NCBI GenBank assembly: GCA_016199085.1
Contig: JACQHJ010000001.1
Span: 3,334 to 67,333 of the forward strand
Direction of reading: 5' to 3'
Length of the DNA stretch: 64,000 bases
Source: Candidatus Levyibacteriota bacterium
Lineage (GTDB): Bacteria > Patescibacteriota > Microgenomatia > Levybacterales > UBA12049
Shown: piece by piece, positions 1-64,000 of the stretch
Layout of the letters: the number at the start of each line of letters is the position of its first letter
How positions within the stretch are numbered: the first letter of the stretch is position 1
The notes under the pieces: generated by a model
What the model was told of the DNA's origin: nothing
Databases searched by the model: none
Seen by the model: the letters and a program-made list of their open reading frames with translations, nothing else
Program-made: the position numbers and the translations under genes

Positions 1-763
<763 letters not shown>

Positions 764-806
764 CTAGGTTAGTTTAATAGTAAAAGCAATATGCAAGTGC
801 TACAAT

Positions 807-2579
807 ATGGGCACGATGGATGAGGTTTCCCAAATAAGAGAAAAAATAGATTTAGTCTCCTTTATTTCAGAATATCTTCCCTTAAAGAAAATGGGAAGAA
901 ACTTTACGGTTGTCTGTCCTTTTCATAGTGAAAAAACACCATCTTTTGTCGTCTCTCCAGAGAGACAGATCTGGCATTGCTTTTCATGTTCGAAGGGTGG
1001 GGACGCGTATACCTTTTTAATGGAATACGAAAACATAGAGTTTGGCGAAGCTTTGCGAATCTTAGCCAAAAAAACCGGTATTGAACTTAGGCAATCAGAA
1101 TTTAGGAAAGGCCAGTCTTCTTTAAAAGAAAAACTTTTTGAAATTAATAAGCTTTCCTTAAAGTTTTATAAATATATCTTACTTGAACATAGCGCCGGAA
1201 AACCTGCAAGAGATTATCTTTTGGAAAAAAGAAAGCTAAATAAAGGCATTATTGATACTTTTGATTTAGGTTTTTCTCCAAACACTCAAAGCTCATTATC
1301 TGACTATTTGGTAAAGAAAAAAGGTTTTAAGCCTCAAGATCTTTTGGACGCCGGAATTTCAATTCAAAGAAACGGGAAACTGATGGATTTTTTCAGAAAC
1401 AGGATCATTTTTCCCCTTTTTGACCACAGGGGAAACGTTTCCGGTTTTTCAGGAAGAAGTCTAAATGAAACTGACATGCCAAAGTATATTAATACCAAAG
1501 AGACCCCTGTTTACCACAAGGGAAGTTTATTCTTCGGACTTAATTTGGCCAAAGAAGAGATAAAACAAAAAGCTGATGTCATTATAGTTGAAGGTGAATT
1601 TGACACAATTTCTCTATTTATGGAGGGAATTAAAAATGTAATTGCTATTAAAGGAACCGCTCTTACCGAAGAGCAGGTTACTCTAATCTCAAGATTTAGT
1701 CCAAAAGCTACACTTTGCTTGGACCAAGACGAAGCCGGATTTGAGGCAACCAAGCGAAGTTTACTTAACTTAGAGAAAAAAGGGTTAACAACCAATACGA
1801 TTGTTTTGGAAAATGCCAAAGATCCGGATGAAGCAATTAAAAAAGACCCAATTGCATTTAAAAAAGCGTTAAAAGAAGCAGTCAATATTTATGACTTTTT
1901 AATTTCAGCATATCTTTCTCAAAATCCAAAAGACACAATTGAAGGAAAGAAAAAAATCACCCAAAACCTTCTTCCTTTATTCTCACAGATCTCAAACGAA
2001 ATCATTAAAGAACACTACATTAAAAAATTAAGCACAAATTTGGATACTTCAATTGAAAGTATTAATAGGGAAATTGAAAAAATACAAAAACTTACCCAGG
2101 AAAAGATTGTCCCGCAATCTACAGACAAAAGACCGAGAAGGGAAATCTTAGAAGAATATTTACTTTCCTTAATTATTCAAAGCCCAAAACAAAAAGAAAC
2201 CTTGGAAGAAAACAAGAAGCTATTAAAAGACTATAAATTTGAGGTTCCTGCTTTTTTAAAAATCCTTGACAGCCTAAGTGTTTATTTTGCCAAAAACCAA
2301 AATTTTGACAATAGGCTTTTTTCAAATTACCTAGATAGCTCTCTGCAAAAATCATTTGATGTCTGCTTTTTGTATCCTCTTCCAAAACTAGATACATTTG
2401 AAAAATGGAGCCTGGAGGCAAAAAAAGTCAGCTTTGAGCTCTTAAATCTCTATGCCAAAGAAAGATTAAAAGAAATTACAGATGAGATTAAAAAAACTGA
2501 AGATAAAGAAAGCGCCAAAGCCCTAAAGCTAAAAGAAGAGTTTTCTGCCGTTTTAAGACTCCTTAGTCAAAAAGCCTGA
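807..2579 (+). CDS. dnaG: DNA primase
   Basis: N-terminal CHC2 zinc finger (CPFHSEKTPSF...HCFSCSKGGD) and a Toprim region (IIVEGEFDTISL...LCLDQDEAG). It sits directly upstream of rpoD, the conserved dnaG-rpoD arrangement. The true start may be the ATG at 816, which is leaderless after TGCTACAAT. Confidence 0.93.
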   Translation: MGTMDEVSQIREKIDLVSFISEYLPLKKMGRNFTVVCPFHSEKTPSFVVSPERQIWHCFSCSKGGDAYTFLMEYENIEFGEALRILAKKTGIELRQSEFRKGQSSLKEKLFEINKLSLKFYKYILLEHSAGKPARDYLLEKRKLNKGIIDTFDLGFSPNTQSSLSDYLVKKKGFKPQDLLDAGISIQRNGKLMDFFRNRIIFPLFDHRGNVSGFSGRSLNETDMPKYINTKETPVYHKGSLFFGLNLAKEEIKQKADVIIVEGEFDTISLFMEGIKNVIAIKGTALTEEQVTLISRFSPKATLCLDQDEAGFEATKRSLLNLEKKGLTTNTIVLENAKDPDEAIKKDPIAFKKALKEAVNIYDFLISAYLSQNPKDTIEGKKKITQNLLPLFSQISNEIIKEHYIKKLSTNLDTSIESINREIEKIQKLTQEKIVPQSTDKRPRREILEEYLLSLIIQSPKQKETLEENKKLLKDYKFEVPAFLKILDSLSVYFAKNQNFDNRLFSNYLDSSLQKSFDVCFLYPLPKLDTFEKWSLEAKKVSFELLNLYAKERLKEITDEIKKTEDKESAKALKLKEEFSAVLRLLSQKA

Positions 2580-2624
2580 AGTATTTAAAAAGTAACGAAT
2601 TTCTGCTAAAATAGATATACTTTT

Positions 2625-3701
2625 ATGAAGCAGCCCAATTTACTTTCCGAGATTGTTTCGAGTGCAAAAAAAAGAGGCTACATTACCCAAGAGGAAATTC
2701 TCGCACTTTTCCCAAAACCAGAAGAGCACCTAGAAGAGCTAGATAAGCTTTATGACAAGTTAATGTCCCAAGATATTGACGTTTTTGAATCAGTTGCCGC
2801 CCAAAACGAAGAAGAAAAGCCGATTGAAGACTTGGAAAAAGAACTAGAAGCATTAACCGTCCTTACTGAGGGAACGGTTTCAGATCCGGTGAGGATGTAT
2901 TTAAAAGAAATCGGCAGAATTCCGCTTTTAACTTTTGATCAGGAAATTAACCTTGCCAAAAAGGTAGAAAAAGGTGATAAAAAATCAAAGCAAGTTTTAA
3001 TCAATTCAAATTTAAGGCTAGTTGTCTCAATTGCCAAAAAATATGTAGGACGTGGACTTACCTTACTTGATCTTATTCAGGAAGGAAACCAAGGGCTTAT
3101 TAGAGCAGTTGAGAAATATGACTGGAGAAGAGGTTTTAAATTTTCAACCTATGCAACGTGGTGGATAAGACAATCTATAACAAGAGCGATAGCCGACCAG
3201 GCAAGAACAATCAGGATCCCTGTTCATATGGTTGAAAACATCAATAGGTTTTTAAGGGCTTCAAGAAAACTGATGCAAGAACTTGGCCGTGAGCCAACTC
3301 CCGAGGAAGTTGCAAAAGCTTTGGGAATTGAGCCAGATAAAGCTTTGGAGATTATTAAAATATCCCAAGAGCCCGCAAGTCTTGAATCTCCAGTAGGAGA
3401 TGAAGAAGACAGTAGACTAGGTGATTTTATCCACGATAGTTCTGCTCCGACTCTTTTTGATACGGCAAGTAGAGAACTTCTAAAAGAGCAAATTGAACAG
3501 GTTTTATCAACGCTTTCTGATAGAGAAAAAAGAGTTTTGGAAGAAAGATTTGGATTAAAAGATGGGAGACCAAAGACTTTGGAAGAAGTTGGTAAAATGT
3601 TTGCCGTAACAAGAGAAAGAATTAGACAAATTGAGGCCAAAGCGCTTAGAAAATTAAGACATCCATCAAGGGGAAATAAGCTCAAGGATTATCTAGGCTA
3701 A
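2625..3701 (+). CDS. rpoD: RNA polymerase sigma-70 (primary sigma factor)
   Basis: Region 1.2 ([16 protein letters not shown]), region 2 ([53 protein letters not shown]), and regions 3 and 4 ([29 protein letters not shown]). Confidence 0.95.
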
Positions 3702-5128
3702 GCAGTAACTACTCTGATTGTTGAAGTGCCACTTTTTGAAGTCCAATGATCTCCGTGTAGAGCAATAAAATTATCTCCTTTTTTGCAAAGGTTGGCGTCT
3801 TTAATTTTTGTTAAAGCTTTTTCAATATCTGACTTGGTTATTTCGCTTTTTTTGTCCAAAGAATCCTGATAAATAGGCATTACACCATAACTTAAGGAAA
3901 GCTTTCTGACAAGATCATCCTTAGGACAAAAGGCAAAAATAGGCACATGAGGTCTGTATCGGGATAGCATTCTGGCTGTTTTGCCGCTTTCGGTAAAGAT
4001 TAAAAACCCTTTTACAGTCTCTTTTTTTATCTTTAATACCTTGTAAAGGTTAAACGCACTATCGCAGACCATCTGGGATGTATCGGAAAGCTCGTAGGAA
4101 AAGACATTCCTAATATCCGGTACTCTATTCTTATTTTCACTATAAGAAACAACTTTTGTCATTATTGAAACGGCTTGGATAGGGTATTTCCCGCTTGCGG
4201 TTTCCCCAGATAGCATTACGCTATCTGTAAAATCATAGACTGCGTTGGCAACGTCAGATACTTCAGCACGCGTTGGGATAGGTCTTTGGGTCATAGACTC
4301 AAGCATCTGCGTTGCTGTTATTACCGGTATTCCTTTTTGAATACAGTCTCTGATTATTTGTTTTTGGTAGAAGGGAACTTCTTCTAAAGATAGTTCTACT
4401 CCAAGGTCTCCTCTTGCAATCATAATGACGTCAGATTGAGCGACAATGTTTTCTATATCTAAAATAGCCTTGGGAGTCTCAATTTTAGCTACAATACTTG
4501 CTTTAAGATTTAGTTTTTTCATCTCTTTTTTTAGATAGGCAATGTCTTTGGTGCTTCTGACAAAAGAGAGTGCGACAAAGTCAATTTCTTTTTCTTTGGC
4601 AAGTTTAAGACCAATTCTATCTCCGTCGTGAAGTACTGGAAAATCAAAGTCCAGATTGGCAATATTGATAGTCTTTTTATTTAGAAGAATACCTGAAGAC
4701 AATGATTGAAGATATGTTTTTCCGTTCTCAATTCTAACTATAAATTGAAACAGTCCATCATCTGCAGAAACTTTTTGGCCCTGCCTTAAAGAGCTTATGA
4801 TATCGGGCGGATTAAAAGATATTCCTTTTTCACTTATTCCTAAAGCTTTTGAGACGAGTACTTTTTCTCCGATCTCAATCACAATTTTGTCAAACGGCAA
4901 AGAAAGTCTTACTTCAGGTCCTTGAAGATCTAAGAGTGTGGCTATAGAGGAATTTAGTTTTTTGGCTATCCTTTTTACCCTGTCAATTCTTTCACTATGC
5001 CATTCTAGGTCACTATGTTTAAAATTAAACCTAAAAACATTTACACCAAGACCAATTAGTTCTTCTATTTTTTCCTCAGAGTCTGTTGAAGGGCCGATTG
5101 TGGCAATAATCTTAGTTTGTTTTTGCAT
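3698..5128 (-). CDS. pyk: pyruvate kinase
   Basis: N-terminus [11 protein letters not shown]..., then [20 protein letters not shown] and SGETA motifs. Length is 476 aa. Confidence 0.93.
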
Positions 5129-5171
5129 GATAAGTAATTTTACGGTATCTAAGATGGGGTGTAAAGGATTA

Positions 5172-5468
5172 TTAGCTAAAAGGGACGCCTCTTAAATCAT
5201 TTTCTGCAGCATATGTTCTTGCTCTATCCCTTCTTTGTAAAAAGATTACATATTCTTCCTTTGTTTGCACCCAAATCTCCCATTGCTTAGCAGATACGCT
5301 TCCATATACTGGCTCGGACGGTGGAGGTGGAATTTCTAGGGGCTCTGTTGGCCTAACTTCAATATGAACCGGTGGCGAAAATGCTTCTCTTTCTTTTCCT
5401 ACGCTGGGAGCAGCTATTACTGGTCTAGCAATAGTTCGTCTGGACCGAACTGGAACTGATAAAACCAT
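5172..5468 (-). CDS. hypothetical Pro-rich small protein
   Basis: 98-aa ORF co-directional between pyk and the GT39 gene. It is locally GC-richer and has no recognisable motif. Confidence 0.3.
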   Translation of the reverse strand: MVLSVPVRSRRTIARPVIAAPSVGKEREAFSPPVHIEVRPTEPLEIPPPPSEPVYGSVSAKQWEIWVQTKEEYVIFLQRRDRARTYAAENDLRGVPFS

Positions 5469-5566
5469 GGATATATTAATACTGTTATACTAGCTGTGAA
5501 AAGTCAATGGAGCATATATAGTGTTTTCACGTTGCTTTTAACGCTATTGCTTGCTAGAGATATTTT

Positions 5567-7210
5567 TTAATTACCTGATTCGATAACATCGCAGAAAAAT
5601 CTGGGGTTTTTGGCAATATCTTTTAAAACTCCTTCCGTTTCTCTTGCCGTTAAGCCTTGTGAGTCTACAAATTTTTCACCCTCTTTTTTTCTTTGTCTTT
5701 TTTGGACAATCGTGCCTCCGATTTTTTGGGTTTCTATTACATTTGAGATCTCATCTTCAAGGAAAACTGTTGCCCTAACAGCGTATTCTGGGGCATCAGA
5801 TTGAATTATTAAAAATCTTGTATCATATTTTTTATCCGCCTGGGCAAGTAAGCCTTCGTTTAATGTTTGTTTCTGTCCGCTCCAGAAAGGCAGATATCCG
5901 AAAGATTGCTTTCCGTGTGAATAATAAATATAGCCCCAAAGAGTATTAACATACAGTGGAGCAGTTACTGCACAGACTGAAAATTTATCTCCTTTCGCTT
6001 GTCTATATGTATAGTCAATAACCGCTTTTTCATCTTTTAGTAAAAATTGATCTCCTCCAAGCATTGACGTTGCCTTAAAGTTGTCTTTTGCCATTAAGTT
6101 GAGGTTTCCCAAAATTATGGCCAACAATAGAAGAAGTCCAAGGAATCTATAAGTTTTGTTATTTAAAATGTGATTAATGCCCAGTGCAAATAAAAGAGTA
6201 ACGGCACCAAAAATCGTCGTTTGGCCTACATGGACATTTAAAACTCCGCTTGAAAAGGCAAATAAAGGAAAAGTTGAGAAAACCCAGGCTAAAAGAAAAA
6301 TAAGCTCTGGTCTTTTCTTTTCCATTTTTACAGCCACTAAAACTAAAATAATAAAAATTGATAAAGCTAGAAAGTTATTAAACGAGAAAAAGGAGAAATA
6401 TAAAAGCTCGGAGAGTTTTTGGAAATAGTTGAAAAAGTTTTGAGAGATAATGACAAGATCCTGTCCGCTTGTGTAATAAAGCAGCGCTTTAAACCCCTGG
6501 AAATTCCATTTAAGCTCTGAGATTAAAAACGTGCTTAAAAGTAGAATTAAGAGCAAAGAATTTAGTACAAAGGTCTTAAGACTAATTTTTAGTTTGTAAT
6601 AGAGAAAAAAGATCGGATAAAAAAAGATAAGATAACCCAGATAGATATTTGATCCGGCAGATATGGCAAGGCCGACGACACTTATGGTAAGTCCAATATT
6701 TTTCTTTCTAAAAATAAATAGGGAAAGTCCTGTAAAAAAGATGATTGAGCCAATAACCATAAGTGAGGCATTAGATATAAGCTTGGAGAAGGCAAAAAAT
6801 TCATAAGAGAAGACCCACATGAGACAAGCAAGAATGCCAACCGATTTTTTCTCAAAGAGTAGTACCGAAACATAGTAGAGAACAAAGACCATTGAGAGAT
6901 CTAGGAGAATAAAGAAAAGCGCTGCAAAATTTACATTGAAGTTAAAAATTAAATAGACAGGGGCAAGAAGATAATACAAAAGGGGGCTATTAAATACTCC
7001 TGGTATATCTGTTTCTGGCCCTACAAGCTTTAGATCTCCTTTGGTAATAATCTCAACAATTCTTTGGGCGTCTCTTGCCTGATCATAGGCAAAAATAACA
7101 TTATCCCAAAGATTAAATACTCTTATAGAAAAACCGATTAAAAAAATAACTACGAGGGAGGATATTATAAGCCAGTTTTTCTTTAGAAACTGGGAAATTA
7201 ATAAATTCAT
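5567..7210 (-). CDS. polytopic membrane glycosyltransferase, GT-C fold (GT39/ArnT/PMT-like)
   Basis: More than 10 predicted TM helices. The N-terminal loop FAYDQARDAQR resembles the DE/DxD loop of ArnT/PMT enzymes. A soluble C-terminal domain follows. Confidence 0.7.
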   Translation of the reverse strand: MNLLISQFLKKNWLIISSLVVIFLIGFSIRVFNLWDNVIFAYDQARDAQRIVEIITKGDLKLVGPETDIPGVFNSPLLYYLLAPVYLIFNFNVNFAALFFILLDLSMVFVLYYVSVLLFEKKSVGILACLMWVFSYEFFAFSKLISNASLMVIGSIIFFTGLSLFIFRKKNIGLTISVVGLAISAGSNIYLGYLIFFYPIFFLYYKLKISLKTFVLNSLLLILLLSTFLISELKWNFQGFKALLYYTSGQDLVIISQNFFNYFQKLSELLYFSFFSFNNFLALSIFIILVLVAVKMEKKRPELIFLLAWVFSTFPLFAFSSGVLNVHVGQTTIFGAVTLLFALGINHILNNKTYRFLGLLLLLAIILGNLNLMAKDNFKATSMLGGDQFLLKDEKAVIDYTYRQAKGDKFSVCAVTAPLYVNTLWGYIYYSHGKQSFGYLPFWSGQKQTLNEGLLAQADKKYDTRFLIIQSDAPEYAVRATVFLEDEISNVIETQKIGGTIVQKRQRKKEGEKFVDSQGLTARETEGVLKDIAKNPRFFCDVIESGN

Positions 7211-7367
7211 GTTTTAGAACGCGAAATCTATATTATTAGTAACACAACGGATGAGCATTTGTAAACAGGCTTAAGATAACCTTGTTACGTTTACTTTATT
7301 CACCCGTTTTTTATATACGGCTATATTCTCTTTATATCTAAAAGAACTTATTTAGAAAATCTTAAAT

Positions 7368-7385
7368 TTTTAAGGAGGTGATATA
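7368..7385 (+). promoter_or_regulatory. strong Shine-Dalgarno (TAAGGAGGTG) 7 nt upstream of the small ORF
   Basis: taaggaggtgatataATG read directly from the sequence. Confidence 0.7.
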
Positions 7386-7523
7386 ATGAAAATACTAGCT
7401 CTCGCAGTTTTAGCTTTGGCATTTTCCTTTTTCGTAGGCAGTACTTTTGCCCAGACGGCAACTCCTACGCCAACAGTTACAGTGCCAACGCAAGCTCCAT
7501 CAACAGGCTTTGGAGGGGCTTAA
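7386..7523 (+). CDS. 45-aa secreted Thr/Pro-rich peptide (signal peptide plus TPTPTVTVPTQAPSTGFGGA)
   Basis: Perfect SD. N-terminal signal peptide MKILALAVLALAFSFFVGSTFA with an AQ cleavage context. The gene ends 5 nt before the sortase gene. It falls below the ORF-track size cutoff. Confidence 0.55.
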   Translation: MKILALAVLALAFSFFVGSTFAQTATPTPTVTVPTQAPSTGFGGA

Positions 7524-7528
7524 AATAA

Positions 7529-8140
7529 TTGAAAAAACTACTCTTTCCCATAGTATTTCTTATAGTGATAGTAATCCTAGGACTTACCTTAGGAAAAGAG
7601 TATGTGGGAAAGCAAACGACATTATCAAAGGATAACCTTATTAATTCTCCAATTACTTCTAATGTTACCTCTAAGGAAGTTGAAGAAAATTTCAGCATTC
7701 CCCAAACTCTTATCATTAAATCCCTAAGTGTTAACGCAGTAGTTGAACAGGTAGGAATGGATAGTGAGGGTAAAATGGATATTCCCAGTCAAGTTCAAAA
7801 CGTCGCCTGGTATAACTTAGGATATAAGCCTGGCGCAAAAGGCCCAGCTGTATTTGCAGGGCATTTAGATACAAAAACAGGAGATCCTGCAGTTTTTTAT
7901 AACATTGCAAATTTAAATAGCGGAGATACGATCAGCGTTATTGATGAAAACGGAAAGAAACTTACCTTTGAGGTTGAAAGGGTAGCTTCTTATGAATATA
8001 ATAAGTTTCCTCTACAAGAAGTCTTTGCAGATGCAAGCGCAAAAAGACTTAATTTAATAACCTGCGGAGGAGATTGGGATAAGCTTTCAAAAAACTATTC
8101 CAATAGAACTGTTGTGTATTCCGTATTGAAAGAGCAATAA
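7529..8140 (+). CDS. sortase family transpeptidase
   Basis: N-terminal TM anchor, conserved His (VFAGHLD), a TLxTC active-site motif (RLNLITCGG) and a conserved Arg (NRTVVYS). The start codon is TTG. Confidence 0.85.
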   Translation: MKKLLFPIVFLIVIVILGLTLGKEYVGKQTTLSKDNLINSPITSNVTSKEVEENFSIPQTLIIKSLSVNAVVEQVGMDSEGKMDIPSQVQNVAWYNLGYKPGAKGPAVFAGHLDTKTGDPAVFYNIANLNSGDTISVIDENGKKLTFEVERVASYEYNKFPLQEVFADASAKRLNLITCGGDWDKLSKNYSNRTVVYSVLKEQ

Positions 8141-8181
8141 GCCTGGATTTACCCCTCAATTTTTGTTAAAATATCTTACAT

Positions 8182-8253
8182 TCCGTGATAGCTCAATGGT
8201 AGAGCAGGTCGCTGTTAACGACAAGGTTCTAGGTTCGAGTCCTAGTCACGGAG
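8182..8253 (+). tRNA. tRNA-Asn (anticodon GTT)
   Basis: Cloverleaf folded by hand. Acceptor TCCGTGA/TCACGGA, D-arm GCTC...GAGC, anticodon stem GGTCG/CGACA with loop CTGTTAA (anticodon GTT), T-arm CTAGG-TTCGAGT-CCTAG, discriminator G. CCA is not encoded. The overall layout matches bacterial tRNA-Asn. Confidence 0.85.
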
Positions 8254-8311
8254 CTGCATATTTTAGCCTCAAGATTGACATTTATCATATTAGTCTTATA
8301 AGATAATATCA

Positions 8312-10009
8312 ATGCTTAGGGTTTTGAAAGCAAATTTATTGAAAAACAGGCTTTATACAGCTTTTTTCCTTCTGGTACTTTTTTTCTTTTCATTTCTCTT
8401 TGTTGGTACTAAGCCAGCGCTTTCGCAAAATGAAAACAATGAGGACACAAAAGTGGTTCAAATTAAACGTGATGGCAGGGAATTTACAACCAGAATCCTC
8501 AAAGAAGTTGCCGACCCGCTTTATCAAAGACCACAAAGAGAAGGAAGCCTTATAGTTAAATTCCGCCCAAACGTTTCCGAATCCGAACAAGACCAAATTA
8601 ATAAAACAATTGGTGTTTTAAAAACAGAGAAACTTTATCTTTCAAAAACAAAAAGAATTAAAGTCTCCCAAAGTAACGTTGAGAAAGCGCTTAATGCATA
8701 TAAAAGTAATGTTAACGTAGAATATGTAACGGTTGATCGTATAGCAAAAGCTCTCCTTACTCCCAATGATCCTTCCTTTTCCCAGCAATGGGGACTGACA
8801 AAAGTCGGTGCCGTGGGGACTTGGGATATTGCAACAAGCTCCTCACAAACCAGAATTGCAATTTTGGACTGTGGCATCTATGACAGCGCTTCAACATATA
8901 GGGGTCCTGATGGTAATTTTGGTCATCCTGATATTAGAGACAAAGTTATCTCTCGCGTCAATTTCACAACAGCACAAGACGCTGACGATTTTTGCAATCA
9001 CGGAACGCACGTTGCGGGAATAGCAGCAGCCTCAACCAATAATGGTATTGGTGTTGCAGGTTTAGGCTACAATGCAAGTATTGTTAATGTTAAAGTTTTG
9101 GGTGACAACGGCTCTGGTTCTTTCAGCTGGATTATTAACGGAATTTTATGGGCTTCAGGCTGCGACACTGATCCTTGCGGACCAAGACGGGCAGACATCA
9201 TTAATATGAGCCTTGGTGCAACAGGAACTTGCGATTTACTCCTTCAAGAAGCAATTGATAAAGCGTGGCAGCAGGGAATGGTTATTGTTGCTGCAGCTGG
9301 CAATAGCGGCGCAAATGGAGCAATAACGCCTGCAAACTGCAACAATGTCATTGGTGTAGCAGCTTCAGATCAAAACGACAACAAAGCCAGCTTTTCTAAT
9401 TTCGGACAAAACGTTGATGTGGCAGCTCCCGGGGTAAGCATTTTGTCCACAAACTATGTTGGAGGCTACTCTTCATTTAATGGCACTTCCATGGCTTCTC
9501 CTTTTGTTGCAGGACTTACTGCTTTAATTTGGAATACTTCATATAACACAACTAATAACGGTGTTGTTAACCGCATTTTCCAAACAGCCAATGCAAATAA
9601 ACTAGCCGGTTCAGTGTATGGAAGAATAGACGCTTATAGCGCAGTTATAGCAAACGGGGCAACACCAACACCTACGCTTACACCAACCCCAACTTTAACG
9701 CCAACGCCTACTCCTTCCCCAACGCCAACTCCTACGCCTTTAAGCTGTAGTGCGCCAACTATTTTAAGTCATTCAGATACAAATGTAACAAGAGGAGGAA
9801 CTGTAAGCTTTTCCTGGAATACTGTTTTAGGTGCAACAAGGTATAGGGTTCAAAGGCAAAATACTAACGGTTCATGGTCAACCCGTACAACAACCTCGGC
9901 AAAAAGCTTTAACGGAACAGACTCCTCAAATGATCCCAACTGGCGGGTATTTGTTTATTCAGGAAGTTGCACTCCGCTTCCTGGTCCCGCAACTGTTTTT
10001 GACCCGTAA
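8312..10009 (+). CDS. secreted subtilisin-like serine peptidase (S8) with TP-repeat linker and C-terminal Fn3-like domain
   Basis: Catalytic triad context DCGIYD, HGTHVAGI and GTSMASPFVAG. N-terminal signal/TM. A TPTPTLTPTPTLTPTPTPSPTPTPTP linker at about 9655-9745 nt. Confidence 0.9.
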   Translation: MLRVLKANLLKNRLYTAFFLLVLFFFSFLFVGTKPALSQNENNEDTKVVQIKRDGREFTTRILKEVADPLYQRPQREGSLIVKFRPNVSESEQDQINKTIGVLKTEKLYLSKTKRIKVSQSNVEKALNAYKSNVNVEYVTVDRIAKALLTPNDPSFSQQWGLTKVGAVGTWDIATSSSQTRIAILDCGIYDSASTYRGPDGNFGHPDIRDKVISRVNFTTAQDADDFCNHGTHVAGIAAASTNNGIGVAGLGYNASIVNVKVLGDNGSGSFSWIINGILWASGCDTDPCGPRRADIINMSLGATGTCDLLLQEAIDKAWQQGMVIVAAAGNSGANGAITPANCNNVIGVAASDQNDNKASFSNFGQNVDVAAPGVSILSTNYVGGYSSFNGTSMASPFVAGLTALIWNTSYNTTNNGVVNRIFQTANANKLAGSVYGRIDAYSAVIANGATPTPTLTPTPTLTPTPTPSPTPTPTPLSCSAPTILSHSDTNVTRGGTVSFSWNTVLGATRYRVQRQNTNGSWSTRTTTSAKSFNGTDSSNDPNWRVFVYSGSCTPLPGPATVFDP

Positions 10010-10040
10010 GACGCTAAGTGTAGTAGAATAAAAAGGATTT

Positions 10041-11093
10041 ATGAAAAAAGCTTTGGTATTTTTGTGCGTTATTTTACTTATTATTATCACAGTAGAGTCA
10101 TTATATATTTTTCAAAACAAATGGTTTAGGCAAAATATTGTTGAGAGCATTGTTAAACCAAAACCTATTCCAAAACCTTTAACTGCCTACACGTTTGAAA
10201 ACTTAAAAAAAACAAAGTTTCCCAAAAACCAAATAACACTAGGTCCTGTTATAAGCGAAACAAAGGATTTTTTTTCGCAAATGTTTTATTTTTCAGTACC
10301 CAAAACTCCGACAGGAAAGCAAATGGAAAAAGTGTCAGGGCTTGCCAATATTCCTAAAAAGAATGGGGAATATCCGGTGATTGTAATGCTTAGGGGGTTT
10401 ATTCCAGAGGAAAGTTATAAACCCGGGTCTGGAACCCAGCCTTCTGCAAGTCAGCTCGTAAAGAGCGGTTTTATAACACTTGCTCCGGATTTTTTAGGAT
10501 TTGGAGAGAGTGCAAGTAGTTCAGCAGATGCGTTTGAGGGAAGATTTCAGACATATACAACAGCTCTTACCCTGCTTTCATCTCTTCCCACTTTAAACAG
10601 CGGTTTAGAAAAGATTTACGCTGGAACCATCTCTGCAGATTTGGAAAAGATAGGGCTTTGGGGGCATAGTAACGGAGGTCATATTGCGCTATCAACTCTT
10701 GCCATAAGTGAGGTTTCGTATCCAACAGTTCTTTGGTCTCCTGTTTCCAAGTCTTTTCCTTATTCAATTTTGTATTACACCGATGAATATGATGACCAGG
10801 GAAAAGTTATGCGAAAATCTTTATCTGATTTTGAAAAGCTTTATGACGCAGAATTATTTTCCCCAGAAAAATATTACAAATGGATTAAAGCTCCTATAGA
10901 AATTAACCAGGGAACAGCGGATCAAGAAGTTTTGTACTGGTGGTCTGACGAATTAGTAGAAACCTTGAAAGAAAACAATATTCCTGTTACTTATTTTACC
11001 TATCCAGGGGCAAATCATAATCTGGTTCCATCAGGCTGGTCGAGTGCAGTTTTAAACACAATTGATTTTTATAAAAAGGAATTTAATAAGTAG
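10041..11093 (+). CDS. secreted alpha/beta-hydrolase (esterase/peptidase-like)
   Basis: Nucleophile elbow GHSNGG (LWGHSNGGHIAL), N-terminal signal anchor, and a downstream GTADQ/ANH pattern that fits a Ser-Asp-His triad. Confidence 0.75.
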   Translation: MKKALVFLCVILLIIITVESLYIFQNKWFRQNIVESIVKPKPIPKPLTAYTFENLKKTKFPKNQITLGPVISETKDFFSQMFYFSVPKTPTGKQMEKVSGLANIPKKNGEYPVIVMLRGFIPEESYKPGSGTQPSASQLVKSGFITLAPDFLGFGESASSSADAFEGRFQTYTTALTLLSSLPTLNSGLEKIYAGTISADLEKIGLWGHSNGGHIALSTLAISEVSYPTVLWSPVSKSFPYSILYYTDEYDDQGKVMRKSLSDFEKLYDAELFSPEKYYKWIKAPIEINQGTADQEVLYWWSDELVETLKENNIPVTYFTYPGANHNLVPSGWSSAVLNTIDFYKKEFNK

Positions 11094-11202
11094 CAAAACT
11101 TATTCTATGGATTATAAAGTAGTTATTATTGAAGAAAGCTAAGAAAAAGGGTTTGGTAAAGGAAATAGGTTCTAACACCCTTCATCCCACGGAGCAAAGT
11201 TT

Positions 11203-11964
11203 TTATTTACAATAATCGCTTGTTTTACCACTCTCATAATCCGAGGAAGGAAGTGACAAAACTTTCGCTTTGTCCTCGGAGGATATCCAGTCAAACCAAC
11301 AAACTGCATAACTCTCAATCTCATAAGTGTGTTTGGCAGCCCAAGCAGAATCTTTTGAAGACTCATTCTTTTGTCTGTAATCATAGGCTCCCCAGTCTAC
11401 AAAAGTATTAATCCCTTTCAAAGCGCTTGGCCCTCCTTTTGTCAAGCCCACCGCGGTTGCAATTACTTCCCCTTGCTTTACTTTCATAGGAGGGTAGACT
11501 TCTGTTGTTCTGGAATCCAGTCCTTTGGGCATTGGGAACTTTTCCGCAATAGCCTGGAATTTTGGCGTAAGCGTAAGCAAATGACCAAAGCGATACCTAA
11601 TTCCACAGGGATGAGCAAAGTCAAAAGTGTACTGAATTTCACCATTCACCGGATACCGGGCTCCGGCAATTACCTCGGCATCGTAAGGAGCAATAACCTT
11701 AATCTCGTCAGGACGGGAATTGTCAAATCTGAAGCCTCCGTGCGGTTTATAGTCTCCGCCTCTATACTGACCAGGGTAAAGAATTGATGTTGCCTTACTT
11801 ATATCTATTGGCATCTGAAAAACAAAGGGCTTAGGGCAGGATTCATATGACTTTGTAAATCGCTTGATTTCCCGCATTGGTAGGATCTTTTCCGGATCGC
11901 GGATCAACGCAGAAATCAGAAAGATTACAAATCCTGCCAGAACAACGAGTAATATTTTCTTCAT
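11203..11964 (-). CDS. hypothetical secreted protein
   Basis: Signal peptide MKKILLVVLAGFVIFLISA. No recognisable catalytic motif. Convergent with the hydrolase gene. Confidence 0.5.
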   Translation of the reverse strand: MKKILLVVLAGFVIFLISALIRDPEKILPMREIKRFTKSYESCPKPFVFQMPIDISKATSILYPGQYRGGDYKPHGGFRFDNSRPDEIKVIAPYDAEVIAGARYPVNGEIQYTFDFAHPCGIRYRFGHLLTLTPKFQAIAEKFPMPKGLDSRTTEVYPPMKVKQGEVIATAVGLTKGGPSALKGINTFVDWGAYDYRQKNESSKDSAWAAKHTYEIESYAVCWFDWISSEDKAKVLSLPSSDYESGKTSDYCK

Positions 11965-12015
11965 TACTTAAAATGTATCATATTTTTACTTCTGTTATAA
12001 TATCGCTACTCTTTA

Positions 12016-12399
12016 TTGAGCATGAAATCTAAATCACTTGGCGAACTTGAAAAACAGGTAATGGATATCGTTTGGGAGACTAAAAGTTGTTCAGCGCGTG
12101 ACGTTCTTGGTAAACTGAATCTCAAGAAGAAGTTAGCTTACACTACTATTGCAACAATTCTCCAAAGATTACATAACAAGGGGTTTGTTAAAAGAATAGA
12201 AGATAAAAGAGGATATCTTTATTCGCCAAAGCTAACAAGGAAATTCTACACTAAGAGCATTGCTCAGTCATTCTTAAGAAAATTTATTGATTCATTCGGT
12301 GACAGCGCAATTGCCTCATTTGCCCAAAGCGTTGATAAACTTCCCGAAAAAAAACGTGAATATTTTTTGCAACTACTTAAAACAAATGATAAGAGTTAA
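12016..12399 (+). CDS. BlaI/MecI/CopY-family winged-helix transcriptional repressor
   Basis: LGELEKQVMDIVWE...ARDVLGKL...YTTIATILQRLHNKGFVKRIEDKRGYLYSP is the penicillinase-repressor fold signature. Length is 127 aa. Confidence 0.85.
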   Translation: MSMKSKSLGELEKQVMDIVWETKSCSARDVLGKLNLKKKLAYTTIATILQRLHNKGFVKRIEDKRGYLYSPKLTRKFYTKSIAQSFLRKFIDSFGDSAIASFAQSVDKLPEKKREYFLQLLKTNDKS

Positions 12400-13390
12400 T
12401 AAAAACCTTGTTTTCTTTTCCGGATTGTTCCTTTTCGCAGGAACAATTTTATTCTTGGGCACTGAAAAATTCCTTCCCTTATTCACCCACGCCACATATT
12501 ATTGTCAATCATTTATTAATACCCATATGACCCCTATTCCGCATCTTTTAAGCACTACTCCGGTTGCGGTTTTAGTTATAATAGCGATAGTTTCATTTAC
12601 AAAATTACTTATTTTATTATTTAAAGCTTGGTTCATTAGACGTTCATTAGGAGGAGAAATAATAGCTGAAAGAAGAGTAGATGAACTTATAAGAAATCTT
12701 GGGTTGGAAAAACAAACAAGCATTGTTAAATCAAACAGGAAATTTGCTTTTTGCTTAGGTTTCCGCCGTCCCAAGATCTATTTATCAACTGGGCTAATTT
12801 CGAAACTATCTTTAAAGGAAATAGAAGCAGTTCTTAGGCATGAACAGTATCACTTAGAAAATCTTGATACATTGACTCAGATGATCGCTTCCACAGCTTA
12901 TTCTCTTTTTCCAATCTTTCCATTAGTGGGTGATCTTATTAAGAAATACAGAATAGAACGGGAAATACAAGCTGATAAATTTGCTGTTTCTAAAATAGGC
13001 AATACTTATCCTTTGGTTTCGGCTTTGAGAAAATTTCTTGCGTTTACAACAGTTGAAAATTTAGCTCTTGCTGCAATTGCCGATCAAGATACTCTTGAGC
13101 CAAGAATCTACTCACTTATTAATAAATCATACAATCGTAGGCAATTTCGATTAAAACACCTTTTGCTTACCATCTTTTCATCGCTTGTGATTGGAGCTAT
13201 CTTTATAACCCCAATTTATGCAAAAGAAATACACAGCGATAATCAGGATGTCGTAATGTTATGTGGTGATGGTGGAAAATGTGCCAATTCATGCACAACA
13301 AGTTTGCAAAATCTAAATAAATCAAAAAGACCCATTAATCAAATGTTTGGTGGAAAAAATGCTTCAAATCCATACAGCCTGGCACACTAA
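12386..13390 (+). CDS. BlaR1/MecR1-like M56 zinc metallopeptidase (membrane sensor-transducer partner of the BlaI-like repressor)
   Basis: HEXXH motif (LRHEQYHLEN) in a polytopic membrane protein, translationally coupled to the repressor. The start ATG at 12386 overlaps the repressor stop by 14 nt. The ORF-track start at 12287 is upstream read-through in another frame of the repressor. Confidence 0.7.
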   Translation: MIRVNKNLVFFSGLFLFAGTILFLGTEKFLPLFTHATYYCQSFINTHMTPIPHLLSTTPVAVLVIIAIVSFTKLLILLFKAWFIRRSLGGEIIAERRVDELIRNLGLEKQTSIVKSNRKFAFCLGFRRPKIYLSTGLISKLSLKEIEAVLRHEQYHLENLDTLTQMIASTAYSLFPIFPLVGDLIKKYRIEREIQADKFAVSKIGNTYPLVSALRKFLAFTTVENLALAAIADQDTLEPRIYSLINKSYNRRQFRLKHLLLTIFSSLVIGAIFITPIYAKEIHSDNQDVVMLCGDGGKCANSCTTSLQNLNKSKRPINQMFGGKNASNPYSLAH

Positions 13391-13445
13391 TACTTCGAAG
13401 ATCTCAACTTGACAGAATTAGTAGTATTTTACTACACTATGTAGT

Positions 13446-14246
13446 ATGTCTGTAAAAAAAGAAAAAGGCTCAATAACGAAAGTTAACATGACTGCTAGAT
13501 CAACAATTATTGCTTTGTTTTCCAAGATTACTGTTCCCCAGGCGCTAGTTTTACTTTTAATCATAGCTTCTTTTTTAATTGGAGTTTTATATACAAAAAT
13601 TCAATATCTTGAAAAAAACAGTGCCTTAGAAGCATTGCCTTCCGATCAAGCAGCCGGTGGCCAACAACAGCCTGCGCCGCAAATAAAAGTAAATATAAAA
13701 GATGTTGATATTAAAAATGAACCATATATAGGTGACCAAAACGCTTCGGTTGTCATGGCTTATTGGCTTGATTTTCAATGTCCGTTTTGCCAAAGATTTG
13801 AGACAGAGACCATGCCTTCCTTGGTTGAAAAATATGTAAATACGGGAAAACTTAAAATAGTTTTTAAAGATTTCCAATTCTTAGGTGAGGATTCGACAAC
13901 AGCAGGCCTTGCAGCAAACGCAGTTTGGGAACTAGCCCCTCAAAGCTATTCAACATGGCACAAAGCAATGTATGAAAAACAAGATGGTGAAAACGGAGGA
14001 TGGGGTAAAAAAGAAGACATAATTATTTTGACTAGAACTATATCAGGGATAAATGCTGATCAAGTATCAGCGCTTATGGATCAGAAAAGAGAAGCTTATC
14101 AGAATGAATTGGATGGAGATAATCAGGAAGGAACTAAGTTTGGGATATCAGGTACTCCGGGTTTTGTAATAGGAGAGCAATCTATAATTGGGGCACAACC
14201 CCTTTCAACTTTTACTCAAATAATTGATGCTCTTTTGGAAAAGTAA
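13446..14246 (+). CDS. DsbA-like thiol:disulfide oxidoreductase (thioredoxin fold, membrane-anchored)
   Basis: CPFC active site (WLDFQCPFCQRF), N-terminal TM anchor and DsbA-family length. Confidence 0.8.
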   Translation: MSVKKEKGSITKVNMTARSTIIALFSKITVPQALVLLLIIASFLIGVLYTKIQYLEKNSALEALPSDQAAGGQQQPAPQIKVNIKDVDIKNEPYIGDQNASVVMAYWLDFQCPFCQRFETETMPSLVEKYVNTGKLKIVFKDFQFLGEDSTTAGLAANAVWELAPQSYSTWHKAMYEKQDGENGGWGKKEDIIILTRTISGINADQVSALMDQKREAYQNELDGDNQEGTKFGISGTPGFVIGEQSIIGAQPLSTFTQIIDALLEK

Positions 14247-14258
14247 TAGGTTTTTTCA

Positions 14259-15404
14259 ATGATGCAATCTTTTTTATTCTCACTTACTCAGGTTTTCTCA
14301 AAGCCATCTTACATAGTTTTGTCAATTTTAGCTTTTGTTATTGCAATAACTCTTGCCATATGGCTTCCAAATATTAATTTTCTAGCTCATACTGCAACTT
14401 CGGATGTATATTCTTTTTCTCAAAAAGTTGGAATTATCGGCAGCGTTTTTGGTTCTATTCAAACGAATTTTACGCCTCTTTCCCAAACTATAACGTTTTT
14501 GGTTGCATTTCTTTTTGCAATAAACTTTAGTTTTTTTATTTATTTCTTTCTTCGCGCGGCAAGACTAAGCAAAGAAGCAGGAATTGGTACGTCTGGATTT
14601 CTCTTAGGGTTAATTGGAGTGGGTTGTGCTTCCTGCGGATCTGTTATTCTTTCTTCATTTTTAGGAATAGGCATAACTGCCGGTTTTATCGGCGTTTTGC
14701 CTTTGAAAGGAGCGGAGTTTGGATTACTTAGCATTCTTCTTTTAAGTATTTCTATTTACTTTCTTTCTAAAAAAATTAAAGACCCAATTGTGTGCAAAAC
14801 GAAACCTGCTACTTTTAAGTTTTTATTCAAAAATGTTCCTGCATGGGCTAAAGTTGCCATATTTATTTTTTTGGCGTTTGGCACAGGCGTTATATTTACC
14901 CAGAGGTATTTAAATGGAGAAGATATTATCAGACAAGCTCTTGCCGCAAAATTTGAAATGTTAAGCCAGAACGGTAACTCATCGTGTTTGGGAGATTTTA
15001 AAGATTCAATATCCACGATGCCTGATGATGCCCGCCTTCAGGGGTCATGTTGTTCTCCAATGAACATGCATAGATATAGCGAACAGATTGGAGGACTGAA
15101 GAAGTATAAAAATATTAAAGAGATTCCTCCAGACCCTTATGATATCGAGACGGAGCTTGCAAAAAAATTATTATCTCATTACGATGATAAATTAACTCCC
15201 AAGCAACAAAAAGCCTATGACTATGCCATGCAAAATTCAATGGAAAAAGGACCATGTTGTTGTAAATGCTGGAGATGGTACGTCTATGGAGGTTTAGGAA
15301 AGTTCTTGATTCAGAATTATAACTTTACAGGAGAGCAAATTACAGAAGTTTGGAATTTGTCCGACGGGTGCGGAGGTCAAGGAGATCACGTTAATCATAA
15401 ATAA
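14259..15404 (+). CDS. polytopic membrane protein with intramembrane CxxC and Cys-rich extracytoplasmic C-terminal domain (DsbB/VKOR-like role?)
   Basis: GVGCASCGSV sits in a TM helix. The C-terminal domain has CCSPMNMHRY, GPCCCKCWRW and CGGQGDHVNH. It lies immediately downstream of the DsbA-like gene. Confidence 0.5.
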   Translation: MMQSFLFSLTQVFSKPSYIVLSILAFVIAITLAIWLPNINFLAHTATSDVYSFSQKVGIIGSVFGSIQTNFTPLSQTITFLVAFLFAINFSFFIYFFLRAARLSKEAGIGTSGFLLGLIGVGCASCGSVILSSFLGIGITAGFIGVLPLKGAEFGLLSILLLSISIYFLSKKIKDPIVCKTKPATFKFLFKNVPAWAKVAIFIFLAFGTGVIFTQRYLNGEDIIRQALAAKFEMLSQNGNSSCLGDFKDSISTMPDDARLQGSCCSPMNMHRYSEQIGGLKKYKNIKEIPPDPYDIETELAKKLLSHYDDKLTPKQQKAYDYAMQNSMEKGPCCCKCWRWYVYGGLGKFLIQNYNFTGEQITEVWNLSDGCGGQGDHVNHK

Positions 15405-15883
15405 TGACAACTGAAAATAAAGTTATTATTGGCGGAACAGTTATAACAATACTGGCTATTATTGGAATATCTTTCTTGCTGACAAATAACTCATCTAGCA
15501 CTACCTCAATTCCCGATGAGCAAATAGTTGCCAGAAACGGTCTTCACTGGCATCCAAAACTCTCAATTGTAATTAAAGGACAAAAACAAGAATTAACTGA
15601 TGAGATTGGCTTGGGCAGCGTACACCAAAAAATGCATACACATACCCAAGATTATAAAGACGGATTGGTGCACATGGAAATGTCTGGTGTTGTTACCAAG
15701 GATGAAACAAAACTTAAAAATTTTTTCAGAATCTGGGGAAAAGAATTTAGCTCAACAAAAATATTTGATAAAGCAAATGGAAGCGATGGGAAAGTGAAGA
15801 TGATAGTTAATGGAAAAGAAAATACAGAGTTTGAAAACTATGAAATGCGTGATGGCGATAAAATAGAGATTTCGTATGAGTAG
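15404..15883 (+). CDS. hypothetical membrane-anchored His-rich protein
   Basis: TM anchor followed by HWHPKL...HQKMHTHTQD...HMEM. Overlaps the neighbouring genes by 1 and 8 nt, which suggests an operon. Confidence 0.5.
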   Translation: MTTENKVIIGGTVITILAIIGISFLLTNNSSSTTSIPDEQIVARNGLHWHPKLSIVIKGQKQELTDEIGLGSVHQKMHTHTQDYKDGLVHMEMSGVVTKDETKLKNFFRIWGKEFSSTKIFDKANGSDGKVKMIVNGKENTEFENYEMRDGDKIEISYE

Positions 15884-16076
15884 CAAAACGGTTGCAAAAT
15901 TAACCTGTCCCATATGCCAAAAGTTACAAACCGCAAAAATGCCTATTGATGCTTGTCAATATTTTTATAAATGCCAAAGTTGTGGTAAGATGCTAAAACC
16001 AAAAGAAGGAGACTGTTGTGTCTTCTGTTCATATGCAGATACAAAATGTCCGTCAAAGCAATCCACGTCAGCCTAA
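15876..16076 (+). CDS. small Cys-rich zinc-ribbon/metal-binding protein
   Basis: CPICQK...CQYFYKCQSCGK...GDCCVFCSYADTKCP, 66 aa. The start overlaps the upstream gene by 8 nt. Confidence 0.5.
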   Translation: MSSKTVAKLTCPICQKLQTAKMPIDACQYFYKCQSCGKMLKPKEGDCCVFCSYADTKCPSKQSTSA

Positions 16077-16083
16077 ATTCTAT

Positions 16084-17684
16084 ATGAATAAAGAGCTTTT
16101 AAATAAAATTTCCAGTATGCAAAAGGTGCTTATCGCTGTCTTTATTGCCTTTTTGTTTGTTGCCGGAATATATTTATATTTAAACCCACAAGATAAATTG
16201 TCTCAGTCGAAACAAACCGGAGAGTTTTCAAATGCAGTGAATAATTATCCTCTGGCAAAAACACCCGAAGTAGTAGAACTGAAAAATGGCGACAGTTATA
16301 ATCTTGCCGCAAGTATTGTAAAGAAAAATATAAAGGGTCAGGAGATAAAAATGCTTGCCTATAACGGTTCTATTCCGGGTCCGATTATTAAATTGTCTCA
16401 AGGTGCAGAAATTACAGTTAATTTCAAAAATGAGACCGATGTTGACTCAACAATTCATTCACACGGTGTAAGGGTTGATAATAAGTTCGATGGAGTGGCT
16501 GATGTAACCCAGAAAGCAGTGAAACCTGGAGAGAGCTTTAGTTATAAACTGAAATTTCCTGACGCTGGAATCTTTTGGTATCATCCTCACATCCGTGAGG
16601 ACTATGCGCAAGAACTAGGTATGTATGGGAATTATTTGGTTACGCCAACACAGAAGGATTACTGGGCAGAAGTTGACCGAGAAGAAACACTGTTTCTTGA
16701 TGACCTCCTGACAGAAAACGGAAAGATTGCCTTTTTTGATAGAAATATCGTTAACAACACGTTAATGGGGAGATTTGGTAACGTCATGTTAATTAACGCA
16801 GATGATAAATATCGTCTTTCAATTAAGCAAGGAGAAAGAGTCCGTTTTTATTTAACAAATGCTGCCAACACAAGAGTTTTTAATGCTTCAATTCCCAACG
16901 CTCAAATGCGCTTGGTTGGAGGAGATAACGGGAAATATGAACGGGAGGAATGGATCGATTCCGTACTTTTGGGGCCATCCGAGAGAGCAATTGTCGAAGT
17001 TTGGTTTGATAAGGCGGGAAAATATCAAATTATTCATAAAACTCCGGATAAAACATATACTCTGGGAACAATCTCAGTTGCAAAGAGTCCGGTTACCACC
17101 TCTTATCTTCTTACTCCCCGTGTAAACCAGGATTTTATAAATTCTCTTTCTTTCCTGCGCCCGCTTTTCACAAAGCCCGTTGACCAAAAACTCAATATAA
17201 CCGTAGATATGATGGGAATGAACCAGGGCTCAATGATGATGGGAGGAAACCAGTCAATGGGCATGCAGGATGATAATGACGGCGATAAAATTGAATGGGA
17301 AGACAATATGCAGATGATGAACGCTATGTCTACGAATAAAAACATAAAATGGAAATTAGTTGATGATCAAACAAAAAAAAAGAGAACATGGATATTAACT
17401 GGCAATTTAGAAAAGGTGAAAAAGTTAAGATTTCAATTTTTAACAATCCGAAATCCGAGCATCCAATGCAGCACCCAATACATATTCATGGCCAGAGGTT
17501 TTTAATTTTAAGTACGAATGGTGTATCAAACGATAACCTTGTTTGGAAAGATACTGCTCTTGTGCAAAAAGGCGACACCATGGAACTCTTGGTTGATATG
17601 GAAAACCCGGGAGACTGGCTAATACACTGCCATATCCCAGAACACATGGAAGCAGGGATGATGTCGCAGTTTAAAGTAATTTAA
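16084..17684 (+). CDS. multicopper oxidase (three-domain laccase/CueO-like), reading frame interrupted at an A9 homopolymer (about 17374-17382)
   Basis: Copper ligand motifs HSHGVRVDN and WYHPHIRED in the 5' ORF (16018..17505). HPIHIHGQRF and HCHIPEHMEAGMM (the T1 site) appear in the +1-frame ORF 17388..17684. The two parts overlap around a run of nine A. An N-terminal signal/TM is present. Confidence 0.8.
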
Positions 17685-17720
17685 AATTCTTTTCTTTGTA
17701 AATTTATCATATATTACCTC

Positions 17721-17749
17721 TTGACAAGTGTATTTTGGCAATGATATAT
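17721..17749 (+). promoter_or_regulatory. sigma70-type promoter TTGACA-N17-TGATATAT upstream of the ArsR-YHS gene
   Basis: Consensus -35 hexamer with a 17-nt spacer and an extended -10. This implies a leaderless start at 17764. Confidence 0.55.
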
Positions 17750-17765
17750 TCGAAATATCGAATAT
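17746..17765 (+). promoter_or_regulatory. candidate ArsR/SmtB operator: perfect 8-4-8 inverted repeat ATATTCGA-AATA-TCGAATAT
   Basis: Read directly from the sequence. It overlaps the -10 element and the start codon of the ArsR-family gene. Confidence 0.5.
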
Positions 17766-18252
17766 GTATTCAGAAGTATTTTTCTTTCATGCAAAGCTTT
17801 TGAAAGCCTTGTCCAATCCAAAGCGTCTTGAAATTCTCCAGCTTCTTAGGAATCAGCAGTTAACTGTAAGTGAGATTCAGGAAATGTTGAGTTTGCCCCA
17901 GGGAAATTTAAGCCAGCATCTTCAAGTCCTACGTTTATCCAAAGTAGTTGAGGCGAAACGAGATGGAAAACAAATCCACTATAAGGTCGCTCACAAAAAT
18001 TTCATTAAAGCTAGCGATTTAATGAGAGAAATTCTTATTGAGCAGCACCAAAATGACCCATTAATAAAAGATCTTGGTAGGAAAATGACAGATCTTGTTC
18101 CGCTCTCTTTAGATCCTGTATGCAAAATGAGATTAAGTCCAAAAACAGCATCTTTTATCTCAAAACTAAATGGTGATTCTTACTATTTCTGTGCATCCGG
18201 ATGCTTTGAAACTTTTAATAAAAATCCAAATAAATATATACGCAAAAAATAA
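17764..18252 (+). CDS. ArsR/SmtB-family metalloregulator fused to a C-terminal YHS/TRASH metal-binding domain
   Basis: HTH (LSNPKRLEILQLL...LTVSEIQEMLSLPQGNLSQHLQVLRLSKVV) plus a C-terminus CKMRLSPK...DSYYFCASGCFETFNKNP, which is the YHS signature. The start is taken at the ATG at 17764 (MYSEVFFF...). The ORF track uses an upstream GTG at 17728. Confidence 0.8.
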   Translation: MYSEVFFFHAKLLKALSNPKRLEILQLLRNQQLTVSEIQEMLSLPQGNLSQHLQVLRLSKVVEAKRDGKQIHYKVAHKNFIKASDLMREILIEQHQNDPLIKDLGRKMTDLVPLSLDPVCKMRLSPKTASFISKLNGDSYYFCASGCFETFNKNPNKYIRKK

Positions 18253-18255
18253 TTT

Positions 18256-19137
18256 ATGGAACTTTTAGTTAGTGCATCATTTATAGCAGCTTTTGTAGCA
18301 GGAATTGCAGCCTTGTTTGCCCCGTGCTGCGTAACAATACTTCTTCCCACATATCTTGCTTCTATTTTTAAGGATAGAACAACTGTTTTTCTAATGACAT
18401 TTATTTATTTTTTAGGTCTTTTGACAGTATTTATGCCGATTGGTTTAGGCGCAGTAGCCTTAACCCAAGTTTTTAGTGCTTATCACAACATTATTTTTTC
18501 CCTAGGTGCTATATTTTTGATATTTTTGGGTGTATTTTTACTTTTGGGCAGACAATTTTCTCTTCCGTTTAATGTACACCCCGAACTTAAAAAAGCAAGT
18601 GCTGGATCAGTATTTACTCTTGGAATATTTTCAGGTATTGCTACAACGTGCTGTGCGCCTGTACTAGCTGGGGTATTAACTCTTGCAGCACTGCCCGGAT
18701 CATTTCTGTTAGGAGGAGCATATACTCTTGCCTATGTTTTGGGAATGGTAGTTCCTCTTTTTATTATTGCCACAGTTTTAGACAGAGCAAAATTTACAAA
18801 GAAATTTTTTGCTTTCAGAAAAACCGTAGATTATTCCCTTTTTGGAAATAAAATCAGATTAACCCTTTCCAATCTCTTCTCAGGAGCGATGTTTTTGGTT
18901 CTTGGCATTATCGTTTTAAATCTTGCCAGAACAAACAATCTTACAGCGCATGCGTCTTATCAAGTAAGCATAAATATTTATCTGACAAGATTAACACAAT
19001 TTATCAGTCAGTATACAAAAATTATTCCTGAAGTGGCGTGGGCTTTTGTCTTCGTTTGCATTTTTCTTTTAATTGCCTTTCTTGCAGTTAAACAGCTTAG
19101 AGATGCAAAAAATATTAATAAAGAATCGAAATTATGA
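18256..19137 (+). CDS. DsbD_2/CcdA-like polytopic membrane protein with paired-Cys motifs
   Basis: About 8 TM helices. FAPCCVTILLP in TM1 and ATTCCAPVLAG in a later TM. Overlaps the downstream redoxin gene by 4 nt. Confidence 0.6.
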   Translation: MELLVSASFIAAFVAGIAALFAPCCVTILLPTYLASIFKDRTTVFLMTFIYFLGLLTVFMPIGLGAVALTQVFSAYHNIIFSLGAIFLIFLGVFLLLGRQFSLPFNVHPELKKASAGSVFTLGIFSGIATTCCAPVLAGVLTLAALPGSFLLGGAYTLAYVLGMVVPLFIIATVLDRAKFTKKFFAFRKTVDYSLFGNKIRLTLSNLFSGAMFLVLGIIVLNLARTNNLTAHASYQVSINIYLTRLTQFISQYTKIIPEVAWAFVFVCIFLLIAFLAVKQLRDAKNINKESKL

Positions 19138-19784
19138 AAGAAAATAAGCAAAATTTAATACTAATTGCGCTGATTGTAGGATTTATTATCCTTTTAATAG
19201 TTGTAGTTGTTGCGCTTGCCGATGATTCAAGTAAAACACCCCAAAATATAGAAGTTTCTAATCAGGATGATATGTCAGGTCATCACGAGTCAGCAGCGCC
19301 TGATGAAAATGCATTTAACTCGCTTCTTGGTAAAGTTGCTCCTAATTTTAATCTTAAAAGCTATGATGATAAGGAAATTGAACTTGAAAAACTTCGTGGG
19401 AAAAAAGTAGTAATCTTCTTTACTGAAGGGCTAATGTGTTATCCCGCTTGCTGGAATCAAATGGCGGCATTTGGTCAGGATAGCGCATTTAATAACAAAG
19501 ATGTGGTAACTTTAAATATTGCCGTTGATAATAAAAATGAATGGAAAGATGCTGTTGAGAAAATGCCTGAACTAGCCAAGACTACAGTGCTGTTTGACAA
19601 TAACAGAAGCGTTTCTAATGAGTATGGAGTACTTACCCTTGCCTCTTCAATGCATAAAGGGCAGTATCCGGGACACACATATTTAATTCTTGACAGAAAA
19701 GGCATTGTCAAGTTTATTTATGACGACCCGCAAATGGGTGTCAGAAATGATGAATTGAAAAAGGAACTTGAGAAAATAGAATAA
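19134..19784 (+). CDS. secreted redoxin/TlpA-ResA-like thiol-disulfide oxidoreductase
   Basis: Thioredoxin fold with a CYPAC active site (VVIFFTEGLMCYPACWNQ). N-terminal TM anchor. Confidence 0.75.
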   Translation: MKENKQNLILIALIVGFIILLIVVVVALADDSSKTPQNIEVSNQDDMSGHHESAAPDENAFNSLLGKVAPNFNLKSYDDKEIELEKLRGKKVVIFFTEGLMCYPACWNQMAAFGQDSAFNNKDVVTLNIAVDNKNEWKDAVEKMPELAKTTVLFDNNRSVSNEYGVLTLASSMHKGQYPGHTYLILDRKGIVKFIYDDPQMGVRNDELKKELEKIE

Positions 19785-19785
19785 A

Positions 19786-20763
19786 ATGAGTATTAAAAAT
19801 ATTAAAAAAAAGTATTTTAATAAAAAATCATTTAAAAAAATTAAGAAGTTTTTTAGCGAAAAGGGTCTTAAATCTTTATTAATTTTTCTTGTAATAATTG
19901 CCTCTTTCTTATCTGGAATACTATTTGATAAGGTAACAATACTTAAAAACGCTGAGAATATCAAGAATACGGAGGTTTTGGAGAATAATAAACAGACCGA
20001 AGACCTAACTAGGCTACAAGATAAAGTCCTTAAGGAAAATTATGTTTTTAAAATTAAATGGGGAGATTTGGGTAAAAGAATGGTTGAGGATGGTGTTATT
20101 GATAAAGAAAAGTTTGCCCAGGCCATAACTGGAGAAAACCAACTTCCAAAAGATTTGGATAAATACTTCTCTGACGGACAGGATAAAATAGAAATCAATC
20201 CGCAAAATGCACAATTTTGGGTTGATATTTTGTGGGGACTGGGTCTTGCCAACAAAAATAGGATTTTGGAAGAAGGTGCTATGAAGCAAAATGGAGATAC
20301 TTCTAATTTTGCTTCAACCGGAGGATGGACCCTGGGGCCCGAAGACCCAATGTCTATATATTCAAGATACTCATATATTAATCTTTCCCAAAGGGAGCAA
20401 GAGATTGTAGAAGAAATTGCAGGAAATATTTATAGGCCATGCTGTGGTAATTCAACAGCATTTCCTGACTGTAATCATGGAATGGCAATGCTTGGACTAA
20501 TAGAGCTAATGGTTTCTCAGGGATTTTCCAAAGACGAGATTTATAAAACGGCACTTGCGTTTAATACTTACTGGTTTCCAAATACTTATCTAAATACAGC
20601 TTATTATCTAGATATAAACGGTAAGGATTATAATAAAATATCTCCAAAAGAAATTCTATCTGAAAATTTTTCAAGCGCTATGGGGGCTCAAGCAATTGCA
20701 AAAGAATCTGAAGGTGTTGAGTGGCCTGCGCTTCAAAGTAGCGGAGGAAGCTGCGGAGCGTAG
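19786..20763 (+). CDS. hypothetical membrane-anchored extracytoplasmic protein with Cys cluster
   Basis: TM anchor, then RPCCGNSTAFPDCNHGMAM and a C-terminal GGSCGA. No known family recognised. Confidence 0.5.
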   Translation: MSIKNIKKKYFNKKSFKKIKKFFSEKGLKSLLIFLVIIASFLSGILFDKVTILKNAENIKNTEVLENNKQTEDLTRLQDKVLKENYVFKIKWGDLGKRMVEDGVIDKEKFAQAITGENQLPKDLDKYFSDGQDKIEINPQNAQFWVDILWGLGLANKNRILEEGAMKQNGDTSNFASTGGWTLGPEDPMSIYSRYSYINLSQREQEIVEEIAGNIYRPCCGNSTAFPDCNHGMAMLGLIELMVSQGFSKDEIYKTALAFNTYWFPNTYLNTAYYLDINGKDYNKISPKEILSENFSSAMGAQAIAKESEGVEWPALQSSGGSCGA

Positions 20764-20766
20764 AAA

Positions 20767-21204
20767 ATGAAAAACAATATTAGCATATCAATAAGAAATG
20801 CCGCAGTTTCGACTATTATCCTTTTGCTAATTTATATCTCGATTGTTTCATTTGTAAGCGGATGGGATTTTACCAAAGACCAATTTTCAAGATATTGGTA
20901 TTTTATCATAACGCTTGCGATAGGATTTGGCACTCAAGTTGGTTTTTACACCTATCTTAAAAATGCAATCAAACAAAATGCTTCGCCAAGGGTTTTGGCT
21001 GTTTCAGGGACAACCTCAACAGCGGCTATGATTTCATGCTGCGCCCATTATCTTGTAAATCTTTTGCCAATCTTAGGAGCAGTAGGTATTATTACTGTTA
21101 TTTCTCAATATCAAATTCAACTCTTCTGGGTAGGAATTGCTTTTAATTTTTTAGGAATAGCTTATATGGCAAATAAAGTTTACAAATTTTCAAAAGTAAT
21201 ATGA
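20767..21204 (+). CDS. small polytopic membrane protein with intramembrane CC motif
   Basis: 4 predicted TM helices with MISCCAHYL in TM3. Confidence 0.5.
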   Translation: MKNNISISIRNAAVSTIILLLIYISIVSFVSGWDFTKDQFSRYWYFIITLAIGFGTQVGFYTYLKNAIKQNASPRVLAVSGTTSTAAMISCCAHYLVNLLPILGAVGIITVISQYQIQLFWVGIAFNFLGIAYMANKVYKFSKVI

Positions 21205-21650
21205 GAAATAAATTAATTTTACTTTCGGTCTTAATAATAAGTTTAGCAATTCTTGCTTTTGTTATTTTGAAATTGCCAAGTCAAAACACCCAAACCCAAA
21301 TCCAACCAAAAAGTAAAACAAGTGTTTTATACGAATCAAAAACAGATGAAAAGGGATCAGTAGTAGTAGAGGTCAAGCCGCTTTCGTTAATACCAAAAGA
21401 CAATGTTTCATTTAATCTTACGTTTACGACCCATTCGGGTGATCTTAGCTATGATATTGCTGCTATTGCAAAACTTCAAGACGATAAGGGAAATACATCT
21501 AAAGCCCTATCCTGGACTGGAGGGAAAGGCGGACATCATCTATCGGGTATCCTTACATTCCCTAAACTATCAGAAGATGCTTGGGCTGTGACATTAACAA
21601 TTTCGGGAATTGATAATCAGGATAGGATTTTTGAATGGGAATTAAACTAA
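21201..21650 (+). CDS. hypothetical secreted beta-rich protein
   Basis: Signal anchor followed by a domain with an Ig-like composition (GGKGGHH). Overlaps its neighbours by 4 nt. Confidence 0.45.
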   Translation: MRNKLILLSVLIISLAILAFVILKLPSQNTQTQIQPKSKTSVLYESKTDEKGSVVVEVKPLSLIPKDNVSFNLTFTTHSGDLSYDIAAIAKLQDDKGNTSKALSWTGGKGGHHLSGILTFPKLSEDAWAVTLTISGIDNQDRIFEWELN

Positions 21651-21654
21651 GTAT

Positions 21655-21975
21655 ATGAAAAATAATTTAGTGGCCTGGGTTATAGGAGCGTTGGTTGTCG
21701 GAGGATTTTTTGGATTTTTAATCGGACAAAACAATCAGACATTTGAAAGAGACAGCATGAATGAAGCCGCCTCAATGATGAAAGATAACGGTTCTTACAT
21801 GATGCAGATGGGAAAAATGATGAGGGAAAACGGAATGATGATGCAAAATATGGGAACACAAATGGGAGATCAGGATTTTTCCCAAAAAGGTAAAGAATTG
21901 GAAGATAATGGAGGAATGATGGAGGAAAGAGGTTCCCAAATGAACGATCGCGGTAATGGAATGATGAACTATTAA
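21655..21975 (+). CDS. methionine-rich small membrane-anchored protein (putative Cu(I)-binding, Met-motif)
   Basis: After the TM anchor, 25 of about 80 residues are Met, in MxxM/MMxxM arrays (SYMMQMGKMMRENGMMMQNMGTQMG...GGMMEERGSQMNDRGNGMMNY). Confidence 0.6.
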   Translation: MKNNLVAWVIGALVVGGFFGFLIGQNNQTFERDSMNEAASMMKDNGSYMMQMGKMMRENGMMMQNMGTQMGDQDFSQKGKELEDNGGMMEERGSQMNDRGNGMMNY

Positions 21976-21983
21976 AAAAGGAG

Positions 21984-22256
21984 GTGAGAATAATGTTAAA
22001 ACCAATAGCATTAGCAAATGCGTCTGCAGTTGTTGCACTAGGCATTTATGTTTTGTGCTGGATTTTGGCGCTTGTTGCTCCTGACTTTCTTTTCGTTGTT
22101 GCCAAAAGCTGGTTTCATGCATTTAACATTGACAGCGCGCAGACTGCAGCTTCGCTAAACATTGTGGAATTGGCCTTAGGAGCAGTAGCGCTATCTGTAT
22201 TAGTCTGGGTAACTTTCTACGCCGGGGCTGTTTTGTACAATAAATGGGCAGAATAG
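21984..22256 (+). CDS. small two-TM membrane protein
   Basis: Strong SD (AAAGGAGGTGAG) 8 nt upstream. 90 aa, hydrophobic. Confidence 0.5.
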   Translation: MRIMLKPIALANASAVVALGIYVLCWILALVAPDFLFVVAKSWFHAFNIDSAQTAASLNIVELALGAVALSVLVWVTFYAGAVLYNKWAE

Positions 22257-22455
22257 ATCCTAGCGTTACCGATTAAGTTTTTACAGAGTGGTAATTATAG
22301 TATTTGGCGGGTTATATTTTTATGGAGGAAAATATTCAGCTACGGAGATTATACTTAAAACAAGTGCGTCGGGGGGATACCAGGGAGACGTAGTGATGGC
22401 AGGAATTGCTAACCCAAAAAAATACAAGGAGATAATCAGTAAATATTTCTAGTGA

Positions 22456-22484
22456 TTGACAAATATAAGAAGTCTTGCTAATAT
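22456..22484 (+). promoter_or_regulatory. sigma70 promoter TTGACA-N17-TGcTAATAT driving csoR
   Basis: Consensus -35 hexamer, 17-nt spacer and extended -10, read directly from the sequence. Confidence 0.6.
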
Positions 22485-22503
22485 ATCCCCTATAGGGGGA
22501 TAT
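22483..22503 (+). promoter_or_regulatory. CsoR-type operator: ATATCCCCTATAGGGGGATAT (C-tract/G-tract pseudo-palindrome)
   Basis: Overlaps the -10 element and +1, and lies 19 nt upstream of csoR. It has the same architecture as known CsoR operators (TACCC...GGGTA type). Confidence 0.65.
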
Positions 22504-22521
22504 CTGTAAAGAAAGAAAAAT

Positions 22522-22791
22522 ATGGCATATAGACCAAAAGATACTCAGGAAAGAATCATACACCGCCTTAAAATTGCCAGAGGACAACTGGACGCTGTTA
22601 TAAAAATGGTAGTAGAAGATAAATACTGCATTGATGTAATTCATCAATCCAAAGCTGTTCAGGAGGCATTGAAGCAAATAGACAACATAATGCTTGAAAA
22701 CCATTTACAAACCTGCGTTGGTGATTCTTTCAAAAGTGGTAATCAGAAAAAAGCAACAGAAGAGCTAATGCGGGTTTTTCGCAAAAACTAA
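22522..22791 (+). CDS. csoR: CsoR/RcnR-family copper-sensing repressor
   Basis: 89 aa. RIARGQLDAVIKMVVEDKYCIDVIHQSKAVQEAL...LQTC is the CsoR four-helix-bundle signature with Cys-His-Cys ligands. Confidence 0.85.
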   Translation: MAYRPKDTQERIIHRLKIARGQLDAVIKMVVEDKYCIDVIHQSKAVQEALKQIDNIMLENHLQTCVGDSFKSGNQKKATEELMRVFRKN

Positions 22792-22797
22792 ACAGAT

Positions 22798-23016
22798 ATG
22801 GATTTTACCTATGCCTATTTAATTGCCAGTATTTTACTATTATTTGTTTGGCTTTTTCCAGGTTACGTTGAAGCAGTTTGGAATTTAAAGGCAATTTCAG
22901 GAATTCTGATTGTCGGAATTCCTATCGAAGAACTTTTATTTGCGGCCTCTCTTGGCGCAATGTGGAGCAGTATTTACGAACATTTTAGTTGGTATAAATT
23001 CTCAAAAAAATTATAA
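22798..23016 (+). CDS. small two-TM membrane protein
   Basis: 72-aa hydrophobic ORF located between csoR and the ATPase gene. Confidence 0.4.
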   Translation: MDFTYAYLIASILLLFVWLFPGYVEAVWNLKAISGILIVGIPIEELLFAASLGAMWSSIYEHFSWYKFSKKL

Positions 23017-23048
23017 AGATTTATATAACTTAGGATATGAATAAAAAT

Positions 23049-23171
23049 ATGACTACATATATTTGTCCAATGCATAAAGAAGTGCAATTAGATAAACCCG
23101 GTAGATGCCCAAAGTGTGGCATGAAATTAGTTGAAAAAGGAAAGGAGAAAAACAATGAATGCTGCTGCTAA
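23049..23171 (+). CDS. 40-aa stand-alone YHS/TRASH-type metal-binding mini-ORF ending in CCC (possibly a frameshifted first metal-binding domain of the ATPase)
   Basis: MTTYICPMHKEVQLDKPGRCPKCGMKLVEKGKEKNNECCC. It nearly duplicates the ATPase N-terminus (IVYSCPMHSEVRSDKPGTCPKCGMRL). Its 3' end overlaps the ATPase start in a different frame. Confidence 0.5.
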   Translation: MTTYICPMHKEVQLDKPGRCPKCGMKLVEKGKEKNNECCC

Positions 23172-25404
23172 AAATGGAAAAATAATAGTTTATTCTTGCC
23201 CGATGCATTCGGAAGTTCGCTCAGACAAGCCCGGAACCTGTCCAAAATGCGGTATGAGGCTTATTGAAACAAAAGTGGAGAAAGACCACAAAGATGGAAA
23301 TCAAACTATGAAACACGGAGAGCATGTAATGCAGCCTACTTCTGAAATGTCATTCTGGGATAAATTCAAAATGAGCATGACCATGAGTATGGGTATGGAG
23401 CATGGAGGGTTGGCTGGGAGGGAGATGGCAAAACTTATGGAAGAGGATATTCGCAATAAGTTTTTCTTTGCACTTTTTTTATCGTTTCCGATTATTCTCT
23501 ATTCTCCACTTGGAACCCAATTTCTAAAAATAAGTTTGCCGGAACTTATTCCAACACCCTGGCTTTTGTTTTTACTCACAACTCCTGTTTTTTTCTATTC
23601 CGGATGGATTTTTTTGTATTCAACCTACAAAGCATTACAGGCGAAAACCTTAAATATGGCAGTTCTTATTGCGGTCGGTATTACAGCAGCTTATGTCTTT
23701 AGTGTTGTTTTGACTCTTCTTGGAAGCTTAGACTCGTATTATGAGGCTGCAGCACTTCTTATTACTTTTGTTCTCTTTGGGCACTGGATGGAAATGAAAT
23801 CAAGAAGGGGGACAACAGATGCTCTGCAGGCGCTTTTTAATTTAGTACCCCCTCAGGCAAGAATACTTAGAAACGGGAGAGAAGAACTTATCCCAACTTC
23901 CCAGGTAAAGCTTGGAGATATTATTATTCTTAAACCAGGAGATAAAGTGCCGGTTGACGGGCAAATCTTAGATGGCGAAACAGCAATAGATGAGTCTTTG
24001 GTAACGGGAGAGTCACTCCCGGTTGCCAAGAAAAAAGGAGATAATGTAATTGGAGGCTCAATTAATACTTCCGGTTCAGTTAGATTTAAAGCAACAAAAG
24101 TCGGAGAGGATACTGCTCTTGCTCAGATTGTTAAAATGGTAGAAACAGCGCAAAGCTCAAAAGCTCCGGGACAGAAAATTGCAGACAGGTTTGCAAAATA
24201 TCTCGTAATTGTTGCAGTCGGAGGCGGACTGCTAACTTTCTCAATCTGGTTTTTTGTAATTGGTCAAACTTTAATGTTTGCCTTAACTTTTGCAATTTCT
24301 ACTGTAGTAATAGCCTGTCCTGATGCCTTGGGGCTTGCCACGCCCACTGCTGTTGCAGTTGGAACAGGACTTGGTGCAAAGCACAATATCCTTATTAAGG
24401 ATGCACCCACCCTTGAGCAAGCTTCAAAAATTCAAGCAATAGTTTTAGATAAAACTGGGACTTTGACCCAAGGCAAACCTACCATTACCGACATCGTTTC
24501 CGCAGAAGGATTTTCGGAAAACGAAATCATTGAACTTGACGCAGCAGCGGAAGCCAAATCTTCTCATCCATTAAGTCAGGCAATTTTGGAGGAAGCAAAG
24601 AAAAGAAAATTAACTATTCCAACTAAGGTTGAAGGTTTTAAAAATCTTGCAGGACATGGGGTTGAGGCGAAAGTTTTAGGAAAGCACGTTCTTGTTGGAA
24701 CCGTAAAGCTTATGAATGATAGGAGCGTAGATATAACATCTTTACAAAAAGAAATTGATAGATTACTAATGCAGGGAAAAACAATTATGGTTTTGGCGGT
24801 TGATGGGGAAATTGCCGGAATAGCGGCAGCCTTAGATCCAATAAAAGAAAATGCAAAAATCGCAGTTGAGCGTATGAAAGAGCTTGGACTGGAAGTTGCT
24901 ATGATTACGGGAGACAATAAAAAAACCGGAGAATCAATTGGAAGGGAGCTTGGAATAGATAGGGTTTTTGCTGAAGTACTCCCCGAAGATAAAGCAAAAT
25001 ATGTTAAAAAACTTCAGGATGAAGGTAAATTCGTTGCAATGGTTGGAGATGGAGTTAATGATGCTCCGGCTCTTGCACAGGCTGACATTGGAATTGCAAT
25101 TGGTGCAGGAACAGATGTGGCAATTGAGACTGCAAAAATAGTCCTTATGAAATCAGATCCTCTTGATATTTTAAGAGCAATTAAGCTTTCAAAAGCAACC
25201 GTTACAAAAATGAAACAAAATCTATTCTGGGCATCGATTTACAATTTACTGGCAATTCCGATTGCCGCAGGAGTTTTATATCCTAAATTTGGCCTAGAAC
25301 TTCGTCCTGAGTTTGCAGCACTTCTTATGAGTGTATCCTCAATTATAGTAGCAACAAATGCAGTGCTTTTGAATAGAGCTGAAAAAAACCTGATAACTAT
25401 TTAA
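23155..25404 (+). CDS. copA: P1B-type heavy-metal (Cu+) translocating ATPase with N-terminal YHS domain and Met-rich segment; TM6 motif is CPD rather than CPC
   Basis: DKTGTLT, GDGVNDAPAL, SSHPLSQAI (HP motif), TM7 YN (SIYNLL), TM8 MSVSS, a TGES actuator motif, and an N-terminal CPMH...CPKCGM. The TM6 region reads IACPDALGLATPTA. The start is assigned at the ATG at 23155, which has a GGAGA SD. The ORF track uses a TTG at 23131. Confidence 0.9.
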   Translation: MNAAAKNGKIIVYSCPMHSEVRSDKPGTCPKCGMRLIETKVEKDHKDGNQTMKHGEHVMQPTSEMSFWDKFKMSMTMSMGMEHGGLAGREMAKLMEEDIRNKFFFALFLSFPIILYSPLGTQFLKISLPELIPTPWLLFLLTTPVFFYSGWIFLYSTYKALQAKTLNMAVLIAVGITAAYVFSVVLTLLGSLDSYYEAAALLITFVLFGHWMEMKSRRGTTDALQALFNLVPPQARILRNGREELIPTSQVKLGDIIILKPGDKVPVDGQILDGETAIDESLVTGESLPVAKKKGDNVIGGSINTSGSVRFKATKVGEDTALAQIVKMVETAQSSKAPGQKIADRFAKYLVIVAVGGGLLTFSIWFFVIGQTLMFALTFAISTVVIACPDALGLATPTAVAVGTGLGAKHNILIKDAPTLEQASKIQAIVLDKTGTLTQGKPTITDIVSAEGFSENEIIELDAAAEAKSSHPLSQAILEEAKKRKLTIPTKVEGFKNLAGHGVEAKVLGKHVLVGTVKLMNDRSVDITSLQKEIDRLLMQGKTIMVLAVDGEIAGIAAALDPIKENAKIAVERMKELGLEVAMITGDNKKTGESIGRELGIDRVFAEVLPEDKAKYVKKLQDEGKFVAMVGDGVNDAPALAQADIGIAIGAGTDVAIETAKIVLMKSDPLDILRAIKLSKATVTKMKQNLFWASIYNLLAIPIAAGVLYPKFGLELRPEFAALLMSVSSIIVATNAVLLNRAEKNLITI

Positions 25405-25613
25405 AGCCTTAAATAAACTCTGATAGTTGATAAATGGTGTTATCTTGGAAGTATCAAGCATGAACCAGATGGCTTAAATGATTTAGTAAAAGAATATAGA
25501 TTTGATATAGATACTTATAAAATTTTAAGCATATACATTTTAAACCCAAATAATCAAAAAAACATAAACCTTCTTAATAAAAGTTAATTGTACGATTTTG
25601 CTATAATCTACCC

Positions 25614-26156
25614 ATGGCAATTATTAAAAAAGACGAAGTTTCCTTAAGAAGCTTTTCGGATAAAGATTTTGTCAAACTATTTCAGCTTATTGATAAAAAT
25701 AGAAACCATATTGGACAGTGGCTTTCTTGGGTTTCCAAAACACATTCGGAAAAAGATGTTAAAAAAACTCTTTTAGAATGGAAAGAAAAAGACAAAAGAC
25801 AGGAAACGTTACATCTTAAAATCTTTTACAACCAAAGCTTTGTCGGAGTGATAAGTTTTAATACAATCTCTAAAGAAAATAAAAAAGCAGAGATTGGCTA
25901 TTGGCTAGACAAGAATTACCAGGGAAAAGGTATTATGACTAAAGCCTGCAAGCTTTTAATAGAACACGGATTTAATAAATTAAAGCTGCATCGAATTGAA
26001 ATTTCCTGCGCAGACGGAAATAGCAAAAGCTGCGCAATTCCTCAAAGATTGGGTTTTAAAAAAGAAGGATATTTCAAACAGGCAGGTTTGATAAACGGCA
26101 AATTTTTTGATGTTAACTGGTTTGGATTAGTTGTTAATGATTGGAAAAAGATTTAA
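25614..26156 (+). CDS. GNAT-family N-acetyltransferase (RimJ/RimL-like)
   Basis: IGYWLDKNYQGKGIMTKACKLLIEHGF...LHRIE has the acetyl-CoA-binding motif A pattern. The mRNA is leaderless after TGCTATAAT. Confidence 0.8.
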   Translation: MAIIKKDEVSLRSFSDKDFVKLFQLIDKNRNHIGQWLSWVSKTHSEKDVKKTLLEWKEKDKRQETLHLKIFYNQSFVGVISFNTISKENKKAEIGYWLDKNYQGKGIMTKACKLLIEHGFNKLKLHRIEISCADGNSKSCAIPQRLGFKKEGYFKQAGLINGKFFDVNWFGLVVNDWKKI

Positions 26157-26261
26157 ATACTACCACGTACAAAAATCACAGATATTTCGTCTAAAAATAG
26201 CTATAATCTTCTCAAAATTATTACAAAGATTTTATTTTAATTTTAAGGCAGGTGAACCTAT

Positions 26262-26510
26262 ATGGCAAAAACAAGAAAAGAGGAAATTAAAATTGACGGG
26301 GAACATTTAGTCAAGAAAGTAAAAGAACTAATAAAGGAAGGAAATATCAGAAAAATCACCATCAAAGACAAAAGCGGAAAGGAACTGATAACCTTTCCTT
26401 TAACAATCGGAGTAGTCGGAACCATGATTGCACCAGTCCTTGCCGCAATTGGAGCATTGGCTGCTTTAATGGCGGAATGCACAATTTCTGTAGAAAGAGA
26501 GGAGGAGTAG
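26262..26510 (+). CDS. DUF4342-like small protein with C-terminal hydrophobic helix
   Basis: AKTRKEEIKIDGEHLVKKVKELIKEGNIRKITIKDKSGKELITFPL followed by a TM segment. SD is GGCAGGTGA. Confidence 0.6.
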   Translation: MAKTRKEEIKIDGEHLVKKVKELIKEGNIRKITIKDKSGKELITFPLTIGVVGTMIAPVLAAIGALAALMAECTISVEREEE

Positions 26511-26514
26511 ATTC

Positions 26515-26667
26515 ATGAAGATAAATGCTAAGTGGCATAAAGCAAATAAAATGCCCAAAAATCCTTCCACTGAGCAAAGAATTGTTTGGCATAAAGACCA
26601 TATTAAAAATTGCAGTTGCTTTCCCGTTCCTGCAAAGCTTAAAGAAGAAATGGAAAAACGAGGATAA
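26515..26667 (+). CDS. 50-aa conserved-looking small protein (WHK...MPKNPSTEQRIVWHKDHIKNCSCFPVPAKL)
   Basis: Strong SD GAGGAGGAG 7 nt upstream. His/Cys pattern HxxH...CxC. Falls below the ORF-track cutoff. Confidence 0.45.
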   Translation: MKINAKWHKANKMPKNPSTEQRIVWHKDHIKNCSCFPVPAKLKEEMEKRG

Positions 26668-26714
26668 GCTTTCTAGTTGCATTTAAAAATTTGTAGGCGT
26701 ACGATTATAAATAA

Positions 26715-27128
26715 ATGAGACTAAATTCAGTCTATACATACATAAAAGTACTTTCTCTTATTGGCATAGGTCTTGCAATCTATCTTCTTTATGAACAATT
26801 CACAAATTCCCCATTTAGCCCCTGCAATATAAGCGAGACAATAAATTGCGACCCGATAGTAAAAGGAGAACTGGCAAAAACCTTTGGCATTTCCACACCC
26901 CTTTTGGGGTTATTGGGCTATGTCTTTATTTTTATTTTTTCCTTTTTGCAAAAGAAAAAAGCACTATTTTCCGTTGCAACATTTGGCTTTCTGTTTTGTC
27001 TTTGGATAGGTTACCGGGAATTATTTGAATTTAAGACAATTTGTCCAATCTGTATTGCCTGCACAACGGTAATCACGCTTATTTTCATTCTCTCATTTTT
27101 GATAGTCAAAAAGACAGTAAAAAACTAA
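26715..27128 (+). CDS. vitamin K epoxide reductase (VKOR) family protein
   Basis: Loop cysteines (SPCNISETINCDP) and the TM4 active site CPIC (TICPICIACTT), with four to five TM helices. Length is 137 aa. Confidence 0.8.
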   Translation: MRLNSVYTYIKVLSLIGIGLAIYLLYEQFTNSPFSPCNISETINCDPIVKGELAKTFGISTPLLGLLGYVFIFIFSFLQKKKALFSVATFGFLFCLWIGYRELFEFKTICPICIACTTVITLIFILSFLIVKKTVKN

Positions 27129-27187
27129 TATATTATCCCCGCAATTTATAAAGAAAAAGCTCTAAAATGATATAATAAACACCCAAA

Positions 27188-28180
27188 ATGAACAAAATTC
27201 CAAGAATTGTAACCATCAGCGGAGGAACAGGTAGCTATGTTGCCTTAATGGGTCTTAAAAAGTATCCTGTTAAGTTAACAGCTATTGTCACAATGGCCGA
27301 TAGTGGTGGATCAAGTGGAAAACTTAGGGATGAGTTAGGAGTCCTTCCCCCCGGAGACATCAGACAGTGTCTCGTTGCTTTGGCAGAGTCACCAAGATTA
27401 CTTAGGGAAATGTTTAACTACAGATTTGAAGAGGGAGGATTAAGGGGACATAGTTTTGGCAATATTTTCCTATCGACTCTTGCAAAACAGACGGGCAGTA
27501 TGAAAAAAGCAATTGCAGAAGTTGGTAAAATCTTAAGAATTAAAGGAAACGTTGTTCCTTCTACTTTTACAAAAAGCGATTTATGTGTTGACCTTGAAGA
27601 TGGGACAAGAATTATCGGAGAGACACATATAGATGTAGTTGAGAAGAAAGAAAAAAGGGCAAAAATAATAAAAGCCTATCTTTCTCCAAAAGCACAAATT
27701 AATCAAGATGCAAAAAGGGCAATAGAGAATGCAGATTTTATTTTAATAGGGCCTGGAGATCTTTATACAAGTATAATTCCAAGTCTTTTGGTAGAAGGAC
27801 TTCCAAAGGCAATTAGGAGCTCAAAGGCAAAAAAAATATTTATCATGAATCTTATGACAAAATACGGCCAAACAACAAGGTACAGCGCAAAAGATCATTT
27901 AATTGATCTTGAGAAATATCTCGGTAAAAATGTTATTGAATATATTCTAATTAATTCAAAAATGCCAAGGCAACAAACACTTTCCTGGTATGAAGAGTAC
28001 GAGGAATATCCAGTAAAAGACGATTTGGATAGTAAGAAATACAACATCATCAGAAAGAGTCTAATAAAAGACGTTTTAGTTTCTCAAAAAAGCTCAGATG
28101 AGCTAAGAAGAAGCATTATAAGACACAACTCTGAAAAATTAGCTAAAGAAATTGTCAATATTGTTACTGATTTAATTTAA
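27188..28180 (+). CDS. YvcK/CofD-family gluconeogenesis factor (UPF0052)
   Basis: IVTISGGTGSYVALMGLK...TMADSGGSSGKLRDELGVLPPGDIRQCL. Confidence 0.85.
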   Translation: MNKIPRIVTISGGTGSYVALMGLKKYPVKLTAIVTMADSGGSSGKLRDELGVLPPGDIRQCLVALAESPRLLREMFNYRFEEGGLRGHSFGNIFLSTLAKQTGSMKKAIAEVGKILRIKGNVVPSTFTKSDLCVDLEDGTRIIGETHIDVVEKKEKRAKIIKAYLSPKAQINQDAKRAIENADFILIGPGDLYTSIIPSLLVEGLPKAIRSSKAKKIFIMNLMTKYGQTTRYSAKDHLIDLEKYLGKNVIEYILINSKMPRQQTLSWYEEYEEYPVKDDLDSKKYNIIRKSLIKDVLVSQKSSDELRRSIIRHNSEKLAKEIVNIVTDLI

Positions 28181-28221
28181 AACCTCTTTTAAAAACCTTA
28201 AAGATATATAATAATAGATGA

Positions 28222-29754
28222 ATGTTTCCAATGTCTTTTTTAAAACCCCTAGATGATATTTTAAACAAAATCACAATGTACAGGTTGGTTTTGTATTACC
28301 TTATTTTCCTATGGCTAGCTGCATTTAACTTAAGTTTTTTTGGCTTTTTCCCATTTGGCTTTATAGAATTATTAATTTCCTCGGCAATAATAATTTCAGT
28401 AAGTTTTTTGACAAATAAATTACTTGCAAGAATTTTTAATACATTTACAAATCTTGAATCAGTTTATATTTCCGCTTTCATACTTATCTTGATAATAACT
28501 CCGGCAAGGAGTATAAACGAATACATTTTTATAATTCTGGCATCTTTCTTTGCAATGGCTTCAAAGTATATTTTAAGTTTCAATAAAAAACATGTTTTTA
28601 ATCCAGTGGCAATTTCTGTTTTGATAATGCTTTTATTTACCATAGGAGGGGCGAGTTGGTGGGTTGGTACTACAGTCATGTTGCTTCCGGTACTGTTTGG
28701 ACTGTTAGTTATTAGAAAGATTCAAAGAGCTAGTCTGGTTTTAACTTTTTTAATTACATCTCTTTCAGCCATGGAATTTTTTAGTGTGATTAGTGGATTT
28801 GATGCTTTGTTAATTTTACAAAACACACTTTTAGAATCCCCGCTTTTGTTTTTTGCATTTGTTATGTTAACAGAACCTTCAACTACACCTCCTAGGCAAA
28901 TCTTGCAGATTTATTACGGAGCAATTGTTGGAATACTATTCTATCCCCAAATTCACATCTCAAGCTTCTATTTTACCCCCGAAGCAGCGCTTGTTGCAGG
29001 AAACATATTTTCATATTTGGTAAGTCCTAAGGAGAAACTAACGCTTTCTTTAAAAGAAAAAATAAAATTATCCAAAGATACTTATGATTTTGTTTTTAAC
29101 CTTAACAAAAAATTTTCTTTTACTCCCGGTCAATATTTGGAATGGACTTTGGGATTTAAAAATCCTGACAGTAGAGGCAACAGAAGGTATTTTACAATCG
29201 CATCATCTCCAACAGAAGAAAATTTACGAATAGGAATTAAATTCTATCCTAATTCAAGCAGTTTTAAGAAAAATCTTTTCTCCTTAAAACCTGGAGATAA
29301 AATTATGGCAGGAAGTCTTTCCGGGGATTTTGTCTTGCCAGATGATGCAAACAAAAAACTCGTTTTTATTCTAGGAGGGATCGGAATAACTCCTTTTAGA
29401 AGCATAGTTAGGTATTTGTTGGATAAAAACATGAAGATTCCGGCTGTGGTTTTTTATTCCAATAAAGAAAAGTCAGATATCGTCTATAAAGATTTGTTAG
29501 ATCAAGCAGAGCAAAAACTTGGTATTAAGATAATCTATAATTTAACCGATTTGGAAAGTATTCCAAAAGATTGGAAGGGTGAAAAAGGAAGATTAGACGA
29601 GAATATGCTAAAAAAATACGTTTCTGATTATAAAGAAAGGATTTTCTATCTTTCGGGACCACATTCGATGGTTATGGGTTTTGAGGAAGTACTTGGGAAA
29701 ATGGGAATAAGTAAAACAAATATTAAAAAAGACTTTTTCCCTGGGTACGTATAG
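28222..29754 (+). CDS. membrane protein fused to FNR-like FAD/NAD(P)-binding oxidoreductase domain
   Basis: N-terminal region with about 7 TM helices. C-terminal RRYFTIASSP (an RxYS-type FAD site) and GGIGITPFRSI (an NAD-binding motif). Confidence 0.65.
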   Translation: MFPMSFLKPLDDILNKITMYRLVLYYLIFLWLAAFNLSFFGFFPFGFIELLISSAIIISVSFLTNKLLARIFNTFTNLESVYISAFILILIITPARSINEYIFIILASFFAMASKYILSFNKKHVFNPVAISVLIMLLFTIGGASWWVGTTVMLLPVLFGLLVIRKIQRASLVLTFLITSLSAMEFFSVISGFDALLILQNTLLESPLLFFAFVMLTEPSTTPPRQILQIYYGAIVGILFYPQIHISSFYFTPEAALVAGNIFSYLVSPKEKLTLSLKEKIKLSKDTYDFVFNLNKKFSFTPGQYLEWTLGFKNPDSRGNRRYFTIASSPTEENLRIGIKFYPNSSSFKKNLFSLKPGDKIMAGSLSGDFVLPDDANKKLVFILGGIGITPFRSIVRYLLDKNMKIPAVVFYSNKEKSDIVYKDLLDQAEQKLGIKIIYNLTDLESIPKDWKGEKGRLDENMLKKYVSDYKERIFYLSGPHSMVMGFEEVLGKMGISKTNIKKDFFPGYV

Positions 29755-31266
29755 TTATCCTAAACTTCTTCTAAAGACTGCTGCTTTTTCAATAAGTTTT
29801 CCAATTTGTTTTTTATTTTTAATGCCTTTGTAGATTCTTTCTGAAAGTGCTTGGTGAAGCTTTTCTTCTTTAGAAATAGGAAGAAGGCTTACTCCAAGAT
29901 AATCTTCAATTGCTTTTACGTCTTCTGCAATATCTTTTCCATACTTGGTATTTTTAGATAATTCTTCTAAAACTCTTTTGTTTAAAAACCCGCCCGCTTT
30001 TAAAAGGTCTGATTTTATATTTATGTAATATTTTTCAAGCAATTTAAGTTGTTTTTTATTTAGACTATTTAATCCTCTTCCTGTTCCAAGTAATTCGGGG
30101 GGAATTCCTATTGAATATAAGGAACCTGTTAGGGGAATTGCACGTGGCAATTTTATTTTCCCAACCCCCCTTGAATAACCAAATAATCCAGTGTGTTGGA
30201 CACGCTCTCTTCGTTTTGGGATATGCAAAGATATTTGATTAATTAATACTGACAGTTGTTCGATTGTATCTTTGTAATGTTTTTCAAAGATCTCAATTAT
30301 TCTAAGTAATTCTTTTTCCTCAGTTTTGGAAATTAGAACAGCTTGTTGTGTGGGAAGTATTTCTTCCAACTCTTTAATTGCTTTTATAACCTCTCTTTTA
30401 TCAAAGTCATATCTAAAAGCGCTTTGTATAGTGGTCGTTCTTACTCCTTTATATTCATTGGCAAATTGCCTGACAGTTCTTGGACTAATTCCACCCCTAA
30501 AAGGAAGAGCTGCGGCTCCAATTATGGGAAATAACGGAATCTTTAGTTTTTTCTCCAATAATCTAAATCTAGAAAGTGCGATTTTAATAGCCAAAACCGT
30601 AGGAACTATCCCTGAGTTAAGCGCAGGATCTGATCTTGCAAGATAAGGTCTTAAATATGGGGGAGTTTTCTTAAACCTTTTCTTGTACATTAATAAATAT
30701 TTTTTCAAAATATCGCTTGATTTAATAATCACTTCTGTTTGTTCAAATAATGGAATAACTCTTAAATTAGTCAGGATTTTATCCAATTTGTATAAAGAGT
30801 GTTTTAGGAAATGTACTTGTTGATAGGCTTTTTGAATTTCCAATATTTCTTCTGCTGTCTCAGTCATTGGTAAAATGACCTCAAAAATAGGAGGCGTTGG
30901 TAAGTTAAAATGTTTTGCAATTGATGCGGCTGATGCAAGGTTGATAAAAGCCCGTCCTACTCTAAATTCCGTTTCAACTTTGGGATTGGGAAGCCTGAAA
31001 GTTAAGAATTTTTCTTGTCCTAGGGGATTTTTTTTAAAATAATTGAAATGTTCTCCAAATAATCTTTCCAAGACTGATTCATCAACCAATTTACCCTCCC
31101 AGTCCCATTTATACTCTGTTGCACCCAGTTCAGAAAAAGAAAGATATGCTTCGTGTGCTTCGAACTGGCTTTGGATAAATTTTTCGTTATGCCAGTAGGG
31201 TTTACCCGCATGGTCTGGATGCTGGGTGACCATTGTGGCAGGAATTTTTCTCGTTATTTTTACCAT
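29755..31266 (-). CDS. pepcA: archaeal-type phosphoenolpyruvate carboxylase
   Basis: N-terminal IPATMVTQHPDHAG matches the PepcA signature (IPR..MSTQHPDN). The roughly 500-aa length fits the atypical archaeal-type PEPC rather than the about 900-aa bacterial Ppc. Confidence 0.75.
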   Translation of the reverse strand: MVKITRKIPATMVTQHPDHAGKPYWHNEKFIQSQFEAHEAYLSFSELGATEYKWDWEGKLVDESVLERLFGEHFNYFKKNPLGQEKFLTFRLPNPKVETEFRVGRAFINLASAASIAKHFNLPTPPIFEVILPMTETAEEILEIQKAYQQVHFLKHSLYKLDKILTNLRVIPLFEQTEVIIKSSDILKKYLLMYKKRFKKTPPYLRPYLARSDPALNSGIVPTVLAIKIALSRFRLLEKKLKIPLFPIIGAAALPFRGGISPRTVRQFANEYKGVRTTTIQSAFRYDFDKREVIKAIKELEEILPTQQAVLISKTEEKELLRIIEIFEKHYKDTIEQLSVLINQISLHIPKRRERVQHTGLFGYSRGVGKIKLPRAIPLTGSLYSIGIPPELLGTGRGLNSLNKKQLKLLEKYYINIKSDLLKAGGFLNKRVLEELSKNTKYGKDIAEDVKAIEDYLGVSLLPISKEEKLHQALSERIYKGIKNKKQIGKLIEKAAVFRRSLG

Positions 31267-31358
31267 ATTCAAATTTACCACCGCTAATAATAGCACAGCA
31301 GATGGTATTTGTCAGCGATATTACAAATATTTTTTGCAAAATTTGCTATGCTTTATTT

Positions 31359-31586
31359 ATGAAGAAAAGATGGTTTAAGGAAGTAGGATTAATTTATGTT
31401 CCAATAAATTGGAAGGGGTTTTTAATAACAGGATTTATTGCGATATTTTGTATAAACGTTTTTTTAGTGATTGATGCCAATTCTCATTCAGCGAGTGATA
31501 CTTTGTATGGTGTTTTTCCGTATGTGATACCAGCTCTAATAATCTTATATTTAATTGCAGTTAAGACATCAAAGCCTCGTAAGTAA
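31359..31586 (+). CDS. small two-TM membrane protein
   Basis: An internal ATG of ORF 31233..31586 gives MKKRWFKEVGLIYVPINWKGFLITGFIAIF..., avoiding overlap with the pepcA start. Confidence 0.35.
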   Translation: MKKRWFKEVGLIYVPINWKGFLITGFIAIFCINVFLVIDANSHSASDTLYGVFPYVIPALIILYLIAVKTSKPRK

Positions 31587-31589
31587 ATA

Positions 31590-32159
31590 TTAATTTTTAT
31601 ATTCCTCTTTAACTTTATCTGAATATTTCTCTAAAAGCTTTTTAAGCTTTGGATCTATGACAAACCTGCAATATGGATAATCTTTATTCCTGTCATAGTA
31701 ATTCTTGTGATAGTTTTCTGCTTCGTAAAATTCTTTAAACGGAGTAATTTCGGTAACAATAGGGTTTTTATAAACTCCTTCTTTTTCTAAATCTTTTTTT
31801 GATTTGACAGCTTGTTCTTTCTGAATATCGTCATGGTAAAAAATTGCAGATCTGTATTGGGTACCCATATCATTGCCCTGTTGGTTTAAAGTTGTTGGAT
31901 CGTGTGTATGCCAAAAAATATCAAGTATGGTTTCAAAAGATATTATCGATGGATCAAATTCTATTTGTATCGCCTCGGCATGACCTGTTTCTCCGCTACA
32001 GACCTGATCATAACTTGGATTTTCTACTGTTCCACCGCTATAGCCTGGTTTTACAGATAGAACACCTTTAAGTCTTTTAAAGACCGCTTCTGTACACCAA
32101 AAACACCCATTGGCAAGCGTTGCTACTTCTTTACTTATCATATTTTTTCGTAAACTCAT
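31590..32159 (-). CDS. msrA: peptide methionine sulfoxide reductase A
   Basis: [10 protein letters not shown] active-site motif. Typical MsrA length. The true start may be Met7 at 32141, which overlaps the upstream gene end by 11 nt. Confidence 0.9.
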
Positions 32160-32517
32160 CAGCTTCTTTTTCCTGTTTTTTTACTTCCTCTTTGGTTTGT
32201 CTTTCCAAAACAGAGTTTCTGTGTCCTAAAATCACGTGTCCAATTTCGTGAATAATAGTATATCGTATTTGATCTCTATTTTGAAACAAAAGCTCATCTG
32301 ATAGAAAGATAAGATGTTGATCTTTTAAATCATTTCCGGTAAAGGTAAAAGCCCATGCGTCCTCCATTGAGGCAAAAAACCAGCACGTTGAAGTAACAGT
32401 GTCAATGATATTTTGCGGAAAAGATAGAAGTGTTTCGCAAACAAATATTTTCATTTGCTTATTGCCTATCAGTTTTCCGTCAAAAGCTTGATAAATTTCT
32501 TTTAGGTCGTGTCTCAT
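32131..32517 (-). CDS. putative small Zn-metallopeptidase (HEXXH: [11 protein letters not shown])
   Basis: HEIGH motif near the C-terminus in a 128-aa protein, co-transcribed with msrA. A Cys-containing N-terminal region. Confidence 0.5.
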
Positions 32518-32582
32518 ATAAAGATTTTAACAAAAAACCTCTAACACTTGCTTTTTAATTGAAATCAAGATAATCTAGGAGC

Positions 32583-32927
32583 ATGGTTTACCTTCTTGTC
32601 AACTGGATAGTAAGCGCGATGGTTATTTTTAGCGTCGCTTACGTTCTTCCGGGTGCAGAAGTATTTGATTTTACTTCAGCCTTAGTTGTTGCTCTGGTTT
32701 TGGGAATAATAAATGCGCTACTTAAGCCAGTTTTAATAATACTTACTCTTCCGATAACAATTTTAACTCTTGGGCTCTTTACGTTTGTTTTAAATGCGCT
32801 TTTGATTCTTCTGGTAAGTAATATTGTTCCAGGATTTAGCGTAGACGGATTTTTAGCAGCACTAATCTTTGGTATAGCTTTATCCATAGTCAACACCTTT
32901 TTAAATAACTTTTTGCCCGGTAAATAG
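32583..32927 (+). CDS. DUF360/phage-holin-4-like 4-TM membrane protein
   Basis: 114 aa with four TM helices. VAYVLPGAEVFDFTSALVVALVLGIINALLKP is typical of the YvlD/holin-family-IV proteins. Confidence 0.65.
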   Translation: MVYLLVNWIVSAMVIFSVAYVLPGAEVFDFTSALVVALVLGIINALLKPVLIILTLPITILTLGLFTFVLNALLILLVSNIVPGFSVDGFLAALIFGIALSIVNTFLNNFLPGK

Positions 32928-32928
32928 T

Positions 32929-33507
32929 ATGTCTAAGAATTTAATTCCATTAATAATCGTTGCAGCTGTTATAATTATCGGAGCATTAGGAGTATATTTA
33001 GTCATGAACCAATCAAGTACAAATACAGATACCAATACCAACGTTAATTCTTTACAGAAAGCAGCTGGAAATACAAACCCTGCTTCTCCGACTCAAACCG
33101 GATCTCCGACTCCGGTTCCTACAATAGTTAGCTCTCAAACACTACCCGATGGTTTAAAAATCGATGATTATGCAATTGGAGACGGAGCTGAAGTAAAAAC
33201 AGGAGACACGATAGTTATGCACTATACTGGGACTTTTGAAAACGGGCAGAAATTTGATAGCTCTGTTGATAGAAATCAGCCGTTTGAAACAAAAATCGGA
33301 GCAGGCCAGGTTATTAAAGGATGGGATGAGGGAGTAATTGGAATGAAGGTAGGGGGCAAAAGAAGACTTACTGTTCCTGGCTCTTTAGCTTACGGAGAGC
33401 AGGGAATACCGGCACAAGATCAACAAGGTAAGGCAATTCCCGGACAGTATGCGATTCCTCCAAATGCAACGCTGATTTTTGAACTAGAATTATTACAGAT
33501 TAAATAA
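32929..33507 (+). CDS. secreted FKBP-type peptidyl-prolyl cis-trans isomerase
   Basis: Signal anchor, a Thr/Pro linker, then an FKBP domain (IVMHYTGTFENGQKFDSS...IKGWDEGVIGMKVGGKRRLTVPGSLAYG). Confidence 0.9.
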   Translation: MSKNLIPLIIVAAVIIIGALGVYLVMNQSSTNTDTNTNVNSLQKAAGNTNPASPTQTGSPTPVPTIVSSQTLPDGLKIDDYAIGDGAEVKTGDTIVMHYTGTFENGQKFDSSVDRNQPFETKIGAGQVIKGWDEGVIGMKVGGKRRLTVPGSLAYGEQGIPAQDQQGKAIPGQYAIPPNATLIFELELLQIK

Positions 33508-34495
33508 TCTGGGGTTTTAAATTTCCTACCAAACTTAATTTATCTTCAAGCTCCTCTTTGGTTAATAATCCTTGTTGAGCTCCTATTTTTTGGATAACGC
33601 TTGCAGAATTAACAGTTCCCCAAAGCATTGCCTCAGTCAAAGATTTTCCGTTTAAAATTGCCGTAATAAAGCCCGCATTGTACCCATCTCCCGCTCCTGT
33701 TTTTTCAACTACGTCTACTTTTAAAATATCTAAAAAGTGCGCTATATTATTTTGATCAAATGCAAACGATCCATTGCTGGAGTCGGTGATAATCACATTT
33801 TTTGCCCCAAGACTTTTTAAGCCAAATAATAATTTTTTAATATCGGTCTGGTCGTTACCCAAGTGCTTATCCGTTCCGAAAAGGATTTTTAATGCTTCCT
33901 GTTTATTAACAAATAAATAATCAGACATCTCGATTATTTCCATAACTAATCTTGATTTCTCATCAAGCTGCAGGGTCCCAGGATTAAAGAAAAGTTTTGA
34001 GCCGGTCTTTTTAACAAAATCCAAAGTTTTCTCGTATGCATTATGCCACTGTTTGCCAAGACTTGATAAATAGACAAATCTTGCAGAAGAGTTATCAAAT
34101 TCAAATAAATGTTGTCTTTCAACGTGTTCAACCAGAAGAGTCCTTTCGCCTTTAAAACTAAGACAGACTGAAAAAGAAGTGGATTTGTCTTTATCTTGTC
34201 TAACGAAAGCCGTATTGATATTTTCTTTTGCCAGCCTTGTCAAAATAAAGCTTGAAAACTCATCTCCGCCAATTTCTGCACAAAGACCGACCTTCTTACC
34301 AAGCCTTGAAACACCAACTGCCGTATTGCATGCATTTCCGCCAATATCTTTTAAATAGTTTTCTACATGTATTTTGTAACCGTAATCTATTAACAACTTT
34401 GACTTATCTTGATTTAAATCAAAGTGGGGATCGTCTTCGGGAATTTTTAAGAAGATATCTAATACCGCATCACCAATACAGAGAAGATCAAGCAT
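33500..34495 (-). CDS. PfkB-family carbohydrate kinase (ribokinase-like)
   Basis: GGNACNTAVGVSRLG, and a C-terminal VVEKTGAGDGYNAGF matching the GAGD anion-hole motif. Confidence 0.85.
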   Translation of the reverse strand: MLDLLCIGDAVLDIFLKIPEDDPHFDLNQDKSKLLIDYGYKIHVENYLKDIGGNACNTAVGVSRLGKKVGLCAEIGGDEFSSFILTRLAKENINTAFVRQDKDKSTSFSVCLSFKGERTLLVEHVERQHLFEFDNSSARFVYLSSLGKQWHNAYEKTLDFVKKTGSKLFFNPGTLQLDEKSRLVMEIIEMSDYLFVNKQEALKILFGTDKHLGNDQTDIKKLLFGLKSLGAKNVIITDSSNGSFAFDQNNIAHFLDILKVDVVEKTGAGDGYNAGFITAILNGKSLTEAMLWGTVNSASVIQKIGAQQGLLTKEELEDKLSLVGNLKPQII

Positions 34496-34541
34496 AACTA
34501 TATGTTAACTTAAATTATAGGCTCTGTACAGTAACCTTAAA

Positions 34542-34569
34542 TTGACTTCAACCTATAGTATGGTATAAT
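34542..34569 (+). promoter_or_regulatory. near-consensus sigma70 promoter TTGACT-N16-TGgTATAAT
   Basis: Read directly from the sequence. The -10 element ends 6 nt before position 34576. Confidence 0.6.
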
Positions 34570-34575
34570 CAGCCC

Positions 34576-35013
34576 ATGAGTCTAGATGAACGCCTAAGAA
34601 GAGTGGGAAAGGGTAGTCATCTTCGCGGCAGTATTACAGATGTAAGTCTATATGGTCCCCCAAGACAAGGAAGGAGACACGAGGGGGAAGCTGCTTCCGT
34701 TTCGCTTTTTGACCAGCAACCAAATCTACCCACTGAAGCTTCCCAGTCAGACGAACTCTATTTTCGTGCCGGAACGCCCTTTGCTAAATCTGTGCCTAAA
34801 ACACAACGTGAATTTGACGCATTGCCCTGGTGGTTCTTACCCTTTGGTCATACAGTAAGCCCAGGTAGGCTGGAACCAGACGAAAAGGTAACAACAAAAA
34901 TGGGTAATTTTGTTAAGATACACATACACGATATGGGAGATATTAGTAATGGATGGATAAATGTAGATAGTGGTGTACCAATTCCTCCTTTAAAAGGCCC
35001 CTTACTTAAATAA
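34576..35013 (+). other. GC-enriched 440-nt segment behind a strong promoter: candidate structured ncRNA or atypical (foreign) leaderless ORF of 145 aa
   Basis: Local GC is clearly above the window average. Overlapping ORFs are open in three frames. The encoded protein is G/P/R/E-rich, unlike the K/I/N-rich local proteome. Nested complementary segments are present (CCUGG..CUUAC..GUAAG..CCAGG; CCCCC..GGGGG). Confidence 0.4.
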
Positions 35014-35030
35014 GAAACTTTTATCAGCAC

Positions 35031-35059
35031 TTGACGTTATATAACATAATCTTTAAAAT
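35031..35059 (+). promoter_or_regulatory. promoter TTGACG-N17-TAAAAT for the LUD-domain gene (leaderless)
   Basis: Read directly from the sequence. The ATG at 35066 lies 6 nt after the -10 element. Confidence 0.5.
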
Positions 35060-35065
35060 TTCCTT

Positions 35066-35680
35066 ATGGATAAATGGTCAAAACCTGCTGATAGAAAGTC
35101 AATTCGGAAGGCAATGGATGCGTTAAGGAAAAATAAATTTAATGTGTTCTTGGTCGAAACGCCAGAAGATGCTAAAAAGAAATTCTTTGAGATAGTGCCA
35201 GAAGGCGCATCCATAATCAATAGTTCCTCAAAAACCCTTGACTCAATTGGAATAGCAAAAGAAATAAACGAATCAGGTAAATACGACAGTGTTAAAAATA
35301 AACTTAACTCAATGGATAGAAAAACACAGCATAGGCAAATGCAGCAATTAGGAAGTGCTCCCGAGTGGGCAGTAGGAAGCGTTCATGCTATTACTAAAGA
35401 CGGGCATGTTTTAATTGCTTCAAGGTCGGGAAGCCAGATCCCAGGATACGCATATGGCGCAGATCATGTAATCTGGGTAGCAGGAATACAAAAGATAGTT
35501 GAAAATATAAATGAGGGGATTAAGAGAATCTTTGAGTACTGTCTTGTCTTAGAAAGCAAAAGAGTACAGAAAGCTTATGGAATGGAAAAAAGCACGGTTT
35601 CAAAAATATTAATCTTTAATGAAGAAATAAATCCTGACAGAACGACAATTATTTTAATAAACCAGGCAATAGGCTTTTGA
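35066..35680 (+). CDS. LUD-domain protein (lactate-utilisation LutB/C-like, DUF162)
   Basis: 204 aa. VFLVETPEDAKKKFFEIVPEGASIINSSSKTL...GADHVIWVAGIQKIV matches the LUD fold pattern. Confidence 0.6.
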   Translation: MDKWSKPADRKSIRKAMDALRKNKFNVFLVETPEDAKKKFFEIVPEGASIINSSSKTLDSIGIAKEINESGKYDSVKNKLNSMDRKTQHRQMQQLGSAPEWAVGSVHAITKDGHVLIASRSGSQIPGYAYGADHVIWVAGIQKIVENINEGIKRIFEYCLVLESKRVQKAYGMEKSTVSKILIFNEEINPDRTTIILINQAIGF

Positions 35681-35720
35681 TGACTTTGACATTAGACCAG
35701 TTAACTATTATCATTTAATA

Positions 35721-36206
35721 ATGAAAATCATAAATTTATTTTTAGATAAACTTCTTTTAGAAAACATTGTCCTTGCTCACTGTGACATTCCTTGTGGTAT
35801 TTATGATCCACATAACGCTCAAATTGGAGCCCACACCGTAATTAGAATGACCCAGATGCTACAAGATCTAAAACGAGAAGATGAAGTAAAAGCAGAGCAT
35901 GATATAGCAAGACTTACCCATGTAAAAGAAGAACACGGGCATTTGGTCGAAGACGAACTGGGAACTTTAGAAAATGATTATTTTAAACCCGAACATTTCC
36001 AAGCACACCCTAACCTTAAAGACCTACTGGAAAAGGCAGTTAAACTTTCAATTAAGGTAAGACAAAACATTGATATGGAATCTGCCAAAGAACTTTTAGA
36101 AACGGTTCTACTTATCTCAGAAATATTCTATAAGACAAAAAATGTTACCCCAGTTAGAGTAAAAAGTGTCTATCCAACTGAGGGTGAAATCGTTACCTAC
36201 AAATAA
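35721..36206 (+). CDS. sodN: nickel superoxide dismutase precursor
   Basis: After a 19-aa propeptide the sequence reads HCDIPCGIYDP, which is the Ni-hook motif (HCxxPCGxY). Length is 161 aa. Confidence 0.85.
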   Translation: MKIINLFLDKLLLENIVLAHCDIPCGIYDPHNAQIGAHTVIRMTQMLQDLKREDEVKAEHDIARLTHVKEEHGHLVEDELGTLENDYFKPEHFQAHPNLKDLLEKAVKLSIKVRQNIDMESAKELLETVLLISEIFYKTKNVTPVRVKSVYPTEGEIVTYK

Positions 36207-36496
36207 TGCTTCTTTTGGCAAAATACAAAATCACAGGACACAGTATGGAACCTCTTTTAAAAAACGGAGATAAAATTATCGCAACTGGCCTTTTTTATTT
36301 ATTTCAATCACCTAAGATTAATGATATAGTTGTTTTTAAAGATAGCAAAGGCAAAGTATTTATTAAAAGGATAGAGAAGATTAATAAAGGAAAATACTTT
36401 ATGTTAGGAGAAAACAAAAAAGACAGCTTTGACAGTAGAAAATTTGGGGAAATAGTAAGAAATCAAATACTTGGAAAATTTATTTATAAAATATAA
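36206..36496 (+). CDS. sodX: NiSOD maturation peptidase (signal-peptidase-I/S26-like)
   Basis: ITGHSMEPLLKNGD (the S26 catalytic-Ser box) and a C-terminal GENKKDSFDSRKFG. It is translationally coupled to sodN, with the stop and start adjacent. Confidence 0.75.
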   Translation: MLLLAKYKITGHSMEPLLKNGDKIIATGLFYLFQSPKINDIVVFKDSKGKVFIKRIEKINKGKYFMLGENKKDSFDSRKFGEIVRNQILGKFIYKI

Positions 36497-37008
36497 TGCT
36501 ATTATCAGTTCTTTTGCTTTCAGTTATTGCATTTTTACTTATTCTTCTTTCTATGGTTTGGCCGCCTGATAGTCCTTGGGCTCCGTGGTGGAGAACAAAT
36601 ACAAAAACAGCAAAAGCGATTTGTAAGTTAGCTGATATTAACAATAAAGATATAGTTTATGATTTAGGTTGTGGAGATGGTGAAGTATTGATTCAATCTG
36701 CAAGAAGAGGTGCAAAAGGCGTTGGAATAGAGATTGATCCCTTAAGAGTAATAATCGCAAGGATAAGAGTATTTATTAACGGATTTGATGAGAAAATTGT
36801 TATAAAAAGAAATAATTTCTTTAATGAAAAATATAAAGATGCTACGGTTATTATTGTTTATTTAATTCCAAAGACATTAGACAAACTTTTGCCAAGGTTT
36901 AGGAAGCAATTAAAAAAAGGAACGAGAATCGTAAGTTACCGCTATGAAATGAAAATGCCTTTAAAAAAGGAAGATAAAGAAAACCACATAAGGCTTTATG
37001 TCATTTAA
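36496..37008 (+). CDS. class I SAM-dependent methyltransferase (membrane-anchored)
   Basis: Motif I reads VYDLGCGDGEVLIQSA. N-terminal TM. Confidence 0.75.
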   Translation: MLLSVLLLSVIAFLLILLSMVWPPDSPWAPWWRTNTKTAKAICKLADINNKDIVYDLGCGDGEVLIQSARRGAKGVGIEIDPLRVIIARIRVFINGFDEKIVIKRNNFFNEKYKDATVIIVYLIPKTLDKLLPRFRKQLKKGTRIVSYRYEMKMPLKKEDKENHIRLYVI

Positions 37009-37936
37009 ATCTTAGGACAAACCAGCGGATTTTATCCAAAACCTTATAAGCAAAATAGAGGTTTTTGTTGATAACCAAATCAAAACTTCCAATATATTCA
37101 ACATGCCTTGGCCCGTACCCTTGTTTAAATCTATGAAATCCATAGTAGATATTGTCGGGTTTGGGATCAACTACGTTTGCTGCTCCCCACATATCAAAAG
37201 TTTTAAGACCTAGTTTTTTGCCAAACTTTATTGCTTCCCACATAACAAGATTTGATGCCATAACCTCTCTGTATTTATCGCTTGATGCTCCGTATGGGTA
37301 GTAAAGAGTATCTCCTAATACAAATAAGACCCAGGTAGCTAAAGTTTGGTTTTTATAGACGGCTTTTAATAAATGAATGGAAAATTCTTTGTGGTTTTTG
37401 TTTTTGAAAGTTTCCCAAAGAGTCTTGTGATACTTTTCATTGTGAGCAAAGAATTTTTGTCTTTGAGTAGTTTCCCGGGTTAACTTCAAATACTGTTCAA
37501 AGCCTTTATCACTATTGTCTTCAATTACTTCCACTCCTTTTTTTTGGGCAAGTCTAATGTTATACCTGGTTTTTTGACTCATGTTTTTCAAAAGCTCTTC
37601 TTCAGACTTTGTTAAATCAAGTACAAAATTATATTTTGTAAAAATAGGATGAGCCGAAGGGTAGAAATTTTTAAAGTTATATTTTCTTTCCCCTACTTTT
37701 TCAACATTTGGTTCAATTTGAATAAAAATACAATTGTTGTTTTTCCCAATTTTGTAAAGGTCATCTAACATTTTTTGGGTAATATCGCCTCCCTTTGGAA
37801 AATAGCCGATTTTATAGTTTGTATAGGGAATTGAATGAATAGTTAATTGAAGATCGTTTTCTCTTACAACTTCTACTCCTGTTTTTTCTCTAAATTCTCC
37901 CCAAAAAGGGTGTTGCAACGGATGAATGTTTGTCAT
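37001..37936 (-). CDS. FemAB-family peptidoglycan peptide-bridge transferase
   Basis: FemAB (PF02388)-like sequence along the full length. 311 aa. Confidence 0.65.
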   Translation of the reverse strand: MTNIHPLQHPFWGEFREKTGVEVVRENDLQLTIHSIPYTNYKIGYFPKGGDITQKMLDDLYKIGKNNNCIFIQIEPNVEKVGERKYNFKNFYPSAHPIFTKYNFVLDLTKSEEELLKNMSQKTRYNIRLAQKKGVEVIEDNSDKGFEQYLKLTRETTQRQKFFAHNEKYHKTLWETFKNKNHKEFSIHLLKAVYKNQTLATWVLFVLGDTLYYPYGASSDKYREVMASNLVMWEAIKFGKKLGLKTFDMWGAANVVDPKPDNIYYGFHRFKQGYGPRHVEYIGSFDLVINKNLYFAYKVLDKIRWFVLRFK

Positions 37937-39789
37937 AGGTATTCGGGTACGTCTTCTTGCATTCTATTTAAGCTTTTCTCCAAAGTTCCTTCAGGAAGTT
38001 CTAAGATAAATCTTGAAACAATATTCATAGTTTTTTGTCCAAAGAAAAGACGTTTTCTTGAATACGTTAAGAATAGGTTTTCTTTCGCCCTTGTCATTCC
38101 AACATAACAAAGTCTTCTTTCTTCTTCAAGTTCGTGTTTATCCATAAGACTTCGGCTGTGGGGGAATAATCCTTCTTCCATGCCGACCATAAATACAACG
38201 GGAAATTCAAGACCCTTGGCCGCATGTAAAGTCATAAGGTTAACCGCATCTTTTTTACCCATTTCATCTTTTATATGGTCGGGCATATATTCTTGCTCAA
38301 CCAAAGAAACGTTTTCCAAAAAGTTTTGTAAAAGTGGAAAGGCAATGGCAACGGATCTAAGTTCTTTAATGTTTTCCAGTCTCTCGACGTCTTCTTCGTC
38401 TTTTTCATCATATAGGGAAAGATAATCCGTTTGTTTAAGAGCATTATCCATTAATTCAATTGTCTGTTTTTGACTTAAATCTTCTTCGGAAACATTTGTG
38501 CTAAATTCCAGAAACTTTTCAAATCTTCCCTTACCCAGTTTTTCAATTCTTTTTAGGGAAATTTTGTCTTTTGGATTAGCTAAAATCCTAAGATAGGATA
38601 AAACATCTTTTATTTCTTTTCTTTCATAAAATCTCGTTCCACCTATTAAAATATAAGGAATGCTTTGGTGAATAAATACTTCTTCAATAGATCTTGACTG
38701 AGCATTTGTTCTATAAAGGACGGCAAAGTCATAGTATCTAAGATGCGGATTTTGACTTTTTATTGCCTCAATTTCAGAAACTATAAATTCAGCCTCTTTT
38801 TGTTCATTGATTGCCTCAAATACGGAGACGTCTCTTCCTTCTTCATTTTCAGTCCAAAGTTTCAATACCGGGTGAGTGTTGTTTTTGGAAATAACAGCAG
38901 ATGCCGCATCTAAGATTTTTTGGGTTGACCTATAATTTTGGGACAGAGAAAAAGTTTTGGTATTTTTAAAATCTTCTTTAAATTTAGAAAGATTTAAAAA
39001 ATCAGCTCCTCTAAAACTATAAATGCTTTGGGAAAAATCTCCTACGACACAAACATTATTCCACTTTTTGGCTAGTAGTTTTGTTAAAAGGTATTGTGCG
39101 TGGTTTGTATCCTGATATTCGTCAATTAAAATATATTTAAATTTATTTTGGTATTTTTCCAAAACCAATGGGAAGGTTTTAAAAAGCTCAACTGTTTTTA
39201 AAATCAAATCGTCAAAATCCAAAGCTCCATTTTCTTTTAAAAGCTTTTGATAAATAACGTAAGCTCTCGCAACTATTTCTTGGAAGTGGCCCCTTGCGTA
39301 TGTAGGATAATTCTTCTCATCAATTAATTCATTCTTGGCCGAAGATATTGTTCCTAAAACCGAAGCGGGTTTATACTCTTTTGCGGAAATACCAAGCAGG
39401 GTAAAAGCTTCTTTGATTGCGTCTTTTTGATCCTGCGTGTCGTAAATGACGAAATTTTTGGGAACTCCTATAAAATGTCCGTCAATTCTTAATATCTTTG
39501 CACAAAGAGCATGGAATGTTGAAATCGTAGGAAGATCATGCATGCTTTTATTATTTTTCTGAAAATATTTCTGAATTCTTTCTTTCATTTCACCAGCTGC
39601 TTTATTCGTGAAAGTAGAAAGGAGAATATTTGTAGGATCAATGCCTTCTTCGATTAGGTTTATAACCCTATAGGTTAAAACTCTGGTTTTTCCGCTTCCT
39701 GCTCCTGCAAGTATGATCATGGGGCCGTCTTTTTGGATTACGGCTTCAATTTGTTCCCTGTTGAGGTCCTTGAGAAAGTCTTTGTTCAT
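37933..39789 (-). CDS. uvrD: ATP-dependent DNA helicase UvrD/PcrA
   Basis: Motif I AGAGSGKTRVLTYRV, and downstream helicase motifs (TFH, DEYQDTN, VGDxxQSIY, a GLEFPVVF-like box). The start is assigned at MNKDFLKDLNREQ (39789) to avoid the tpiA overlap. Confidence 0.9.
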   Translation of the reverse strand: MNKDFLKDLNREQIEAVIQKDGPMIILAGAGSGKTRVLTYRVINLIEEGIDPTNILLSTFTNKAAGEMKERIQKYFQKNNKSMHDLPTISTFHALCAKILRIDGHFIGVPKNFVIYDTQDQKDAIKEAFTLLGISAKEYKPASVLGTISSAKNELIDEKNYPTYARGHFQEIVARAYVIYQKLLKENGALDFDDLILKTVELFKTFPLVLEKYQNKFKYILIDEYQDTNHAQYLLTKLLAKKWNNVCVVGDFSQSIYSFRGADFLNLSKFKEDFKNTKTFSLSQNYRSTQKILDAASAVISKNNTHPVLKLWTENEEGRDVSVFEAINEQKEAEFIVSEIEAIKSQNPHLRYYDFAVLYRTNAQSRSIEEVFIHQSIPYILIGGTRFYERKEIKDVLSYLRILANPKDKISLKRIEKLGKGRFEKFLEFSTNVSEEDLSQKQTIELMDNALKQTDYLSLYDEKDEEDVERLENIKELRSVAIAFPLLQNFLENVSLVEQEYMPDHIKDEMGKKDAVNLMTLHAAKGLEFPVVFMVGMEEGLFPHSRSLMDKHELEEERRLCYVGMTRAKENLFLTYSRKRLFFGQKTMNIVSRFILELPEGTLEKSLNRMQEDVPEYL

Positions 39790-39807
39790 ACCGTATAATG
39801 ATACCAC

Positions 39808-40467
39808 ATGGATTCGCTTTTTATAGTCGCTAACCTTAAATCCAACAAGACTTATGCTGAGGCTAAGTTGTGGCTGGACACCTTTGACAGAATTGATAAA
39901 AATCTTTTGGAACAAAAAAAAGTTATCATTTGTCCCTCCTTTGTTTTACTTCAGACGTTTAAGACGTTTATTAGTCAAAATAACCTTAGAGTAAGTCTTG
40001 GAGCACAAACCGTTTCAAGCGTTGACGAAGGAGCTCATACGGGAGAGGTAAACGCAAAACAGATTAAAGATTTTGCAGACTATGTAATCATCGGCCATTC
40101 CGAGGAAAGAAAGCTTTTAAATGAATCAGACCCTCTGTTGCAGGAAAAAGTCAATCTAAGCCTTAAATACGGACTTACTCCTATCTATTGCGTGCAAAAT
40201 CAAGATACGTTTATTCCCCAAGGTGTAACAATAGTTGCCTATGAGCCGATATTTGCCATCGGATCTGGTACTCCCGATACCCCGTATAATGCAGGGAATG
40301 TAGCAAAAGCGATAAAAACAAAAGGAATACCTACGGTTTTATATGGGGGAAGCATAACTTTTACAAATGTTAAGGAATTTACTAAGGAATCTAGCTTAAG
40401 CGGAGTTTTAGTGGGAGGTGCAAGTCTTGAGGCACAAGAGTTTATCAAAATCATTAAAAATGCCTAA
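39808..40467 (+). CDS. tpiA: triosephosphate isomerase
   Basis: GHSEERK, AYEPIFAIGSG and YGGSIT motifs. Confidence 0.9.
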   Translation: MDSLFIVANLKSNKTYAEAKLWLDTFDRIDKNLLEQKKVIICPSFVLLQTFKTFISQNNLRVSLGAQTVSSVDEGAHTGEVNAKQIKDFADYVIIGHSEERKLLNESDPLLQEKVNLSLKYGLTPIYCVQNQDTFIPQGVTIVAYEPIFAIGSGTPDTPYNAGNVAKAIKTKGIPTVLYGGSITFTNVKEFTKESSLSGVLVGGASLEAQEFIKIIKNA

Positions 40468-41578
40468 AAATAAAGCCATTATCGCAATCGGGGTTTTTGT
40501 GGCCATTTTGGTCCTTATCGTTATTGCAAAAACTGCAAGTTTTTATCCTTTTTTGTTTCAGCTAATTTTTGACAAGGAAGTAAAACTAAAACAAGCAGAG
40601 CCGAGCAAAATAAACGTCCTCATTTTAGGAATTGGAGGAGGATCGCATGATGGCCCAAATTTAACTGATACGATAATTTTGGCAAATATTGACGGGGCCA
40701 AAAATAAAGTAACACTTACTTCAATCCCAAGGGATTTATGGATACCTGTTTTAGAAGGTGGCAATAAAAAAATTAATGAAGCTTATGCAAAAGGAGAAGT
40801 AAAAAGAAAGGGAGGAGGAATAGCACTTTCCGAAGCTGTAGTTGAAAATGTCACGGGACAACCAGTTGACTATGCCGTTAGAATTGATTTTAACGGGTTT
40901 GTAAGAGCGGTTGACATTATCGGAGGATTGGATATTATTGTTGATAAAACTCTGGATGATTACAGATATCCGATTAGCGGTAAAGAAGACGACACGTGTG
41001 GTTTCTCAGAAGAAGATATTCAGGCTTTTGTAGCAACTGAAAGCGCGGAACAAAAACTGGCAGAAAAATTCTCCTGCCGCTATAAACATTTACATTTTGA
41101 CGCCGGCCCTCAACATTTAGATGGAGAAATGGCACTTGAATTTGTTAGATCAAGACATGGAGTAAACGGTGAGGGAAGCGACTTTGCCAGAAGCAAAAGA
41201 CAGCAAAAAGTAATAACCGCTTTCAAAGATAAAATATTTTCCGCACAAACTCTCATTAATCCTGCCAAAATCTTAAGTCTATATGACATCTTAAAAGATA
41301 GTATTGATACAAATATAAAACAGGAAGAATTTGATGATTTCATAAGACTTGCTCAAAAAATGAAAGATGCTCAAATAACCAGTCTCGTTATCGATACGGG
41401 AGATGAGGTTAACGATAGACCGGGTCTTTTGGACGAGGCCCCATATAAAGAGGAATATAATTTCTTATCAGTTTTGATACCCAGGGTTGGAAACGGAGAC
41501 TTTTCAGAAATTCATCAGTATATTGACTGCCGGCTAAGCGGAGGAGAATGTCCTCTGACAACAAACTCTAAAAATTAA
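40460..41578 (+). CDS. LytR-CpsA-Psr (LCP) family cell-envelope phosphotransferase
   Basis: TM anchor followed by INVLILGIGGGSHDGPNLTDTIILANID. The start overlaps the tpiA stop. Confidence 0.85.
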   Translation: MPKNKAIIAIGVFVAILVLIVIAKTASFYPFLFQLIFDKEVKLKQAEPSKINVLILGIGGGSHDGPNLTDTIILANIDGAKNKVTLTSIPRDLWIPVLEGGNKKINEAYAKGEVKRKGGGIALSEAVVENVTGQPVDYAVRIDFNGFVRAVDIIGGLDIIVDKTLDDYRYPISGKEDDTCGFSEEDIQAFVATESAEQKLAEKFSCRYKHLHFDAGPQHLDGEMALEFVRSRHGVNGEGSDFARSKRQQKVITAFKDKIFSAQTLINPAKILSLYDILKDSIDTNIKQEEFDDFIRLAQKMKDAQITSLVIDTGDEVNDRPGLLDEAPYKEEYNFLSVLIPRVGNGDFSEIHQYIDCRLSGGECPLTTNSKN

Positions 41579-43667
41579 TTTTATATAATTTAGCCTCACC
41601 TTTTTGATAAATAATTTCTCCTAAGCTTTTAATATTTTCCTCATTTAGCTCAGGATACTTTTCTTTTTCAAGTAAAGAGACAACAATATATGAAGCATTG
41701 TATTTTTTGATAATTTCCTTTGCCGTCTCAACATTTTTGGTTGTATAAAAAGTTTTAACATCATCCACTCTTGGTCCGACAACGTCGTAAGTTCCTCTCC
41801 AAAGCCATTCATGGACTGGCCAGCCCATGATTGTTGGAAGGCCAGTATTAGCAGAAATTCTGGCATAATCCGTATAAGAATCTCCTACTGCTTCAATTAC
41901 CACAGGCTGACCCTTAATATTAATATTTAACCAGTTTATTAAATCAAAATCCTCAGGATGAGTGGTACTTAGATATTTTGTTCCATCAAGCCCTTTATAG
42001 ATTTTCAAATTATCGTAATATGAATTGATCGCAAAAATCGGGTAGGAAAAAACCAAGTACAAAAGAATAAGTGTTGGGATAAAAAACAGTACCAATGTTT
42101 TTTTATTTCTTAAATGCATTAATATTTTTACGATTATGTACCCGCATGACAGCGAAAGCATAATAAAGGCTTCATAAGTTAACTTAAACATCGTGTTTGC
42201 TCTGTAATGGGCTGGATAAATATCTTTTACGTAGATTATTTCAGGAATAAGGATAAGAAGAGTGGAGAGTATTATTAGAAATGCTACAAAAATATCGCTT
42301 TTTGTAGTTTTATAATTTCTCTTAAATTTTAAAAACAGAATAAAAGAGATGACGAAAAAATAGAAGAATCCATAAAGAATAATAAGTTGCCAGATGGGAG
42401 ATGTCTGACAGTGATTTGATTCGAAAAGTAATGGGCCAAGTTTTCCCATTTTGGTTAGAATTTCCGGTGCACAGATAACTCCAATGCCCGAGACGAACGG
42501 CTTGAAGTTAACGCTGAAAGGAAGAGAGAAAGCAAAAAAACCTACTCCTAAAATAAAGACAGATGAAAAAAAGTTTGAAAAAGAAACCTTTTTATGAAAG
42601 CTGATAAGTAAAATTATCAAAAACGTAAGCAAACCGTAAATTATTCCATCCCATGCATTTGTCATGTACATTACAGCAAGTAAGAATGACAAAATCCCAA
42701 TATAAAGCTTCTTGACGTTTTCCTCTAAAAGCATTGCAAATATTAAGCCTATTGACAAAAGCACAATCGGAATATCTAAAACATGACCATGCAGGTCAGA
42801 GACTACGAAGGAATATAATGGAAATTCATGAATTGTAAATTGAATAAATCTTGTTGCGTTTGGATACCAATATCCGTTTGGAAAACTAAGCGGCAAAAAA
42901 GGAAGATTCCAGAAAACAATAGGATGGTCCTGCGGTATGTAAGCTTTAAAGAAAGCATAGATTGTTGTTAGGTTTCCTGAAAGAGCGACTAGGCTTGCTG
43001 AAAGAATTGAAGCAACAGCTGATTTTAAGGAAAATCTTTTATTGTCGAATAAATTTAGAACCAGAGAGAAAACCTGGGTAAAAGTTAAGGCAAATAAAAG
43101 ACCAAGCATTAGATTGTAACCAATGTTTGAAGCAATACCGGAAAGTTTTAAAAGTACGGCTGTTATTAAGTGTCCGAAATAATAATAATTTATCGAAAAG
43201 TTTGTATACCACATATCCTTTGGCGGAAAATAGTCGCTTCTTAGGATTGAATTTACAAAACCAAAGTCCATGAATTTCTCAAGGCCGTTGATGTTGGGCA
43301 TATTCCCTCTTATAAAAGACCAAAATATTAAAGCAAGCAAAAACAAAGCTTCCTCAATAATTATTAGCCTTAAGCTTTCCTTTAGTATTTTCCTAAAATC
43401 TATTTTTCTTAAAAGATACAAATTTAAAAAGAGGAATAAAAACAAAACGAAGATGATTTCAGAAAACGAGAATTTAAATATCTTAAGAAAAGAAAGAATG
43501 AAAACACTATACGAGATAAGAGCTATGCCGATTGTTTTTCCAAAAATATAACCTTTGTCTTTAAAGTTTTTAAAAAGAATTGAAGTTATTGGAAAAAACA
43601 ATGCGCCAATGATTAAGAAAACAAACCAAAATCTTAAAATAGAGAATAAATCAATTAAATCTAGCAT
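41568..43667 (-). CDS. DUF2298 / Chlor_Arch_YYY-type polytopic membrane protein (GT-C-like) with C-terminal soluble domain
   Basis: About 15 TM helices. The YYY motif reads SINYYYFGHL. A C-terminal domain of about 200 aa. Confidence 0.7.
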   Translation of the reverse strand: MLDLIDLFSILRFWFVFLIIGALFFPITSILFKNFKDKGYIFGKTIGIALISYSVFILSFLKIFKFSFSEIIFVLFLFLFLNLYLLRKIDFRKILKESLRLIIIEEALFLLALIFWSFIRGNMPNINGLEKFMDFGFVNSILRSDYFPPKDMWYTNFSINYYYFGHLITAVLLKLSGIASNIGYNLMLGLLFALTFTQVFSLVLNLFDNKRFSLKSAVASILSASLVALSGNLTTIYAFFKAYIPQDHPIVFWNLPFLPLSFPNGYWYPNATRFIQFTIHEFPLYSFVVSDLHGHVLDIPIVLLSIGLIFAMLLEENVKKLYIGILSFLLAVMYMTNAWDGIIYGLLTFLIILLISFHKKVSFSNFFSSVFILGVGFFAFSLPFSVNFKPFVSGIGVICAPEILTKMGKLGPLLFESNHCQTSPIWQLIILYGFFYFFVISFILFLKFKRNYKTTKSDIFVAFLIILSTLLILIPEIIYVKDIYPAHYRANTMFKLTYEAFIMLSLSCGYIIVKILMHLRNKKTLVLFFIPTLILLYLVFSYPIFAINSYYDNLKIYKGLDGTKYLSTTHPEDFDLINWLNINIKGQPVVIEAVGDSYTDYARISANTGLPTIMGWPVHEWLWRGTYDVVGPRVDDVKTFYTTKNVETAKEIIKKYNASYIVVSLLEKEKYPELNEENIKSLGEIIYQKGEAKLYKINF

Positions 43668-45292
43668 TTTGAATTAATATTGTAGATTATAAATCCATCT
43701 TTAGTATTTTCAAATACTTTTTTAAAGTTTTTATCAAAAAAACTTTTATTAACGACTGCATCTTCGTTATTTAAGTTAATATCGACATAATTTAGATGAA
43801 AATTTAAAGACTGTTTGCAGAAGTACTCCAAGTCACTGGTATTTAATAACTTTTTTCTGATATCATCCCTTTTTTGCGTGTTATACCCCTGGCTCCAGGC
43901 AAAATATGGCCAGCCTAAGAATATTTTCCTTCCAGCAAGGGATGCGTAGTTATAGAGATACTGGTTGTTTAAAAACACAGCGTTTTTACTCGTATTTTCC
44001 ATTATCCATGAAATATTTTTGTTCTTGGGATAATCAGAAAGAGTAATCTTTGAATCATTTAAGATTGGGAAAAAGTCTATTATTCCAGAGAGCGTTAAAA
44101 AGAAAAACAAGACTACGACTAAAGGTTTAAAGATATTTCTTTTTTTCCAAAGAATATATAAGGCAAAAGCCGAAAACATACCCCCGACAATTATGGAAAA
44201 ATTAAAAAACTTATGATTGGCTGCAATCTCCGGAGAAAACTGAATTAAATTTGCAACTATGAAAAGACTAACAAAAGAGATAAGAATCTTTTTGTTAAGT
44301 TTATTTGTAAGAAAAAATCCTAAAGGTATTAAAAAGATATTAAATCCAAGGTTGTAAAACCAATAATTTACAAAGCTAACCAGATTTAGATTTTCAACCA
44401 GGTAGCCTGGATTAATTGCAATTGCAGATTCTGATGGCACTTGGGAAAGGAATAAATACTGTGGAAGGGCAATGATACCCCCGATTAAAAGTACTAAGAA
44501 AATATATATGCGTTTTTCTTTTAAAAATATTAACATACAAGCTAAAACAAGAGCAGTCATTAAAAACACAGCAATATTTAAAAGGAAAGACAATCCAAAA
44601 ACGATTGCTATTAAAAAAGTTTTCTCAAAATTTTTGTGTTTTGTATGCTCATTAAACTTAAGTATTAAATAGATAATAAGAAGTGACAAGGCATAAGAGA
44701 GGGCAACGTGCCTTTGGTTTGTATAGATATTTAGGTTCCAAAAAGCTGACACAATGCTATTGTCATAAGGGCCAAACGAAGCAAATTTAGTGCTAGTTAA
44801 AACTGCATAAATTGAATCTAAAGACAATCCATTTTTGGCAAAATAATTAACAAAACTAAGTGTTGAGTTAAACAGGAAAAGAATAACGCTAAGTACTCCA
44901 ACAGCTTTTGATTTGAATATTTCTTTTGCAAAAAAATAGATCATTAATATTAGAAGGGTAAAACCAAAAATAGATGGAATATTTAGAGCAAGGTCAATTC
45001 TAAGTCCGATTTTTTCCAAAAAACCCACTAAAAGATAAAAAAGAAAATGATATTTTATTGCTGGACCGGAAAACAGGGGGTATTGCGGTGGAAGATTATC
45101 CCCAATTGAAAAGGATCTAATTAAAGGAATGTGACTTGAGAAGTCGCTCCAGGCTTTTGATCCAATCATCATTGAGCTACCACTATAAGAAAAGCTTGAA
45201 AACATAAGCCACGAGGAGAAAATTAAGGCACCTATTAAAATTACAATTTCTACAAAGTGCAATTTTAGGATATTTTGCAATCTAAGTTTCAT
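43661..45292 (-). CDS. polytopic membrane glycosyltransferase-like protein (GT-C)
   Basis: About 12 TM helices and a C-terminal soluble domain. Overlaps the neighbouring genes. Confidence 0.55.
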   Translation of the reverse strand: MKLRLQNILKLHFVEIVILIGALIFSSWLMFSSFSYSGSSMMIGSKAWSDFSSHIPLIRSFSIGDNLPPQYPLFSGPAIKYHFLFYLLVGFLEKIGLRIDLALNIPSIFGFTLLILMIYFFAKEIFKSKAVGVLSVILFLFNSTLSFVNYFAKNGLSLDSIYAVLTSTKFASFGPYDNSIVSAFWNLNIYTNQRHVALSYALSLLIIYLILKFNEHTKHKNFEKTFLIAIVFGLSFLLNIAVFLMTALVLACMLIFLKEKRIYIFLVLLIGGIIALPQYLFLSQVPSESAIAINPGYLVENLNLVSFVNYWFYNLGFNIFLIPLGFFLTNKLNKKILISFVSLFIVANLIQFSPEIAANHKFFNFSIIVGGMFSAFALYILWKKRNIFKPLVVVLFFFLTLSGIIDFFPILNDSKITLSDYPKNKNISWIMENTSKNAVFLNNQYLYNYASLAGRKIFLGWPYFAWSQGYNTQKRDDIRKKLLNTSDLEYFCKQSLNFHLNYVDINLNNEDAVVNKSFFDKNFKKVFENTKDGFIIYNINSKC

Positions 45293-46568
45293 TATCAACA
45301 AGTTTGGCAACTTTTTGGCCAAGTTCTACGGCATAATTTGTACCCCTGTCCCAGGGATATACCTGTTCAATATTTGCCAAAAAGACATTTTCAAAAGGAG
45401 TTTTAAAAGAGGGAAGGATTTTTGAGTAATTAACGGGAATTATAGGCTGAGCAAAAGGAGCTTTAAAAAGCTGGTAGTCTATTATATTTTTGGCATAGTC
45501 GGGATTAATTCTTTTTAGGTATGGGTCAAATATTTTTAACAGCTCCTCCTTTGTAATCTTAAAGTACAAATCATCACTGGCTTTATAGTTTCCTAAATAT
45601 AAAAGATGTTCGTTATCGTAATATTTTTTATCGATGAGATTAGTATGTTCAACAATTGCCATTACAGGTGCTTTTTTATCGCAGACATTTAGCCAATAAG
45701 TGCCTTCCCTAAAGAAAGGCTTCTTAAGTCTTAAGAATAAGTTTGTTGCGCCTAGTCCTTTTAGTTTCCCCAAACTCTCTTTGTATTTAGCAGGAAGAGT
45801 AGGAGCGATTTTAAGAAAAAGGAAAGATGGAGTAGTTACAATTATTTTGTCAAAGTTTTCATTTTCTATTTCTCCGTTTTGATATTGAATTTTTAAGTTT
45901 GTTTGGTTTTTCCCATCTAGCTCTAAAATTTCTGTTTGGAAAAAAACCTTACCCTTTTTTGCCTCAACTTCTCTAACAAGCGCCTTGGCAAATTCTAGAA
46001 ATCCTTTAGCCGGATAAGCAAGTGAAGGAGTTCTTTTTTGAATTCTTGCCCAAAACCAAGCAAGAGAAACGTTTCTGGAAAACTTACCGAATTTATTGAC
46101 AAAAAGTGGTTCCCAGATCATTTGATAGGATTTTTTTCCCATTAATTTTGGCAAGACAGTTGCGGCGTTGTATTTTTCCAGTACTTTCCAAAACGGTTCA
46201 TATCTTAAAAATCCTACAATAATACCCATTCTTAGTCTGTCCACTAAGGAAAGAAGGGGAAACTTCAAAACTGTAATCGGAGAATCAAACTGGTAAATAT
46301 TGTTTTCTACAAATACGGAAGTCTTAGGTCTTTTAATTATTACTCGGTAGTTAATTTCTTTGGCAAGACCTAGGATATATTTATCATTGGTAAACCAGTG
46401 GTGGTAGTGTTTTTCTAAAGACCAATCCCAATTTTTCTCTTTATATCCGATTGCAAGTCCTCCGGGACTCGGATCTCTTTCAAATATTTTAACATCGTGT
46501 CCTTTTTTAACTAATTCAAACCCTGCAGCAAGGCCTGCAAAGCCTGCGCCGATAATTGCTATTTTCAT
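45282..46568 (-). CDS. FAD-dependent oxidoreductase (amine-oxidase/protoporphyrinogen-oxidase-like Rossmann)
   Basis: N-terminal MKIAIIGAGFAGLAAGFEL...VKIFERDPSPGG dinucleotide-binding motif. Confidence 0.7.
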   Translation of the reverse strand: MKIAIIGAGFAGLAAGFELVKKGHDVKIFERDPSPGGLAIGYKEKNWDWSLEKHYHHWFTNDKYILGLAKEINYRVIIKRPKTSVFVENNIYQFDSPITVLKFPLLSLVDRLRMGIIVGFLRYEPFWKVLEKYNAATVLPKLMGKKSYQMIWEPLFVNKFGKFSRNVSLAWFWARIQKRTPSLAYPAKGFLEFAKALVREVEAKKGKVFFQTEILELDGKNQTNLKIQYQNGEIENENFDKIIVTTPSFLFLKIAPTLPAKYKESLGKLKGLGATNLFLRLKKPFFREGTYWLNVCDKKAPVMAIVEHTNLIDKKYYDNEHLLYLGNYKASDDLYFKITKEELLKIFDPYLKRINPDYAKNIIDYQLFKAPFAQPIIPVNYSKILPSFKTPFENVFLANIEQVYPWDRGTNYAVELGQKVAKLVDNET

Positions 46569-47956
46569 AGTGAAATGGTTCCCCTAGAGACAAGAAGCAG
46601 TAAACCACCTATCAAGGCTATTAATAGGCCAATGGCTCCAGCGGTAATTATAGTAGCATTACCCGTTGGTGGTAAAGGGGTAGTTGGAGTCGGGCTTGAG
46701 ATGGCAACAGATGGCGTTATCGTTAAAGTTGAAGTAAGAGTCGGACTTTGTATTAAAGAGGAGGTAGGACTTAAAGAGACGGTTTGAGACGTGGTTGGCG
46801 TAAGCGTTGGAGATTTTGTCGGAGTCGGCGAGCCAGATTCTGTGCTAATTTGAGATCCGGATGCGTTAACCATAAAGGCTTGGGTAATTGTCTTTACCGC
46901 TCCGGTTGAATCTTTGGCAACTATAGTTATTGTATGATCACCGGGAGGAAGTTCTTGGTCTGGTCTGTATTTCCAATTTCCGTTTGCATCAGCCTTAACG
47001 TCTGCTGTTATTTGAGTTTCGGAATTGATAATAATCTGCACGGTTTCATTAGCTGGTGCTGTCCCTTTAAACTCAGGTTGATTGTCTACAAAAGCCTGGT
47101 CCTTTTGAGGAGTTAAAATTTGAGGATTTCTTTTTGTTTCAGGAGCAACTAGGCTGCTACTAAAAGAAGGGAAGCTTTCGGTAGTTAAAGCCGTAGTAGC
47201 TGGCGTTGTATTGATTGTAAAATCATAATCATTTGAAAGTGTAATAAAAGGTACAGGATCGCTTTGTTCGGATAACAAAACTGCATTTGACCTAAGTCCG
47301 TCTCCAAAGGCCAAAAGTTTTAGGATTTGTCCTTTTTCGAGTTTAAAATATGTGGCAAGGTTAGAAGTTCTCAGGGAATTTAAAGGAAGAAGATATGTCC
47401 CATCATTTTTGGAAAGAGTAGAGATTACTTGTGAATTATCTGTCGTAAGATAAATAATTGCTTCGCCTGGGCTAACTCCGGTTGGAAGCATTAGTTTTCC
47501 ACTCATTGGATTTTGTTGCTCTGGTTGGTTTTCAATTGCGCTTCCAGTTGTTGCTTCAAAGGGATTTGCATTATTTAAATAGGTATCGTTACTACTAATT
47601 ATTGAAAAATAATATTTTGCGTCAGGTTTTAGGTTTCTAACTGTAATGTTATGAATATTGTAGCTATTGATGCTTCCTGAATTTTGGTCTCTATCATCAA
47701 GGGCAGATTGCCCAAGGGATTGGCTTTCCCCAAAGCTTAACGCTCCCGTTACTTTGTCTTCTGTATAATAAGAAACGGTAAAAGATTCTTGGGTAATATT
47801 ACTTATTCTTACTTCTTGAGGATCATGCGAGGGGCCAGCTCTAATTGAGAATATTCCACCCTCTCTTACTAAAAAAGTCGTAACGCCGATTCCAATAGCA
47901 ATAAGAAGTATACCTAGTAGATTAGGTATTTTTTTATTCCAAATACTTTCCCTCAT
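46565..47956 (-). CDS. sortase-anchored surface protein (LPPTG) with Ig/Fn3-like domains and S/T/P-rich stalk
   Basis: N-terminal signal anchor. The C-terminus reads ...SPTPTTPLPPTGNATIITAGAIGLLIALIGGLLLLVSRG, which is LPXTG plus a hydrophobic segment plus a basic residue. Confidence 0.75.
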   Translation of the reverse strand: MRESIWNKKIPNLLGILLIAIGIGVTTFLVREGGIFSIRAGPSHDPQEVRISNITQESFTVSYYTEDKVTGALSFGESQSLGQSALDDRDQNSGSINSYNIHNITVRNLKPDAKYYFSIISSNDTYLNNANPFEATTGSAIENQPEQQNPMSGKLMLPTGVSPGEAIIYLTTDNSQVISTLSKNDGTYLLPLNSLRTSNLATYFKLEKGQILKLLAFGDGLRSNAVLLSEQSDPVPFITLSNDYDFTINTTPATTALTTESFPSFSSSLVAPETKRNPQILTPQKDQAFVDNQPEFKGTAPANETVQIIINSETQITADVKADANGNWKYRPDQELPPGDHTITIVAKDSTGAVKTITQAFMVNASGSQISTESGSPTPTKSPTLTPTTSQTVSLSPTSSLIQSPTLTSTLTITPSVAISSPTPTTPLPPTGNATIITAGAIGLLIALIGGLLLLVSRGTISL

Positions 47957-48279
47957 GGACTTAATTCGCCTCCTACAGATTCCCGAGCACTATTTGTTCC
48001 TTCATTGGATTCTGTAACGGTTGGCGTGGGAAGCGGTGAAAGGCCTTGTTCCACTTGATCTTCTGAGACTTCAAAGGTATAGCTTGGTTCAATAATCTCT
48101 CTTTTTTTAAGTTCTTCAATAGTTTTCAAATCAAAATCAGGGTTTATAAAAAGAATTTGTTTGTTTACATCTTGGGGGATGGTGGAAGTCCTAAAACTAT
48201 GGTAAATGTTAAAAACAACCCATAGGATTACAACAATAACTAGGGGAACCAATAATATTAAAACGTCTTTTCTTTTCAT
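47953..48279 (-). CDS. small membrane-anchored protein (possible PilP-like)
   Basis: TM anchor and an acidic soluble tail. Overlaps its neighbours by 4 nt. Confidence 0.35.
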   Translation of the reverse strand: MKRKDVLILLVPLVIVVILWVVFNIYHSFRTSTIPQDVNKQILFINPDFDLKTIEELKKREIIEPSYTFEVSEDQVEQGLSPLPTPTVTESNEGTNSARESVGGELSP

Positions 48280-48285
48280 ATAAAA

Positions 48286-48897
48286 TTACTCTTTATAAAA
48301 TACTTTTCCTTGTAAATTAAATTGCAATGAATTATCAAAAGCAGACATGTTTATACTGATGTTTGAAACATCGGTAACTCTTTGCATATTTTCAACTTTT
48401 TCTAAAAATGCCAATGCATTTTCTATTGTTCCTTTAGCGGTAATATTGAAAGTATAGTAGTAAAAATCTCCCTTTTTTGAATAAACGATATTTGATGCTT
48501 GAATACTGACAAGTTTCATAGAACTATTTACTACAAGAGTTTGTAATTGTCCTGTAATTTTTGGTGCCTCCGTGTTTTTAGGAACTGTTTCATAAATAAT
48601 CGGAAGATCGTCTTGTATACTGTTATATTTTGTTTGTAAAACCGAAAGATTATTAATTTTCTGCTCAAGTCTGTCGCTAACGAATTTCGCGTCCTCAAGT
48701 TGTTTTTGCAAGTTTGCGATGGTAGAAAGGGTCGGATTAATGGCAAAAAGTGCAAGGATAATAATTGCAATAAGAGTTAAAACAACTGTTGTAAACTTCT
48801 GGGCTTTTTCTTTTTTAAAGTCTGGAATAAGCTCCAAATATTTACTGTATTTCTCTTTATTCGCCTTTTTAAATAATTTATTAATTATTGTCTTCAT
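48286..48897 (-). CDS. PilO-like type IV pilus assembly protein
   Basis: Short cytoplasmic N-terminus, one TM, a coiled coil (IANLQKQLEDAKFVSDRLEQKINNL), then a beta-rich domain. It is paired with the PilN-like gene. Confidence 0.5.
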   Translation of the reverse strand: MKTIINKLFKKANKEKYSKYLELIPDFKKEKAQKFTTVVLTLIAIIILALFAINPTLSTIANLQKQLEDAKFVSDRLEQKINNLSVLQTKYNSIQDDLPIIYETVPKNTEAPKITGQLQTLVVNSSMKLVSIQASNIVYSKKGDFYYYTFNITAKGTIENALAFLEKVENMQRVTDVSNISINMSAFDNSLQFNLQGKVFYKE

Positions 48898-49444
48898 ATT
48901 CGCTTGCTATTGGTTTTAGTTTAGCCGTGATGTTAATTACAATTATGGCACTACTTGTTTTTGTTTCAATTTTCCCTATACTGACGCTTTCGATGTTTTC
49001 ATATGTTTTTAGCTTATTCGTGAAGCTGCTGAGAGCTGCAACTGAGTCGGCATTTATTTCTATAGCTATAGAATCAGAAGAAAGAGAAACTTTAGTAAAA
49101 TTAATTCCTGGTTCCGCAAGGTTTAAAATATCTTTATAAATCTGTATTTTTTTTGCTCCTATCTGGGAGAAGTTTTGGGCAATAGACAGTCTGTCTTGTA
49201 AATTGCGATATTCGTCTTCCTGTTTTTTAAATGCTACTACAATAGCCTGTTTTTGTTTTATCTTAGTATGAAGATCAACGAGTTGCTGGTCGAGGCCGAA
49301 TCTCCAAAGAAACGCACCCAAAGCGATAAGCTCGGTGATAATGATTAAAACCCTTCCTACGCTTAAGGCCCAATTGATAATTCTTTCAAATAAATCACTC
49401 TTTTGGTCTTTGACTAAATTTATGGAAACAAAGCGTTTTGCCAT
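48881..49444 (-). CDS. PilN-like type IV pilus assembly protein
   Basis: N-terminal RFVSINLVKDQ (PilN starts ..INLLP..), one TM, a coiled coil, and a C-terminus IAIEINADSVAALSSFTNKLKTYENIESVSIGKIE typical of PilN. Confidence 0.55.
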   Translation of the reverse strand: MAKRFVSINLVKDQKSDLFERIINWALSVGRVLIIITELIALGAFLWRFGLDQQLVDLHTKIKQKQAIVVAFKKQEDEYRNLQDRLSIAQNFSQIGAKKIQIYKDILNLAEPGINFTKVSLSSDSIAIEINADSVAALSSFTNKLKTYENIESVSIGKIETKTSSAIIVINITAKLKPIASEYEDNN

Positions 49445-49491
49445 GCTAAATTTAGTCTAGGGGTTTTTGAGCTTTTTGTCAAAAGAAAAAG

Positions 49492-49788
49492 TTACTTTTT
49501 AGCCTTGGAAGATCTGGTTTTTGGAGTTTTCGGGGCAACCTTTTTCTTTGGCGCTGTTTTTATAAGTTTTGAGAGTCTTGATTTGATTCTGGCAGCTTTG
49601 TTTTTATGAATAAGCTTATTTTTGGCAATTTTATCGGTTAGTTGCACTGCTTTTCTGACAGCCTCGGATGACGGTTTTTTAATGGCTTGGCTTACTGCTT
49701 TTTTAAATTTTGCCTTAAGTAGAGAATTTCTTTGTGTTCTAATTTTGTCTTTTCTTAACTTTTTCTTAGCTGATTTTATTACTGGCAT
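49492..49788 (-). CDS. rpsT: 30S ribosomal protein S20 with Lys-rich C-terminal extension
   Basis: MPVIKSAKKKLRKDKIRTQRNSLLKAKFKKAV... matches the S20 N-terminus. Confidence 0.75.
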   Translation of the reverse strand: MPVIKSAKKKLRKDKIRTQRNSLLKAKFKKAVSQAIKKPSSEAVRKAVQLTDKIAKNKLIHKNKAARIKSRLSKLIKTAPKKKVAPKTPKTRSSKAKK

Positions 49789-49827
49789 GGCGCTATTTTA
49801 GCATGTTATACTGTATAAAACAACACT

Positions 49828-51495
49828 ATGCCGAAAGATTTTTTGAAAAAAAGTATAAGTCTTATCCTCCAGAGACAAAATAATATTTTATCCGCAGCCT
49901 TCGTCATAATGGCAACAATTATTTTTTCCCAAGTTTTGGGTCTTATAAGACAAAGACTTTTAGCAAGTATTTTCGGCGCATCTAATACTTTGGGTATCTA
50001 TTTTGCGTCTTCAAAAATGCCTGAATTTTTGTTTCAGCTTATTATTGCAGGAGCGCTTTCATCTGCTTTTATTCCTGTTTTTTCTGATTTTTTGGCCAAA
50101 GGAAAAGAAAAAGAGGCTCATAATGTCGCTTCAACTTTACTTGCACTTAGTCTTATTATTTTTTGTATTTTTGCCGTTTTTTTATTTATCTTTGCTCATG
50201 GTATTTCAGCAATCCTTGCTCCCGGATTTAGTCCCGAGCAGCTTGACTTAATGACTAGTCTTACAAGAATTATTATTTTTGGAGAAATAATCTTTATCGT
50301 TGGAAGCTTTCTTTCTGCCATGCTTCAATCTTATAACCATTTTTTTATTCCCGGTATCGCATCTTCACTTTATAACCTTGGGATAATCTTAAGCATCCTT
50401 TTTCTACATGAAACCTTTGGTATTTATTCGGCTGCATATGGAGTAATCTTGGGTGCTCTGATTTTTGTTTTAGCTCAGGTTCCGCTTATCAGAAAACTCG
50501 GTTTTTCTTTTAGGCCGACACTTTCTTTGGATTTTATTAAAAATAGCGCGGTAATGGATATTTTTAAGTTAATTTGGCCAAGGACGCTTTCGATTGCCAT
50601 TTTTCAACTGGGGACTTTGGTAACGGTTACTCTTGTATCTTACCTGCAAAATCCGGGAAGAAATTATGTAATTTTGGACTTTGCCCAAACCCTTGCTTTT
50701 GCGCCGGTTGCATTAATAGGACAGTCAATTGCCCAGGCGGCATTTCCGGTTTTATCTAAAGAAAAAGACAGACTTTCTGATTTTAAAGTGACATTTATGA
50801 CGAGTTTTACCCAGCTTTTATATTTAATCCTTCCCATCTCAATACTCCTTCTTGTATTAAGAATTCCTCTTGTAAGACTGGTTTACGGAGCATCGGCCTT
50901 TGACTGGGACGCTACGGTTTTAACCGGAAGGACTCTGGCATTTTTCAGTATTTCTTTGTTTGCCCAAGCTCTTTCATATCTAACTTCAAGAGGATTCTAT
51001 GCACTACATGATACAAAAACGCCGCTTGTAATCGGAGCAATCACCACATTTTTAATGATTATAACAAGTGCTATCTTTATTTTTGTCTATCAGTTTGGCA
51101 TAGAAAGTATAGCTTTGGCTTTTTCGATTGGTTCAATATTAAATTTCTTAATTATGTTTATATTTTTGGATATTAAAGTCGGAGGATTTGATAAGAAAAC
51201 TTTTCTTATCAATATGTCAAAAATCTCCCTTGCCTCGTTTTTCACCGCTTTTGCTTTATATGTCCCGATAAAACTTTTAGATCAATTAGTCTTTGATACC
51301 ACCAAAACAGTTAACCTCATTCTTTTAACTGGAATATCAAGCTTTATCGGACTTTCTCTGTATCTTTTCTTAACCTGGCTTTTTAATGTTAAGGAAGCAA
51401 CCATGTTTGTACTTCTATTTAAAAGAATTGGAGATTGGAGACAGATTCTTAAAAAGAGTGAAGAGACAATTGACGGAACAAGACTTAACCCGTAG
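49828..51495 (+). CDS. murJ: lipid II flippase MurJ (MviN)
   Basis: 14-TM MOP-superfamily profile. N-terminal region LGLIRQRLLASIFGASNTLGIYFASSKMPEFLFQLIIAGALSSAFIPVFS. Confidence 0.9.
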   Translation: MPKDFLKKSISLILQRQNNILSAAFVIMATIIFSQVLGLIRQRLLASIFGASNTLGIYFASSKMPEFLFQLIIAGALSSAFIPVFSDFLAKGKEKEAHNVASTLLALSLIIFCIFAVFLFIFAHGISAILAPGFSPEQLDLMTSLTRIIIFGEIIFIVGSFLSAMLQSYNHFFIPGIASSLYNLGIILSILFLHETFGIYSAAYGVILGALIFVLAQVPLIRKLGFSFRPTLSLDFIKNSAVMDIFKLIWPRTLSIAIFQLGTLVTVTLVSYLQNPGRNYVILDFAQTLAFAPVALIGQSIAQAAFPVLSKEKDRLSDFKVTFMTSFTQLLYLILPISILLLVLRIPLVRLVYGASAFDWDATVLTGRTLAFFSISLFAQALSYLTSRGFYALHDTKTPLVIGAITTFLMIITSAIFIFVYQFGIESIALAFSIGSILNFLIMFIFLDIKVGGFDKKTFLINMSKISLASFFTAFALYVPIKLLDQLVFDTTKTVNLILLTGISSFIGLSLYLFLTWLFNVKEATMFVLLFKRIGDWRQILKKSEETIDGTRLNP

Positions 51496-51506
51496 AATAC
51501 GCTTCT

Positions 51507-53231
51507 ATGCAATATCAACAGATTCGTAACTTCGCCATCATTGCCCATGTTGACCATGGCAAATCAACTCTTGCAGATAGATTTCTGGAAATTACCAATA
51601 CCATTGGCAAAGACAAGCTCAAAGAGCAGTTTTTGGATCAAAGTCCAATTTCAAGAGAACGCGGTATTACGATAAAACTGGCACCTGTAAGGATGAAGTA
51701 TAAACTTTGGGAAAAAGAATATACCCTTGATTTAATCGATACTCCGGGTCACATGGATTTTTCCTATGAAGTATCAAGAACTTTAGCAGCGTGCGAAGGA
51801 GCTATACTTTTGGTTGATGCAACAAAAGGGATTCAGGCTCAAACAGTTGCCCATTTTAATGCGGCTAAAAAAGAAAATCTAAAACTAATTGCCGTGGTAA
51901 ACAAAATTGATCTTGATAGTGCCAATACAAAAGAAGTTACAAAAGATATAGTTGAATTGTTTGGATTTAAAGAGGAAGAAGTTCATTTTGTAAGCGCAAA
52001 AACAGGAGAAAACGTAGATAAACTTTTGCAAGCAGTTGTAGAAAAAATTCCACCTCCAAAAGTTTCTGAAAACGATCCTTTCAGGGCCTTGGTTTTTGAC
52101 GCTATCTTCGATGAACATAGGGGCGTAATTATTTTTATTAAAGTTGTTGGCGGAAGGGTTAAAAAACACGACCAGATTGAATTTATTCAAAGTAAAACCA
52201 AAGTTTTGGTTTCAGAAGTTGGCTTTTTCTCTCCCAGTCTTATAGGAAAAGAAGAACTGAGTGAGGGCGAAATTGGCTATGTCGTAACAGGTATTAAAGA
52301 CATTAGGCTTACAAGAGTAGGAGATACACTTAGATTCTTAGGATCAAACGTCTCTCCTTTAACAGGTTACGATATGCCAAAACCAATGGTTTTTTTCGGG
52401 GTTTATCCCAAATCCTCTAATGAATACGTCCACCTAAGAGAGGCTTTAAATAAACTTGCCTTAAACGATGGTTCTCTTACTGTTACAAACGAATATTCGG
52501 CATTTTTGGGAAGCGGTTTTAGGGTAGGATTCTTAGGACTCTTGCACGCTGAAATTGTTAAGGAAAGATTAAACCAGGAGCAAAACATAAACCCTCTTTT
52601 AACAATGCCAAGAGTTTTATACAAAGAAGAAAACGGTGAAATGCTCGAGCCCTATATGAACCTTTCTATTTTTGTTCCGGCAGATTATGTAGGAGCTGTT
52701 TTAACCGTTGCCCAAAACAAACGAGGAACACTACTTGATATGTCATATCACAAGCAAAATGCCATTTTAAAATATGAAATGCCATATTCAATGTTTATAA
52801 GAGGACTTTCTTCAGATCTTAAAAGCGTTTCTTCGGGTTTTGCAAGCTTGGATTACGAAATTTTGGGATATAAAAAAGCTGACCTTGTAAAAATGGATAT
52901 TTTGATAAACGACAATATAATCGATGTTTTATCAGAGCTTGTTTATAGTGACGAAGCTGTTTTTGTAGCCAGGGAAAGAATAGCAAAATTAAAAGAAAAT
53001 CTGCCAAAACAGCAGTATAAACAGGTAATCCAAGCAGCTATCGGTGCAAAAATTTTGGCAAGAACAGAAATTTCCCCTTTTCGAAAAGACGTTTTAGCAA
53101 AGATGTCAGGAGGAGATAGAACAAGAAAAGATAAGCTTTTGGAAGCACAGAAAAAAGGAAAATCAAAACTTATTAATATTTCTAAGGTGGAAATTCCTCA
53201 AAAAGCGCTTTTATCAATGATTGAAAGCTAG
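51507..53231 (+). CDS. lepA: elongation factor 4 (LepA)
   Basis: IRNFAIIAHVDHGKSTL, DTPGHMDF and NKID G-motifs, plus the LepA-specific C-terminal domain. Confidence 0.93.
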   Translation: MQYQQIRNFAIIAHVDHGKSTLADRFLEITNTIGKDKLKEQFLDQSPISRERGITIKLAPVRMKYKLWEKEYTLDLIDTPGHMDFSYEVSRTLAACEGAILLVDATKGIQAQTVAHFNAAKKENLKLIAVVNKIDLDSANTKEVTKDIVELFGFKEEEVHFVSAKTGENVDKLLQAVVEKIPPPKVSENDPFRALVFDAIFDEHRGVIIFIKVVGGRVKKHDQIEFIQSKTKVLVSEVGFFSPSLIGKEELSEGEIGYVVTGIKDIRLTRVGDTLRFLGSNVSPLTGYDMPKPMVFFGVYPKSSNEYVHLREALNKLALNDGSLTVTNEYSAFLGSGFRVGFLGLLHAEIVKERLNQEQNINPLLTMPRVLYKEENGEMLEPYMNLSIFVPADYVGAVLTVAQNKRGTLLDMSYHKQNAILKYEMPYSMFIRGLSSDLKSVSSGFASLDYEILGYKKADLVKMDILINDNIIDVLSELVYSDEAVFVARERIAKLKENLPKQQYKQVIQAAIGAKILARTEISPFRKDVLAKMSGGDRTRKDKLLEAQKKGKSKLINISKVEIPQKALLSMIES

Positions 53232-54664
53232 AGCGCCAGAAGAAGTATAGCTCCGATAAAGGCCATTAGCACTCCGATTGCACCAATTGTGATAAGTTCG
53301 GTTGGTCCTGTTGGTGGTAGAGGTGAAGGACTTGCAATAGACTCGGTTGGGGAAGCTTCGCTTCCTCCCTCGACGGTAACTTTGGCAGTACATGTTCCAG
53401 TCGCGCTTACCTTACCATTTTCATCGGTAATAGTTGCAACGGCATTAAATGTTCCTGAAGTTGCGTAAGTATGGGAAACCAAAACGCTTACAGAATTTGT
53501 TCCTACCCCTCCCGCATCCGTTACTTCCTGAGTTTGTCCGTCTCCAAACGTAAAACTGACTTTACTAATTGCAGCATCCGTACTTGATCCATTTGCAGTT
53601 AAATTAACTGAAAAAGGCGCTGTTCCGCTTGTCGCAGGATCAAGGTTAAGACTTGAGCAAGTTAGGGTTTCTGCCTGTCCTGCAGTTGTCGGAGTCGGAG
53701 TAAGGGTAAGTGTAGGAGAAGTTGTAACAGTAACAGTTGTTGATGCGGCTGTTATATTTATAGGCGTGGAACATCCTGGGGTTTGTAAACCCTGGTTGTC
53801 TGTTATTGTGGCAGATGCCGTGTAGCTTCCCGCTTTATCATATGTATGACCTGCTGAGGCTGTAGCAAGCGGAGTTCCATAACCTTCGGTCCCTTCCGCG
53901 CCATCAGATGGACTAATGTCTGTTCCGTCTCCGAAATCAATTTTTATACCCGCTACGCTTCCGTCATTGTCACTTCCAGTTGCGGTAAGTTTAACTGTGT
54001 ACGGCGCTTGTCCGCTTGTTGGCTTATCCAAAGAAAGATCCACGCAAACTGGTGCCTGTGAAGTCGTAGATTTTATATTAACAGAGCCTCCGGAAAGACC
54101 GGAAATAAGATTTGATCCGACTTCATCGGTATTAGTGGTTCCGCCTTGGGATATAAGTTGGCTTTGATTTCCGAATGTGACCTGAGTCGGAACATTTTCT
54201 TCTGTTGGAGCAATTGCCTTAAAAGTAACACTGGCTATTTTTGTTCTCGTTGTTAATACATTTTGTTGAGTTCCGCCGACAGACATAGCAACCGTTATCG
54301 TGCCGGGGCCGTAGTCAGGCCCTATGGGGATACTTGGAGTGAAAGTAGAGCCGTCAGCCGACGGCCATTGGGAAACAACAAAACTTCCCTCCATGGTTGC
54401 AAGCTTTGTTGAATCATACGACAGGACAAGCTTAACGTAGGAAATCTGGTTAATATTTGAGGGATCAATATAAATATCAAAGCTGACGTTTTCCCCTACA
54501 TTTTTTGTTTGGGGAGTGGGTAACATTGAAAGCGTGGTCGCAGCTTCTGCCGCGGATCTTGTTCTTTGCTGCTGACCCACTAAATACACGGTAACGGGAA
54601 TTGCGATTAGAAGCACAATGATAAAGCCAAAGAACAAAAGTTTTTTGCCCGATAACAACGACAT
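53228..54664 (-). CDS. sortase-anchored surface protein (LPPTG) with PKD/Ig-like repeats
   Basis: Signal anchor, TVTVTTSPTLTLTPTPT repeats, and a C-terminus ...ASPSPLPPTGPTELITIGAIGVLMAFIGAILLLAL. Confidence 0.75.
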   Translation of the reverse strand: MSLLSGKKLLFFGFIIVLLIAIPVTVYLVGQQQRTRSAAEAATTLSMLPTPQTKNVGENVSFDIYIDPSNINQISYVKLVLSYDSTKLATMEGSFVVSQWPSADGSTFTPSIPIGPDYGPGTITVAMSVGGTQQNVLTTRTKIASVTFKAIAPTEENVPTQVTFGNQSQLISQGGTTNTDEVGSNLISGLSGGSVNIKSTTSQAPVCVDLSLDKPTSGQAPYTVKLTATGSDNDGSVAGIKIDFGDGTDISPSDGAEGTEGYGTPLATASAGHTYDKAGSYTASATITDNQGLQTPGCSTPINITAASTTVTVTTSPTLTLTPTPTTAGQAETLTCSSLNLDPATSGTAPFSVNLTANGSSTDAAISKVSFTFGDGQTQEVTDAGGVGTNSVSVLVSHTYATSGTFNAVATITDENGKVSATGTCTAKVTVEGGSEASPTESIASPSPLPPTGPTELITIGAIGVLMAFIGAILLLAL

Positions 54665-54796
54665 ATTTTAGATTAACTTTATCGTATAGAAAATGCATCT
54701 TTGTGTCAAGGTTAAAAGCTTAAATATTGACATTAAAAAACTTTTACGTTAAAATCAAGCAGTCACTTACGAGGAGTGATATTTTTTAGGCAAAAT

Positions 54797-55093
54797 ATGT
54801 CAAAAATAAACATAAAACCACTATTTGATAACGTTTTAATAAAACCTCTTCAAGCTGAGGAAAAAACGGCTTCAGGCATTATCCTTCCCGACAGCGCCAA
54901 AGAAAAACCTCAAATGGGAGAAATTGTAGCTGTTGGAGAAGGCAAAATTACCCCCAAAGGAGATAAGGAGCCAATGGTTGTAAAGGTAGGACAAAAAGTA
55001 ATGTACAAAAAATGGGGAGGAGACGAAGCAAAAATGGGGAATCAGGAATATATACTCGTAAAACAAGGTGATATTCTAGCTGTTGTAAGTTAA
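54797..55093 (+). CDS. groES: co-chaperonin GroES
   Basis: [49 protein letters not shown] is GGAG. The start is assigned at 54797; the ORF track uses 54776. Confidence 0.93.
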
Positions 55094-55094
55094 T

Positions 55095-56732
55095 ATGGCA
55101 AAACAAATATTATATTCAGAAGAAGCAAGAAGCAAATTACAAAGCGGTGTTGACCAGTTAGCTAAAGCTGTGGCGACGACACTTGGTCCTAAAGGAAGAA
55201 ATGTTGCAGTCGACAAAAAATGGGGAGCTCCAAGCGTAATCCACGACGGCGTAACCGTTGCCAAAGAGATAGAACTTAAGGATCCGTTTGAAAATATGGG
55301 GGCACAGCTTGTAAAAGAAGCAGCTTCCAAAACCGCAGACGTTGCCGGAGATGGGACGACAACCGCAACTGTTCTTGCCGCCTCAATTGTTGATGAGGGA
55401 ATTAAAAATATAACCGCAGGCGCAAATCCGATGCTTTTAAAAAGAGGATTAGAAGAAGCAAGCAGAGCAGTAGTTGAGTTTATTAAGGGCAGGGCAAAAA
55501 ATATTAATATCAAAAACGATGCCGAAATCTCTCAGGTTGCAACAATTTCAGCAGGCGACGAAGTAATCGGAAAGCTTGTTGCAGAAGCATTGCAAAAGGT
55601 GGGTAAAGACGGAGTCGTTTCGGTTGAAGAAGGAAGAGGCTTAACGACAGAAATCGAGTATAAAGAAGGAATGGAATTTGATAAAGGATATGCCAGTGCA
55701 TATTTTGTCACTAATCCAGACAGGATGGAAACCGAAGTAGAAGATCCCCATATTTTAATTACCGATAAAAAGTTATCCAATCTCCAAGAATTCGTTCCTT
55801 TTCTTGAAAACTTAGTTAAAGTTTCCAAAAATCTTGTTATTATTGCAGACGATGTTGAAGGAGAAGTTTTGGCGCTTTTGGTAGTAAACAAATTAAAAGG
55901 AATACTAAATACAGTTGCAATTAAAGCACCTGGATTTGGAGATCGAAGAAAAGAAATGTTAGAAGATATAGCAATTCTAACTGGGGCAACAGTAATTAGT
56001 GAGGACACGGGAAGAAAATTTGATTCAGTTACGGTTGAAGATTGTGGAAGAGCAGATAAGGTTTGGGCAGATAAGGAAAACACAAGAATAATCGGCGGAA
56101 AAGGAAGTAAGCAAGCTTTAACTGCAAGAGTCTCCCAGATTAAAAAAGCAATTGAAGCCTCAACATCCGATTTTGATAAAGAAAAACTTTCCGAAAGACT
56201 GGCAAAATTAGCTGGTGGAGTAGCCGTTATAAATGTCGGTGCCGCAACTGAAGTTGAGATGAAAGAGAAAAAAGAAAGAGTTATCGACGCAGTTGCCGCA
56301 ACAAAAGCAGCTCTAGAAGAAGGAATAGTAAGTGGCGGTGGAGTAGTTTTACTTGAAGCGATTAAAGCGTTAGAGCCAAAATTACTCAAAAATATTCCAG
56401 GTGAAGGTGACCAGGCAACAGGAGTGTCTATACTTAGAAAAGCCTTGGAAGCGCCAACCAGAAAACTTGCCGAGAATGCAGGAATCAACGGAGACGTGGT
56501 TATCGATAACATCGCAAAAAAAGAATCAGGTTTTGGATACAACGTACTTACAAACACATATGTAGATATGATAAAGATGGGTATTATAGATCCGGTAAAA
56601 GTAACCAGAAGCGCAGTTGAAAATGCTGTCTCGGTTGCGACAATGATACTTACGACAGAAAGCTTAGTAACTGATTTGCCTGATGAGAAGAAAGATGCTC
56701 CGGGAATGCCCCCAGGTGGAATGGATTACTAA
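55095..56732 (+). CDS. groEL: chaperonin GroEL
   Basis: [23 protein letters not shown], and a C-terminal GGM-like tail [10 protein letters not shown]. Confidence 0.96.
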
Positions 56733-56793
56733 CTCCTTAAGTCTTTAAACTCTGCGGTTTTTTTATTTGATTTTTTAGGATATAATAAACCAC

Positions 56794-57633
56794 ATGAGAA
56801 AGTTGCTTTTCATTTTAGCTTGTTTTTTAATAGCTTTCTTAATCTTTGGTTTGGTAGTTTACCTTCTTGGCAAGCGTCCTGAAAAAGGAGCTTTGCAGAT
56901 TACTTCAAATCCTAAAGCCCAAGTTTATGTTGATTCCAAACTCGTCGGAGAAACACCGCTTTGTCTTTGCGAAGCAAAAGACATGTTAAACTCCGGAGAA
57001 TATACGATAAGACTTGTTCCAAAAGCAGGAAACTTTGAACCCTTCCAGAGAAAAATAACCATTAGCCCGAAAGTCCTAACAGTTGTCGATAGAACTTTTT
57101 CCCAGACTGCGCTTTCCCAAGCAAGTATAATTACGCTTGCCAAAATTGACGACAAAAACGACGCACAAATTTCAGTCATCTCATTTCCTACGGACGCACA
57201 AGTTTATCTAGACAGTGAGTTGGTTGGTCAAAGCCCTCTTCTTCTAAAAAACATTACCCAGTCTGATCATGAAGTAAAAGTTATTAGACAAGGTTATAAA
57301 GATAAAACAGTTAGAATAAAAACTGTTCTTGGATATAAACTGGAAACCGTAATCTATCTTGGTATTGATCCACAGATTGCAACCAGTTCTGCAACTTTAA
57401 TTTCTTCACCTTCGGCACAAACAGTTGCAACAGAGGAGAAAATAACAATCCTTAGTACTCCAACAGGATTTTTAAGAGTAAGGGAGACCCCAAATACAGC
57501 TGGTGCAGAAGTTGGCAGAGTCAATCCCGACGAAACCTACGATTTACTAGACGAACAAAGCGGTTGGTATAAAATTAAGCTTGAAAATGGGATAGAGGGT
57601 TGGGTAAGTGCTCAGTACGCTAAGAAACAATAA
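56794..57633 (+). CDS. membrane-anchored PEGA-domain / bacterial SH3 (SH3b) domain protein
   Basis: Two PEGA-like repeats (VYVDSKLVGETPL, VYLDSELVGQSPL) and a C-terminal SH3b-like domain (GFLRVRETPNTAGAEVGRV...GWYKIKLENGIEGWVSAQY). Confidence 0.7.
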   Translation: MRKLLFILACFLIAFLIFGLVVYLLGKRPEKGALQITSNPKAQVYVDSKLVGETPLCLCEAKDMLNSGEYTIRLVPKAGNFEPFQRKITISPKVLTVVDRTFSQTALSQASIITLAKIDDKNDAQISVISFPTDAQVYLDSELVGQSPLLLKNITQSDHEVKVIRQGYKDKTVRIKTVLGYKLETVIYLGIDPQIATSSATLISSPSAQTVATEEKITILSTPTGFLRVRETPNTAGAEVGRVNPDETYDLLDEQSGWYKIKLENGIEGWVSAQYAKKQ

Positions 57634-57643
57634 TCTCCATAAC

Positions 57644-58141
57644 TTACTTAATCTTGTTTAAAAATGAATCCATGTCTTTTGTATTTTTAAGAATAAAAAT
57701 TCTTTTTGTGTCTTTATGTTTACTCAAAATTTCTAATATTGTTTTTCTAGAAAAAAGTAAGCATTTTTTTATTAGCATAAAAGTTAATCTCTCTTTTAGA
57801 TACTCGGGCATATCGGGTCTGGTGGTTCCTCTATAGGAAAGTCTCCTTTTTAAAATACGATATAAAGATAACCATTTAGGTAGGTCAAGAAAGATAACCA
57901 CATCAGCGGAATTGATTCTTTTATCAAGTGTTCTTTTATAGTTTCCATCCATGATCCACTTTTCTCTATTAATAAATTCTTCAATTATCTTATCCCATTC
58001 TTCACGGCTGACCTGGATAAAATTCTTTTTATGAAAATATGTATCAAGATGGATAACGGGAAGATTTAGTTTCTTACCAAGTATTTTTGAAAACGTAGAT
58101 TTTCCTGATCCTGTATTACCAATTACGATTATTTTAAGCAC
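57644..58141 (-). CDS. P-loop NTPase (topology-modulation/adenylate-kinase-like AAA family)
   Basis: A Walker A motif GNTGSGKST within IIVIGNTGSGKSTFSKIL. 165 aa. Confidence 0.7.
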   Translation of the reverse strand: MLKIIVIGNTGSGKSTFSKILGKKLNLPVIHLDTYFHKKNFIQVSREEWDKIIEEFINREKWIMDGNYKRTLDKRINSADVVIFLDLPKWLSLYRILKRRLSYRGTTRPDMPEYLKERLTFMLIKKCLLFSRKTILEILSKHKDTKRIFILKNTKDMDSFLNKIK

Positions 58142-58170
58142 ATAAAGATTATATCAAAGTTAAAAAGCGA

Positions 58171-59127
58171 TCAGAAAGCAGAGTTAGGGCTTACGAAATA
58201 AATTAAAACTACAACCATAATTACCCAAATAATTACAGAGGTTAAAAGCGGTTTATCAGAAAGCAAAACTCTTTCCGGACTTTCCCCTTCATGTTTTTCA
58301 TAAATGTCTTGAAGATAACGCATTAGCCCGTAAACAACAGGTAAGATTGTTATCATAAGCCACTTTCTTTCAAAAAAAGCTGATAGAGTATCTGGAACCA
58401 AGACGCTGACATTTAATCTAAATCCCCCCGGATTTTCCAGGAAAGTAAAAAGGGAATATGCAATAAATGTAGAAGTTGCAAAAATAGATGCGTAGACGTC
58501 TAAAAGTCTGTCTGAATAATGTGAGAGCGATTCTCTGGTTGCTGCAATATCTGCTTCTTTGTTTGCCGATAGAAGAGTTAACTCCGATCTTCTTTTTCCA
58601 ATTGCGATAAAAAGCGAAATGGAAATTGTAGTAAGTAAAAGCCAGACTGAAATATGAAGTCCGGTTGCAAATTCTCCTCCGTAGACTCTTAAAATATAAC
58701 CGCTGGCAATTGCCAAAATGTCTACAACAGCCAGAGATTTTAGAAACATCGAGTAAAAAAACTGAATAAAAAGATAAACTATTCCGATTGCAAAAAAAGT
58801 TGGGGTAATACCTTTAGCAAGATAAAGTGATGCGACAATAAGTAGTACTGCAAAGCTTATCCCAAACGAAACAGGTATATCTCCATGAGCTATGGGCCTG
58901 AATTTTTTAAAAGGATGGAGTCTGTCTTTTTTAATATCAAAGATATCGTTGATGATATAAGTTGCGGAAGATAGTCCGCAAAAAACAATAAATGCTCCGA
59001 TTGCATTGGTAAGAAATTGAGCATCAAAAAGTCCTCCGGCAAAAGTAATAGGGGCAAAAACGGCAAAGTTTTTGATCCATTGCCTTGGTCTGACTAATCT
59101 TAGTATGTTAAAAGCGAGTTTTATCAT
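58171..59127 (-). CDS. UbiA-family decaprenyl-phosphate phosphoribosyltransferase-like (DPPR synthase-like)
   Basis: LVRPRQWIKNFAVFAP...NDIFDIKKDRLHPFKKFRPIAHGDI is the signature of the DPPR-synthase subfamily of UbiA prenyltransferases. About 8 TM helices. Confidence 0.75.
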   Translation of the reverse strand: MIKLAFNILRLVRPRQWIKNFAVFAPITFAGGLFDAQFLTNAIGAFIVFCGLSSATYIINDIFDIKKDRLHPFKKFRPIAHGDIPVSFGISFAVLLIVASLYLAKGITPTFFAIGIVYLFIQFFYSMFLKSLAVVDILAIASGYILRVYGGEFATGLHISVWLLLTTISISLFIAIGKRRSELTLLSANKEADIAATRESLSHYSDRLLDVYASIFATSTFIAYSLFTFLENPGGFRLNVSVLVPDTLSAFFERKWLMITILPVVYGLMRYLQDIYEKHEGESPERVLLSDKPLLTSVIIWVIMVVVLIYFVSPNSAF

Positions 59128-60187
59128 TAATCCTTCTTATTAATAACTGCAAAAATAAAATTCCTCCGAAAGCCAGTATTACAAGCATTATTATAGCAAA
59201 AAGCTTTCCTTGACTTGATAAAACAAGTGCAAGGCTTCCTAAAATTGCTGAAACTATCCAATAAAATGCCGCAACAGATCTTTGACTAAAACCAAGGCCT
59301 AGCAAAAGGTGATGCAAGTGTTTTTTGTCATGCCAAAAAGGAGATTTGCCGGACAGAATTCTTCTAAGTATTGTAAAAAGACCGTCAGTCATAGGTATTC
59401 CCATAACAAGTATTGCTGTTGCAAGTTTTGCACTTGAAAGAATAGAGGCAATAGCAAGGAGAAGATAAATAGCTGTTGCACCGTATCCGGGAAATATTTT
59501 CGCAGGATAAAAATTAAAAACCAAAAAGCCCAAAGATGCCCCGGCGATTATGAAAGAAAGAGTCGCAGCGGTAATACTAGACTGGTCTGCGATAGAAAAA
59601 CGAAGACTTAAAATTCCAATTACAATTGCAGAGATTGCAACAATACCTGGCATTTGCCCGTCGACACCTTTGCTCCAATTTAACATGTTCATAACCCAGA
59701 CTATCCAGATAACGGCTATTAAATCCGATAATACTGAAATAACGGGGATATTCACAAAGGGAATCTGAATTGCATTTAGATACAATATTCCCCCAAACGG
59801 ATTTGTTATAAAAGGGATGTTGGCTCCCATTAAAACTACGAATACTGCACAGCCTATGTTTATCAAAAATCTAACATAAGGGGAGATATCGAATTTATCA
59901 TCAATAATTCCCGCAACAAGCGAAACAAAAGCAGCCAAAAACGCTGCAACGATAATTTTATCAAAGGGAATAAAAATTAGACTTGCCACAAACACTCCAA
60001 TAAAAAGAGGAATACCGCCTCCTCTTGGAACAGGGTTTTTATGAATTATCGCAGGGTGTTTATGTTTTTTAGGATCATCGACAACCTTATATTTCTTTAA
60101 AAAATACAAAGAGACTGGAATTGTAACAACCGTTATAAGAAGTGAAATTAAAAATGGAAAAATGACAACCCAGTTTAAGTCTAGCAT
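59108..60187 (-). CDS. GT4-family polyprenyl-phosphate N-acetylhexosamine-1-phosphate transferase (MraY/WecA-like)
   Basis: DDKFD (the DDxxD motif) and a VMNMLNWSKGVDG loop in a 10-TM protein. Overlaps the UbiA gene by 20 nt. Confidence 0.8.
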   Translation of the reverse strand: MLDLNWVVIFPFLISLLITVVTIPVSLYFLKKYKVVDDPKKHKHPAIIHKNPVPRGGGIPLFIGVFVASLIFIPFDKIIVAAFLAAFVSLVAGIIDDKFDISPYVRFLINIGCAVFVVLMGANIPFITNPFGGILYLNAIQIPFVNIPVISVLSDLIAVIWIVWVMNMLNWSKGVDGQMPGIVAISAIVIGILSLRFSIADQSSITAATLSFIIAGASLGFLVFNFYPAKIFPGYGATAIYLLLAIASILSSAKLATAILVMGIPMTDGLFTILRRILSGKSPFWHDKKHLHHLLLGLGFSQRSVAAFYWIVSAILGSLALVLSSQGKLFAIIMLVILAFGGILFLQLLIRRINDKTRF

Positions 60188-60543
60188 TATAAAATAAGCA
60201 GTAATGTTTTTAAAATAAATACAAAAATCATCACAGAAATTAGAAGGTTAACCGAGCCTACAATTCTTGCAAGTAAAGGATTATTCTTTTGATACAAAAC
60301 GGAACTAAATCCTAAATTAAAAACAAAAATAAAAATATATAAAGCTACGGGAATAAAAATTCCGTAACCTTGCGTCAATCTTTCATTTCCCCAGGGCAAT
60401 TGATTGAAAATTGGAATGTATGGGGGAATATTTTTTAAGTTTAATAAAATAAATATAATCGTTAAGACAAGGATAAGAAAGCTAAGTCCAAATACCCCTA
60501 AAGTAATTCTGTCTTTTTTAATGTCGCTAAAGAATTTTCTCAT
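60187..60543 (-). CDS. small 3-4 TM membrane protein
   Basis: 118 aa, hydrophobic. Overlaps its neighbours by 1 and 17 nt, which suggests an operon with the glycosyltransferases. Confidence 0.45.
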   Translation of the reverse strand: MRKFFSDIKKDRITLGVFGLSFLILVLTIIFILLNLKNIPPYIPIFNQLPWGNERLTQGYGIFIPVALYIFIFVFNLGFSSVLYQKNNPLLARIVGSVNLLISVMIFVFILKTLLLIL

Positions 60544-62008
60544 AAATATCTACACCGTTTATATTCATTTTATGAAGGTATTGTGGAATTGCAAAAGGAA
60601 ACTTGGCGACGTTTCCCATTATGATGATAAGCTTGGGTTTTGCCTTTTTAAGCCCTTCAAGGGTATTTGACATTCCGTCCTCATAACTTGTTATATGATA
60701 GGCAACAGTATATCTTCCCGGAGGAAGTTTATTGGTCAACTTATACACCTGGGCATTGTTTCCCCAAATAAAAATATTGTCTTTTTCACCTGCAACTCTA
60801 TTAATATAACTTGCAAGTTCATAGTCATTGGGAGTATTGCCGTCAAAAAATCTTTGATATTGATAAACATTCTTTTGGTTTGCTAAAAACTGCACAAAAT
60901 TTTGATAATAAAAGACTGTTTTTATATAAAAACTAAAGTTGGTGATAAGTAAAAATAGCGTTACGATTAAGACAAGTAAACTGAATTTAAAAAATTTATT
61001 TTTTAGCATTACAAGACCTATTAAAAGACAAAGTGCAGGTATAGCAACTAAGACGTAATGCGTATATGGTCTTTGCGAGAAAAACGCATTAAACAAAGAA
61101 AAGACTAACCAAATAAAGATAAAAATTTGATTATTTCCCAAAACTTTTCTTTTTATAAAAAGAAACGAAAGAGATAAAGCTACAATTGCCAGCTTTAAAA
61201 TCAAAAGTCCCTGGGGAATAATGAATTTATTGCCATATCCAACATAGCCAATATTGTTTGCAAAAGTTGCTTTGATGAAATATGGGAATGCGCCGTTTAA
61301 TACAAAATAGAGAGTAACTAATAAAATCGGCAGACAAAACCCTATTATTAAAGGGGAGATATTCTTTATTTCGGAAAGTATATTTTGGGGTTTAAATATA
61401 TCCCTAAAGTTTTTAGCAAAGTTTGCAAAAAACAAAAAGACTAAAAACGCCGCAAAGTCAAAACCCCCAACTATCTTAAACAAAAAGGAAATTCCTAAAG
61501 TTAAGCCTGCTAAAAATAACACTTTATATCTTTTTGAATTTGTGTGGTCTAAGGATCTGACGACCAAAAATCCTGCTGCGATATTAAAAAACAACATAAA
61601 GTTTTCTGCATTGGCAATGTTTCCTTCAATTAAAGGAAGGCCGAAAAGAAAGGCAAATGTAATTGTTGCTACATATGAAGCCTTATCATTTTCCAAAAGT
61701 TTTTTACATAGTTTAAAAAATACACCAAGTGTTAATACGCCAAAGATTAAAGACGTAAGTCTAAGCATGAATTGATCGGCGCCAAACAATCCGTAGAGAA
61801 GATAAAGAAAGGGAGGTTTGTTGTCAAAGATGTCTCTATACAATAGTCTTCCGTTATCTATACCAAGACCTAGTGTTTGATATATACCTTCGTCTCCATA
61901 CCAATAAGGTTCGAAAAGAGAAGGGAATCTAAGAAAGAAGAAAACCACCCAAATAATCAGAAGAAACCAGAAGTTCTTGCTTTTCTCTAACCTTTCCAAT
62001 AGTCTCAT
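60527..62008 (-). CDS. GT-C membrane glycosyltransferase (GT39/ArnT/PMT-like)
   Basis: The first extracytoplasmic loop reads PYWYGDEGIY, matching the conserved DE motif of ArnT/PMT. About 12 TM helices. Confidence 0.75.
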   Translation of the reverse strand: MRLLERLEKSKNFWFLLIIWVVFFFLRFPSLFEPYWYGDEGIYQTLGLGIDNGRLLYRDIFDNKPPFLYLLYGLFGADQFMLRLTSLIFGVLTLGVFFKLCKKLLENDKASYVATITFAFLFGLPLIEGNIANAENFMLFFNIAAGFLVVRSLDHTNSKRYKVLFLAGLTLGISFLFKIVGGFDFAAFLVFLFFANFAKNFRDIFKPQNILSEIKNISPLIIGFCLPILLVTLYFVLNGAFPYFIKATFANNIGYVGYGNKFIIPQGLLILKLAIVALSLSFLFIKRKVLGNNQIFIFIWLVFSLFNAFFSQRPYTHYVLVAIPALCLLIGLVMLKNKFFKFSLLVLIVTLFLLITNFSFYIKTVFYYQNFVQFLANQKNVYQYQRFFDGNTPNDYELASYINRVAGEKDNIFIWGNNAQVYKLTNKLPPGRYTVAYHITSYEDGMSNTLEGLKKAKPKLIIIMGNVAKFPFAIPQYLHKMNINGVDIYEKIL

Positions 62009-62012
62009 AAAA

Positions 62013-63506
62013 TTATAATTTCTCTGTTACCTTATATTCTAACCTTTTTCCAAGCATAAGTTGAGTATGAGAAATTAGAGCAGGTAATGCTGAGAGGAAA
62101 AAGCCTACAATCGGAAGAAGTAAAAGCTCTAAGGGAAACAGGAGCTGTCGTTTTTTAGAGACATGATGATGTTTTGGTCTTTGTCTAAAGTCTATGATTA
62201 TCATCGCAACTGTTGCTATAAGACAAATTGTAAGAATAAAACCGGCTAGTCTTGGAAGGTTGTAGCCCAAAGTCGTTCTGGCAAAAACAGGATTTACCAA
62301 AGGCATAATGTTTGCCGCAATCGTGATAATAAACCAGTTTACGGGCCAAAGGAAATGATCAAGTAGTACATTTGCCAAAAGCAAGGTTTTTCGAACAAAC
62401 GGAACTCCGGGAACCGTTAATGCCCATTTAATAAACAGGGGATCATCGGATGCTCCCCAGCTCCAGCGTCTTTCCTGCTGATATTTGTTTTTTAAAGATT
62501 TAAAATATGAAGACGAAAGCGGCGCATCCATAGATGTTTTTAGAAATATCGGCTCCATCCAAACTTGCCCTTTCATTTTGAAGAATGCCTTAAAGAATAT
62601 TCTATAATCTTCAGGGATTACGTCGGTATCCCAAAATCCTATTCTTTGAAGAAGTTTTAAAGAAAGAGAATAGGTAGAATTTGAAACAAGTCTGTCTTTT
62701 TGGACTAAAAGGCCGGTTCTCCAAAGACTTCCGAAAAATGAAATTATTCTTATAGGTGCCGGTACATTCCAGAAATTATTGTAGTTTACGTTTGCCGATT
62801 GCCAGAATTTATTGTACTTTAATTCATCTTTTAGAAAGCTATAGGAAAGATAAGAAAAATACTGGGGATCAAAAATTGAGTCAGCATCAACAGAGGAAAT
62901 TGTTGTAAAGTCTTCATCTATAATACCACCCTTAACAAGTTTTTTATAGGCAATTTTTCCTCCATAAGCTTCATTTGACGATTTTCCTTTTACCTCCCCT
63001 TTGATATCGGGATGGTAGGTTGCAAAGATATCTCCAAAGACGCCTTTAAATTCGTTGATTAAAATTGTCGCTGTTTTCCTAGCTCCTTCCTCTCTTTTCT
63101 CCATAGCCAGAACAACAAAAATCCGTTTCGTTGGGAAAGTCTGCTCGGCAAGGCTTTTTATTCCTACTCTAATCTTATCTACGTTTTCCTGGTAGTTTGG
63201 AATAACCAGAATATGTGTCATTTTTTCAAAGTTTTCCAGTGGTCTTGCAAGCTCCAGCCAATTCTGGCTTTCAGCCTGCTTGATTTTCCTTGAAGCAACA
63301 AAGGCAGTTATAGCAAGGGAGAATGATTTATAAAACCAATAGACGTCAAAAAAAAGAATAAAATATGCAACAGCCCAGGGGATAAAAAAAGATCCCCAGA
63401 CAGGGAATAATATTAAAGACCATGAAACAAAACCGGGAAGAATTTCCAAAGCTCTTCTAGTTTTTATAGGATAGGTAGTAAATATATGGTCAAAAAAACT
63501 TGTCAT
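62013..63506 (-). CDS. membrane-bound processive GT2 glycosyltransferase (QxxRW)
   Basis: A GT2 catalytic domain flanked by TM helices. Contains QQERRWSWG (QxxRW) and a DAD/DxD region (SSVDADS). Confidence 0.75.
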   Translation of the reverse strand: MTSFFDHIFTTYPIKTRRALEILPGFVSWSLILFPVWGSFFIPWAVAYFILFFDVYWFYKSFSLAITAFVASRKIKQAESQNWLELARPLENFEKMTHILVIPNYQENVDKIRVGIKSLAEQTFPTKRIFVVLAMEKREEGARKTATILINEFKGVFGDIFATYHPDIKGEVKGKSSNEAYGGKIAYKKLVKGGIIDEDFTTISSVDADSIFDPQYFSYLSYSFLKDELKYNKFWQSANVNYNNFWNVPAPIRIISFFGSLWRTGLLVQKDRLVSNSTYSLSLKLLQRIGFWDTDVIPEDYRIFFKAFFKMKGQVWMEPIFLKTSMDAPLSSSYFKSLKNKYQQERRWSWGASDDPLFIKWALTVPGVPFVRKTLLLANVLLDHFLWPVNWFIITIAANIMPLVNPVFARTTLGYNLPRLAGFILTICLIATVAMIIIDFRQRPKHHHVSKKRQLLFPLELLLLPIVGFFLSALPALISHTQLMLGKRLEYKVTEKL

Positions 63507-64000
63507 ATGTTAAAAACTGTTTTAGCGTTTTGAGTAGTTTTCAGATCTACCTCTTTTTGGGAAATAGCTTTAATTTCGGCAATTTTTCCTCCCGTAATTA
63601 TAACATAGGACGGCTCATTTCTTCCACCTCTTTTAGGCTCGGGACTAAGGAATGGCGCATCAGTTTCGGTGAGAATTCTCTCAATAGGCGTATTTCTGCA
63701 AAGATCAGGTAGGCTGACTGTTTCTCCTGGTGCAAGCCCTTTATAAGTAATATTGCCGTCAAACCCAATATAAAAGCCTAAATCTAGAGCTTGACTTAGG
63801 ACATCTAAAGCTCCCGCAAAGCAATGAAACATCCCTGGAATCTTATGTAATTTATCTTTATTTTCCTTGAGAATTTCGATTATATCTTCTCCGGCATGCC
63901 TATTGTGTATTTGGAGAGGAAGGTTAAGCTCGTAAGCTATTTGAATTTGAGTTAGAAAAACCTCTTTTTGAATTTTTGGATCAACTATGCCGTTTGATTT
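63503..64000 (-). CDS. tatD: TatD-family metal-dependent hydrolase, C-terminal part (gene continues past window end)
   Basis: MFHCFAGALD and TETDAPFLSP motifs. The upstream frame stays open to position 64000 (…LHKIPGMFHCF). Confidence 0.8.
   Translation of the reverse strand, partial: KSNGIVDPKIQKEVFLTQIQIAYELNLPLQIHNRHAGEDIIEILKENKDKLHKIPGMFHCFAGALDVLSQALDLGFYIGFDGNITYKGLAPGETVSLPDLCRNTPIERILTETDAPFLSPEPKRGGRNEPSYVIITGGKIAEIKAISQKEVDLKTTQNAKTVFNI

Follow-up and report, generated by a model that had tools for sequence, protein, structure and literature searches.

A short peptide gene lies directly upstream of a sortase gene

The window, by which we mean the whole stretch of 64,000 nucleotides analysed here, taken from the genome of an uncultured, ultra-small Candidatus Levybacteria bacterium, carries a sortase gene preceded on the same strand by a very small open reading frame (ORF). 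The features of this pair are given below, with a slash marking predicted cleavage sites here and throughout.

7299-7327, plus strand: weak promoter-like match of sigma-70 type, TTCACC-17-TATATT (9 of 12 positions; consensus match only)
7372-7379, plus strand: Shine-Dalgarno sequence of the peptide gene, AAGGAGGT, 6-7 nt 5' of the ATG at 7386 (read directly)
7386-7523, plus strand: gene for a 45-aa pre-peptide, a predicted sortase mini-substrate (ORF and family conservation)
7386-7451, plus strand: Sec-type signal peptide, residues 1-22 (MK, 16 hydrophobic residues, STFA), with a predicted cut at A22/Q23
7452-7481, plus strand: Thr/Pro-rich spacer of the mature peptide, QTATPTPTVT (family composition)
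7482-7520, plus strand: extended sorting-type motif V33-P-T-Q-A-P-S-T40/G41-F-G-G-A45 (invariant columns in the family alignment)
7512-7516, plus strand: Shine-Dalgarno sequence of the sortase gene, GGAGG, inside Gly codons of the peptide tail (read directly)
7529-8140, plus strand: class-F-like sortase of 203 aa (Pfam, NCBIfam, invariant residues, AlphaFold2)

The peptide ORF runs from an ATG at 7386 to a TAA at 7521-7523 and encodes MKILALAVLALAFSFFVGSTFA/QTATPTPTVTVPTQAPSTGFGGA. A preliminary description of this DNA had placed a small signal-peptide ORF here, 5 nt before the sortase and with its own Shine-Dalgarno sequence, and this ORF is indeed present and conserved in a family. It is not annotated as a gene in the annotation of its own genome, its exact 45-aa sequence had no match in a collection of 15 billion proteins, and comparison with Pfam and NCBIfam models gave no meaningful match. 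Signal peptidase I is predicted to cut at A22/Q23, which would leave a mature product of 23 aa, devoid of Lys, that ends in VPTQ-APSTG-FGGA with no hydrophobic or basic tail after the motif; the predicted scissile bond T40/G41 falls at codons 7503-7508. Among the ORFs of the 64-kb window this is the only one that ends in xPxTG followed by at most 14 residues.

The two genes are probably co-transcribed. Promoter-like sites of the quality listed above numbered 8 in a 1.2-kb region against 3.4 expected, and a scan of the locus for promoters and terminators returned nothing beyond weak consensus matches. An Rfam scan of 7150-8350 found a tRNA-Asn alone, and the divergent neighbour at 5567-7210 had no family match even at E <= 5.

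The sortase looks catalytically competent and is closest to class F

The sortase gene starts with a TTG at 7529, after a gap of 5 nt, and ends at 8140. This start yields the MKKL N-terminus and the membrane helix common to the homologues, and the 191-aa call made by NCBI for a 99 % identical protein truncates this region. In the protein a membrane helix at the N-terminus (residues 5-26) is followed by a disordered linker and then by the catalytic beta-barrel (about 58-200). Over residues 63-200 the protein matches the Pfam Sortase family (PF04203, peptidase C60) with 69.9 bits, above the cut-off of 26.6 (E = 2.2e-19). The residues H112 (7862-7864), C179 (8063-8065) and R193 (8105-8107) are invariant in 30 homologues, which bears out the conserved His and Arg named in the preliminary description; the TLxTC motif given there is in fact NLITC, which fits LxTC alone, with Asn in place of the first Thr. 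The AlphaFold2 model (pLDDT 89.1) has a sortase fold and a helix at residues 5-26. With its His/Cys/Arg triad, modelled fold and membrane anchor the enzyme looks catalytically competent. No second sortase was found in the window with a family HMM run on the six-frame translation and a motif scan.

The best score among class models was that of NCBIfam class_F_sortase (NF033748), with 144.3 bits, under the curated cut-off of 166; the other classes trailed by more than 100 bits (GN 30 bits, E 21, D 16-20). NCBI names MBI3984322.1, which is 99 % identical to our protein, 'class F sortase [Candidatus Levybacteria bacterium]'. A single-sequence search against PDB sequences gave no match, and Foldseek returned class A, C, D and E sortase structures with probability 1.00 and TM-scores of about 0.55-0.75. 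Since the profile search of the PDB and Foldseek both recovered other sortase classes alone, at 21 % identity or less, structure assigns no class. By HMM the sortase thus scores best as class F, of which the one characterised member accepts LPXTG. That member is Cutibacterium acnes SrtF, which according to a review acts as a housekeeping enzyme on ordinary LPXTG proteins. In Actinoplanes a quadruple deletion of class F sortases gave no phenotype, so their physiological importance may be subtle.

The peptide belongs to an unnamed family defined by its C-terminus

The preliminary description had set the peptide aside as too short to be a cargo, and proposed a pilin-like block, an acceptor mimic or a regulator instead. 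What this overlooked is that the C-terminus is itself a conserved motif of sorting type, VPxGAPxTGxGG. Across the family the peptides consist of a signal peptide, a cleavage site A-x-A/Q-[TS], a Thr/Pro/Ser-rich spacer and the sequence V-P-x-G-A-P-x-T-G-x-G-G followed by the stop codon, with no hydrophobic tail. Among 62 peptides the P, T and G of the motif are each present in all 62, Ala precedes P in 56 and a further Pro stands at position -4 in 59; after the TG, Gly is found at +2 in 40 and at +3 in 22, and the tail beyond the TG measures 1-9 aa. Conservation within the mature peptide is confined to this sortase-type pentapeptide and its flanks, the remainder being spacer of low complexity that varies in length. 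Every invariant residue of the motif is encoded by all four of its synonymous codons, and selection therefore acts on the protein. An acceptor mimic would leave the invariant C-terminal P-x-T-G unexplained.

A profile search with the peptide family recovered at least 205 clusters of proteins, every one either without a name or called 'hypothetical', and the motif was present in 120 of 120 clusters among the matches listed. The family has no name in any source consulted and no Pfam match. In our peptide the pentapeptide reads APSTG, with Ala where LPXTG has Leu and with P, T and G unchanged. Measured against a canonical signal, it has neither the hydrophobic segment nor the positively charged tail, and the LPXTG anchor model TIGR01167 gave no match to it even at E <= 10.

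The mature peptides are 17-91 aa long (median 33) and rich in Thr (26 %), Pro (17.5 %), Ser (11.5 %) and Ala (11.5 %). Lys makes up 0.7 % of them and is missing from the peptide of the window, which together with the lack of any domain match, where a sortase-assembled pilin would have Ig-like (CnaB/CnaA) domains, makes the suggested Lys-linked pilin block unlikely.

The N-terminal part of the peptides bears on whether they stay attached to the membrane. An uncleaved signal peptide could anchor the N-terminus while the sortase joins the C-terminal Thr to peptidoglycan, giving a tether that would play the part of Braun's lipoprotein in a monoderm cell; the Thr/Pro spacer would then fix how far membrane and wall lie apart. 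Such an arrangement would make a C-terminal anchor needless, and it suits a small protein with a spacer of variable length, encoded once per genome locus and sharing its membrane topology with the sortase. However, the hydrophobic core is short (about 16 residues), and a signal peptidase I site of the form A-x-[AG]/Q-[TS], typical of cleaved signals and not of signal anchors, occurs in 59 of the 62 peptides, with Q23 invariant in the alignment. Moreover, the counterparts in Chloroflexi carry Tat signals on soluble domains. We regard a tether as quite improbable.

Peptide and sortase genes are conserved as a pair

At 60 of 81 orthologous sortase loci an ORF ending in xPxTG plus at most 8 residues lies upstream on the same strand, compared with 3 of 4,636 control ORFs from the same loci. 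Reciprocally, the next gene encodes a sortase (PF04203) for all five peptides that were looked up from the profile search, so that the conservation of the pair, on which the preliminary description had staked its account of the small ORF, holds in both directions. Relaxed criteria add a peptide at two further loci (L034 and L079), and larger partners carrying the same motif are found at L059, L062, L068, L072 and L075. No locus has more than one peptide gene, and a search for tandem copies found none. About 20 % of the orthologous loci have no peptide, including L001, which holds the closest relative of the window sortase in the tree, and a whole Roizmanbacteria clade; the sortase can thus work without an adjacent peptide. 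No third gene is universal around the pair, a response regulator, a Lon protease and a histidine kinase reflecting subclade synteny, which indicates that the functional unit is two genes. In a scan of 629 kb of locus DNA, classical LPxTG proteins with a transmembrane (TM) segment were found near the orthologous sortases at L068 and L075 alone; a protein of this kind adjoining the sortase at L072 was found apart from that scan.

The spacing of the two genes addresses the idea that the peptide is no substrate at all, but a leader whose translation couples or adjusts the expression of the sortase, or a pseudo-substrate that fills the active site. In the sequence studied here, the GGAGG ribosome-binding site of the sortase is made up by the final codons of the peptide, GGA GGG, and 5 nt separate the two genes; the roughly one fifth of orthologues that function without an adjacent peptide would also fit such a role. 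The gap, however, has a median of 52 nt across loci, being at most 15 nt in 10 of 59 and more than 30 nt in 42 of 59, where the tail cannot serve as a ribosome-binding site and xGG is nevertheless conserved. With a distribution this wide, overlap with a ribosome-binding site does not account for the conservation of the tail, and we rejected that explanation. Furthermore, a leader needs no Sec signal peptide, no signal-peptidase site and no invariant P-x-T-G, and the conservation is at the level of amino acids. Of the alternatives considered here we hold this one to be the least probable.

The gene neighbourhoods also bear on a role in signalling, in which the sortase would trim the tail by hydrolysis or head-to-tail cyclisation and free a soluble Thr/Pro-rich signal or secreted factor. 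Sortases hydrolyse or cyclise substrates in vitro, release of the product would be physically easy without a membrane anchor, and a receiver-only response regulator follows the pair in about 20 loci, with a histidine kinase 1-3 kb away in 14. On the other hand, two-component genes are missing from the window and from most loci, and the variable part of the peptides is low-complexity T/P/S sequence of 17-91 aa with no conserved 'message', the motif and the signal-peptidase site alone being conserved. We consider peptide maturation of this sort unlikely.

Related sortases adjoin larger proteins with the same motif

The pair of genes recurs across the candidate phyla radiation (CPR). Outside this radiation, related sortases adjoin larger proteins that carry the same motif on domains such as Ferritin_2 and DUF4397. 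In Priestia the partner ends in MPKTGMGG followed by a TM segment and a basic tail; in Thermogemmatispora a DUF4397 partner has MPNTG and a TM segment. A partner in Paceibacterota has LPETG, a TM segment and a basic tail; LPETG partners adjoin the orthologues at L068 and L077, and MPxTG partners occur too. In the Ferritin_2 partner family of Chloroflexi 119 of 120 homologues end in xPxTG, with short hydrophilic tails in 112 of these 119 and a true TM segment plus basic tail in about 5, so that tail-less and canonical signals interchange within one family. A sortase adjoins each of two tail-less ferritin-like proteins (P0245 and P0299). That the tail-less motif is also found on folded ferritin-like proteins of about 220 aa, which are not signals, further argues against the release of a signalling peptide.

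Two unlinked LPPTG proteins are candidate further substrates

Two proteins ending in LPPTG and a hydrophobic segment, which the preliminary description took for the likely substrates, are present on the minus strand:

46565-47956, minus strand: LPPTG protein with a hydrophobic C-terminus and Big_13 and FN3-like domains, ending in LPPTGNATIITAGAIGLLIALIGGLLLLVSRGTISL
53228-54664, minus strand: LPPTG protein with a hydrophobic C-terminus, a cohesin-like domain and two PKD domains, ending in LPPTGPTELITIGAIGVLMAFIGAILLLAL

They lie about 39 and 45 kb from the sortase gene and are unlinked to it, the first being the fourth gene of a PilN/PilO operon. Their hydrophobic stretches are about 20 residues long, with a single Arg in the tail of one and no charged residue in that of the other, and TIGR01167 reports neither. 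The context of the motif in both is unlike the consensus of the cognate peptides. We therefore treat them as possible further substrates of the sortase, candidate and unlinked.

The presence of LPPTG proteins in the same genome could also be read in terms of an adaptor or polymer, in which one peptide, through its free N-terminal amine, would attack the thioester formed by the sortase with a second peptide or with an LPPTG protein. The outcome would be Thr/Pro-rich chains linked head to tail, or a spacer inserted between the wall and large surface proteins. After processing, the peptide would have a donor motif and a single free amine, and sortases polymerise pilins in other bacteria. Against this, the conserved N-terminal Gln is prone to cyclise into pyroglutamate, which would block the amine, we know of no sortase that uses an N-terminal Gln as nucleophile, and the scarcity of Lys in the mature peptides excludes the known pilin chemistry. 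Such chains or adaptors are, in our judgement, very improbable.

Proposed mechanism

The reading we favour, and to which we give somewhat better than an even chance, is that the two genes form a dedicated cassette, whose class-F-like sortase would cleave the peptide at T/G and move the spacer to an amine of the cell envelope. We infer it from the gene pair, the motif, the conservation, the catalytic residues and the fold. The 45-aa precursor would be exported by Sec, and its signal peptide would keep it at the membrane, close to the sortase with its N-terminal anchor, up to the cut by signal peptidase I at A22/Q23. The sortase would then recognise VPxG-APxTG-xGG, cut between T40 and G41, free the five residues GFGGA and form a Thr-thioester with Cys179. 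The Thr/Pro-rich peptide (about 18 residues here; family median about 29) would be transferred to an amine of the envelope, most probably one of the stem peptide in lipid II or peptidoglycan. The product, a peptide joined to the wall, would correspond to the 'wall-spanning region' of an ordinary surface protein and have neither passenger domain nor membrane anchor.

Being rich in Thr and Pro, this product may plausibly be O-glycosylated. A homologue of PMT-family (GT39) protein O-mannosyltransferases is encoded in the window, 52 kb from the pair, and this gene and the composition of the exported segments hint faintly at such a modification.

Several points weigh against the cassette reading. 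Besides the loci that have no peptide and the lack of a phenotype in Actinoplanes, the first motif position is Ala, not Leu, in 56 of the 62 peptides, while the sole characterised class F enzyme was reported with LPXTG. As the peptide has no hydrophobic segment and basic tail, by which canonical substrates are retained at the membrane, we have to assume that the sortase captures it efficiently.

Implications

More broadly, we put forward as possible, though doubtful, that CPR bacteria, above all Microgenomates, graft a passenger-less and anchor-less, probably glycosylated Thr/Pro-rich oligopeptide onto their peptidoglycan by means of a dedicated sortase, that VPxGAPxTGxGG-stop is a new sorting signal in which no segment for membrane retention is needed, and that the principle extends to the display of ferritin-like proteins in Chloroflexi. 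If true, this would amount to a 'secondary wall polymer' made of genetically encoded peptide, or to a modification that caps the wall. The standard model of substrate retention would also have to be revised, since the signal would work with neither hydrophobic segment nor basic tail. Because CPR bacteria live attached to other cells, the chemistry of the cell surface has a central place in their biology. A sortase family is reported to occur in over half of CPR genomes and to be near-ubiquitous in Microgenomates, and in the literature we found no paper describing its substrates; for class F sortases in general, physiological roles 'remain unknown' according to recent literature. A conserved cognate partner with a 12-residue motif would provide a concrete candidate substrate for class F, for example the peptide TVPTQAPSTGFGGA. 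Moreover, compact tags for use in sortase ligation could be derived from a tail-less signal. The peptide also illustrates how a small gene, although conserved, can be overlooked by annotation pipelines or left by them without a name.

Comparison with known systems

Compared with canonical LPXTG signals (TIGR01167) and sortase A, the system shares a signal peptide for export and a Pro/Thr-rich segment upstream of P-x-T-G, and the predicted T-G cleavage and transfer to a wall amine are as in the anchoring by sortase A to lipid II. It differs in that the peptide has no passenger domain, hydrophobic segment or basic tail, and thus corresponds to a free-standing wall-spanning region. With class F (NF033748) it has in common the His/Cys/Arg triad, the N-terminal membrane anchor, the sortase fold and, by prediction, a target motif that ends in P-x-T-G. 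Unlike in C. acnes SrtF, the motif has Ala (Met in Chloroflexi) for Leu and the conserved flanks VPxG...xGG, and the sortase forms a cassette with one dedicated partner that is without a membrane anchor.

The class-F-like cassettes of Chloroflexi, Firmicutes and others are alike in the order of partner and sortase and in the motif [A/M/L]PxTG-x-G-G, and their Ferritin_2 partners are, like the peptide, mostly tail-less; these partners differ in that they carry folded passenger domains (200-700 aa), and Tat signals are found in some of them and a complete TM segment with basic tail in some. In class GN ('marine') sortases (TIGR03784) the adjacent target is a large VWA-domain protein with a TM segment after a variant motif. 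The likeness is that a sortase stands beside a single cognate substrate with a variant motif and that the pair is a conserved unit, while the relation in sequence is weak (30 bits against a cut-off of 158). Finally, there is a functional analogy with AgrB/AgrD, where a membrane cysteine enzyme is likewise encoded beside a small precursor, a short C-terminal tail is removed via a thioester and signal peptidase takes off the N-terminal part; the folds of the enzymes are unrelated, our peptide offers no internal Cys with which a ring could be closed, and its body is of low complexity and not species-specific like that of the pheromones.

Gene pair and sortase class

The window belongs to a genome of Candidatus Levybacteria, in the Microgenomates group of the candidate phyla radiation (CPR), with 36 % G+C. 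In it we found a small peptide gene directly followed by a sortase gene, with the 5-nt gap and the strong ribosome-binding site that the preliminary description had reported.

7372-7379, plus strand: strong ribosome-binding site of the peptide gene, AAGGAGGT, read from the sequence
7386-7523, plus strand: peptide ORF, 45 aa, MKILALAVLALAFSFFVGSTFA followed directly by QTATPTPTVTVPTQAPSTGFGGA
7529-8140, plus strand: sortase ORF, 203 aa, start codon TTG at 7529, 5 nt past the peptide stop codon
8182-8254, plus strand: tRNA-Asn(GTT), 42 nt past the sortase stop
8312-10009, plus strand: S8 subtilase after tRNA-Asn; its prodomain is of the fervidolysin type, its linker a long (TP)n stretch, and its C-terminal domain has no family

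The identification as a sortase held, since the 203-aa ORF matches Pfam PF04203 (Sortase) at 69.9 bits and its His112, Cys179 (in NLITC) and Arg193 are invariant across 30 homologues. The AlphaFold2 model (pLDDT 89) predicts a membrane helix at the N-terminus, joined by a disordered linker to a sortase beta-barrel, and Foldseek matched it to structures of classes A, C, D and E with probability 1.0 at identities of at most 21 %; PDB searches found no class F structure. Among the class HMMs, F scored best at 144 bits, below the NCBI curated cut-off of 166, and the next class reached 30 bits, while a 99 % identical NCBI protein, MBI3984322.1, is named 'class F sortase'; membership of class F is probable, at a sub-threshold score. 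The public annotation of MBI3984322.1 (191 aa) begins 12 codons later than TTG 7529, with loss of part of the membrane helix, and the TTG start yields the MKKL... N-terminus common to homologues. The 45-aa peptide gene has no public annotation at all, and the absence of its product from a collection of 15 billion proteins indicates that gene calling passed it over in the window's genome.

The 64-kb window contains no second sortase. The flanking genes are housekeeping or unrelated, with a primase, a sigma-70 factor and pyruvate kinase upstream, and tRNA-Asn, the S8 protease and an alpha/beta hydrolase downstream. Divergent from the pair lies a 547-aa polytopic membrane protein (5567-7210, minus strand) whose layout resembles that of GT-C glycosyltransferases and which has no Pfam or NCBIfam match, even at E <= 5. 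In this organism, exported proteins commonly have Thr/Pro linkers.

Conservation of the peptide next to the sortase

We inspected the upstream DNA of sortase relatives at 80 loci from species-representative genomes and at the window locus. A same-strand ORF ending in xPxTG plus at most 8 residues lies just upstream of the sortase in 60 of the 81 loci, against 3 of the 4,636 remaining ORFs (30 aa or longer) at these loci, which bears out the peptide-sortase pairing. At one further locus (L034) the peptide has a slightly longer tail, at another (L079) it lies downstream of the sortase, and at five more the upstream partner is a larger protein with the peptide's motif; the motif-ending partner is always exactly one per locus. 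The median peptide-sortase gap of 52 nt fits co-transcription. Reciprocally, a peptide profile searched against 5.8 billion proteins (E <= 1e-3) retrieved at least 205 protein clusters, all unnamed or 'hypothetical' and without a Pfam domain; all 120 clusters among the matches listed have the motif and the A-Q cleavage site, and in 5 of 5 matches looked up on long contigs the next downstream gene is a PF04203 sortase.

In a rough neighbour-joining tree of sortase catalytic domains, the peptide partner is scattered across the whole CPR part and is absent from one Roizmanbacteria clade and from L001, the window enzyme's closest relative. Named carriers of the peptide include Levy-, Davies-, Gottesman-, Roizman- and Curtissbacteria, Parcubacteria/Paceibacterota, Saccharimonadales and Peribacteraceae. 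Clustering all ORFs of the 81 loci revealed no universal third gene, only subclade synteny: about 20 loci have a receiver-only response regulator downstream, 13 have Lon protease, and 14 have a histidine kinase at a distance of 1-3 kb upstream. The conserved unit is a two-gene cassette. In one or more CPR subclades it is followed by the receiver-only regulator (~120 aa) and then Lon (L003, L018, L020, L026, L043, L051, L057, L058, L060, L081, L085), with a histidine kinase and an OmpR-type regulator 1-3 kb upstream, an arrangement absent from the window. Otherwise the neighbours are different at most loci. In two cases they include transposase or recombinase genes: the cassette lies beside a Y1 transposase in L082 (3116-3802), and beside a serine recombinase and a Phage_CRI gene in L083 (3403-5207). 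It may be mobile as one unit.

Anatomy of the peptide family

The peptide is quite likely a true substrate of the sortase. The preliminary description was sound in its observations and partly in its interpretation, but it missed that the last 13 residues, V-P-T-Q-A-P-S-T-G-F-G-G-A, include the sortase-type pentapeptide APSTG. Across 62 family members, a short basic N-terminus precedes a hydrophobic core of about 16 residues, and 59 of 62 have a signal peptidase I-type site, A-x-[A/G] before Q-[T/S], whose Gln is invariant in the alignment. An attractive but quite unlikely alternative is that the signal peptide stays uncleaved and the peptide forms a covalent membrane-wall tether like Braun's lipoprotein; the hydrophobic core is short, and the near-universal site argues for cleavage. 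The mature peptide spans 17-91 residues (median 33), and in its spacer Thr accounts for 26 %, Pro for 17.5 %, Ser and Ala for 11.5 % each and Gly for 9 %, with hardly any Lys (0.7 %). A head-to-tail polymer or adaptor built from such peptides is very unlikely, as the peptide lacks Lys and its N-terminal Gln would probably cyclise.

The family motif is V-P-[S/T]-G-A-P-x-T-G-[R/F/M/L]-G-G. Of the 62 members, 59 have P at -4 and 56 have A before P; P, T and G are invariant. The stop comes 1-9 residues after TG, most often 3-4, and a hydrophobic segment or basic tail past the motif was found in 0 of 62 peptides. Across loci, all four synonymous codons occur at each invariant residue, so conservation acts on the protein. 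That the peptide is merely a leader or pseudo-substrate of the enzyme is highly improbable, being contradicted by this amino-acid-level conservation, by the signal peptide and by the gap statistics. A role of the xGG tail as the sortase ribosome-binding site, as in the window, is ruled out as the cause of its retention by gap distances, which at 42 of 59 loci place the tail over 30 nt away from the sortase start.

The motif in larger partner proteins

Outside CPR, relatives of the sortase follow directly on genes for larger proteins with the peptide's motif at their end, which supports reading the motif as a sortase signal; larger partners are the following.

Priestia megaterium: ...MPKTGMGG, then a TM segment and RKKPVSK
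Thermogemmatispora: DUF4397 protein, MPNTG, TM segment, RRRR
Paceibacterota: 727-aa protein, LPETG, TM segment, basic tail
Caldilineae and Chloroflexia: Tat-exported Ferritin_2 proteins ending in MPxTG[R/L]GG plus a short hydrophilic tail
L059:2962-3654, L062:2806-3465, L086:2501-3175, L088:2501-3178: Chloroflexi Ferritin_2 partners directly upstream of the sortase

These Chloroflexi loci often have a further Ferritin_2 gene and a cupredoxin gene nearby. Among the closest 120 ferritin-like homologues, 119 end in xPxTG (103 of these in MPxTG); 112 have hydrophilic tails of 6-22 residues, and about five have a genuine hydrophobic segment and basic tail (e.g. ...MPTTGAGGTNATLLELLTGGVALVGGGWLLRRRTSQ), so the motif occurs both textbook-style and tail-less within one orthologous family. 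Both tail-less members looked up adjoin a sortase and the one TM-tailed member looked up does not, which fits, anecdotally at three loci, a need of tail-less signals for a dedicated adjacent enzyme. The sortase might instead mature and release a soluble or cyclised peptide, by a logic like that of AgrB/AgrD, a reading favoured by the partial linkage to two-component genes; we consider it unlikely, since the peptide body has no conserved 'message' and the same signal sits on folded ferritin-like proteins.

Proposed mechanism

We infer that, as a sortase substrate, the precursor would leave the cell via Sec, and that the neighbouring membrane-anchored sortase would bind the extended motif with the signal peptide still in the membrane or soon after the cut between A22 and Q23. 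Cleavage between T40 and G41 would free GFGGA and hold the peptide as a Thr-thioester on Cys179, to be resolved by an envelope amine, most likely in the stem peptide of lipid II or peptidoglycan, going by every anchoring sortase characterised so far. This would leave a Thr/Pro-rich peptide of some 18 residues (family median about 29) linked to the wall, akin to an ordinary surface protein's 'wall-spanning region' minus the passenger domain. The extended 12-residue motif may offset the missing membrane-retention segment. O-glycosylated linkers typically have such a Thr/Pro-rich composition, and a PMT-family glycosyltransferase is encoded at 60527-62008 in the window; these are circumstantial hints that the peptide could be O-glycosylated. 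For the statement as a whole, wall attachment included, we lean towards acceptance with modest confidence.

The two LPPTG proteins

The two LPPTG proteins of the preliminary description do exist, at the coordinates it gave.

46565-47956, minus strand: LPPTG protein with Big_13 and an FN3-like domain, inside the PilN/PilO operon
53228-54664, minus strand: LPPTG protein with a cohesin-like domain and two PKD domains

They may also be substrates of the window sortase, because the window contains no other sortase, the family tolerates Leu first (LPETG partners, L068 and L077) and the characterised class F enzyme is reported to accept LPXTG. They remain candidates, because they are unlinked to the sortase, lack the xGG flank, have little or no basic tail and are not reported by the LPXTG-anchor model TIGR01167; another sortase could be encoded elsewhere in the genome. 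Classical LPxTG-TM proteins are rare in 629 kb around orthologous sortases, which argues against general clustering of such cargo with the enzyme. Their C-terminal ~35 residues have in common LPPTG-x3-[IL]IT[AI]GAIG[LV]L[IM]A[LF]IG..LLL with almost no basic tail, which may be a lineage-specific sorting-domain variant.

The apparent operon at 41568-49444 (minus strand) encodes a PilN-like protein, PilO, a 108-aa membrane protein and the LPPTG Big_13 protein, followed by a FAD amine-oxidase-like protein and by a pair of very large polytopic membrane proteins, of which one is a DUF2298 protein and one has no family; a sortase-type surface protein within a type IV pilus assembly operon is unusual. 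Residues 350-420 of the 53228-54664 protein weakly match NCBIfam CPR_pilus_PamR (22 bits against a cut-off of 300), a component of a recently described CPR pilus system; the match probably reflects a shared Ig/PKD-like fold alone.

Comparison with known systems

Literature searches returned no description of the peptide-sortase pairing. A protein-family study across CPR reported that over half of the genomes carry a sortase family and that it is near-ubiquitous among Microgenomates, and named no substrates; other CPR papers mention sortase only in passing. The physiological roles of class F sortases, the closest class to the window enzyme with membership probable but sub-threshold, are said to be unknown, and a quadruple class F deletion in Actinoplanes gave no phenotype. 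The cassette is best described as a conserved, unannotated pairing of a class-F-like sortase with a passenger-less, anchor-less putative mini-substrate, which bears a new extended, tail-less motif predicted to act in sorting. The nearest known signal is the canonical LPXTG one, two of whose three defining features are missing from the peptide. By analogy, the class GN sortase system is likewise a dedicated sortase-target pair.

Follow-up and report, generated by a model that had tools for sequence, protein, structure and literature searches.

A copper-defence and thiol-redox gene cluster with three operons in a Candidatus Levybacteria genome

Among known precedents, TlpA reduces ScoI for copper loading, Scs thiol systems confer copper tolerance, and CutF is reportedly needed in oxidase maturation (PMC8456105). 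The DsbDEG thiol system is reported to be copper-induced and to give copper tolerance (bioRxiv 10.1101/2020.08.17.255257). A CPD subtype of the P1B ATPases has also been reported (PMC5552934).

The window examined here, meaning the whole 64,000 nt stretch of DNA analysed, is from a MAG of Candidatus Levybacteria, a very small groundwater bacterium, and includes ∼13 kb of + strand genes for copper homeostasis and thiol redox (12016–25404). This region is a genuine copper-defence cluster. Families were assigned using Pfam and NCBIfam profile searches scored against the model cutoffs, and every ORF in the region with a family match or conserved homologues lies on the + strand, as do all features described below. 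ORF coordinates place the gene junctions close together, with overlaps of 1, 4, 4, 8, 14 and 17 nt and gaps of 1–12 nt. Three operons, each with its own palindromic operator and promoter-like site, are present. In the first, BlaI/BlaR1-like genes precede genes for DsbA, o381, o159, a GDCCVxC protein and a multicopper oxidase. The second runs from ArsR-YHS to a CC-type DsbD_TM protein, a CxxxC redoxin, o325, o145, o149, a Met-rich protein and DUF5676, and the third from CsoR to a small HMBD protein and a P1B ATPase. An initial annotation had recognised a copper and thiol-redox region here, which family matches, operators and conserved linkage uphold. The same-strand gene run that it described is indeed tight and on one strand, but it starts further upstream, at 12016, includes two remnants (22288–22452 and 22798–23016), and contains an ORF that had not been listed (23037–23171).

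The first operon begins with a gene for a BlaI/MecI/CopY-family winged-helix repressor (12016–12399; PF03965, 3.7e-27), which is retained 5′ of dsbA in eight related loci. CopY/TcrY is the top NCBIfam match of the product (49 bits, below the 122-bit cutoff) but, unlike CopY, it has no C-terminal Cys motif. The adjacent gene (12386–13390) predicts a BlaR1-like M56/M48 zinc-protease sensor (HEQYH; PF05569, 9.9e-13; PF01435, 1.3e-12) that lacks a penicillin-binding domain and whose short extracytoplasmic tail contains His and three Cys, the tail motif EIH...C-x4-6-C-x3-C being found in most of 8 aligned relatives. A promoter-like site (TTGACA-18-TACACT, 13409–13446) follows, and the dsbA promoter is overlapped by a BlaI-type dyad, TACTACA-CTA-TGTAGTA (13430–13446), that is unique in the window (0.09 expected). 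The same dyad is found in the blaR1–dsbA interval of 7 of 9 relatives.

The dsbA gene (13446–14246) encodes a membrane-anchored DsbA-like thioredoxin-fold protein with CPFC and a cis-Pro (PF13462, 1.7e-27; PF01323, 4.8e-16), in which C112, P113, C115, T237 and P238 are conserved in the alignment. The next product, o381 (14259–15404), has no match in Pfam or NCBIfam. It consists of a polytopic membrane module (residues 1 to ∼190) with an intramembrane GCASCG motif, fused to an extracytoplasmic domain (residues ∼225–381) with 8 near-invariant Cys and conserved His. Homologues form 157 clusters, the C-terminal domain is free-standing in many, and the N-terminal module is elsewhere fused to o325-type domains. 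An AF2 model has pLDDT >90 over residues 230–370, and a PDB fold search with it returned no match. The o159 protein (15404–15883) is membrane-anchored, with a C-terminal part that is beta-grasp-like; it has no Pfam match and only a weak MoaD-like match in NCBIfam. Alignment of 11 homologues revealed six conserved His (H48, H50, H74, H78, H80 and H90) and Glu92. The gene lies directly 5′ of the oxidase gene in three loci, where its end abuts or overlaps the oxidase match. The small Cys-rich product of 15876–16076 had been counted among the uncharacterised Cys-, His- or Met-rich proteins. It belongs to the named GDCCVxC family (NF041374, 8e-27, 93 bits against a cutoff of 40), while the others remain orphans, for which a literature search found no description. 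As it has no obvious hydrophobic segment, it is probably cytoplasmic. Homologues occur on 353 plasmids, where their surroundings include ars and Cus genes, and the gene adjoins that of the oxidase in five loci.

The last gene of this operon (16084–17684) is for a three-domain multicopper oxidase with an N-terminal anchor and a Met-rich insert. The family domains (PF07732, PF00394 and PF07731) are all present as annotated, but the reading frame is split by a frameshift at an A9 run (17373–17381). Adding one A restores a reading frame of 533 aa in which the four Cu-ligand motifs are all present, and ∼40 orthologues aligned over the junction are in frame, reading TKK-ENMDINW without a long A run. 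With a frameshifted oxidase gene and two gene remnants, parts of the system may be inactive here. The oxidase is also the sole O2-dependent enzyme, and with its frame broken the regular exposure to oxygen that had been suggested is not supported. The BlaI-BlaR1-DsbA-(o381)-o159-(GDCCVxC)-oxidase module is found, whole or in part, in 7 loci with close oxidase orthologues.

Upstream of the second operon, a TG-extended promoter-like site (TTGACA-18-TATATT, 17721–17765) is overlapped by a perfect 8-4-8 dyad, ATATTCGA-AATA-TCGAATAT (17746–17765), with no other exact copy in the window. The regulator gene (17764–18252) fuses an ArsR/SmtB HTH to a YHS/TRASH three-Cys domain (PF01022, 8.2e-12; PF04945, 7.1e-11; NF033788, 78.7 bits against a cutoff of 55). 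Its start has been moved from 17728 to the ATG at 17764, 3′ of the promoter; three Cys are conserved (C132, C155 and C159 in the numbering of the earlier start). ArsR-YHS replaces CsoR directly 5′ of o325 in eight loci. The operators initially assigned to ArsR-YHS and CsoR are both present at sigma-70-like promoters and each is unique in the window.

The next gene (18256–19137) encodes a DsbD_TM/CcdA-like membrane protein (PF02683, 35.4 bits against a cutoff of 27.1), and not the DsbD_2 family (PF13386) to which it had been assigned. It carries FAPCC in TM1 and TTCCAPVL in TM4, and these CC pairs are retained in at least 51 of 55 aligned sequences. A canonical single-Cys CcdA, in a CcdA-TlpA fusion, is also encoded in CPR, which makes the CC type a specialised paralogue. 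The gene overlaps by 4 nt that of a membrane-anchored Prx-fold redoxin (19134–19784), whose annotation as a redoxin stands (AhpC/TSA PF00578, 7.8e-18). Its C102-YPA-C106 motif is accompanied by conserved M173, H174 and H181; relative to the BCP 2ywn, Y103 and H181 occupy the Prx catalytic Thr and Arg positions. With CxxxC, His and Met, and not CxxC, the protein resembles copper-binding Sco.

The product of 19786–20763, o325, is an extracytoplasmic protein held by a membrane anchor in N-in orientation; it carries an RPCC-x-N-x5-DCNHG motif and ends in a GGSCGA tail. RPCC, DCNHG and C323 are kept in 142–148 of 150 divergent representatives. Homologues were found in at least 594 genome stretches, the informative titles of which mostly name CPR lineages, and identity across CPR lineages is 39–77%. 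The top fold match is CcmH, a thiol-disulfide oxidoreductase, but the CxxC of CcmH is missing and o325 has instead RPCC and a distant Cys-x-His. DsbD_TM directly adjoins o325 in 44 of 80 loci. In the 32 loci with at least 8 kb on either side of the o325 homologue, a CopA homologue is present in 29, DsbD_TM in 25, and CsoR or ArsR-YHS in 25, and this linkage exceeds chance by far. In most loci the DsbD_TM gene beside o325 is not accompanied by a redoxin gene, and a redoxin step is therefore not general. Homologues with a Tat signal also occur on Burkholderia plasmids beside CueR-linked P1B ATPases, where the partners under CueR are DUF2933, a CcdA with SSCCAPVL, and a Prx-like protein in which CQPC is accompanied by a conserved His. 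The partnership seen in the window thus extends outside CPR, under a different regulator, CueR. A core of regulator, o325, CC-type DsbD_TM and ATPase recurs in these 594 or more genome stretches. The cluster is the normal CPR cop locus, not one that is unexpected in a reduced genome as first thought.

Four further genes complete the operon. The first, o145 (20767–21204), predicts a small membrane protein with ∼4 hydrophobic segments and an invariant SCC-x-H motif. It has no Pfam or NCBIfam match and no homologue in a plasmid search; 21 homologues were found among the 80 loci, most followed directly by an o149 homologue. The o149 protein (21201–21650) is anchored in the membrane and has an extracytoplasmic domain in which T77-H78 and G110-G-H-H113 are conserved. 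Its relatives match PF18705 (DUF5643), and in locus L022 a DsbD_TM protein carries the domain as a C-terminal fusion. The Met-rich 106-aa membrane-anchored protein (21655–21975), in which the Met-rich stretch was read from the sequence, is lineage-specific. No homologue was detected in any locus retrieved, and relatives have a DUF305/CopM-like Met-rich protein in its place. It is the one exception among the listed orphan ORFs; the others are conserved in relatives and lie near copA, csoR or the oxidase gene there, and their Cys pairs are invariant in alignments. A two-TM DUF5676 protein (21984–22256; PF18926, 4e-9) occurs in 15 of the 80 loci, mostly ∼1 kb or less 3′ of the DsbD_TM gene. The ORF at 22288–22452 has no Pfam or NCBIfam match; the final 44 residues match the C-terminal end of a membrane protein of 170 aa from another locus, and the ORF is a non-functional gene remnant.

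The third operon is preceded by a promoter-like site (TTGACA-17-TAATAT) overlapped by a CsoR box, TATCCCCTATAGGGGGATA (22456–22502, box at 22484–22502). The box is unique in the window (0 expected), and a similar C3-5-N2-8-G3-5 palindrome lies 5′ of csoR in 38 of 47 relatives. CsoR (22522–22791; PF02583, 3.3e-23) has the Cu(I)-type ligands Cys36, His61 and Cys65, with Tyr35 and Glu81, as judged from residue conservation. All the profiles proposed for checking the YHS, CsoR and multicopper oxidase assignments (PF04945, PF02583, PF07732/PF07731) match. The ORF at 22798–23016 is a truncated remnant that retains the final two TM helices of a membrane protein of ∼235 aa with a lycopene-cyclase domain (PF18916, positions 34–92 only); full-length genes for this protein lie 5′ of copA in six loci. 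The next ORF (23037–23171) overlaps the start of copA and predicts a 44-aa stand-alone HMBD-like protein, read from the sequence as YICPMH...CPKCGM and ending in ECCC. It has no NCBIfam match and is a candidate cytoplasmic copper chaperone. Analogues are found in L054, ending in GGCCG, and in L169, where a TRASH-like 49-aa protein ends in GGCCGK.

The P1B-type copper ATPase (23155–25404; PF00122, PF00702 and PF19335) scores 589 bits against the TIGR01511 cutoff of 397. This agrees with its annotation as CopA-type, but the TM4 motif is CPD instead of CPC and the N-terminus is an HMBD, not an HMA domain. A Met/His-rich stretch, YN(x)4P and MSVSS are also present, and CPD is retained in 8 relatives of 60–83% identity. 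As the motif is not CPC, Cu(I) specificity is predicted only from TIGR01511, the YN and MxxSS motifs and the neighbouring CsoR.

From the observed gene content, operators, conserved linkage, invariant ligand residues and domain fusions, we propose, with confidence somewhat better than even, that efflux by the ATPase is combined with Cys/His copper acceptors on membrane anchors, which a dedicated CcdA-like pathway maintains in reduced form. The locus would comprise three separately regulated modules that recur across CPR in differing order. In the efflux module, CsoR would sit on the GC-rich palindrome over its own -10 element until Cu(I) bound at Cys36, His61 and Cys65 frees it, allowing the small HMBD-CCC protein and the CPD-type ATPase to be made; the ATPase would then pump Cu(I) from the cytoplasm to the outward-facing side of the membrane. 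In the handling module, ArsR-YHS would repress an outward-facing anchored set (o325, o149 with its membrane partner o145, the Met-rich protein and DUF5676) that may trap exported or incoming Cu(I). The acceptor thiolates would need reduction in a compartment that also holds the oxidising DsbA/VKOR pathway, and the CC-type CcdA/DsbD_TM protein with the CxxxC-His redoxin is the putative source of cytoplasmic reducing power, a step modelled on CcdA/DsbD-TlpA acting on the copper chaperone Sco. In the oxidation module, the BlaR1-like protease, through its extracytoplasmic His/Cys3 tail, may cut the BlaI-like repressor and so switch on DsbA, o381 (TM-CxxC module and 8-Cys domain), o159, the GDCCVxC protein and the oxidase. 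The oxidase, CueO-like and with its frame broken in the present genome, would turn Cu(I) into Cu(II). Metal specificity, the direction of electron and metal flow, and the donor–acceptor order in this scheme are predictions from sequence, and the signals sensed by ArsR-YHS and BlaR1 are assumed, from context only, to be copper-related. Parts of the cluster are also linked by domain fusions, of the o381 N-terminal module to o325-type domains and of o149 to DsbD_TM. CPR cells are not known to have an outer membrane and the proteins have N-terminal membrane anchors, so that 'outer face of the membrane' describes their location better than the term 'periplasmic' used initially.

The vicinal CC pairs of DsbD_TM could be metal ligands, being dispensable for known CcdA chemistry. 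In the extended form of this idea, which appears unlikely, the CC-type DsbD_TM protein, o145 and the o381 N-terminal module carry metal themselves, as MerT and MerF do with Hg(II). A thiol-lined Cu(I) path would connect outer o325/o149 and cytoplasmic YHS, HMBD and GDCCVxC proteins, with copper imported for controlled hand-off to the ATPase or sent outward to the oxidase. The intramembrane pairs are invariant and classical CcdA electron transfer does not need them; the flexible GGSCGA tail of o325, with its invariant Cys, can be likened to the C-terminal Cys tail with which MerA delivers metal; and small cytoplasmic HMBD/TRASH proteins with CC(C) ends recur 5′ of copA. The L022 fusion, the absence of a thioredoxin-fold gene between o325 and DsbD_TM in most loci, and the membership of DsbD in the LysE superfamily, which also includes metal-ion transporters, are consistent with it. 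However, the MerT-like relay first proposed finds no support in homology, as no protein matches a Mer family at E ≤0.01 and MerA, MerP and MerR-type matches are absent among the scanned window ORFs. Alignment of o145 or the o381 N-terminal module to DsbD_TM with hhalign gives only a short, insignificant motif match, at a probability of at most 15%. The main di-Cys membrane protein scores above the DsbD_TM gathering threshold and its gene overlaps a thioredoxin-fold gene by 4 nt, the classical electron-transfer pairing, so that electron transfer is the first reading. Copper import beside an exporter would also be futile unless tightly channelled.

Reduction of copper acceptors, as proposed above, is also to be weighed against a general role in envelope repair like that of Salmonella ScsABCD or Pseudomonas DsbDEG, for which precedents exist in copper-induced Dsb/Scs systems. 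The CcdA-like protein, the redoxin and CcmH-like o325 would then undo copper-catalysed wrong disulfides and sulfenylation on surface proteins, the Cys/His proteins being oxidoreductases acting on clients rather than copper binders. A reductive or isomerase arm would be expected to counteract the DsbA/VKOR oxidative pathway encoded alongside, the top fold match of o325 is CcmH, and its very high conservation across CPR lineages (39–77% identity) looks more like that of an enzyme than of a metal sponge. This is nevertheless quite improbable, since o325 lacks the CcmH CxxC, the redoxin is Sco-like, o159, o149 (His-only) and the Met-rich members fit thiol repair poorly, and it is the ATPase and copper-sensor genes that are closely linked, not dsbA. 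That the cluster serves mainly another soft metal or metalloid (Hg, Ag, As or Cd), with vicinal-Cys proteins tuned to that element, is very improbable. Plasmid GDCCVxC homologues do lie within ars operons, ArsR-family regulators respond to many elements, the specificity of CPD is putative, and vicinal Cys are typical of Hg(II) sites. Set against these are the Cu(I) x-C-H-C fingerprint of CsoR and its classical box, cueR adjoining the Burkholderia counterpart, a CueO-like oxidase with a Met-rich insert, and an ATPase above the copper subfamily cutoff with YN(x)4P and MxxSS; MerA, ArsB and ArsC are unmatched among the scanned window ORFs.

Beyond the cluster proper, and separated from it by GNAT and DUF4342 genes, lies a VKOR gene (26715–27128; PF07884, 1.7e-22). 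Both the DsbA-like protein and the VKOR downstream, as initially annotated, are confirmed by their family matches, and VKOR is the likely reoxidant of DsbA. In two other loci, VKOR and DsbA genes adjoin the csoR-o325 core.

Two proteins encoded in the window match HY344_00090 and HY344_00135 of a Candidatus Levybacteria MAG at 100% identity, which places the window in a CPR genome (Patescibacteria, Microgenomates). All ORFs between 12016 and 25404 that have a family match or conserved homologues are on the + strand, and the junctions between them are overlaps of 1-17 nt or gaps of 1-12 nt, except at three intergenic gaps, each of which includes a promoter-like site. The initial annotation had this cluster begin at 13446, but a third regulatory module, consisting of a BlaI/BlaR1-like pair and a dyad, takes the start upstream to 12016, and the locus is therefore three operons, not one. 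The three sensor/operator sets are accompanied by an efflux ATPase and by anchored, outward-facing proteins with invariant Cys, His or Met sites. Also encoded are DsbD_TM with its redoxin, DsbA with VKOR as an oxidative pair, and the oxidase module. The VKOR gene (26715-27128; PF07884, 1.7e-22) is 1.3 kb downstream of the cluster. Among the Pfam families predicted earlier for the locus, PF04945, PF02583 and PF07732/PF07731 were matched and PF13386 was not, the membrane protein concerned belonging to the DsbD_TM family (PF02683). A mobile origin was considered and rejected: the flanking ORFs that were scanned include no member of an integrase or transposase family, and the GC content is unremarkable; the term island is thus justified only in a functional sense.

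The first operon is preceded by genes for a BlaI-family repressor (12016-12399; PF03965, 95.4 bits, cutoff 22.6) and a 334 aa BlaR1-like M56/M48 protease that includes the HExxH motif (12386-13390; PF05569, 48.3 bits, cutoff 31). A 7-3-7 dyad, TACTACA-CTA-TGTAGTA (13430-13446), is located between a TTGACA promoter-like site and the dsbA start codon, and this same dyad is found between blaR1 and dsbA in 7 of 9 relatives. An M56 sensor gene that overlaps a BlaI-family gene, with a TACA...TGTA-type dyad at the target promoter, is shared with BlaR1/BlaI and MecR1/MecI. However, the targets here are the DsbA and oxidase genes, and in place of the penicillin-binding sensor domain the protease has only a tail of ~55 aa (residues ~280-334), scoring 35.6 bits with blaR1_generic against a cutoff of 400. 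This extracytoplasmic tail carries a His and three Cys (C-x4-6-C-x3-C) that are kept in most relatives (e.g. L007, L087, L090 and L092), and may be a metal or redox sensor controlling the DsbA and oxidase genes. The repressor was not assigned to CopY, because its C-terminal part has no Cys, the CxCx4CxC metal site of CopY being absent, and it scores 49 bits with TIGR02698 where 122 are required. Among loci holding close oxidase orthologues, the order BlaI-BlaR1-DsbA-(o381)-o159-(GDCCVxC)-oxidase recurs, whole or in part, in L087, L090, L092, L093, L094, L097 and L100.

The DsbA-like protein has a CPFC motif and matches PF13462 and PF01323. The oxidase at the far end of the operon is composed of three cupredoxin domains (PF07732, PF00394 and PF07731), and its reading frame is broken at a run of nine A residues (17373-17381). 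Addition of one A yields a 533 aa protein with all four copper-ligand motifs, HSH, HPH, HPIHIH and HCHIPEHMEAGM. The context of the run, ACA AAA AAA AAG, is dnaX-like slippery sequence. Programmed -1 frameshifting at A_AAA_AAG was nevertheless rejected because the ∼40 orthologues aligned across the junction (TKK-ENMDINW) are in frame and have no comparable A run at the TKK codons. The poly-A tract is a lineage-specific change, with A9 where the orthologues would need A7, and the frameshift may reflect misassembly, recent pseudogene formation or a slippage-rescued tract.

Three oxidase domains, all copper ligands, a Met-rich insert and a small accessory gene immediately upstream (here o159, a family with six conserved His) are shared with CueO and CutFOG systems, in which the small accessory gene is cutF (PMC8456105). 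The window oxidase differs in having a TM helix at its N-terminus as anchor, where no Tat motif was seen, and in being under the BlaI/BlaR1-like pair and frameshifted in this genome; moreover, the six-His family of o159 is unrelated to CutF. The gene between o159 and the oxidase (15876-16076), previously listed among the uncharacterised ones, belongs to the named curated family NF041374 GDCCVxC (93.3 bits, cutoff 40), which looks like a general soft-metal accessory family. A literature search on GDCCVxC, DUF5676 and CPR copper systems returned nothing relevant. GDCCVxC proteins are encoded on 353 plasmids, and of the copies on a Sulfuricella plasmid (L083) and a Caulobacter plasmid (L084), one is inside an ars operon and one beside an RND pump and a copper-binding protein.

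The second and third operons each have a metal-responsive regulator. An ArsR-YHS fusion (PF01022, 45.3 bits, cutoff 22; PF04945, 42.4 bits, cutoff 30.3; NF033788, 78.7 bits, cutoff 55) with three conserved Cys, C132, C155 and C159, occupies the position that CsoR probably has in most CPR, and a perfect 8-4-8 dyad (17746-17765) spans the -10 of a TTGACA-18-TATATT site. The CsoR gene further downstream (PF02583, 82.3 bits, cutoff 22.8) predicts a protein with the complete x-C-H-C ligand fingerprint (C36, H61 and C65) and the second-shell residues Tyr35 and Glu81. Its operator, TATCCCCTATAGGGGGATA (22484-22502), is a GC-rich inverted repeat of the classical type that covers the -10 of a TTGACA-17-TAATAT promoter-like site. 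Both operators had been named in the initial annotation; they exist, and each occurs only once in 64 kb. Y35, C36, H61 and E81 are invariant across 47 CsoR relatives (L003-L080). Position 65 varies among them, with Cys in 29 sequences and His in the other 18, the latter being an x-C-H-H variant. A CsoR-type palindrome was found 5′ of csoR in 38 of the 47 relative loci, which suggests that o325 and DsbD_TM are probably within a CsoR-controlled unit in most CPR.

CsoR with Cys36/His61/Cys65, a GC-rich palindrome over its own promoter and a presumably autoregulated operon with a P1B copper ATPase last are features shared with the CsoR-CopZ-CopA cop operon of B. subtilis and the cso operon of M. 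tuberculosis. However, an HMA-type CopZ is missing from the window, where a 44 aa HMBD protein ending CCC takes that place, and the ATPase has an HMBD N-terminus and CPD for CPC. The ArsR-YHS fusion resembles the regulators of Sulfolobus copRTA/copMA (TRASH regulator, TRASH chaperone, CopA) in combining a DNA-binding domain with a three-Cys TRASH/YHS domain near a copper ATPase, and small stand-alone TRASH or YHS proteins are also present in relatives of the window. It differs in that the HTH is of ArsR/SmtB type and the genes regulated are for extracytoplasmic proteins, while the ATPase has its own CsoR. ArsR-YHS is presumed to be a copper sensor.

The ATPase (23155-25404) falls within the copper P1B subfamily (TIGR01511, 589 bits, cutoff 397), and the motifs YN(x)4P (YNLLAIP) and MxxSS (MSVSS) are present. 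In TM4, CPD (ACPDALGLATP) is found rather than CPC or CPH, and is kept in 8 relatives that are 60-83% identical. It matches an atypical CPD subtype recorded for three rhizobial enzymes in a paper that gives no functional test of the motif (PMC5552934). The HMA motif (MxCxxC) was not found at the N-terminus, which has PF19335 HMBD instead. The start of this gene is overlapped by the ORF for the 44 aa HMBD protein (23037-23171), which ends ECCC and matched no family model; HMBD/TRASH mini-proteins with vicinal-Cys ends of this kind are possible CopZ substitutes. The S. aureus copXL pair (CopL surface lipoprotein and P1B-3 ATPase) is comparable in that, in a cell with a single membrane, a surface-anchored protein is encoded beside the ATPase, as proposed here. 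CopL is described as a surface copper-binding protein encoded beside an extra copper ATPase (PMC5947656). We infer that o325 and o149, two of the unnamed proteins of the second operon, would have a CopL-like role in surface copper binding, although CopL is a lipoprotein of a different family and no homology to o325 or o149 was found.

Two short ORFs near csoR are incomplete. The 72 aa product of 22798-23016 corresponds to only the last two helices of a ∼235 aa lycopene-cyclase-domain membrane protein, which is full-length upstream of copA in L027, L048, L054, L061, L075 and L169. Between the DUF5676 gene and csoR, a 54 aa ORF (22288-22452) matches over its last 44 aa the end of a 170 aa membrane protein that is intact in L087 (9705-10217). 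Support for the 54 aa ORF as a conserved gene was not found, and from this alignment it is classed as a gene remnant. Together with the oxidase frameshift, the cyclase-domain stump and this remnant are three signs that show the locus to be decaying. The lycopene-cyclase-domain protein seen beside copper ATPases is a CarR-like domain protein. In L169 the gene for it, which elsewhere precedes that for the ATPase, has upstream of it an ORF (3786-3935) for a TRASH-like mini-protein ending GGCCGK, and in L054 a tiny metal-binding protein ending GGCCG (19778-19945) is encoded upstream of the copper ATPase gene.

Unnamed Cys/His-rich proteins are encoded in the first operon by o381 (14259-15404) and o159 (15404-15883), and in the second by o325 (19786-20763), o145 (20767-21204) and o149 (21201-21650). 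The o325 family comprises >7000 clusters when grouped at 90% identity, is reduced to 566 representatives at 50%, and is encoded in at least 594 genome stretches in a scan of one genome per species. Informative titles of o325-bearing entries point to CPR lineages, among them Levy-, Davies-, Roizman-, Ames-, Yanofsky-, Jorgensen-, Nomura- and Sungbacteria and Peribacteria. All window proteins were searched by tblastn against the 80 best o325 loci, and a recurrent core was seen that opens with a CsoR or ArsR-YHS gene and continues with o325, DsbD_TM, sometimes DUF5676, and then the ATPase. In 32 loci the sequence extends 8 kb or more to either side of o325; 29 of these have a CopA homologue, 25 have DsbD_TM and 25 a regulator (CsoR or ArsR-YHS). 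DsbD_TM adjoins o325 directly in 44 of the 80. The family has a conserved Cys3His site, and the RPCC and DCNHG motifs and C-terminal Cys of o325 are retained in 142-148 of 150 divergent representatives. Eight Cys in the C-domain of o381 are at least 90% conserved in 61 sequences, and the SCC-x-H of o145, the TH/GGHH of o149 and the six His of o159 are also conserved; the pair o145-o149 and the set DsbA-o381-o159 are recurring units. A lack of synteny or of conserved Cys pairs in relatives, which the initial annotation would have counted against its own proposal, is seen for none of the uncharacterised genes but one. The exception is the Met-rich ORF at 21655-21975, for which no homologue was found in the fetched relative loci, and in its place relatives carry a Met-rich protein of the DUF305 family, to which the copper-binding CopM belongs (PMC4335983).

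In the window, no Pfam model was matched by o325, o145, o149, o159 or the 8-Cys domain of o381. Searches of PDB sequences with o325, o381, o159 and a profile of the o325 C-domain gave only noise, and o325 had no Foldseek match in the PDB. The C-domain of o381 was modelled with pLDDT >90, and no match was found among solved structures. Assignment of o325 to CcmH/NrfF by motif was rejected, as it has RPCC...DCNHG instead of LRCxxC, no Pfam match and no HMM match to CcmH in the PDB. Profile-profile comparisons gave no significant support for common ancestry of o325 and o381 (best E 0.002, probability 13%), of o145 and DsbD_TM, or of the o381 N-terminal module and either DsbD_TM or o145. Homology among the sequences of o325, o381, o145 and DsbD_TM is not claimed.

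Several of these modules are found fused. Of 150 family representatives, at least 11, including P0290, P0304, P0310, P0312, P0339 and P0345, have the N-terminal TM-CxxC module of o381 joined to an o325-type domain, with E values down to 2.5e-14, so that one kind of membrane partner is common to both orphan ectodomains. A single ORF in L022 (10866-11966) combines a CC-type DsbD_TM with an o149-like ectodomain, and one relative of o325 has a rhodanese domain. Outside of CPR, homologues of o325 with ∼35% identity (E 2e-35) are encoded on plasmids of Burkholderia contaminans, B. thailandensis and Paraburkholderia fungorum; no plasmid homologue of o145 was found in the plasmid search. In the B. contaminans plasmid NZ_CP090638.1 (129397-146155; L085) the homologue, WP_027810704.1, is annotated as hypothetical; it has a Tat-type signal and the same motifs and is preceded by a P1B ATPase gene in a run that begins with cueR and also includes genes for a Met-rich protein, DUF2933, a CC-type CcdA, WP_232352888.1, that has SSCCAPVL, a Prx-like protein in which CQPC and the conserved His are present, thioredoxin and ICMT. 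In a second Burkholderia/Paraburkholderia plasmid (L086) the homologue, likewise annotated as hypothetical, is near genes for P1B ATPases, DsrE-family proteins and HMA proteins. In marine Gammaproteobacteria, copper ATPases are known to be accompanied by DUF2933 and ICMT (PMC8478169), and both were found in CPR islands too. A SAM-dependent methyltransferase gene adjoins the o325 homologue in both L085 and L086.

The DsbD_TM protein (18256-19137; PF02683, 35.4 bits, gathering cutoff 27.1) is CcdA-like, and its Cys are in both pseudo-symmetric TM helices as vicinal pairs, FAPCC in TM1 and CCAPVL in TM4; among 55 sequences aligned, at least 51 have these pairs. CPR also encode, in L167, a canonical CcdA that has single Cys and is joined to a TlpA-like domain with CxxC, which argues that the CC type is a specialised paralogue tied to copper loci. 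The DsbD_TM gene overlaps by 4 nt that of a membrane-anchored redoxin (19134-19784; PF00578, 65 bits, cutoff 26). The nearest solved structure to the redoxin is 2ywn (1.8e-10), and it is best aligned with BCP-type peroxiredoxins. In the alignment with 2ywn, Tyr103 is three residues before the Cys aligned to the peroxidatic Cys, and His181 is at an Arg position; we take the former to be the Thr/Ser position of PxxxT/SxxC and this Arg to be catalytic. These replacements, with an additional Cys that makes a CxxxC relative to the BCP type, make a peroxidase unlikely. C102-x3-C106, H174 and H181 are conserved at 85% or more, and the CxxxC with a distal His on a thioredoxin fold is Sco-like as a pattern match only, no match to PF02630 or an SCO NCBIfam model being found in Pfam and NCBIfam.

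A DsbD_TM-family protein co-transcribed with an anchored thioredoxin-fold protein and outward-facing Cys proteins, with a metal-responsive regulator, is common to CcdA/DsbD-TlpA-Sco, ScsABCD and DsbDEG systems, and the CxxxC and His of the window redoxin are like those of Sco. However, vicinal CC is present in TM1 as well as TM4 of the window membrane protein, the presumed clients (o325 and the o381 C-domain) belong to uncharacterised families, and no Sco, TlpA, ScsB alpha-domain or ScsC family match was obtained for the window proteins that were profile-searched. To our knowledge, no cytochrome oxidase that would need metallation is expected in CPR metabolism.

On balance, we lean towards reductive maintenance as the organising principle of the cluster. 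Cytoplasmic Cu(I) would release CsoR, and the ATPase, perhaps fed by the HMBD-CCC protein, would export Cu(I) to the outer face, where o325 and the o145/o149 pair, possibly with the Met-rich protein, would accept or buffer it. The CC-type CcdA-like protein, together with the CxxxC redoxin, would hold the thiols of these acceptors in the reduced state. On activation of the BlaR1-like sensor, Cu(I) would be turned into Cu(II) by the oxidase with the aid of o159, and DsbA and o381 would serve this oxidase branch. The main alternative has the same parts, and the vicinal-Cys membrane proteins themselves carry metal, as the initial annotation proposed in describing a relay built around MerT-like di-Cys proteins. 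The likeness to MerT, MerF and MerC consists of vicinal Cys pairs within TM helices (FAPCC and CCAPVL in DsbD_TM, SCCAH in o145) and soluble Cys-rich partners. It does not extend to family membership, as DsbD_TM, o145 and o381 had no Mer family match (Pfam E ≤0.01; NCBIfam E ≤0.1), or to gene content, no MerR, MerP or MerA being found among the window ORFs scanned (5567-29754), and the context is copper, not mercury. Metal carriage is favoured by these CC pairs, by tails that end in Cys and by the redoxin often being absent beside o325. It is disfavoured by the DsbD_TM family membership of the membrane protein and the overlap of its gene with a thioredoxin-fold gene, and we consider it improbable. 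A wider proposal that leaves this choice aside is offered tentatively, as rather doubtful in its entirety: o325, the TM-CxxC module of o381 and the CC-type CcdA-like protein could form a system not recognised before, present in more than one phylum (CPR, Burkholderia plasmids), that is acceptor and relay for copper leaving P1B ATPases on the outer face of the membrane, the vicinal Cys moving metal or electrons, and the BlaR1-type His/Cys3 protease could be a new extracytoplasmic copper sensor driving the oxidase operon.

The initial annotation regarded a system of this kind as surprising in a reduced genome. As the core is widespread in CPR, it is the rule there and not an exception, and this argument fails; the size of the assembly of parts in this window is at the upper end. 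Regular exposure to oxygen is also poorly founded for this organism, since the locus is decaying, with the oxidase out of frame and two genes reduced to stumps. Thiol-disulfide proteins and an oxidase are already known to be combined with a P1B ATPase and CsoR or CueR in copper loci (cop/cso, Scs, DsbDEG, TlpA-Sco). What appears to be new are the conserved, unstudied families (o325, the o381 modules, o145/o149 and o159), the variant of CcdA with CC pairs, an oxidase operon under BlaR1-like control and the HMBD/TRASH mini-proteins with CC tails, of which no description was found in the literature searched.

Extracytoplasmic copper handling is well described in Gram-negatives (CusF, CueO, PcoC) and poorly for single-membrane cells, and CPR are a large share of bacterial diversity; no description of copper handling outside the membrane in CPR was found in the literature searched. 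A copper and thiol system that is a standard part of reduced CPR genomes bears on the way in which surface-attached episymbionts cope with metals and oxidants. The orphan families are tied to copper pumps and sensors by gene order, shared operators and domain fusions, and o325, the 8-Cys domain of o381, o145/o149 and o159 gain a testable job. As o325 homologues are also carried on plasmids of Burkholderia that can be cultured, the hypothesis is open to standard genetic work, with no need for a CPR culture.

Upstream of the cluster, the region 7529-11093 includes genes for a sortase, a subtilase and an S9-family peptidase and a tRNA gene (8182-8253). Downstream, just beyond CofD, a 510 aa protein (28222-29754) is an unusual domain fusion in which an NQR2/RnfD/RnfE-like membrane region (below the Pfam cutoff) is joined to FAD_binding_6 and NAD_binding_1.

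Follow-up and report, generated by a model that had tools for sequence, protein, structure and literature searches.

A candidate copper-responsive ArsR/SmtB autorepressor with an appended YHS/TRASH domain in Patescibacteria

The window analysed here, the whole 64-kb stretch of DNA, encodes an ArsR/SmtB-family regulator with a C-terminal YHS/TRASH domain, which we regard as a probable Cu(I)-responsive autorepressor joining a SqrR/BigR-type DNA-binding module to a TRASH sensor and controlling its own operon. This reading draws on the domain architecture of the protein, its invariant residues, an operator kept in a fixed register, the geometry of the promoter and the gene neighbourhood, all of which were determined computationally. 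As far as can be judged from sequence, the regulator most likely turns copper-defence genes on as copper rises.

Domain architecture and putative metal site

The regulator gene occupies positions 17764..18252 of the forward strand (162 aa plus stop), as determined from the sequence, the ORF list, Pfam and the homologue alignment, and its product is identical over its full length (100%) to a database protein named 'metalloregulator ArsR/SmtB family transcription factor [Candidatus Levybacteria bacterium]'. Translation starts at ATG 17764, which is matched by an aligned ATG in 77 of 77 orthologous loci, the proteins nearly always beginning with M-Y. The start given in the ORF list, GTG 17728, was ruled out, as it lies inside the promoter and the orthologues begin at the aligned ATG.

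Residues 1-95 (17764..18048, +) form an ArsR-type winged helix-turn-helix (wHTH) composed of alpha1-alpha5 and a beta wing, as indicated by Pfam, NCBIfam, an AF2 model, Foldseek and a PDB profile search. Pfam HTH_5 matches residues 18-57 with 45.4 bits (cutoff 22, E 7e-12), HTH_20 scores 40.6 bits (cutoff 27), and NCBIfam NF033788 'metalloregulator ArsR/SmtB' scores 78.7 bits (cutoff 55). In the AF2 monomer, helices at residues 2-16, 19-27, 35-42 and 46-58, strands at 62-67 and 70-75, and a further helix at 78-94 reproduce the ArsR/SmtB fold order alpha1-alpha2-alpha3-alphaR-beta1-beta2-alpha5. The recognition helix (residues 46-58, 17899-17937, +) includes the stretch Q-x-N-L-S-Q-H-L, invariant in the close family. 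Over ~90 residues of the wHTH, Foldseek returned TM values of 0.75-0.79 to SmtB, HlyU, NolR, CzrA, BigR and SqrR, with a probability of 1.00 for SmtB, HlyU, NolR and CzrA. Matches from PDB sequence and fold searches cover the wHTH alone, the YHS part yielding a weak phenol hydroxylase match, and the Pfam and NCBIfam searches of the regulator gave no match to Trns_repr_metal, to Penicillinase_R with a C-terminal CxCx4CxC or to a MerR HTH.

The wHTH is followed by a linker (residues 96-116, 18049..18111, +) carrying the motif M108-x-(D/E)-L-V-P, which is conserved in the alignment of close homologues, and by the YHS/TRASH domain at residues 117-159 (18112..18240, +), recognised by Pfam YHS PF04945 with 42.5 bits (cutoff 30.3, E 6e-11). 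These above-cutoff matches to HTH_5, NF033788 and YHS bear out the proposal of the initial annotation that an ArsR HTH is fused to a C-terminal YHS/TRASH domain, and the C-terminal motif quoted there, DSYYFCASGCFETF, is indeed present. The AF2 model renders the YHS part as a beta hairpin plus a helix. Model confidence is high in the wHTH (pLDDT 82-95) and falls below 50 at linker residues 105-110, so that the placement of the two domains relative to each other is unreliable in this monomer (whole-monomer pTM 0.57).

Within the appended domain, the spacing D117-P-V-C120-X22-C143-X3-C147 conforms to the TRASH signature C-X19-22-C-X3-C plus an Asp. The putative metal ligands D117 (18112-18114), C120 (18121-18123), C143 (18190-18192) and C147 (18202-18204), all on the forward strand, are invariant in both alignments, the one of close homologues and the one of distant fusions of 31-47% identity; conservation of the C-terminal cysteines in homologues, on which the earlier proposal depended, thus extends, together with D117, down to 31% identity. 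Residues 1-116 contain no cysteine, the YHS/TRASH domain holding all cysteines of the protein, and therefore a thiolate metal site, if there is any, must come from the appended domain. Alpha3 of the regulator family reads L-T/S-V-S-E-I, with no core Cys ligands, and alpha5 lacks a DxH...HxxH arrangement, position 95 varying among H, N, Y and F. We also considered H9, H77 and D85 as ligands of a metal site in core alpha5 or between the domains and ruled this out, as these residues are invariant solely in the close family and not in the distant fusions.

Promoter and operator

The promoter scan placed a -35 hexamer, TTGACA, at 17721..17726 (+) and an extended -10 element at 17742..17750 (+), consisting of TG (17742-17743), A and TATATT (17745-17750). 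With its 18-nt spacer and 11 of 12 matches, this is the best site between positions 15800 and 20000. The operator, an 8-4-8 inverted repeat ATATTCGA-AATA-TCGAATAT (17746..17765, no strand assigned), was identified by a repeat finder and a pattern scan; its arms ATATTCGA (17746-17753) and TCGAATAT (17758-17765) are 100% complementary around the 4-nt spacer AATA. The repeat shares 5 nt with the -10 hexamer, and its right arm ends in the first two letters, AT, of the start codon ATG 17764-17766. The annotated perfect 8-4-8 repeat overlapping an extended -10 and the ATG was therefore recovered from the sequence, the repeat finder and the promoter scan alike, and the operator-bearing sequence ATATTCGAAATATCGAATAT is the predicted target of the regulator.

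The initial annotation had further described the start as leaderless, which does not apply to this promoter: the -10 ends 13 nt before the ATG, predicting a +1 near 17756-17758 and a leader of ~6-7 nt that contains no Shine-Dalgarno sequence. Patescibacteria (CPR) genomes largely lack Shine-Dalgarno sequences. Two promoter classes are found among the orthologous loci. In class 1, the -10 hexamer coincides with the left half-site of the operator, and 28 loci have TTGACA, or this hexamer with one mismatch, at a distance of 17-18 nt from it. Class 2, with 15 loci, uses a different -10, located within the spacer of the repeat, so that the predicted +1 is the A of the ATG; the two classes also differ at position -19, which is T in the first and C in the second. 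Leaderless geometry proper is thus predicted for the second class and not for the window promoter.

In the window, the 8-4-8 pattern with up to 3 mismatches has 2 matches (0.51 expected), this operator being the only exact one, and TATTC-N8-GAATA occurs once (0.17 expected), as does the SqrR-type core ATTC-N8-GAAT that the operator contains. A search of the window for the half-site TATTCGA, as had been suggested, returned 3 copies, 2 of them within this repeat, and no second operator was found in the window at any stringency before the multicopper oxidase gene or the ATPase gene.

Across orthologous loci, the core ATATTC-N8-GAATAT spans exactly positions -18..+2, counted from the ATG, in 56 of 77, and 27 of these 56 are perfect 8-4-8 repeats; the inverted repeat, whose absence from such loci would have spoken against the annotated operator, is hence retained in the same register. 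Operator positions are conserved at 82-93%, compared with 30-50% in the flanks. In 865 kb of loci, we counted 72 exact copies of the 6-8-6 motif, of which 65 are at the regulator's own start, and where a regulator has no site of its own, the site precedes an upstream gene of the same string. Searching with the 20-mer operator retrieved 82 metagenome contigs, among them ~33 low-GC contigs in which it adjoins an ArsR+YHS gene and ~25 high-GC contigs in which it lies 4-20 nt from a shorter ArsR gene with the same recognition helix. Its occurrence beside both gene types ties the sequence to this type of HTH, and the invariant recognition helix of the close family matches the invariant half-sites.

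The conserved site thus covers the -10, the predicted start site and the ATG of a near-consensus promoter, an arrangement which favours repression over activation. These results support the autorepression suggested earlier as the probable mode of control.

Gene neighbourhood and distribution

The neighbours named in the initial annotation were confirmed by Pfam. A multicopper oxidase gene (16018-17684), with a putative frameshift at the A9 run 17373-17381, lies upstream of the regulator promoter. Downstream, on the forward strand, a DsbD_TM membrane thiol-disulfide transporter gene (18256..19137), the presumed second gene of the operon, follows after a gap of 3 nt and is itself overlapped by 4 nt by a gene for a membrane-anchored AhpC/TSA-redoxin protein (19134..19784). 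The same annotation had proposed that the regulator might control these neighbours. This is likely for the DsbD-redoxin pair, for which gaps of 3 and -4 nt make co-transcription with the regulator very probable, and finds no support for the oxidase gene, which is situated upstream of the promoter and lacks an operator.

The string continues on the same strand with a gene for a 325-aa protein (19786..20763) of an unnamed family, here called c3, which carries the motif PCCGNSTAFPDCNHGMAMLGL and a C-terminal GGSCG and has no Pfam or NCBIfam match. It is followed by genes for a 145-aa membrane protein with CCAH (20767-21204), a 149-aa protein (21201-21650) and a Met-rich 106-aa protein (21655-21975), all placed by ORF spacing, and by a DUF5676 gene (21984-22256, Pfam). 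Spacing among these last four genes (20767..22256) is at most 8 nt, and a 265-nt gap and a new promoter follow position 22256; we infer that the transcription unit ends there, with the DUF5676 gene. Orthologous operons, too, contain members of DUF5676 and of the 145-aa family.

A P1B ATPase is also encoded in the window (23131-25404). It scores 589 bits on TIGR01511 (copper type), more than on TIGR01512, and lies 5 kb downstream of the regulator with its own promoter, a GC-rich palindrome and a CsoR-like repressor, whose gene, located 4.3 kb downstream of the regulator, encodes a C-H-C signature and has a palindrome of its own. Since this ATPase is separated and has its own CsoR-like control, ArsR-YHS may here govern only thiol-redox and envelope genes.

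For comparison, we analysed 65 orthologous loci with at least 3 kb of sequence downstream of the regulator, in which the regulator and the next gene frequently overlap by 4-20 nt. A P1B ATPase of copper type is encoded downstream, on the regulator's strand, in 55 of the 65, an HMA protein in 36, a DsbD_2-cupredoxin fusion in 35, a DsbD_TM homologue in 20, the c3 family in 19, a multicopper oxidase in 4 and an AhpC/TSA-redoxin protein in 3. The ATPases of the loci carry N-terminal HMA or HMBD domains, YN(x4)P in 56 of 56, MxxSS in 49, and CPC in 30 versus CPH in 14. No CsoR was found in the 65 loci, which suggests that ArsR-YHS fills the CsoR role in most of these genomes, and the orthologous loci showed no genes of the mer, czc or zntA type. 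It is this gene neighbourhood that narrows the effector metal to copper. Relatives that lack both YHS and Cys have an identical operator and adjoin a SulP-like permease or Hyf/Nuo-like subunits; with such non-metal genes alongside, the DNA module is uninformative on the effector, and these relatives were abandoned as a lead to it.

The fusion had been called uncommon. This is true of the literature, in which no paper describes it: none joins 'YHS domain' and ArsR, and those found with 'TRASH domain' and ArsR concern separate genes. It is not true in nature, where the ArsR-YHS family is present in at least 212 GTDB species genomes, almost all Patescibacteria by name, and the fusion forms at least 378 clusters at 90% identity. 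Among the homologues listed, all 120 have the YHS domain, and the labels obtained among distant-fusion clusters were Saccharibacteria and candidate division WS5 only.

Proposed mechanism, rival explanations and known systems

From these features, we infer binding of the protein to its site, repression, copper as effector and an allosteric route. The ArsR-type wHTH dimer would bind the palindrome ATATTC-N8-GAATAT, and the bound site would cover the regulator's own -10, predicted transcription start and start codon, thereby blocking RNA polymerase from the otherwise strong promoter TTGACA-18-TGnTATATT. The protein is presumably a homodimer, consistent with the two-fold symmetric operator, while the model is of a monomer. 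Cu(I), and probably also Ag(I), would bind the D117/C120/C143/C147 site of the YHS/TRASH domain, and metal binding may shift the seating of the appended domains on the dimer and so lower its affinity for DNA. On derepression, the regulator and the tightly packed downstream genes would be transcribed together: in the window, those for DsbD_TM, the redoxin, the unnamed Cys-rich exported protein, the small membrane and Met-rich proteins and DUF5676. In most relatives, genes for an ATPase of CopA or CopB type, a DsbD_2-cupredoxin fusion and an HMA protein resembling CopZ also belong to the string.

The same architecture and operator might instead answer to another thiophilic metal (Zn(II), Cd(II), Hg(II) or Pb(II)) or serve a broad soft-metal sensor. 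One Asp and three Cys could also accommodate Zn, Cd or Hg, the TRASH domain of L24e binds Cd in the crystal (PMC4626032) and that of MerH binds Hg (PMC3600143), and DNA binding of archaeal CopR was lowered in vitro by all metal ions tested (PMC7830388). The neighbours, however, are of copper type, with ATPases bearing CPC/CPH, YN(x4)P and MxxSS and, in the window, preferring the copper model; multicopper oxidase, cupredoxin and HMA genes lie nearby, and mer, czc or zntA-type genes went unseen in the loci as noted above, so that another effector metal appears unlikely. We find it quite unlikely, too, that the YHS cysteines form a thiol-redox or persulfide switch over envelope thiol-redox genes, with the copper genes co-regulated through copper-caused thiol stress. 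Such a switch would fit the nearest characterised wHTH relatives (HlyU, BigR and SqrR) and the SqrR-type operator, the first regulated genes in the window (DsbD_TM and redoxin), and a second identical operator which adjoins a DsbA-like gene in other CPR contigs. Against it stand the absence of the SqrR/BigR cysteine pair from the Cys-free wHTH, a score of 61 bits against a cutoff of 155 on the BigR equivalog NF040642, the invariant Asp plus C-X22-C-X3-C, which is a metal-binding TRASH signature, and the copper ATPase as dominant partner across the family. DsbD- and thioredoxin-like proteins are, moreover, copper-tolerance factors in their own right, as in the Scs system.

By analogy with other such domains, the Asp and three Cys could also be a structural Zn site. 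TRASH and treble-clef domains are frequently structural (PMC4999995), as the TRASH-like domain of ribosomal protein L24e can be, and the YHS domain of toluene-4-hydroxylase is metal-free (PMC4626032). The YHS domain would then be a structural or dimerisation Zn module, and the repressor, constitutive or controlled otherwise (for example through its own abundance or through a partner protein like CopZ), would not be a metal sensor; the operator shared by YHS-less relatives indicates that YHS is not needed for DNA recognition. We consider this improbable, since a non-sensing repressor heading a copper-efflux operon would be maladaptive, no other regulator was seen in the 65 loci, and YHS/TRASH sensors have precedents (PMC4626032, PMC7830388). 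Lastly, the palindrome might act mainly as an RNA hairpin, sequestering the AUG in oxidase read-through transcripts, or as a terminator: as RNA, positions 17740-17775 form a 10-bp stem with a folding energy of -9.3 kcal/mol (z = -2.9) in which the AUG takes part, and the stretch from the oxidase gene to the regulator promoter contains no predicted terminator. Yet mRNA from the regulator's own promoter would lack the left arm, as the predicted start lies inside the repeat in both promoter classes, and no T-run follows the stem. It is the half-site sequence that is conserved and not its pairing, the seventh operator positions being complementary in 36 of 56 loci and non-complementary in 20 with no compensatory changes, which points to recognition by protein and not to an RNA stem; in unrelated high-GC bacteria, the 20-mer adjoins ArsR genes in either orientation. 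With the start inside the repeat and no compensatory change, a hairpin or terminator was rejected as the main function of the palindrome, and we hold it to be very improbable.

The preferred reading, a copper-responsive autorepressor, can be set against known systems, and the regulator is best read as a bacterial, ArsR-scaffold counterpart of archaeal CopR/CopT. These proteins (Sulfolobus CopT, Pyrococcus/Thermococcus CopR and Halobacterium VNG1179C/VNG1197C) combine an N-terminal HTH with a C-terminal TRASH copper sensor, are encoded beside a P1B copper ATPase and a metallochaperone, and bind a (semi)palindrome at the cop promoter (PMC7830388, PMC3600143); deletion of TRASH from CopR reduces copper-induced DNA release (PMC7830388). 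ArsR-YHS resembles them in its HTH plus C-terminal TRASH within a cop cluster, with the ATPase downstream in most loci and, more remotely, in the window. In contrast to their Lrp/AsnC-type HTH, octameric assembly, TBP/TFB promoters, partly activating function and motif TTNNCAWWWTGNNAA, ArsR-YHS of Patescibacteria has an ArsR/SmtB wHTH, is presumably dimeric, and pairs a sigma70-type promoter with ATATTC-N8-GAATAT. HTH_24 scores 17.2 bits on the regulator, below the cutoff of 21.9; given its ArsR-type HTH and solved-structure matches that are all ArsR, the regulator is an analogue and not a member of CopR/CopT.

By sequence and structure, the nearest relatives of the wHTH belong to the SqrR/BigR/YgaV/HlyU clade. 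SqrR, BigR and YgaV likewise have an ATTC-N8-GAAT core over the regulator's own promoter: this core is the SqrR site, YgaV footprints a similar site over its own promoter, and YgaV autorepression is documented (PMC9774250). They sense, however, through a wHTH cysteine pair (alpha2 and the C-terminal end of alpha5), whereas ArsR-YHS has no such pair and carries the appended YHS domain instead. Family and fold are also common to the metal-sensing ArsR/SmtB proteins SmtB, CzrA, CadC, NmtR, CmtR and BxmR, the last of which responds to Cu(I)/Ag(I). Metal-sensing ArsR/SmtB proteins are homodimeric repressors that quit a promoter inverted repeat on binding metal, are usually autoregulated and encoded beside an efflux gene, and have their metal sites in core helices or in N- or C-terminal tails (alpha3N, alpha5 and related sites). 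The core of ArsR-YHS differs in having neither Cys nor the alpha5 motif, the candidate site lying wholly in an appended domain that folds separately.

A comparable arrangement is known from the class III adenylyl cyclase of Mycobacterium phlei, in which a C-terminal YHS domain on a short linker is the copper-sensing input for an output domain and for which a ligand set of 'one Asp plus three Cys' has been proposed (PMC4626032), as in ArsR-YHS; there, the output is cAMP synthesis and not DNA binding, and Cu2+ activates the enzyme in vitro. With CsoR, and also CopY and CueR, the established bacterial cytoplasmic copper sensors, ArsR-YHS would have in common the predicted role, Cu(I)-released repression of a copA/copZ-type operon, and their folds are unrelated to it.

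Almost nothing of gene regulation has been worked out in uncultivated, small-genome Patescibacteria, and ArsR-YHS is a complete and simple unit, a 162-aa protein, a 20-bp site and a defined promoter, which recurs in more than 200 species and is testable outside its host. If the reading is true, an appended-domain mode of sensing would be added to the ArsR/SmtB metalloregulators, and bacteria and archaea would have reached the HTH plus TRASH solution on different DNA-binding scaffolds. The near-invariant operator is a practical metagenome marker for copper-stress regulons, including unnamed Cys-rich envelope proteins. We see an even chance that the wider reading holds in all its parts, namely that Patescibacteria (CPR) may rely on ArsR-YHS as their principal copper sensor in the cytoplasm and that it may represent a new sensory class within ArsR/SmtB, in which metal is sensed by an autonomous TRASH domain tethered to alpha5 and not by the dimer core, this domain having been grafted onto an ancient SqrR-like DNA module, with an operator near-unchanged across phyla and fused with the core promoter and start codon, its half-site doubling as the -10 in one lineage and its spacer in another.

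Promoter, operator and start codon of the ArsR-YHS gene

Within window positions 17721-18252, a sigma70-type promoter and a perfect palindrome precede and overlap the gene for a 162-aa ArsR-YHS regulator (17764-18252, forward strand). A promoter scan placed the -35 element TTGACA at 17721-17726 and, after an 18-nt spacer, an extended -10 made up of TG (17742-17743) and TATATT (17745-17750); with a score of 11/12, this is the top site of a 4-kb region. The palindrome is formed by the arms ATATTCGA (17746-17753) and TCGAATAT (17758-17765) around the spacer AATA. Its arms are 100% complementary and its final two bases are the AT of the ATG at 17764-17766, in agreement with the perfect 8-4-8 operator over the start codon described in the initial annotation. 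When up to three mismatches were allowed, the palindrome pattern gave two matches in 64 kb versus 0.51 expected, the regulator site being the only exact one; the shorter cores TATTC-N8-GAATA and ATTC-N8-GAAT have a single match apiece across the window, at this same palindrome. The alternative start proposed by an ORF lister, GTG 17728, was ruled out, as it lies inside the promoter and orthologues begin at the aligned ATG, which is found in 77/77 orthologous loci compared and almost always opens an M-Y sequence.

Aligning the upstream regions of these 77 orthologous genes on the ATG revealed 80-100% conservation at positions -18 to -13 and -4 to +2, versus 30-50% in the flanks. The inverted repeat, as ATATTC-N8-GAATAT, was recovered in the exact register of the window in 56/77 loci, 27 of which carry the perfect 8-4-8 repeat. 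Across 865 kb of locus DNA, 72 exact copies of the 6-8-6 motif were counted, and 65 of these sit at the regulator start. Four loci around regulator orthologues (L009, L043, L079 and L023) have no site of their own, and there the operator precedes an upstream gene of the same co-directional string; in L042, it lies directly 3' of the regulator, ahead of the next gene.

Two promoter classes were distinguished, and the base at -19 (T in class 1, C in class 2) agrees with these assignments. Class 1 (28 loci, the window among them) has its -35 17-18 nt 5' of TATATT, itself the left half-site, and 13 nt separate the -10 from the ATG. Since the distance from -10 to +1 is usually 6-8 nt, a leader of ~5-7 nt without Shine-Dalgarno is predicted. 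In class 2 (15 loci), the -35 lies 17-18 nt 5' of a TAATAT-like hexamer within the operator spacer, followed by 6 nt and then the A of the ATG, a true leaderless geometry with +1 predicted on that A. The geometry of the window promoter thus does not predict the leaderless start initially proposed; the corresponding geometry is present in the 15 class 2 loci. Because a clear Shine-Dalgarno precedes only 3/55 long ORFs of the window and TATAAT lies 6-8 nt 5' of the ATG at several of them (e.g. 25614, 34576, 39808 and 56794), leaderless or near-leaderless mRNAs seem to be the norm in this genome and not peculiar to the regulator gene. In both promoter classes the predicted operator covers the -10 and start region, the position of a repressor.

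The palindrome might instead act mainly as an RNA hairpin, as a 10-bp RNA stem (-9.3 kcal/mol) including the AUG is possible at this position. However, the predicted transcription start falls within the repeat, the seventh pair is non-complementary in 20/56 loci without compensatory change (the six outer pairs never vary and are uninformative on pairing), and the identical 20-mer is found beside regulator genes of unrelated bacteria, in either orientation. For these reasons we conclude that the palindrome is, on sequence evidence, a protein-binding site with 6-bp half-sites. Since no terminator is predicted between the upstream multicopper oxidase gene and the regulator promoter, it is conceivable that transcripts reading through from that gene have their AUG hidden by such a stem.

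The appended YHS domain and the HTH-operator pair

Translated from ATG 17764, the regulator is recognised above gathering scores by the Pfam models HTH_5 and HTH_20 (residues 16-63) and YHS (residues 117-159), and it also matches the NCBIfam ArsR/SmtB metalloregulator model. Its cysteines C120, C143 and C147 follow the TRASH spacing C-X22-C-X3-C and, together with D117, are invariant both in 27 close homologues and in 19 sequences including fusions at 31-47% identity. The N-terminal 116 residues are free of cysteine, and any thiolate site must therefore come from the appended domain. A core or inter-domain metal site is disfavoured by the fact that H9, H77 and D85 are invariant in the close family only. 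The initial annotation would have been contradicted by orthologous loci lacking the inverted repeat or by non-conserved cysteine ligands; in the sequences compared, both comparisons favour its interpretation.

An AF2 model built from 27 sequences (mean pLDDT 80.7) comprises a canonical ArsR fold at residues 1-94, a low-confidence linker at 105-110 and a small beta-hairpin-plus-helix domain, the relative placement of the wHTH and YHS domains being unreliable because of a pTM of 0.57. In this model, C143 lies at the hairpin end and C147 at the helix start, as expected for a TRASH/treble-clef knuckle (PMC4999995). The nearest solved wHTH relatives (HlyU, BigR, Rv0081, PagR, NolR, SqrR and SmtB/CzrA) cover ~90 residues, and PDB sequence and fold searches recovered no solved structure with the appended YHS domain.

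A word-indexed search returned 378 clusters at 90% identity; among the matches listed, all 120 clusters contain both domains (155-193 aa). Scanning one genome per GTDB species identified relatives in at least 212 genomes, from which 80 loci were retrieved, and when representatives at 50% identity were searched exhaustively, the 150 best matches included ~45 full-length fusions, down to 31% identity. One protein identical to the regulator is recorded from a Candidatus Levybacteria MAG, which places the window in a Patescibacteria (CPR) genome. Named carriers are Levy-, Roizman-, Woese-, Pace-, Collier-, Chisholm- and Andersenbacteria, 'Saccharibacteria' and one complete genome labelled TM6. Many contigs, including L001, L007, L009, L015 and L019, bear the title 'uncultured Gammaproteobacteria' or 'Pseudomonadales' (MAGs such as 'binchicken'), and one is labelled 'Rikenellaceae'. 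Their operons are typical of Patescibacteria (CPR) and their regulators 55-81% identical; these titles are probably placeholder or wrong taxonomy, and carrier counts by name are therefore unreliable.

The recognition helix Q-x-N-L-S-Q-H-L is invariant across the close family, and within the operator lies ATTC-N8-GAAT, reported to be recognised by SqrR; YgaV was footprinted on a comparable site over the promoter of its own gene (PMC9774250). A metagenome contig scan found the exact 20-mer in 82 contigs. About 33 of these are low-GC, with an ArsR+YHS gene starting inside the site; in ~25 others, of 53-71% GC, a distance of 4-20 nt separates the 20-mer from the gene for a short ArsR (112-118 aa, no cysteine) that shares the ...EQAN(L/V/A)SQHL helix (pattern MQDALRQFKADFFQALAHPTRIAI...EQANASQHL...RRYFHAH). 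The high-GC contigs with the 20-mer ATATTCGAAATATCGAATAT include L084, L086, L094, L103, L105, L112, L115, L117, L127, L137, L138, L140, L150, L152, L158 and L159, and the short ArsR genes adjoin SulP-like permeases or Hyf/Nuo-like membrane subunits. The short ArsRs form an uncharacterised ArsR subgroup sharing the operator. As the same 20-mer and helix occur in high-GC contigs, the HTH-operator pair is old and widely shared, and the YHS domain added after alpha5 is the feature specific to the CPR family.

Gene strings and the putative regulon

Seven ORFs follow the regulator directly, with gaps of -4 to +8 nt: DsbD_TM (18256-19137), an AhpC/TSA redoxin (19134-19784), a 325-aa protein without family match (19786-20763), a 145-aa membrane protein (20767-21204), a 149-aa protein (21201-21650), a Met-rich 106-aa protein (21655-21975) and DUF5676 (21984-22256). 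The proposal that the regulator may control its flanking genes is thus very probable for the DsbD_TM-redoxin pair but not for the multicopper oxidase, a gene located 5' of the ArsR-YHS promoter and lacking an operator; the regulator site would therefore control it only via some undetected mechanism. The oxidase reading frame (16018-17684) is broken into two parts, 16018-17505 and 17388-17684. Comparison with an intact 556-aa orthologue puts the frameshift in a nine-A run at 17373-17381; possible causes are an assembly error at the homopolymer, decay to a pseudogene, or phase variation at a slippage-prone tract. The 21655-21975 product is small, exported and very Met-rich (e.g. MMKDNGSYMMQMGKMMRENGMMMQNMG), has no family match and is plausibly a Cu(I)-binding periplasmic protein. 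The 19786-20763 product and proteins of 19 related loci (e.g. L008 6990-7928) constitute an unnamed Cys-rich family (307-331 aa; no Pfam or NCBIfam match) that is anchored in the membrane at the N-terminus, shares the conserved motif PCCGNSTAFPDCNHGMAMLGL and ends in a C-terminal GGSCG. The family recurs in ArsR-YHS operons beside DUF1573 and DsbD_TM, and its members probably handle copper or thiols outside the cytoplasm.

After DUF5676 (22256), a 265-nt gap holds a second strong promoter (TTGACA 22456-22461, 17 nt, TAATAT 22479-22484 preceded by TG) and, directly after it, a GC-rich palindrome, ATATCCCC-TATAG-GGGGATAT (22483-22503). Together with a CsoR-like gene bearing a C-H-C signature (22522-22791), these elements form a second copper-sensor unit (22456-22791), followed by a small membrane protein and a P1B ATPase (start 23131 or 23155, end 25404). 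CsoR is found 3' of the regulator on the same strand in 0/65 orthologous loci, so that this module looks like a lineage-specific insertion. The window ATPase scores 589 bits on TIGR01511 (copper type, above cutoff), retains both YN(x4)P and MxxSS, and carries an HMBD (CPKCGM) at its N-terminus together with a Met/His-rich stretch; its TM4 metal motif is CPD, that of related-locus ATPases being CPC (30) or CPH (14). Further upstream (12016-13390), a BlaI/MecI-type 'penicillinase repressor' gene and a BlaR1/M56-M48 peptidase-like membrane protein gene head a co-directional string reaching a DsbA-like gene, unnamed Cys-rich proteins and the oxidase; this repressor has no C-terminal Cys motif and is therefore not CopY-like.

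Clustering the neighbouring ORFs of the 80 loci and annotating cluster representatives yielded two operon types, in which the regulator often overlaps the next gene by 4-20 nt. Type A comprises the regulator, a CopA-type ATPase (CPC, N-terminal HMA MHCASC), a DsbD_2-Cupredoxin_1 fusion and an HMA (CopZ-like) protein. The window-like type B comprises the regulator, DUF1573, the unnamed Cys-rich family, DsbD_TM, in some cases DUF305, and then DUF5676 and an ATPase of the CopB type (CPH, N-terminal HMBD). Three loci of Andersenbacteria type have a multicopper oxidase next after the regulator and then the ATPase. Among the 65 loci whose sequence extends for 3 kb or more 3' of the regulator, a P1B ATPase is found there on the same strand in 55, an HMA protein in 36, the DsbD_2-cupredoxin fusion in 35, DsbD_TM in 20, DUF1573 and the unnamed Cys-rich family in 19 each, a multicopper oxidase in four and a redoxin in three. 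Orthologous-locus ATPases carry YN(x4)P in 56/56 and MxxSS in 49/56 cases.

In some CPR contigs, the operator is present in a second, identical copy directly at the ATG of a gene for a DsbA-like thioredoxin-fold protein (CPFC or CPYC), as in L092 (1271-1290 and 2766-2785), L141, L089, L113 and L136. This gene is a homologue of window 13446-14246, which itself has no operator, and these sites extend the putative regulon to envelope disulfide oxidoreductases. Because the loci hold copper-type ATPases and DsbA-like genes carry the operator, the putative regulon would comprise copper efflux plus extracytoplasmic thiol-redox and copper-handling proteins. Copper is toxic to envelope thiols (compare the Scs system), and this content fits.

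Proposed mechanism and significance

Overall, the initial observation was confirmed and its interpretation supported with corrections. In the proposed mechanism, Cu(I) would release ArsR-YHS autorepression at its own operator, which we regard as the most likely mechanism and hold with reasonable confidence. Rival explanations are that the effector is another soft metal, that the YHS cysteines constitute a thiol-redox switch, that the YHS is a structural Zn domain, or that the palindrome works as the RNA hairpin considered above. In the M. phlei adenylyl cyclase, YHS is an appended copper-sensor module whose proposed ligands, one Asp and three Cys (PMC4626032), are of the same kind as D117 and C120/C143/C147 of the regulator. 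Archaeal CopR/CopT, which joins an Lrp-type HTH to a TRASH domain and is encoded beside copA, is the functional analogue (PMC7830388, PMC3600143), and TRASH deletion in CopR lowers copper-induced DNA release (PMC7830388). Our literature search found no paper on the ArsR-YHS fusion.

The ArsR-YHS unit is unsurprising in principle, yet very clean, testable and unstudied, in a lineage whose regulation is essentially uncharted. To our knowledge, known ArsR-family metal sites are all built from core or tail residues; if the proposed mechanism is true, a metal site on a separately folding domain would represent a new class within the ArsR family.
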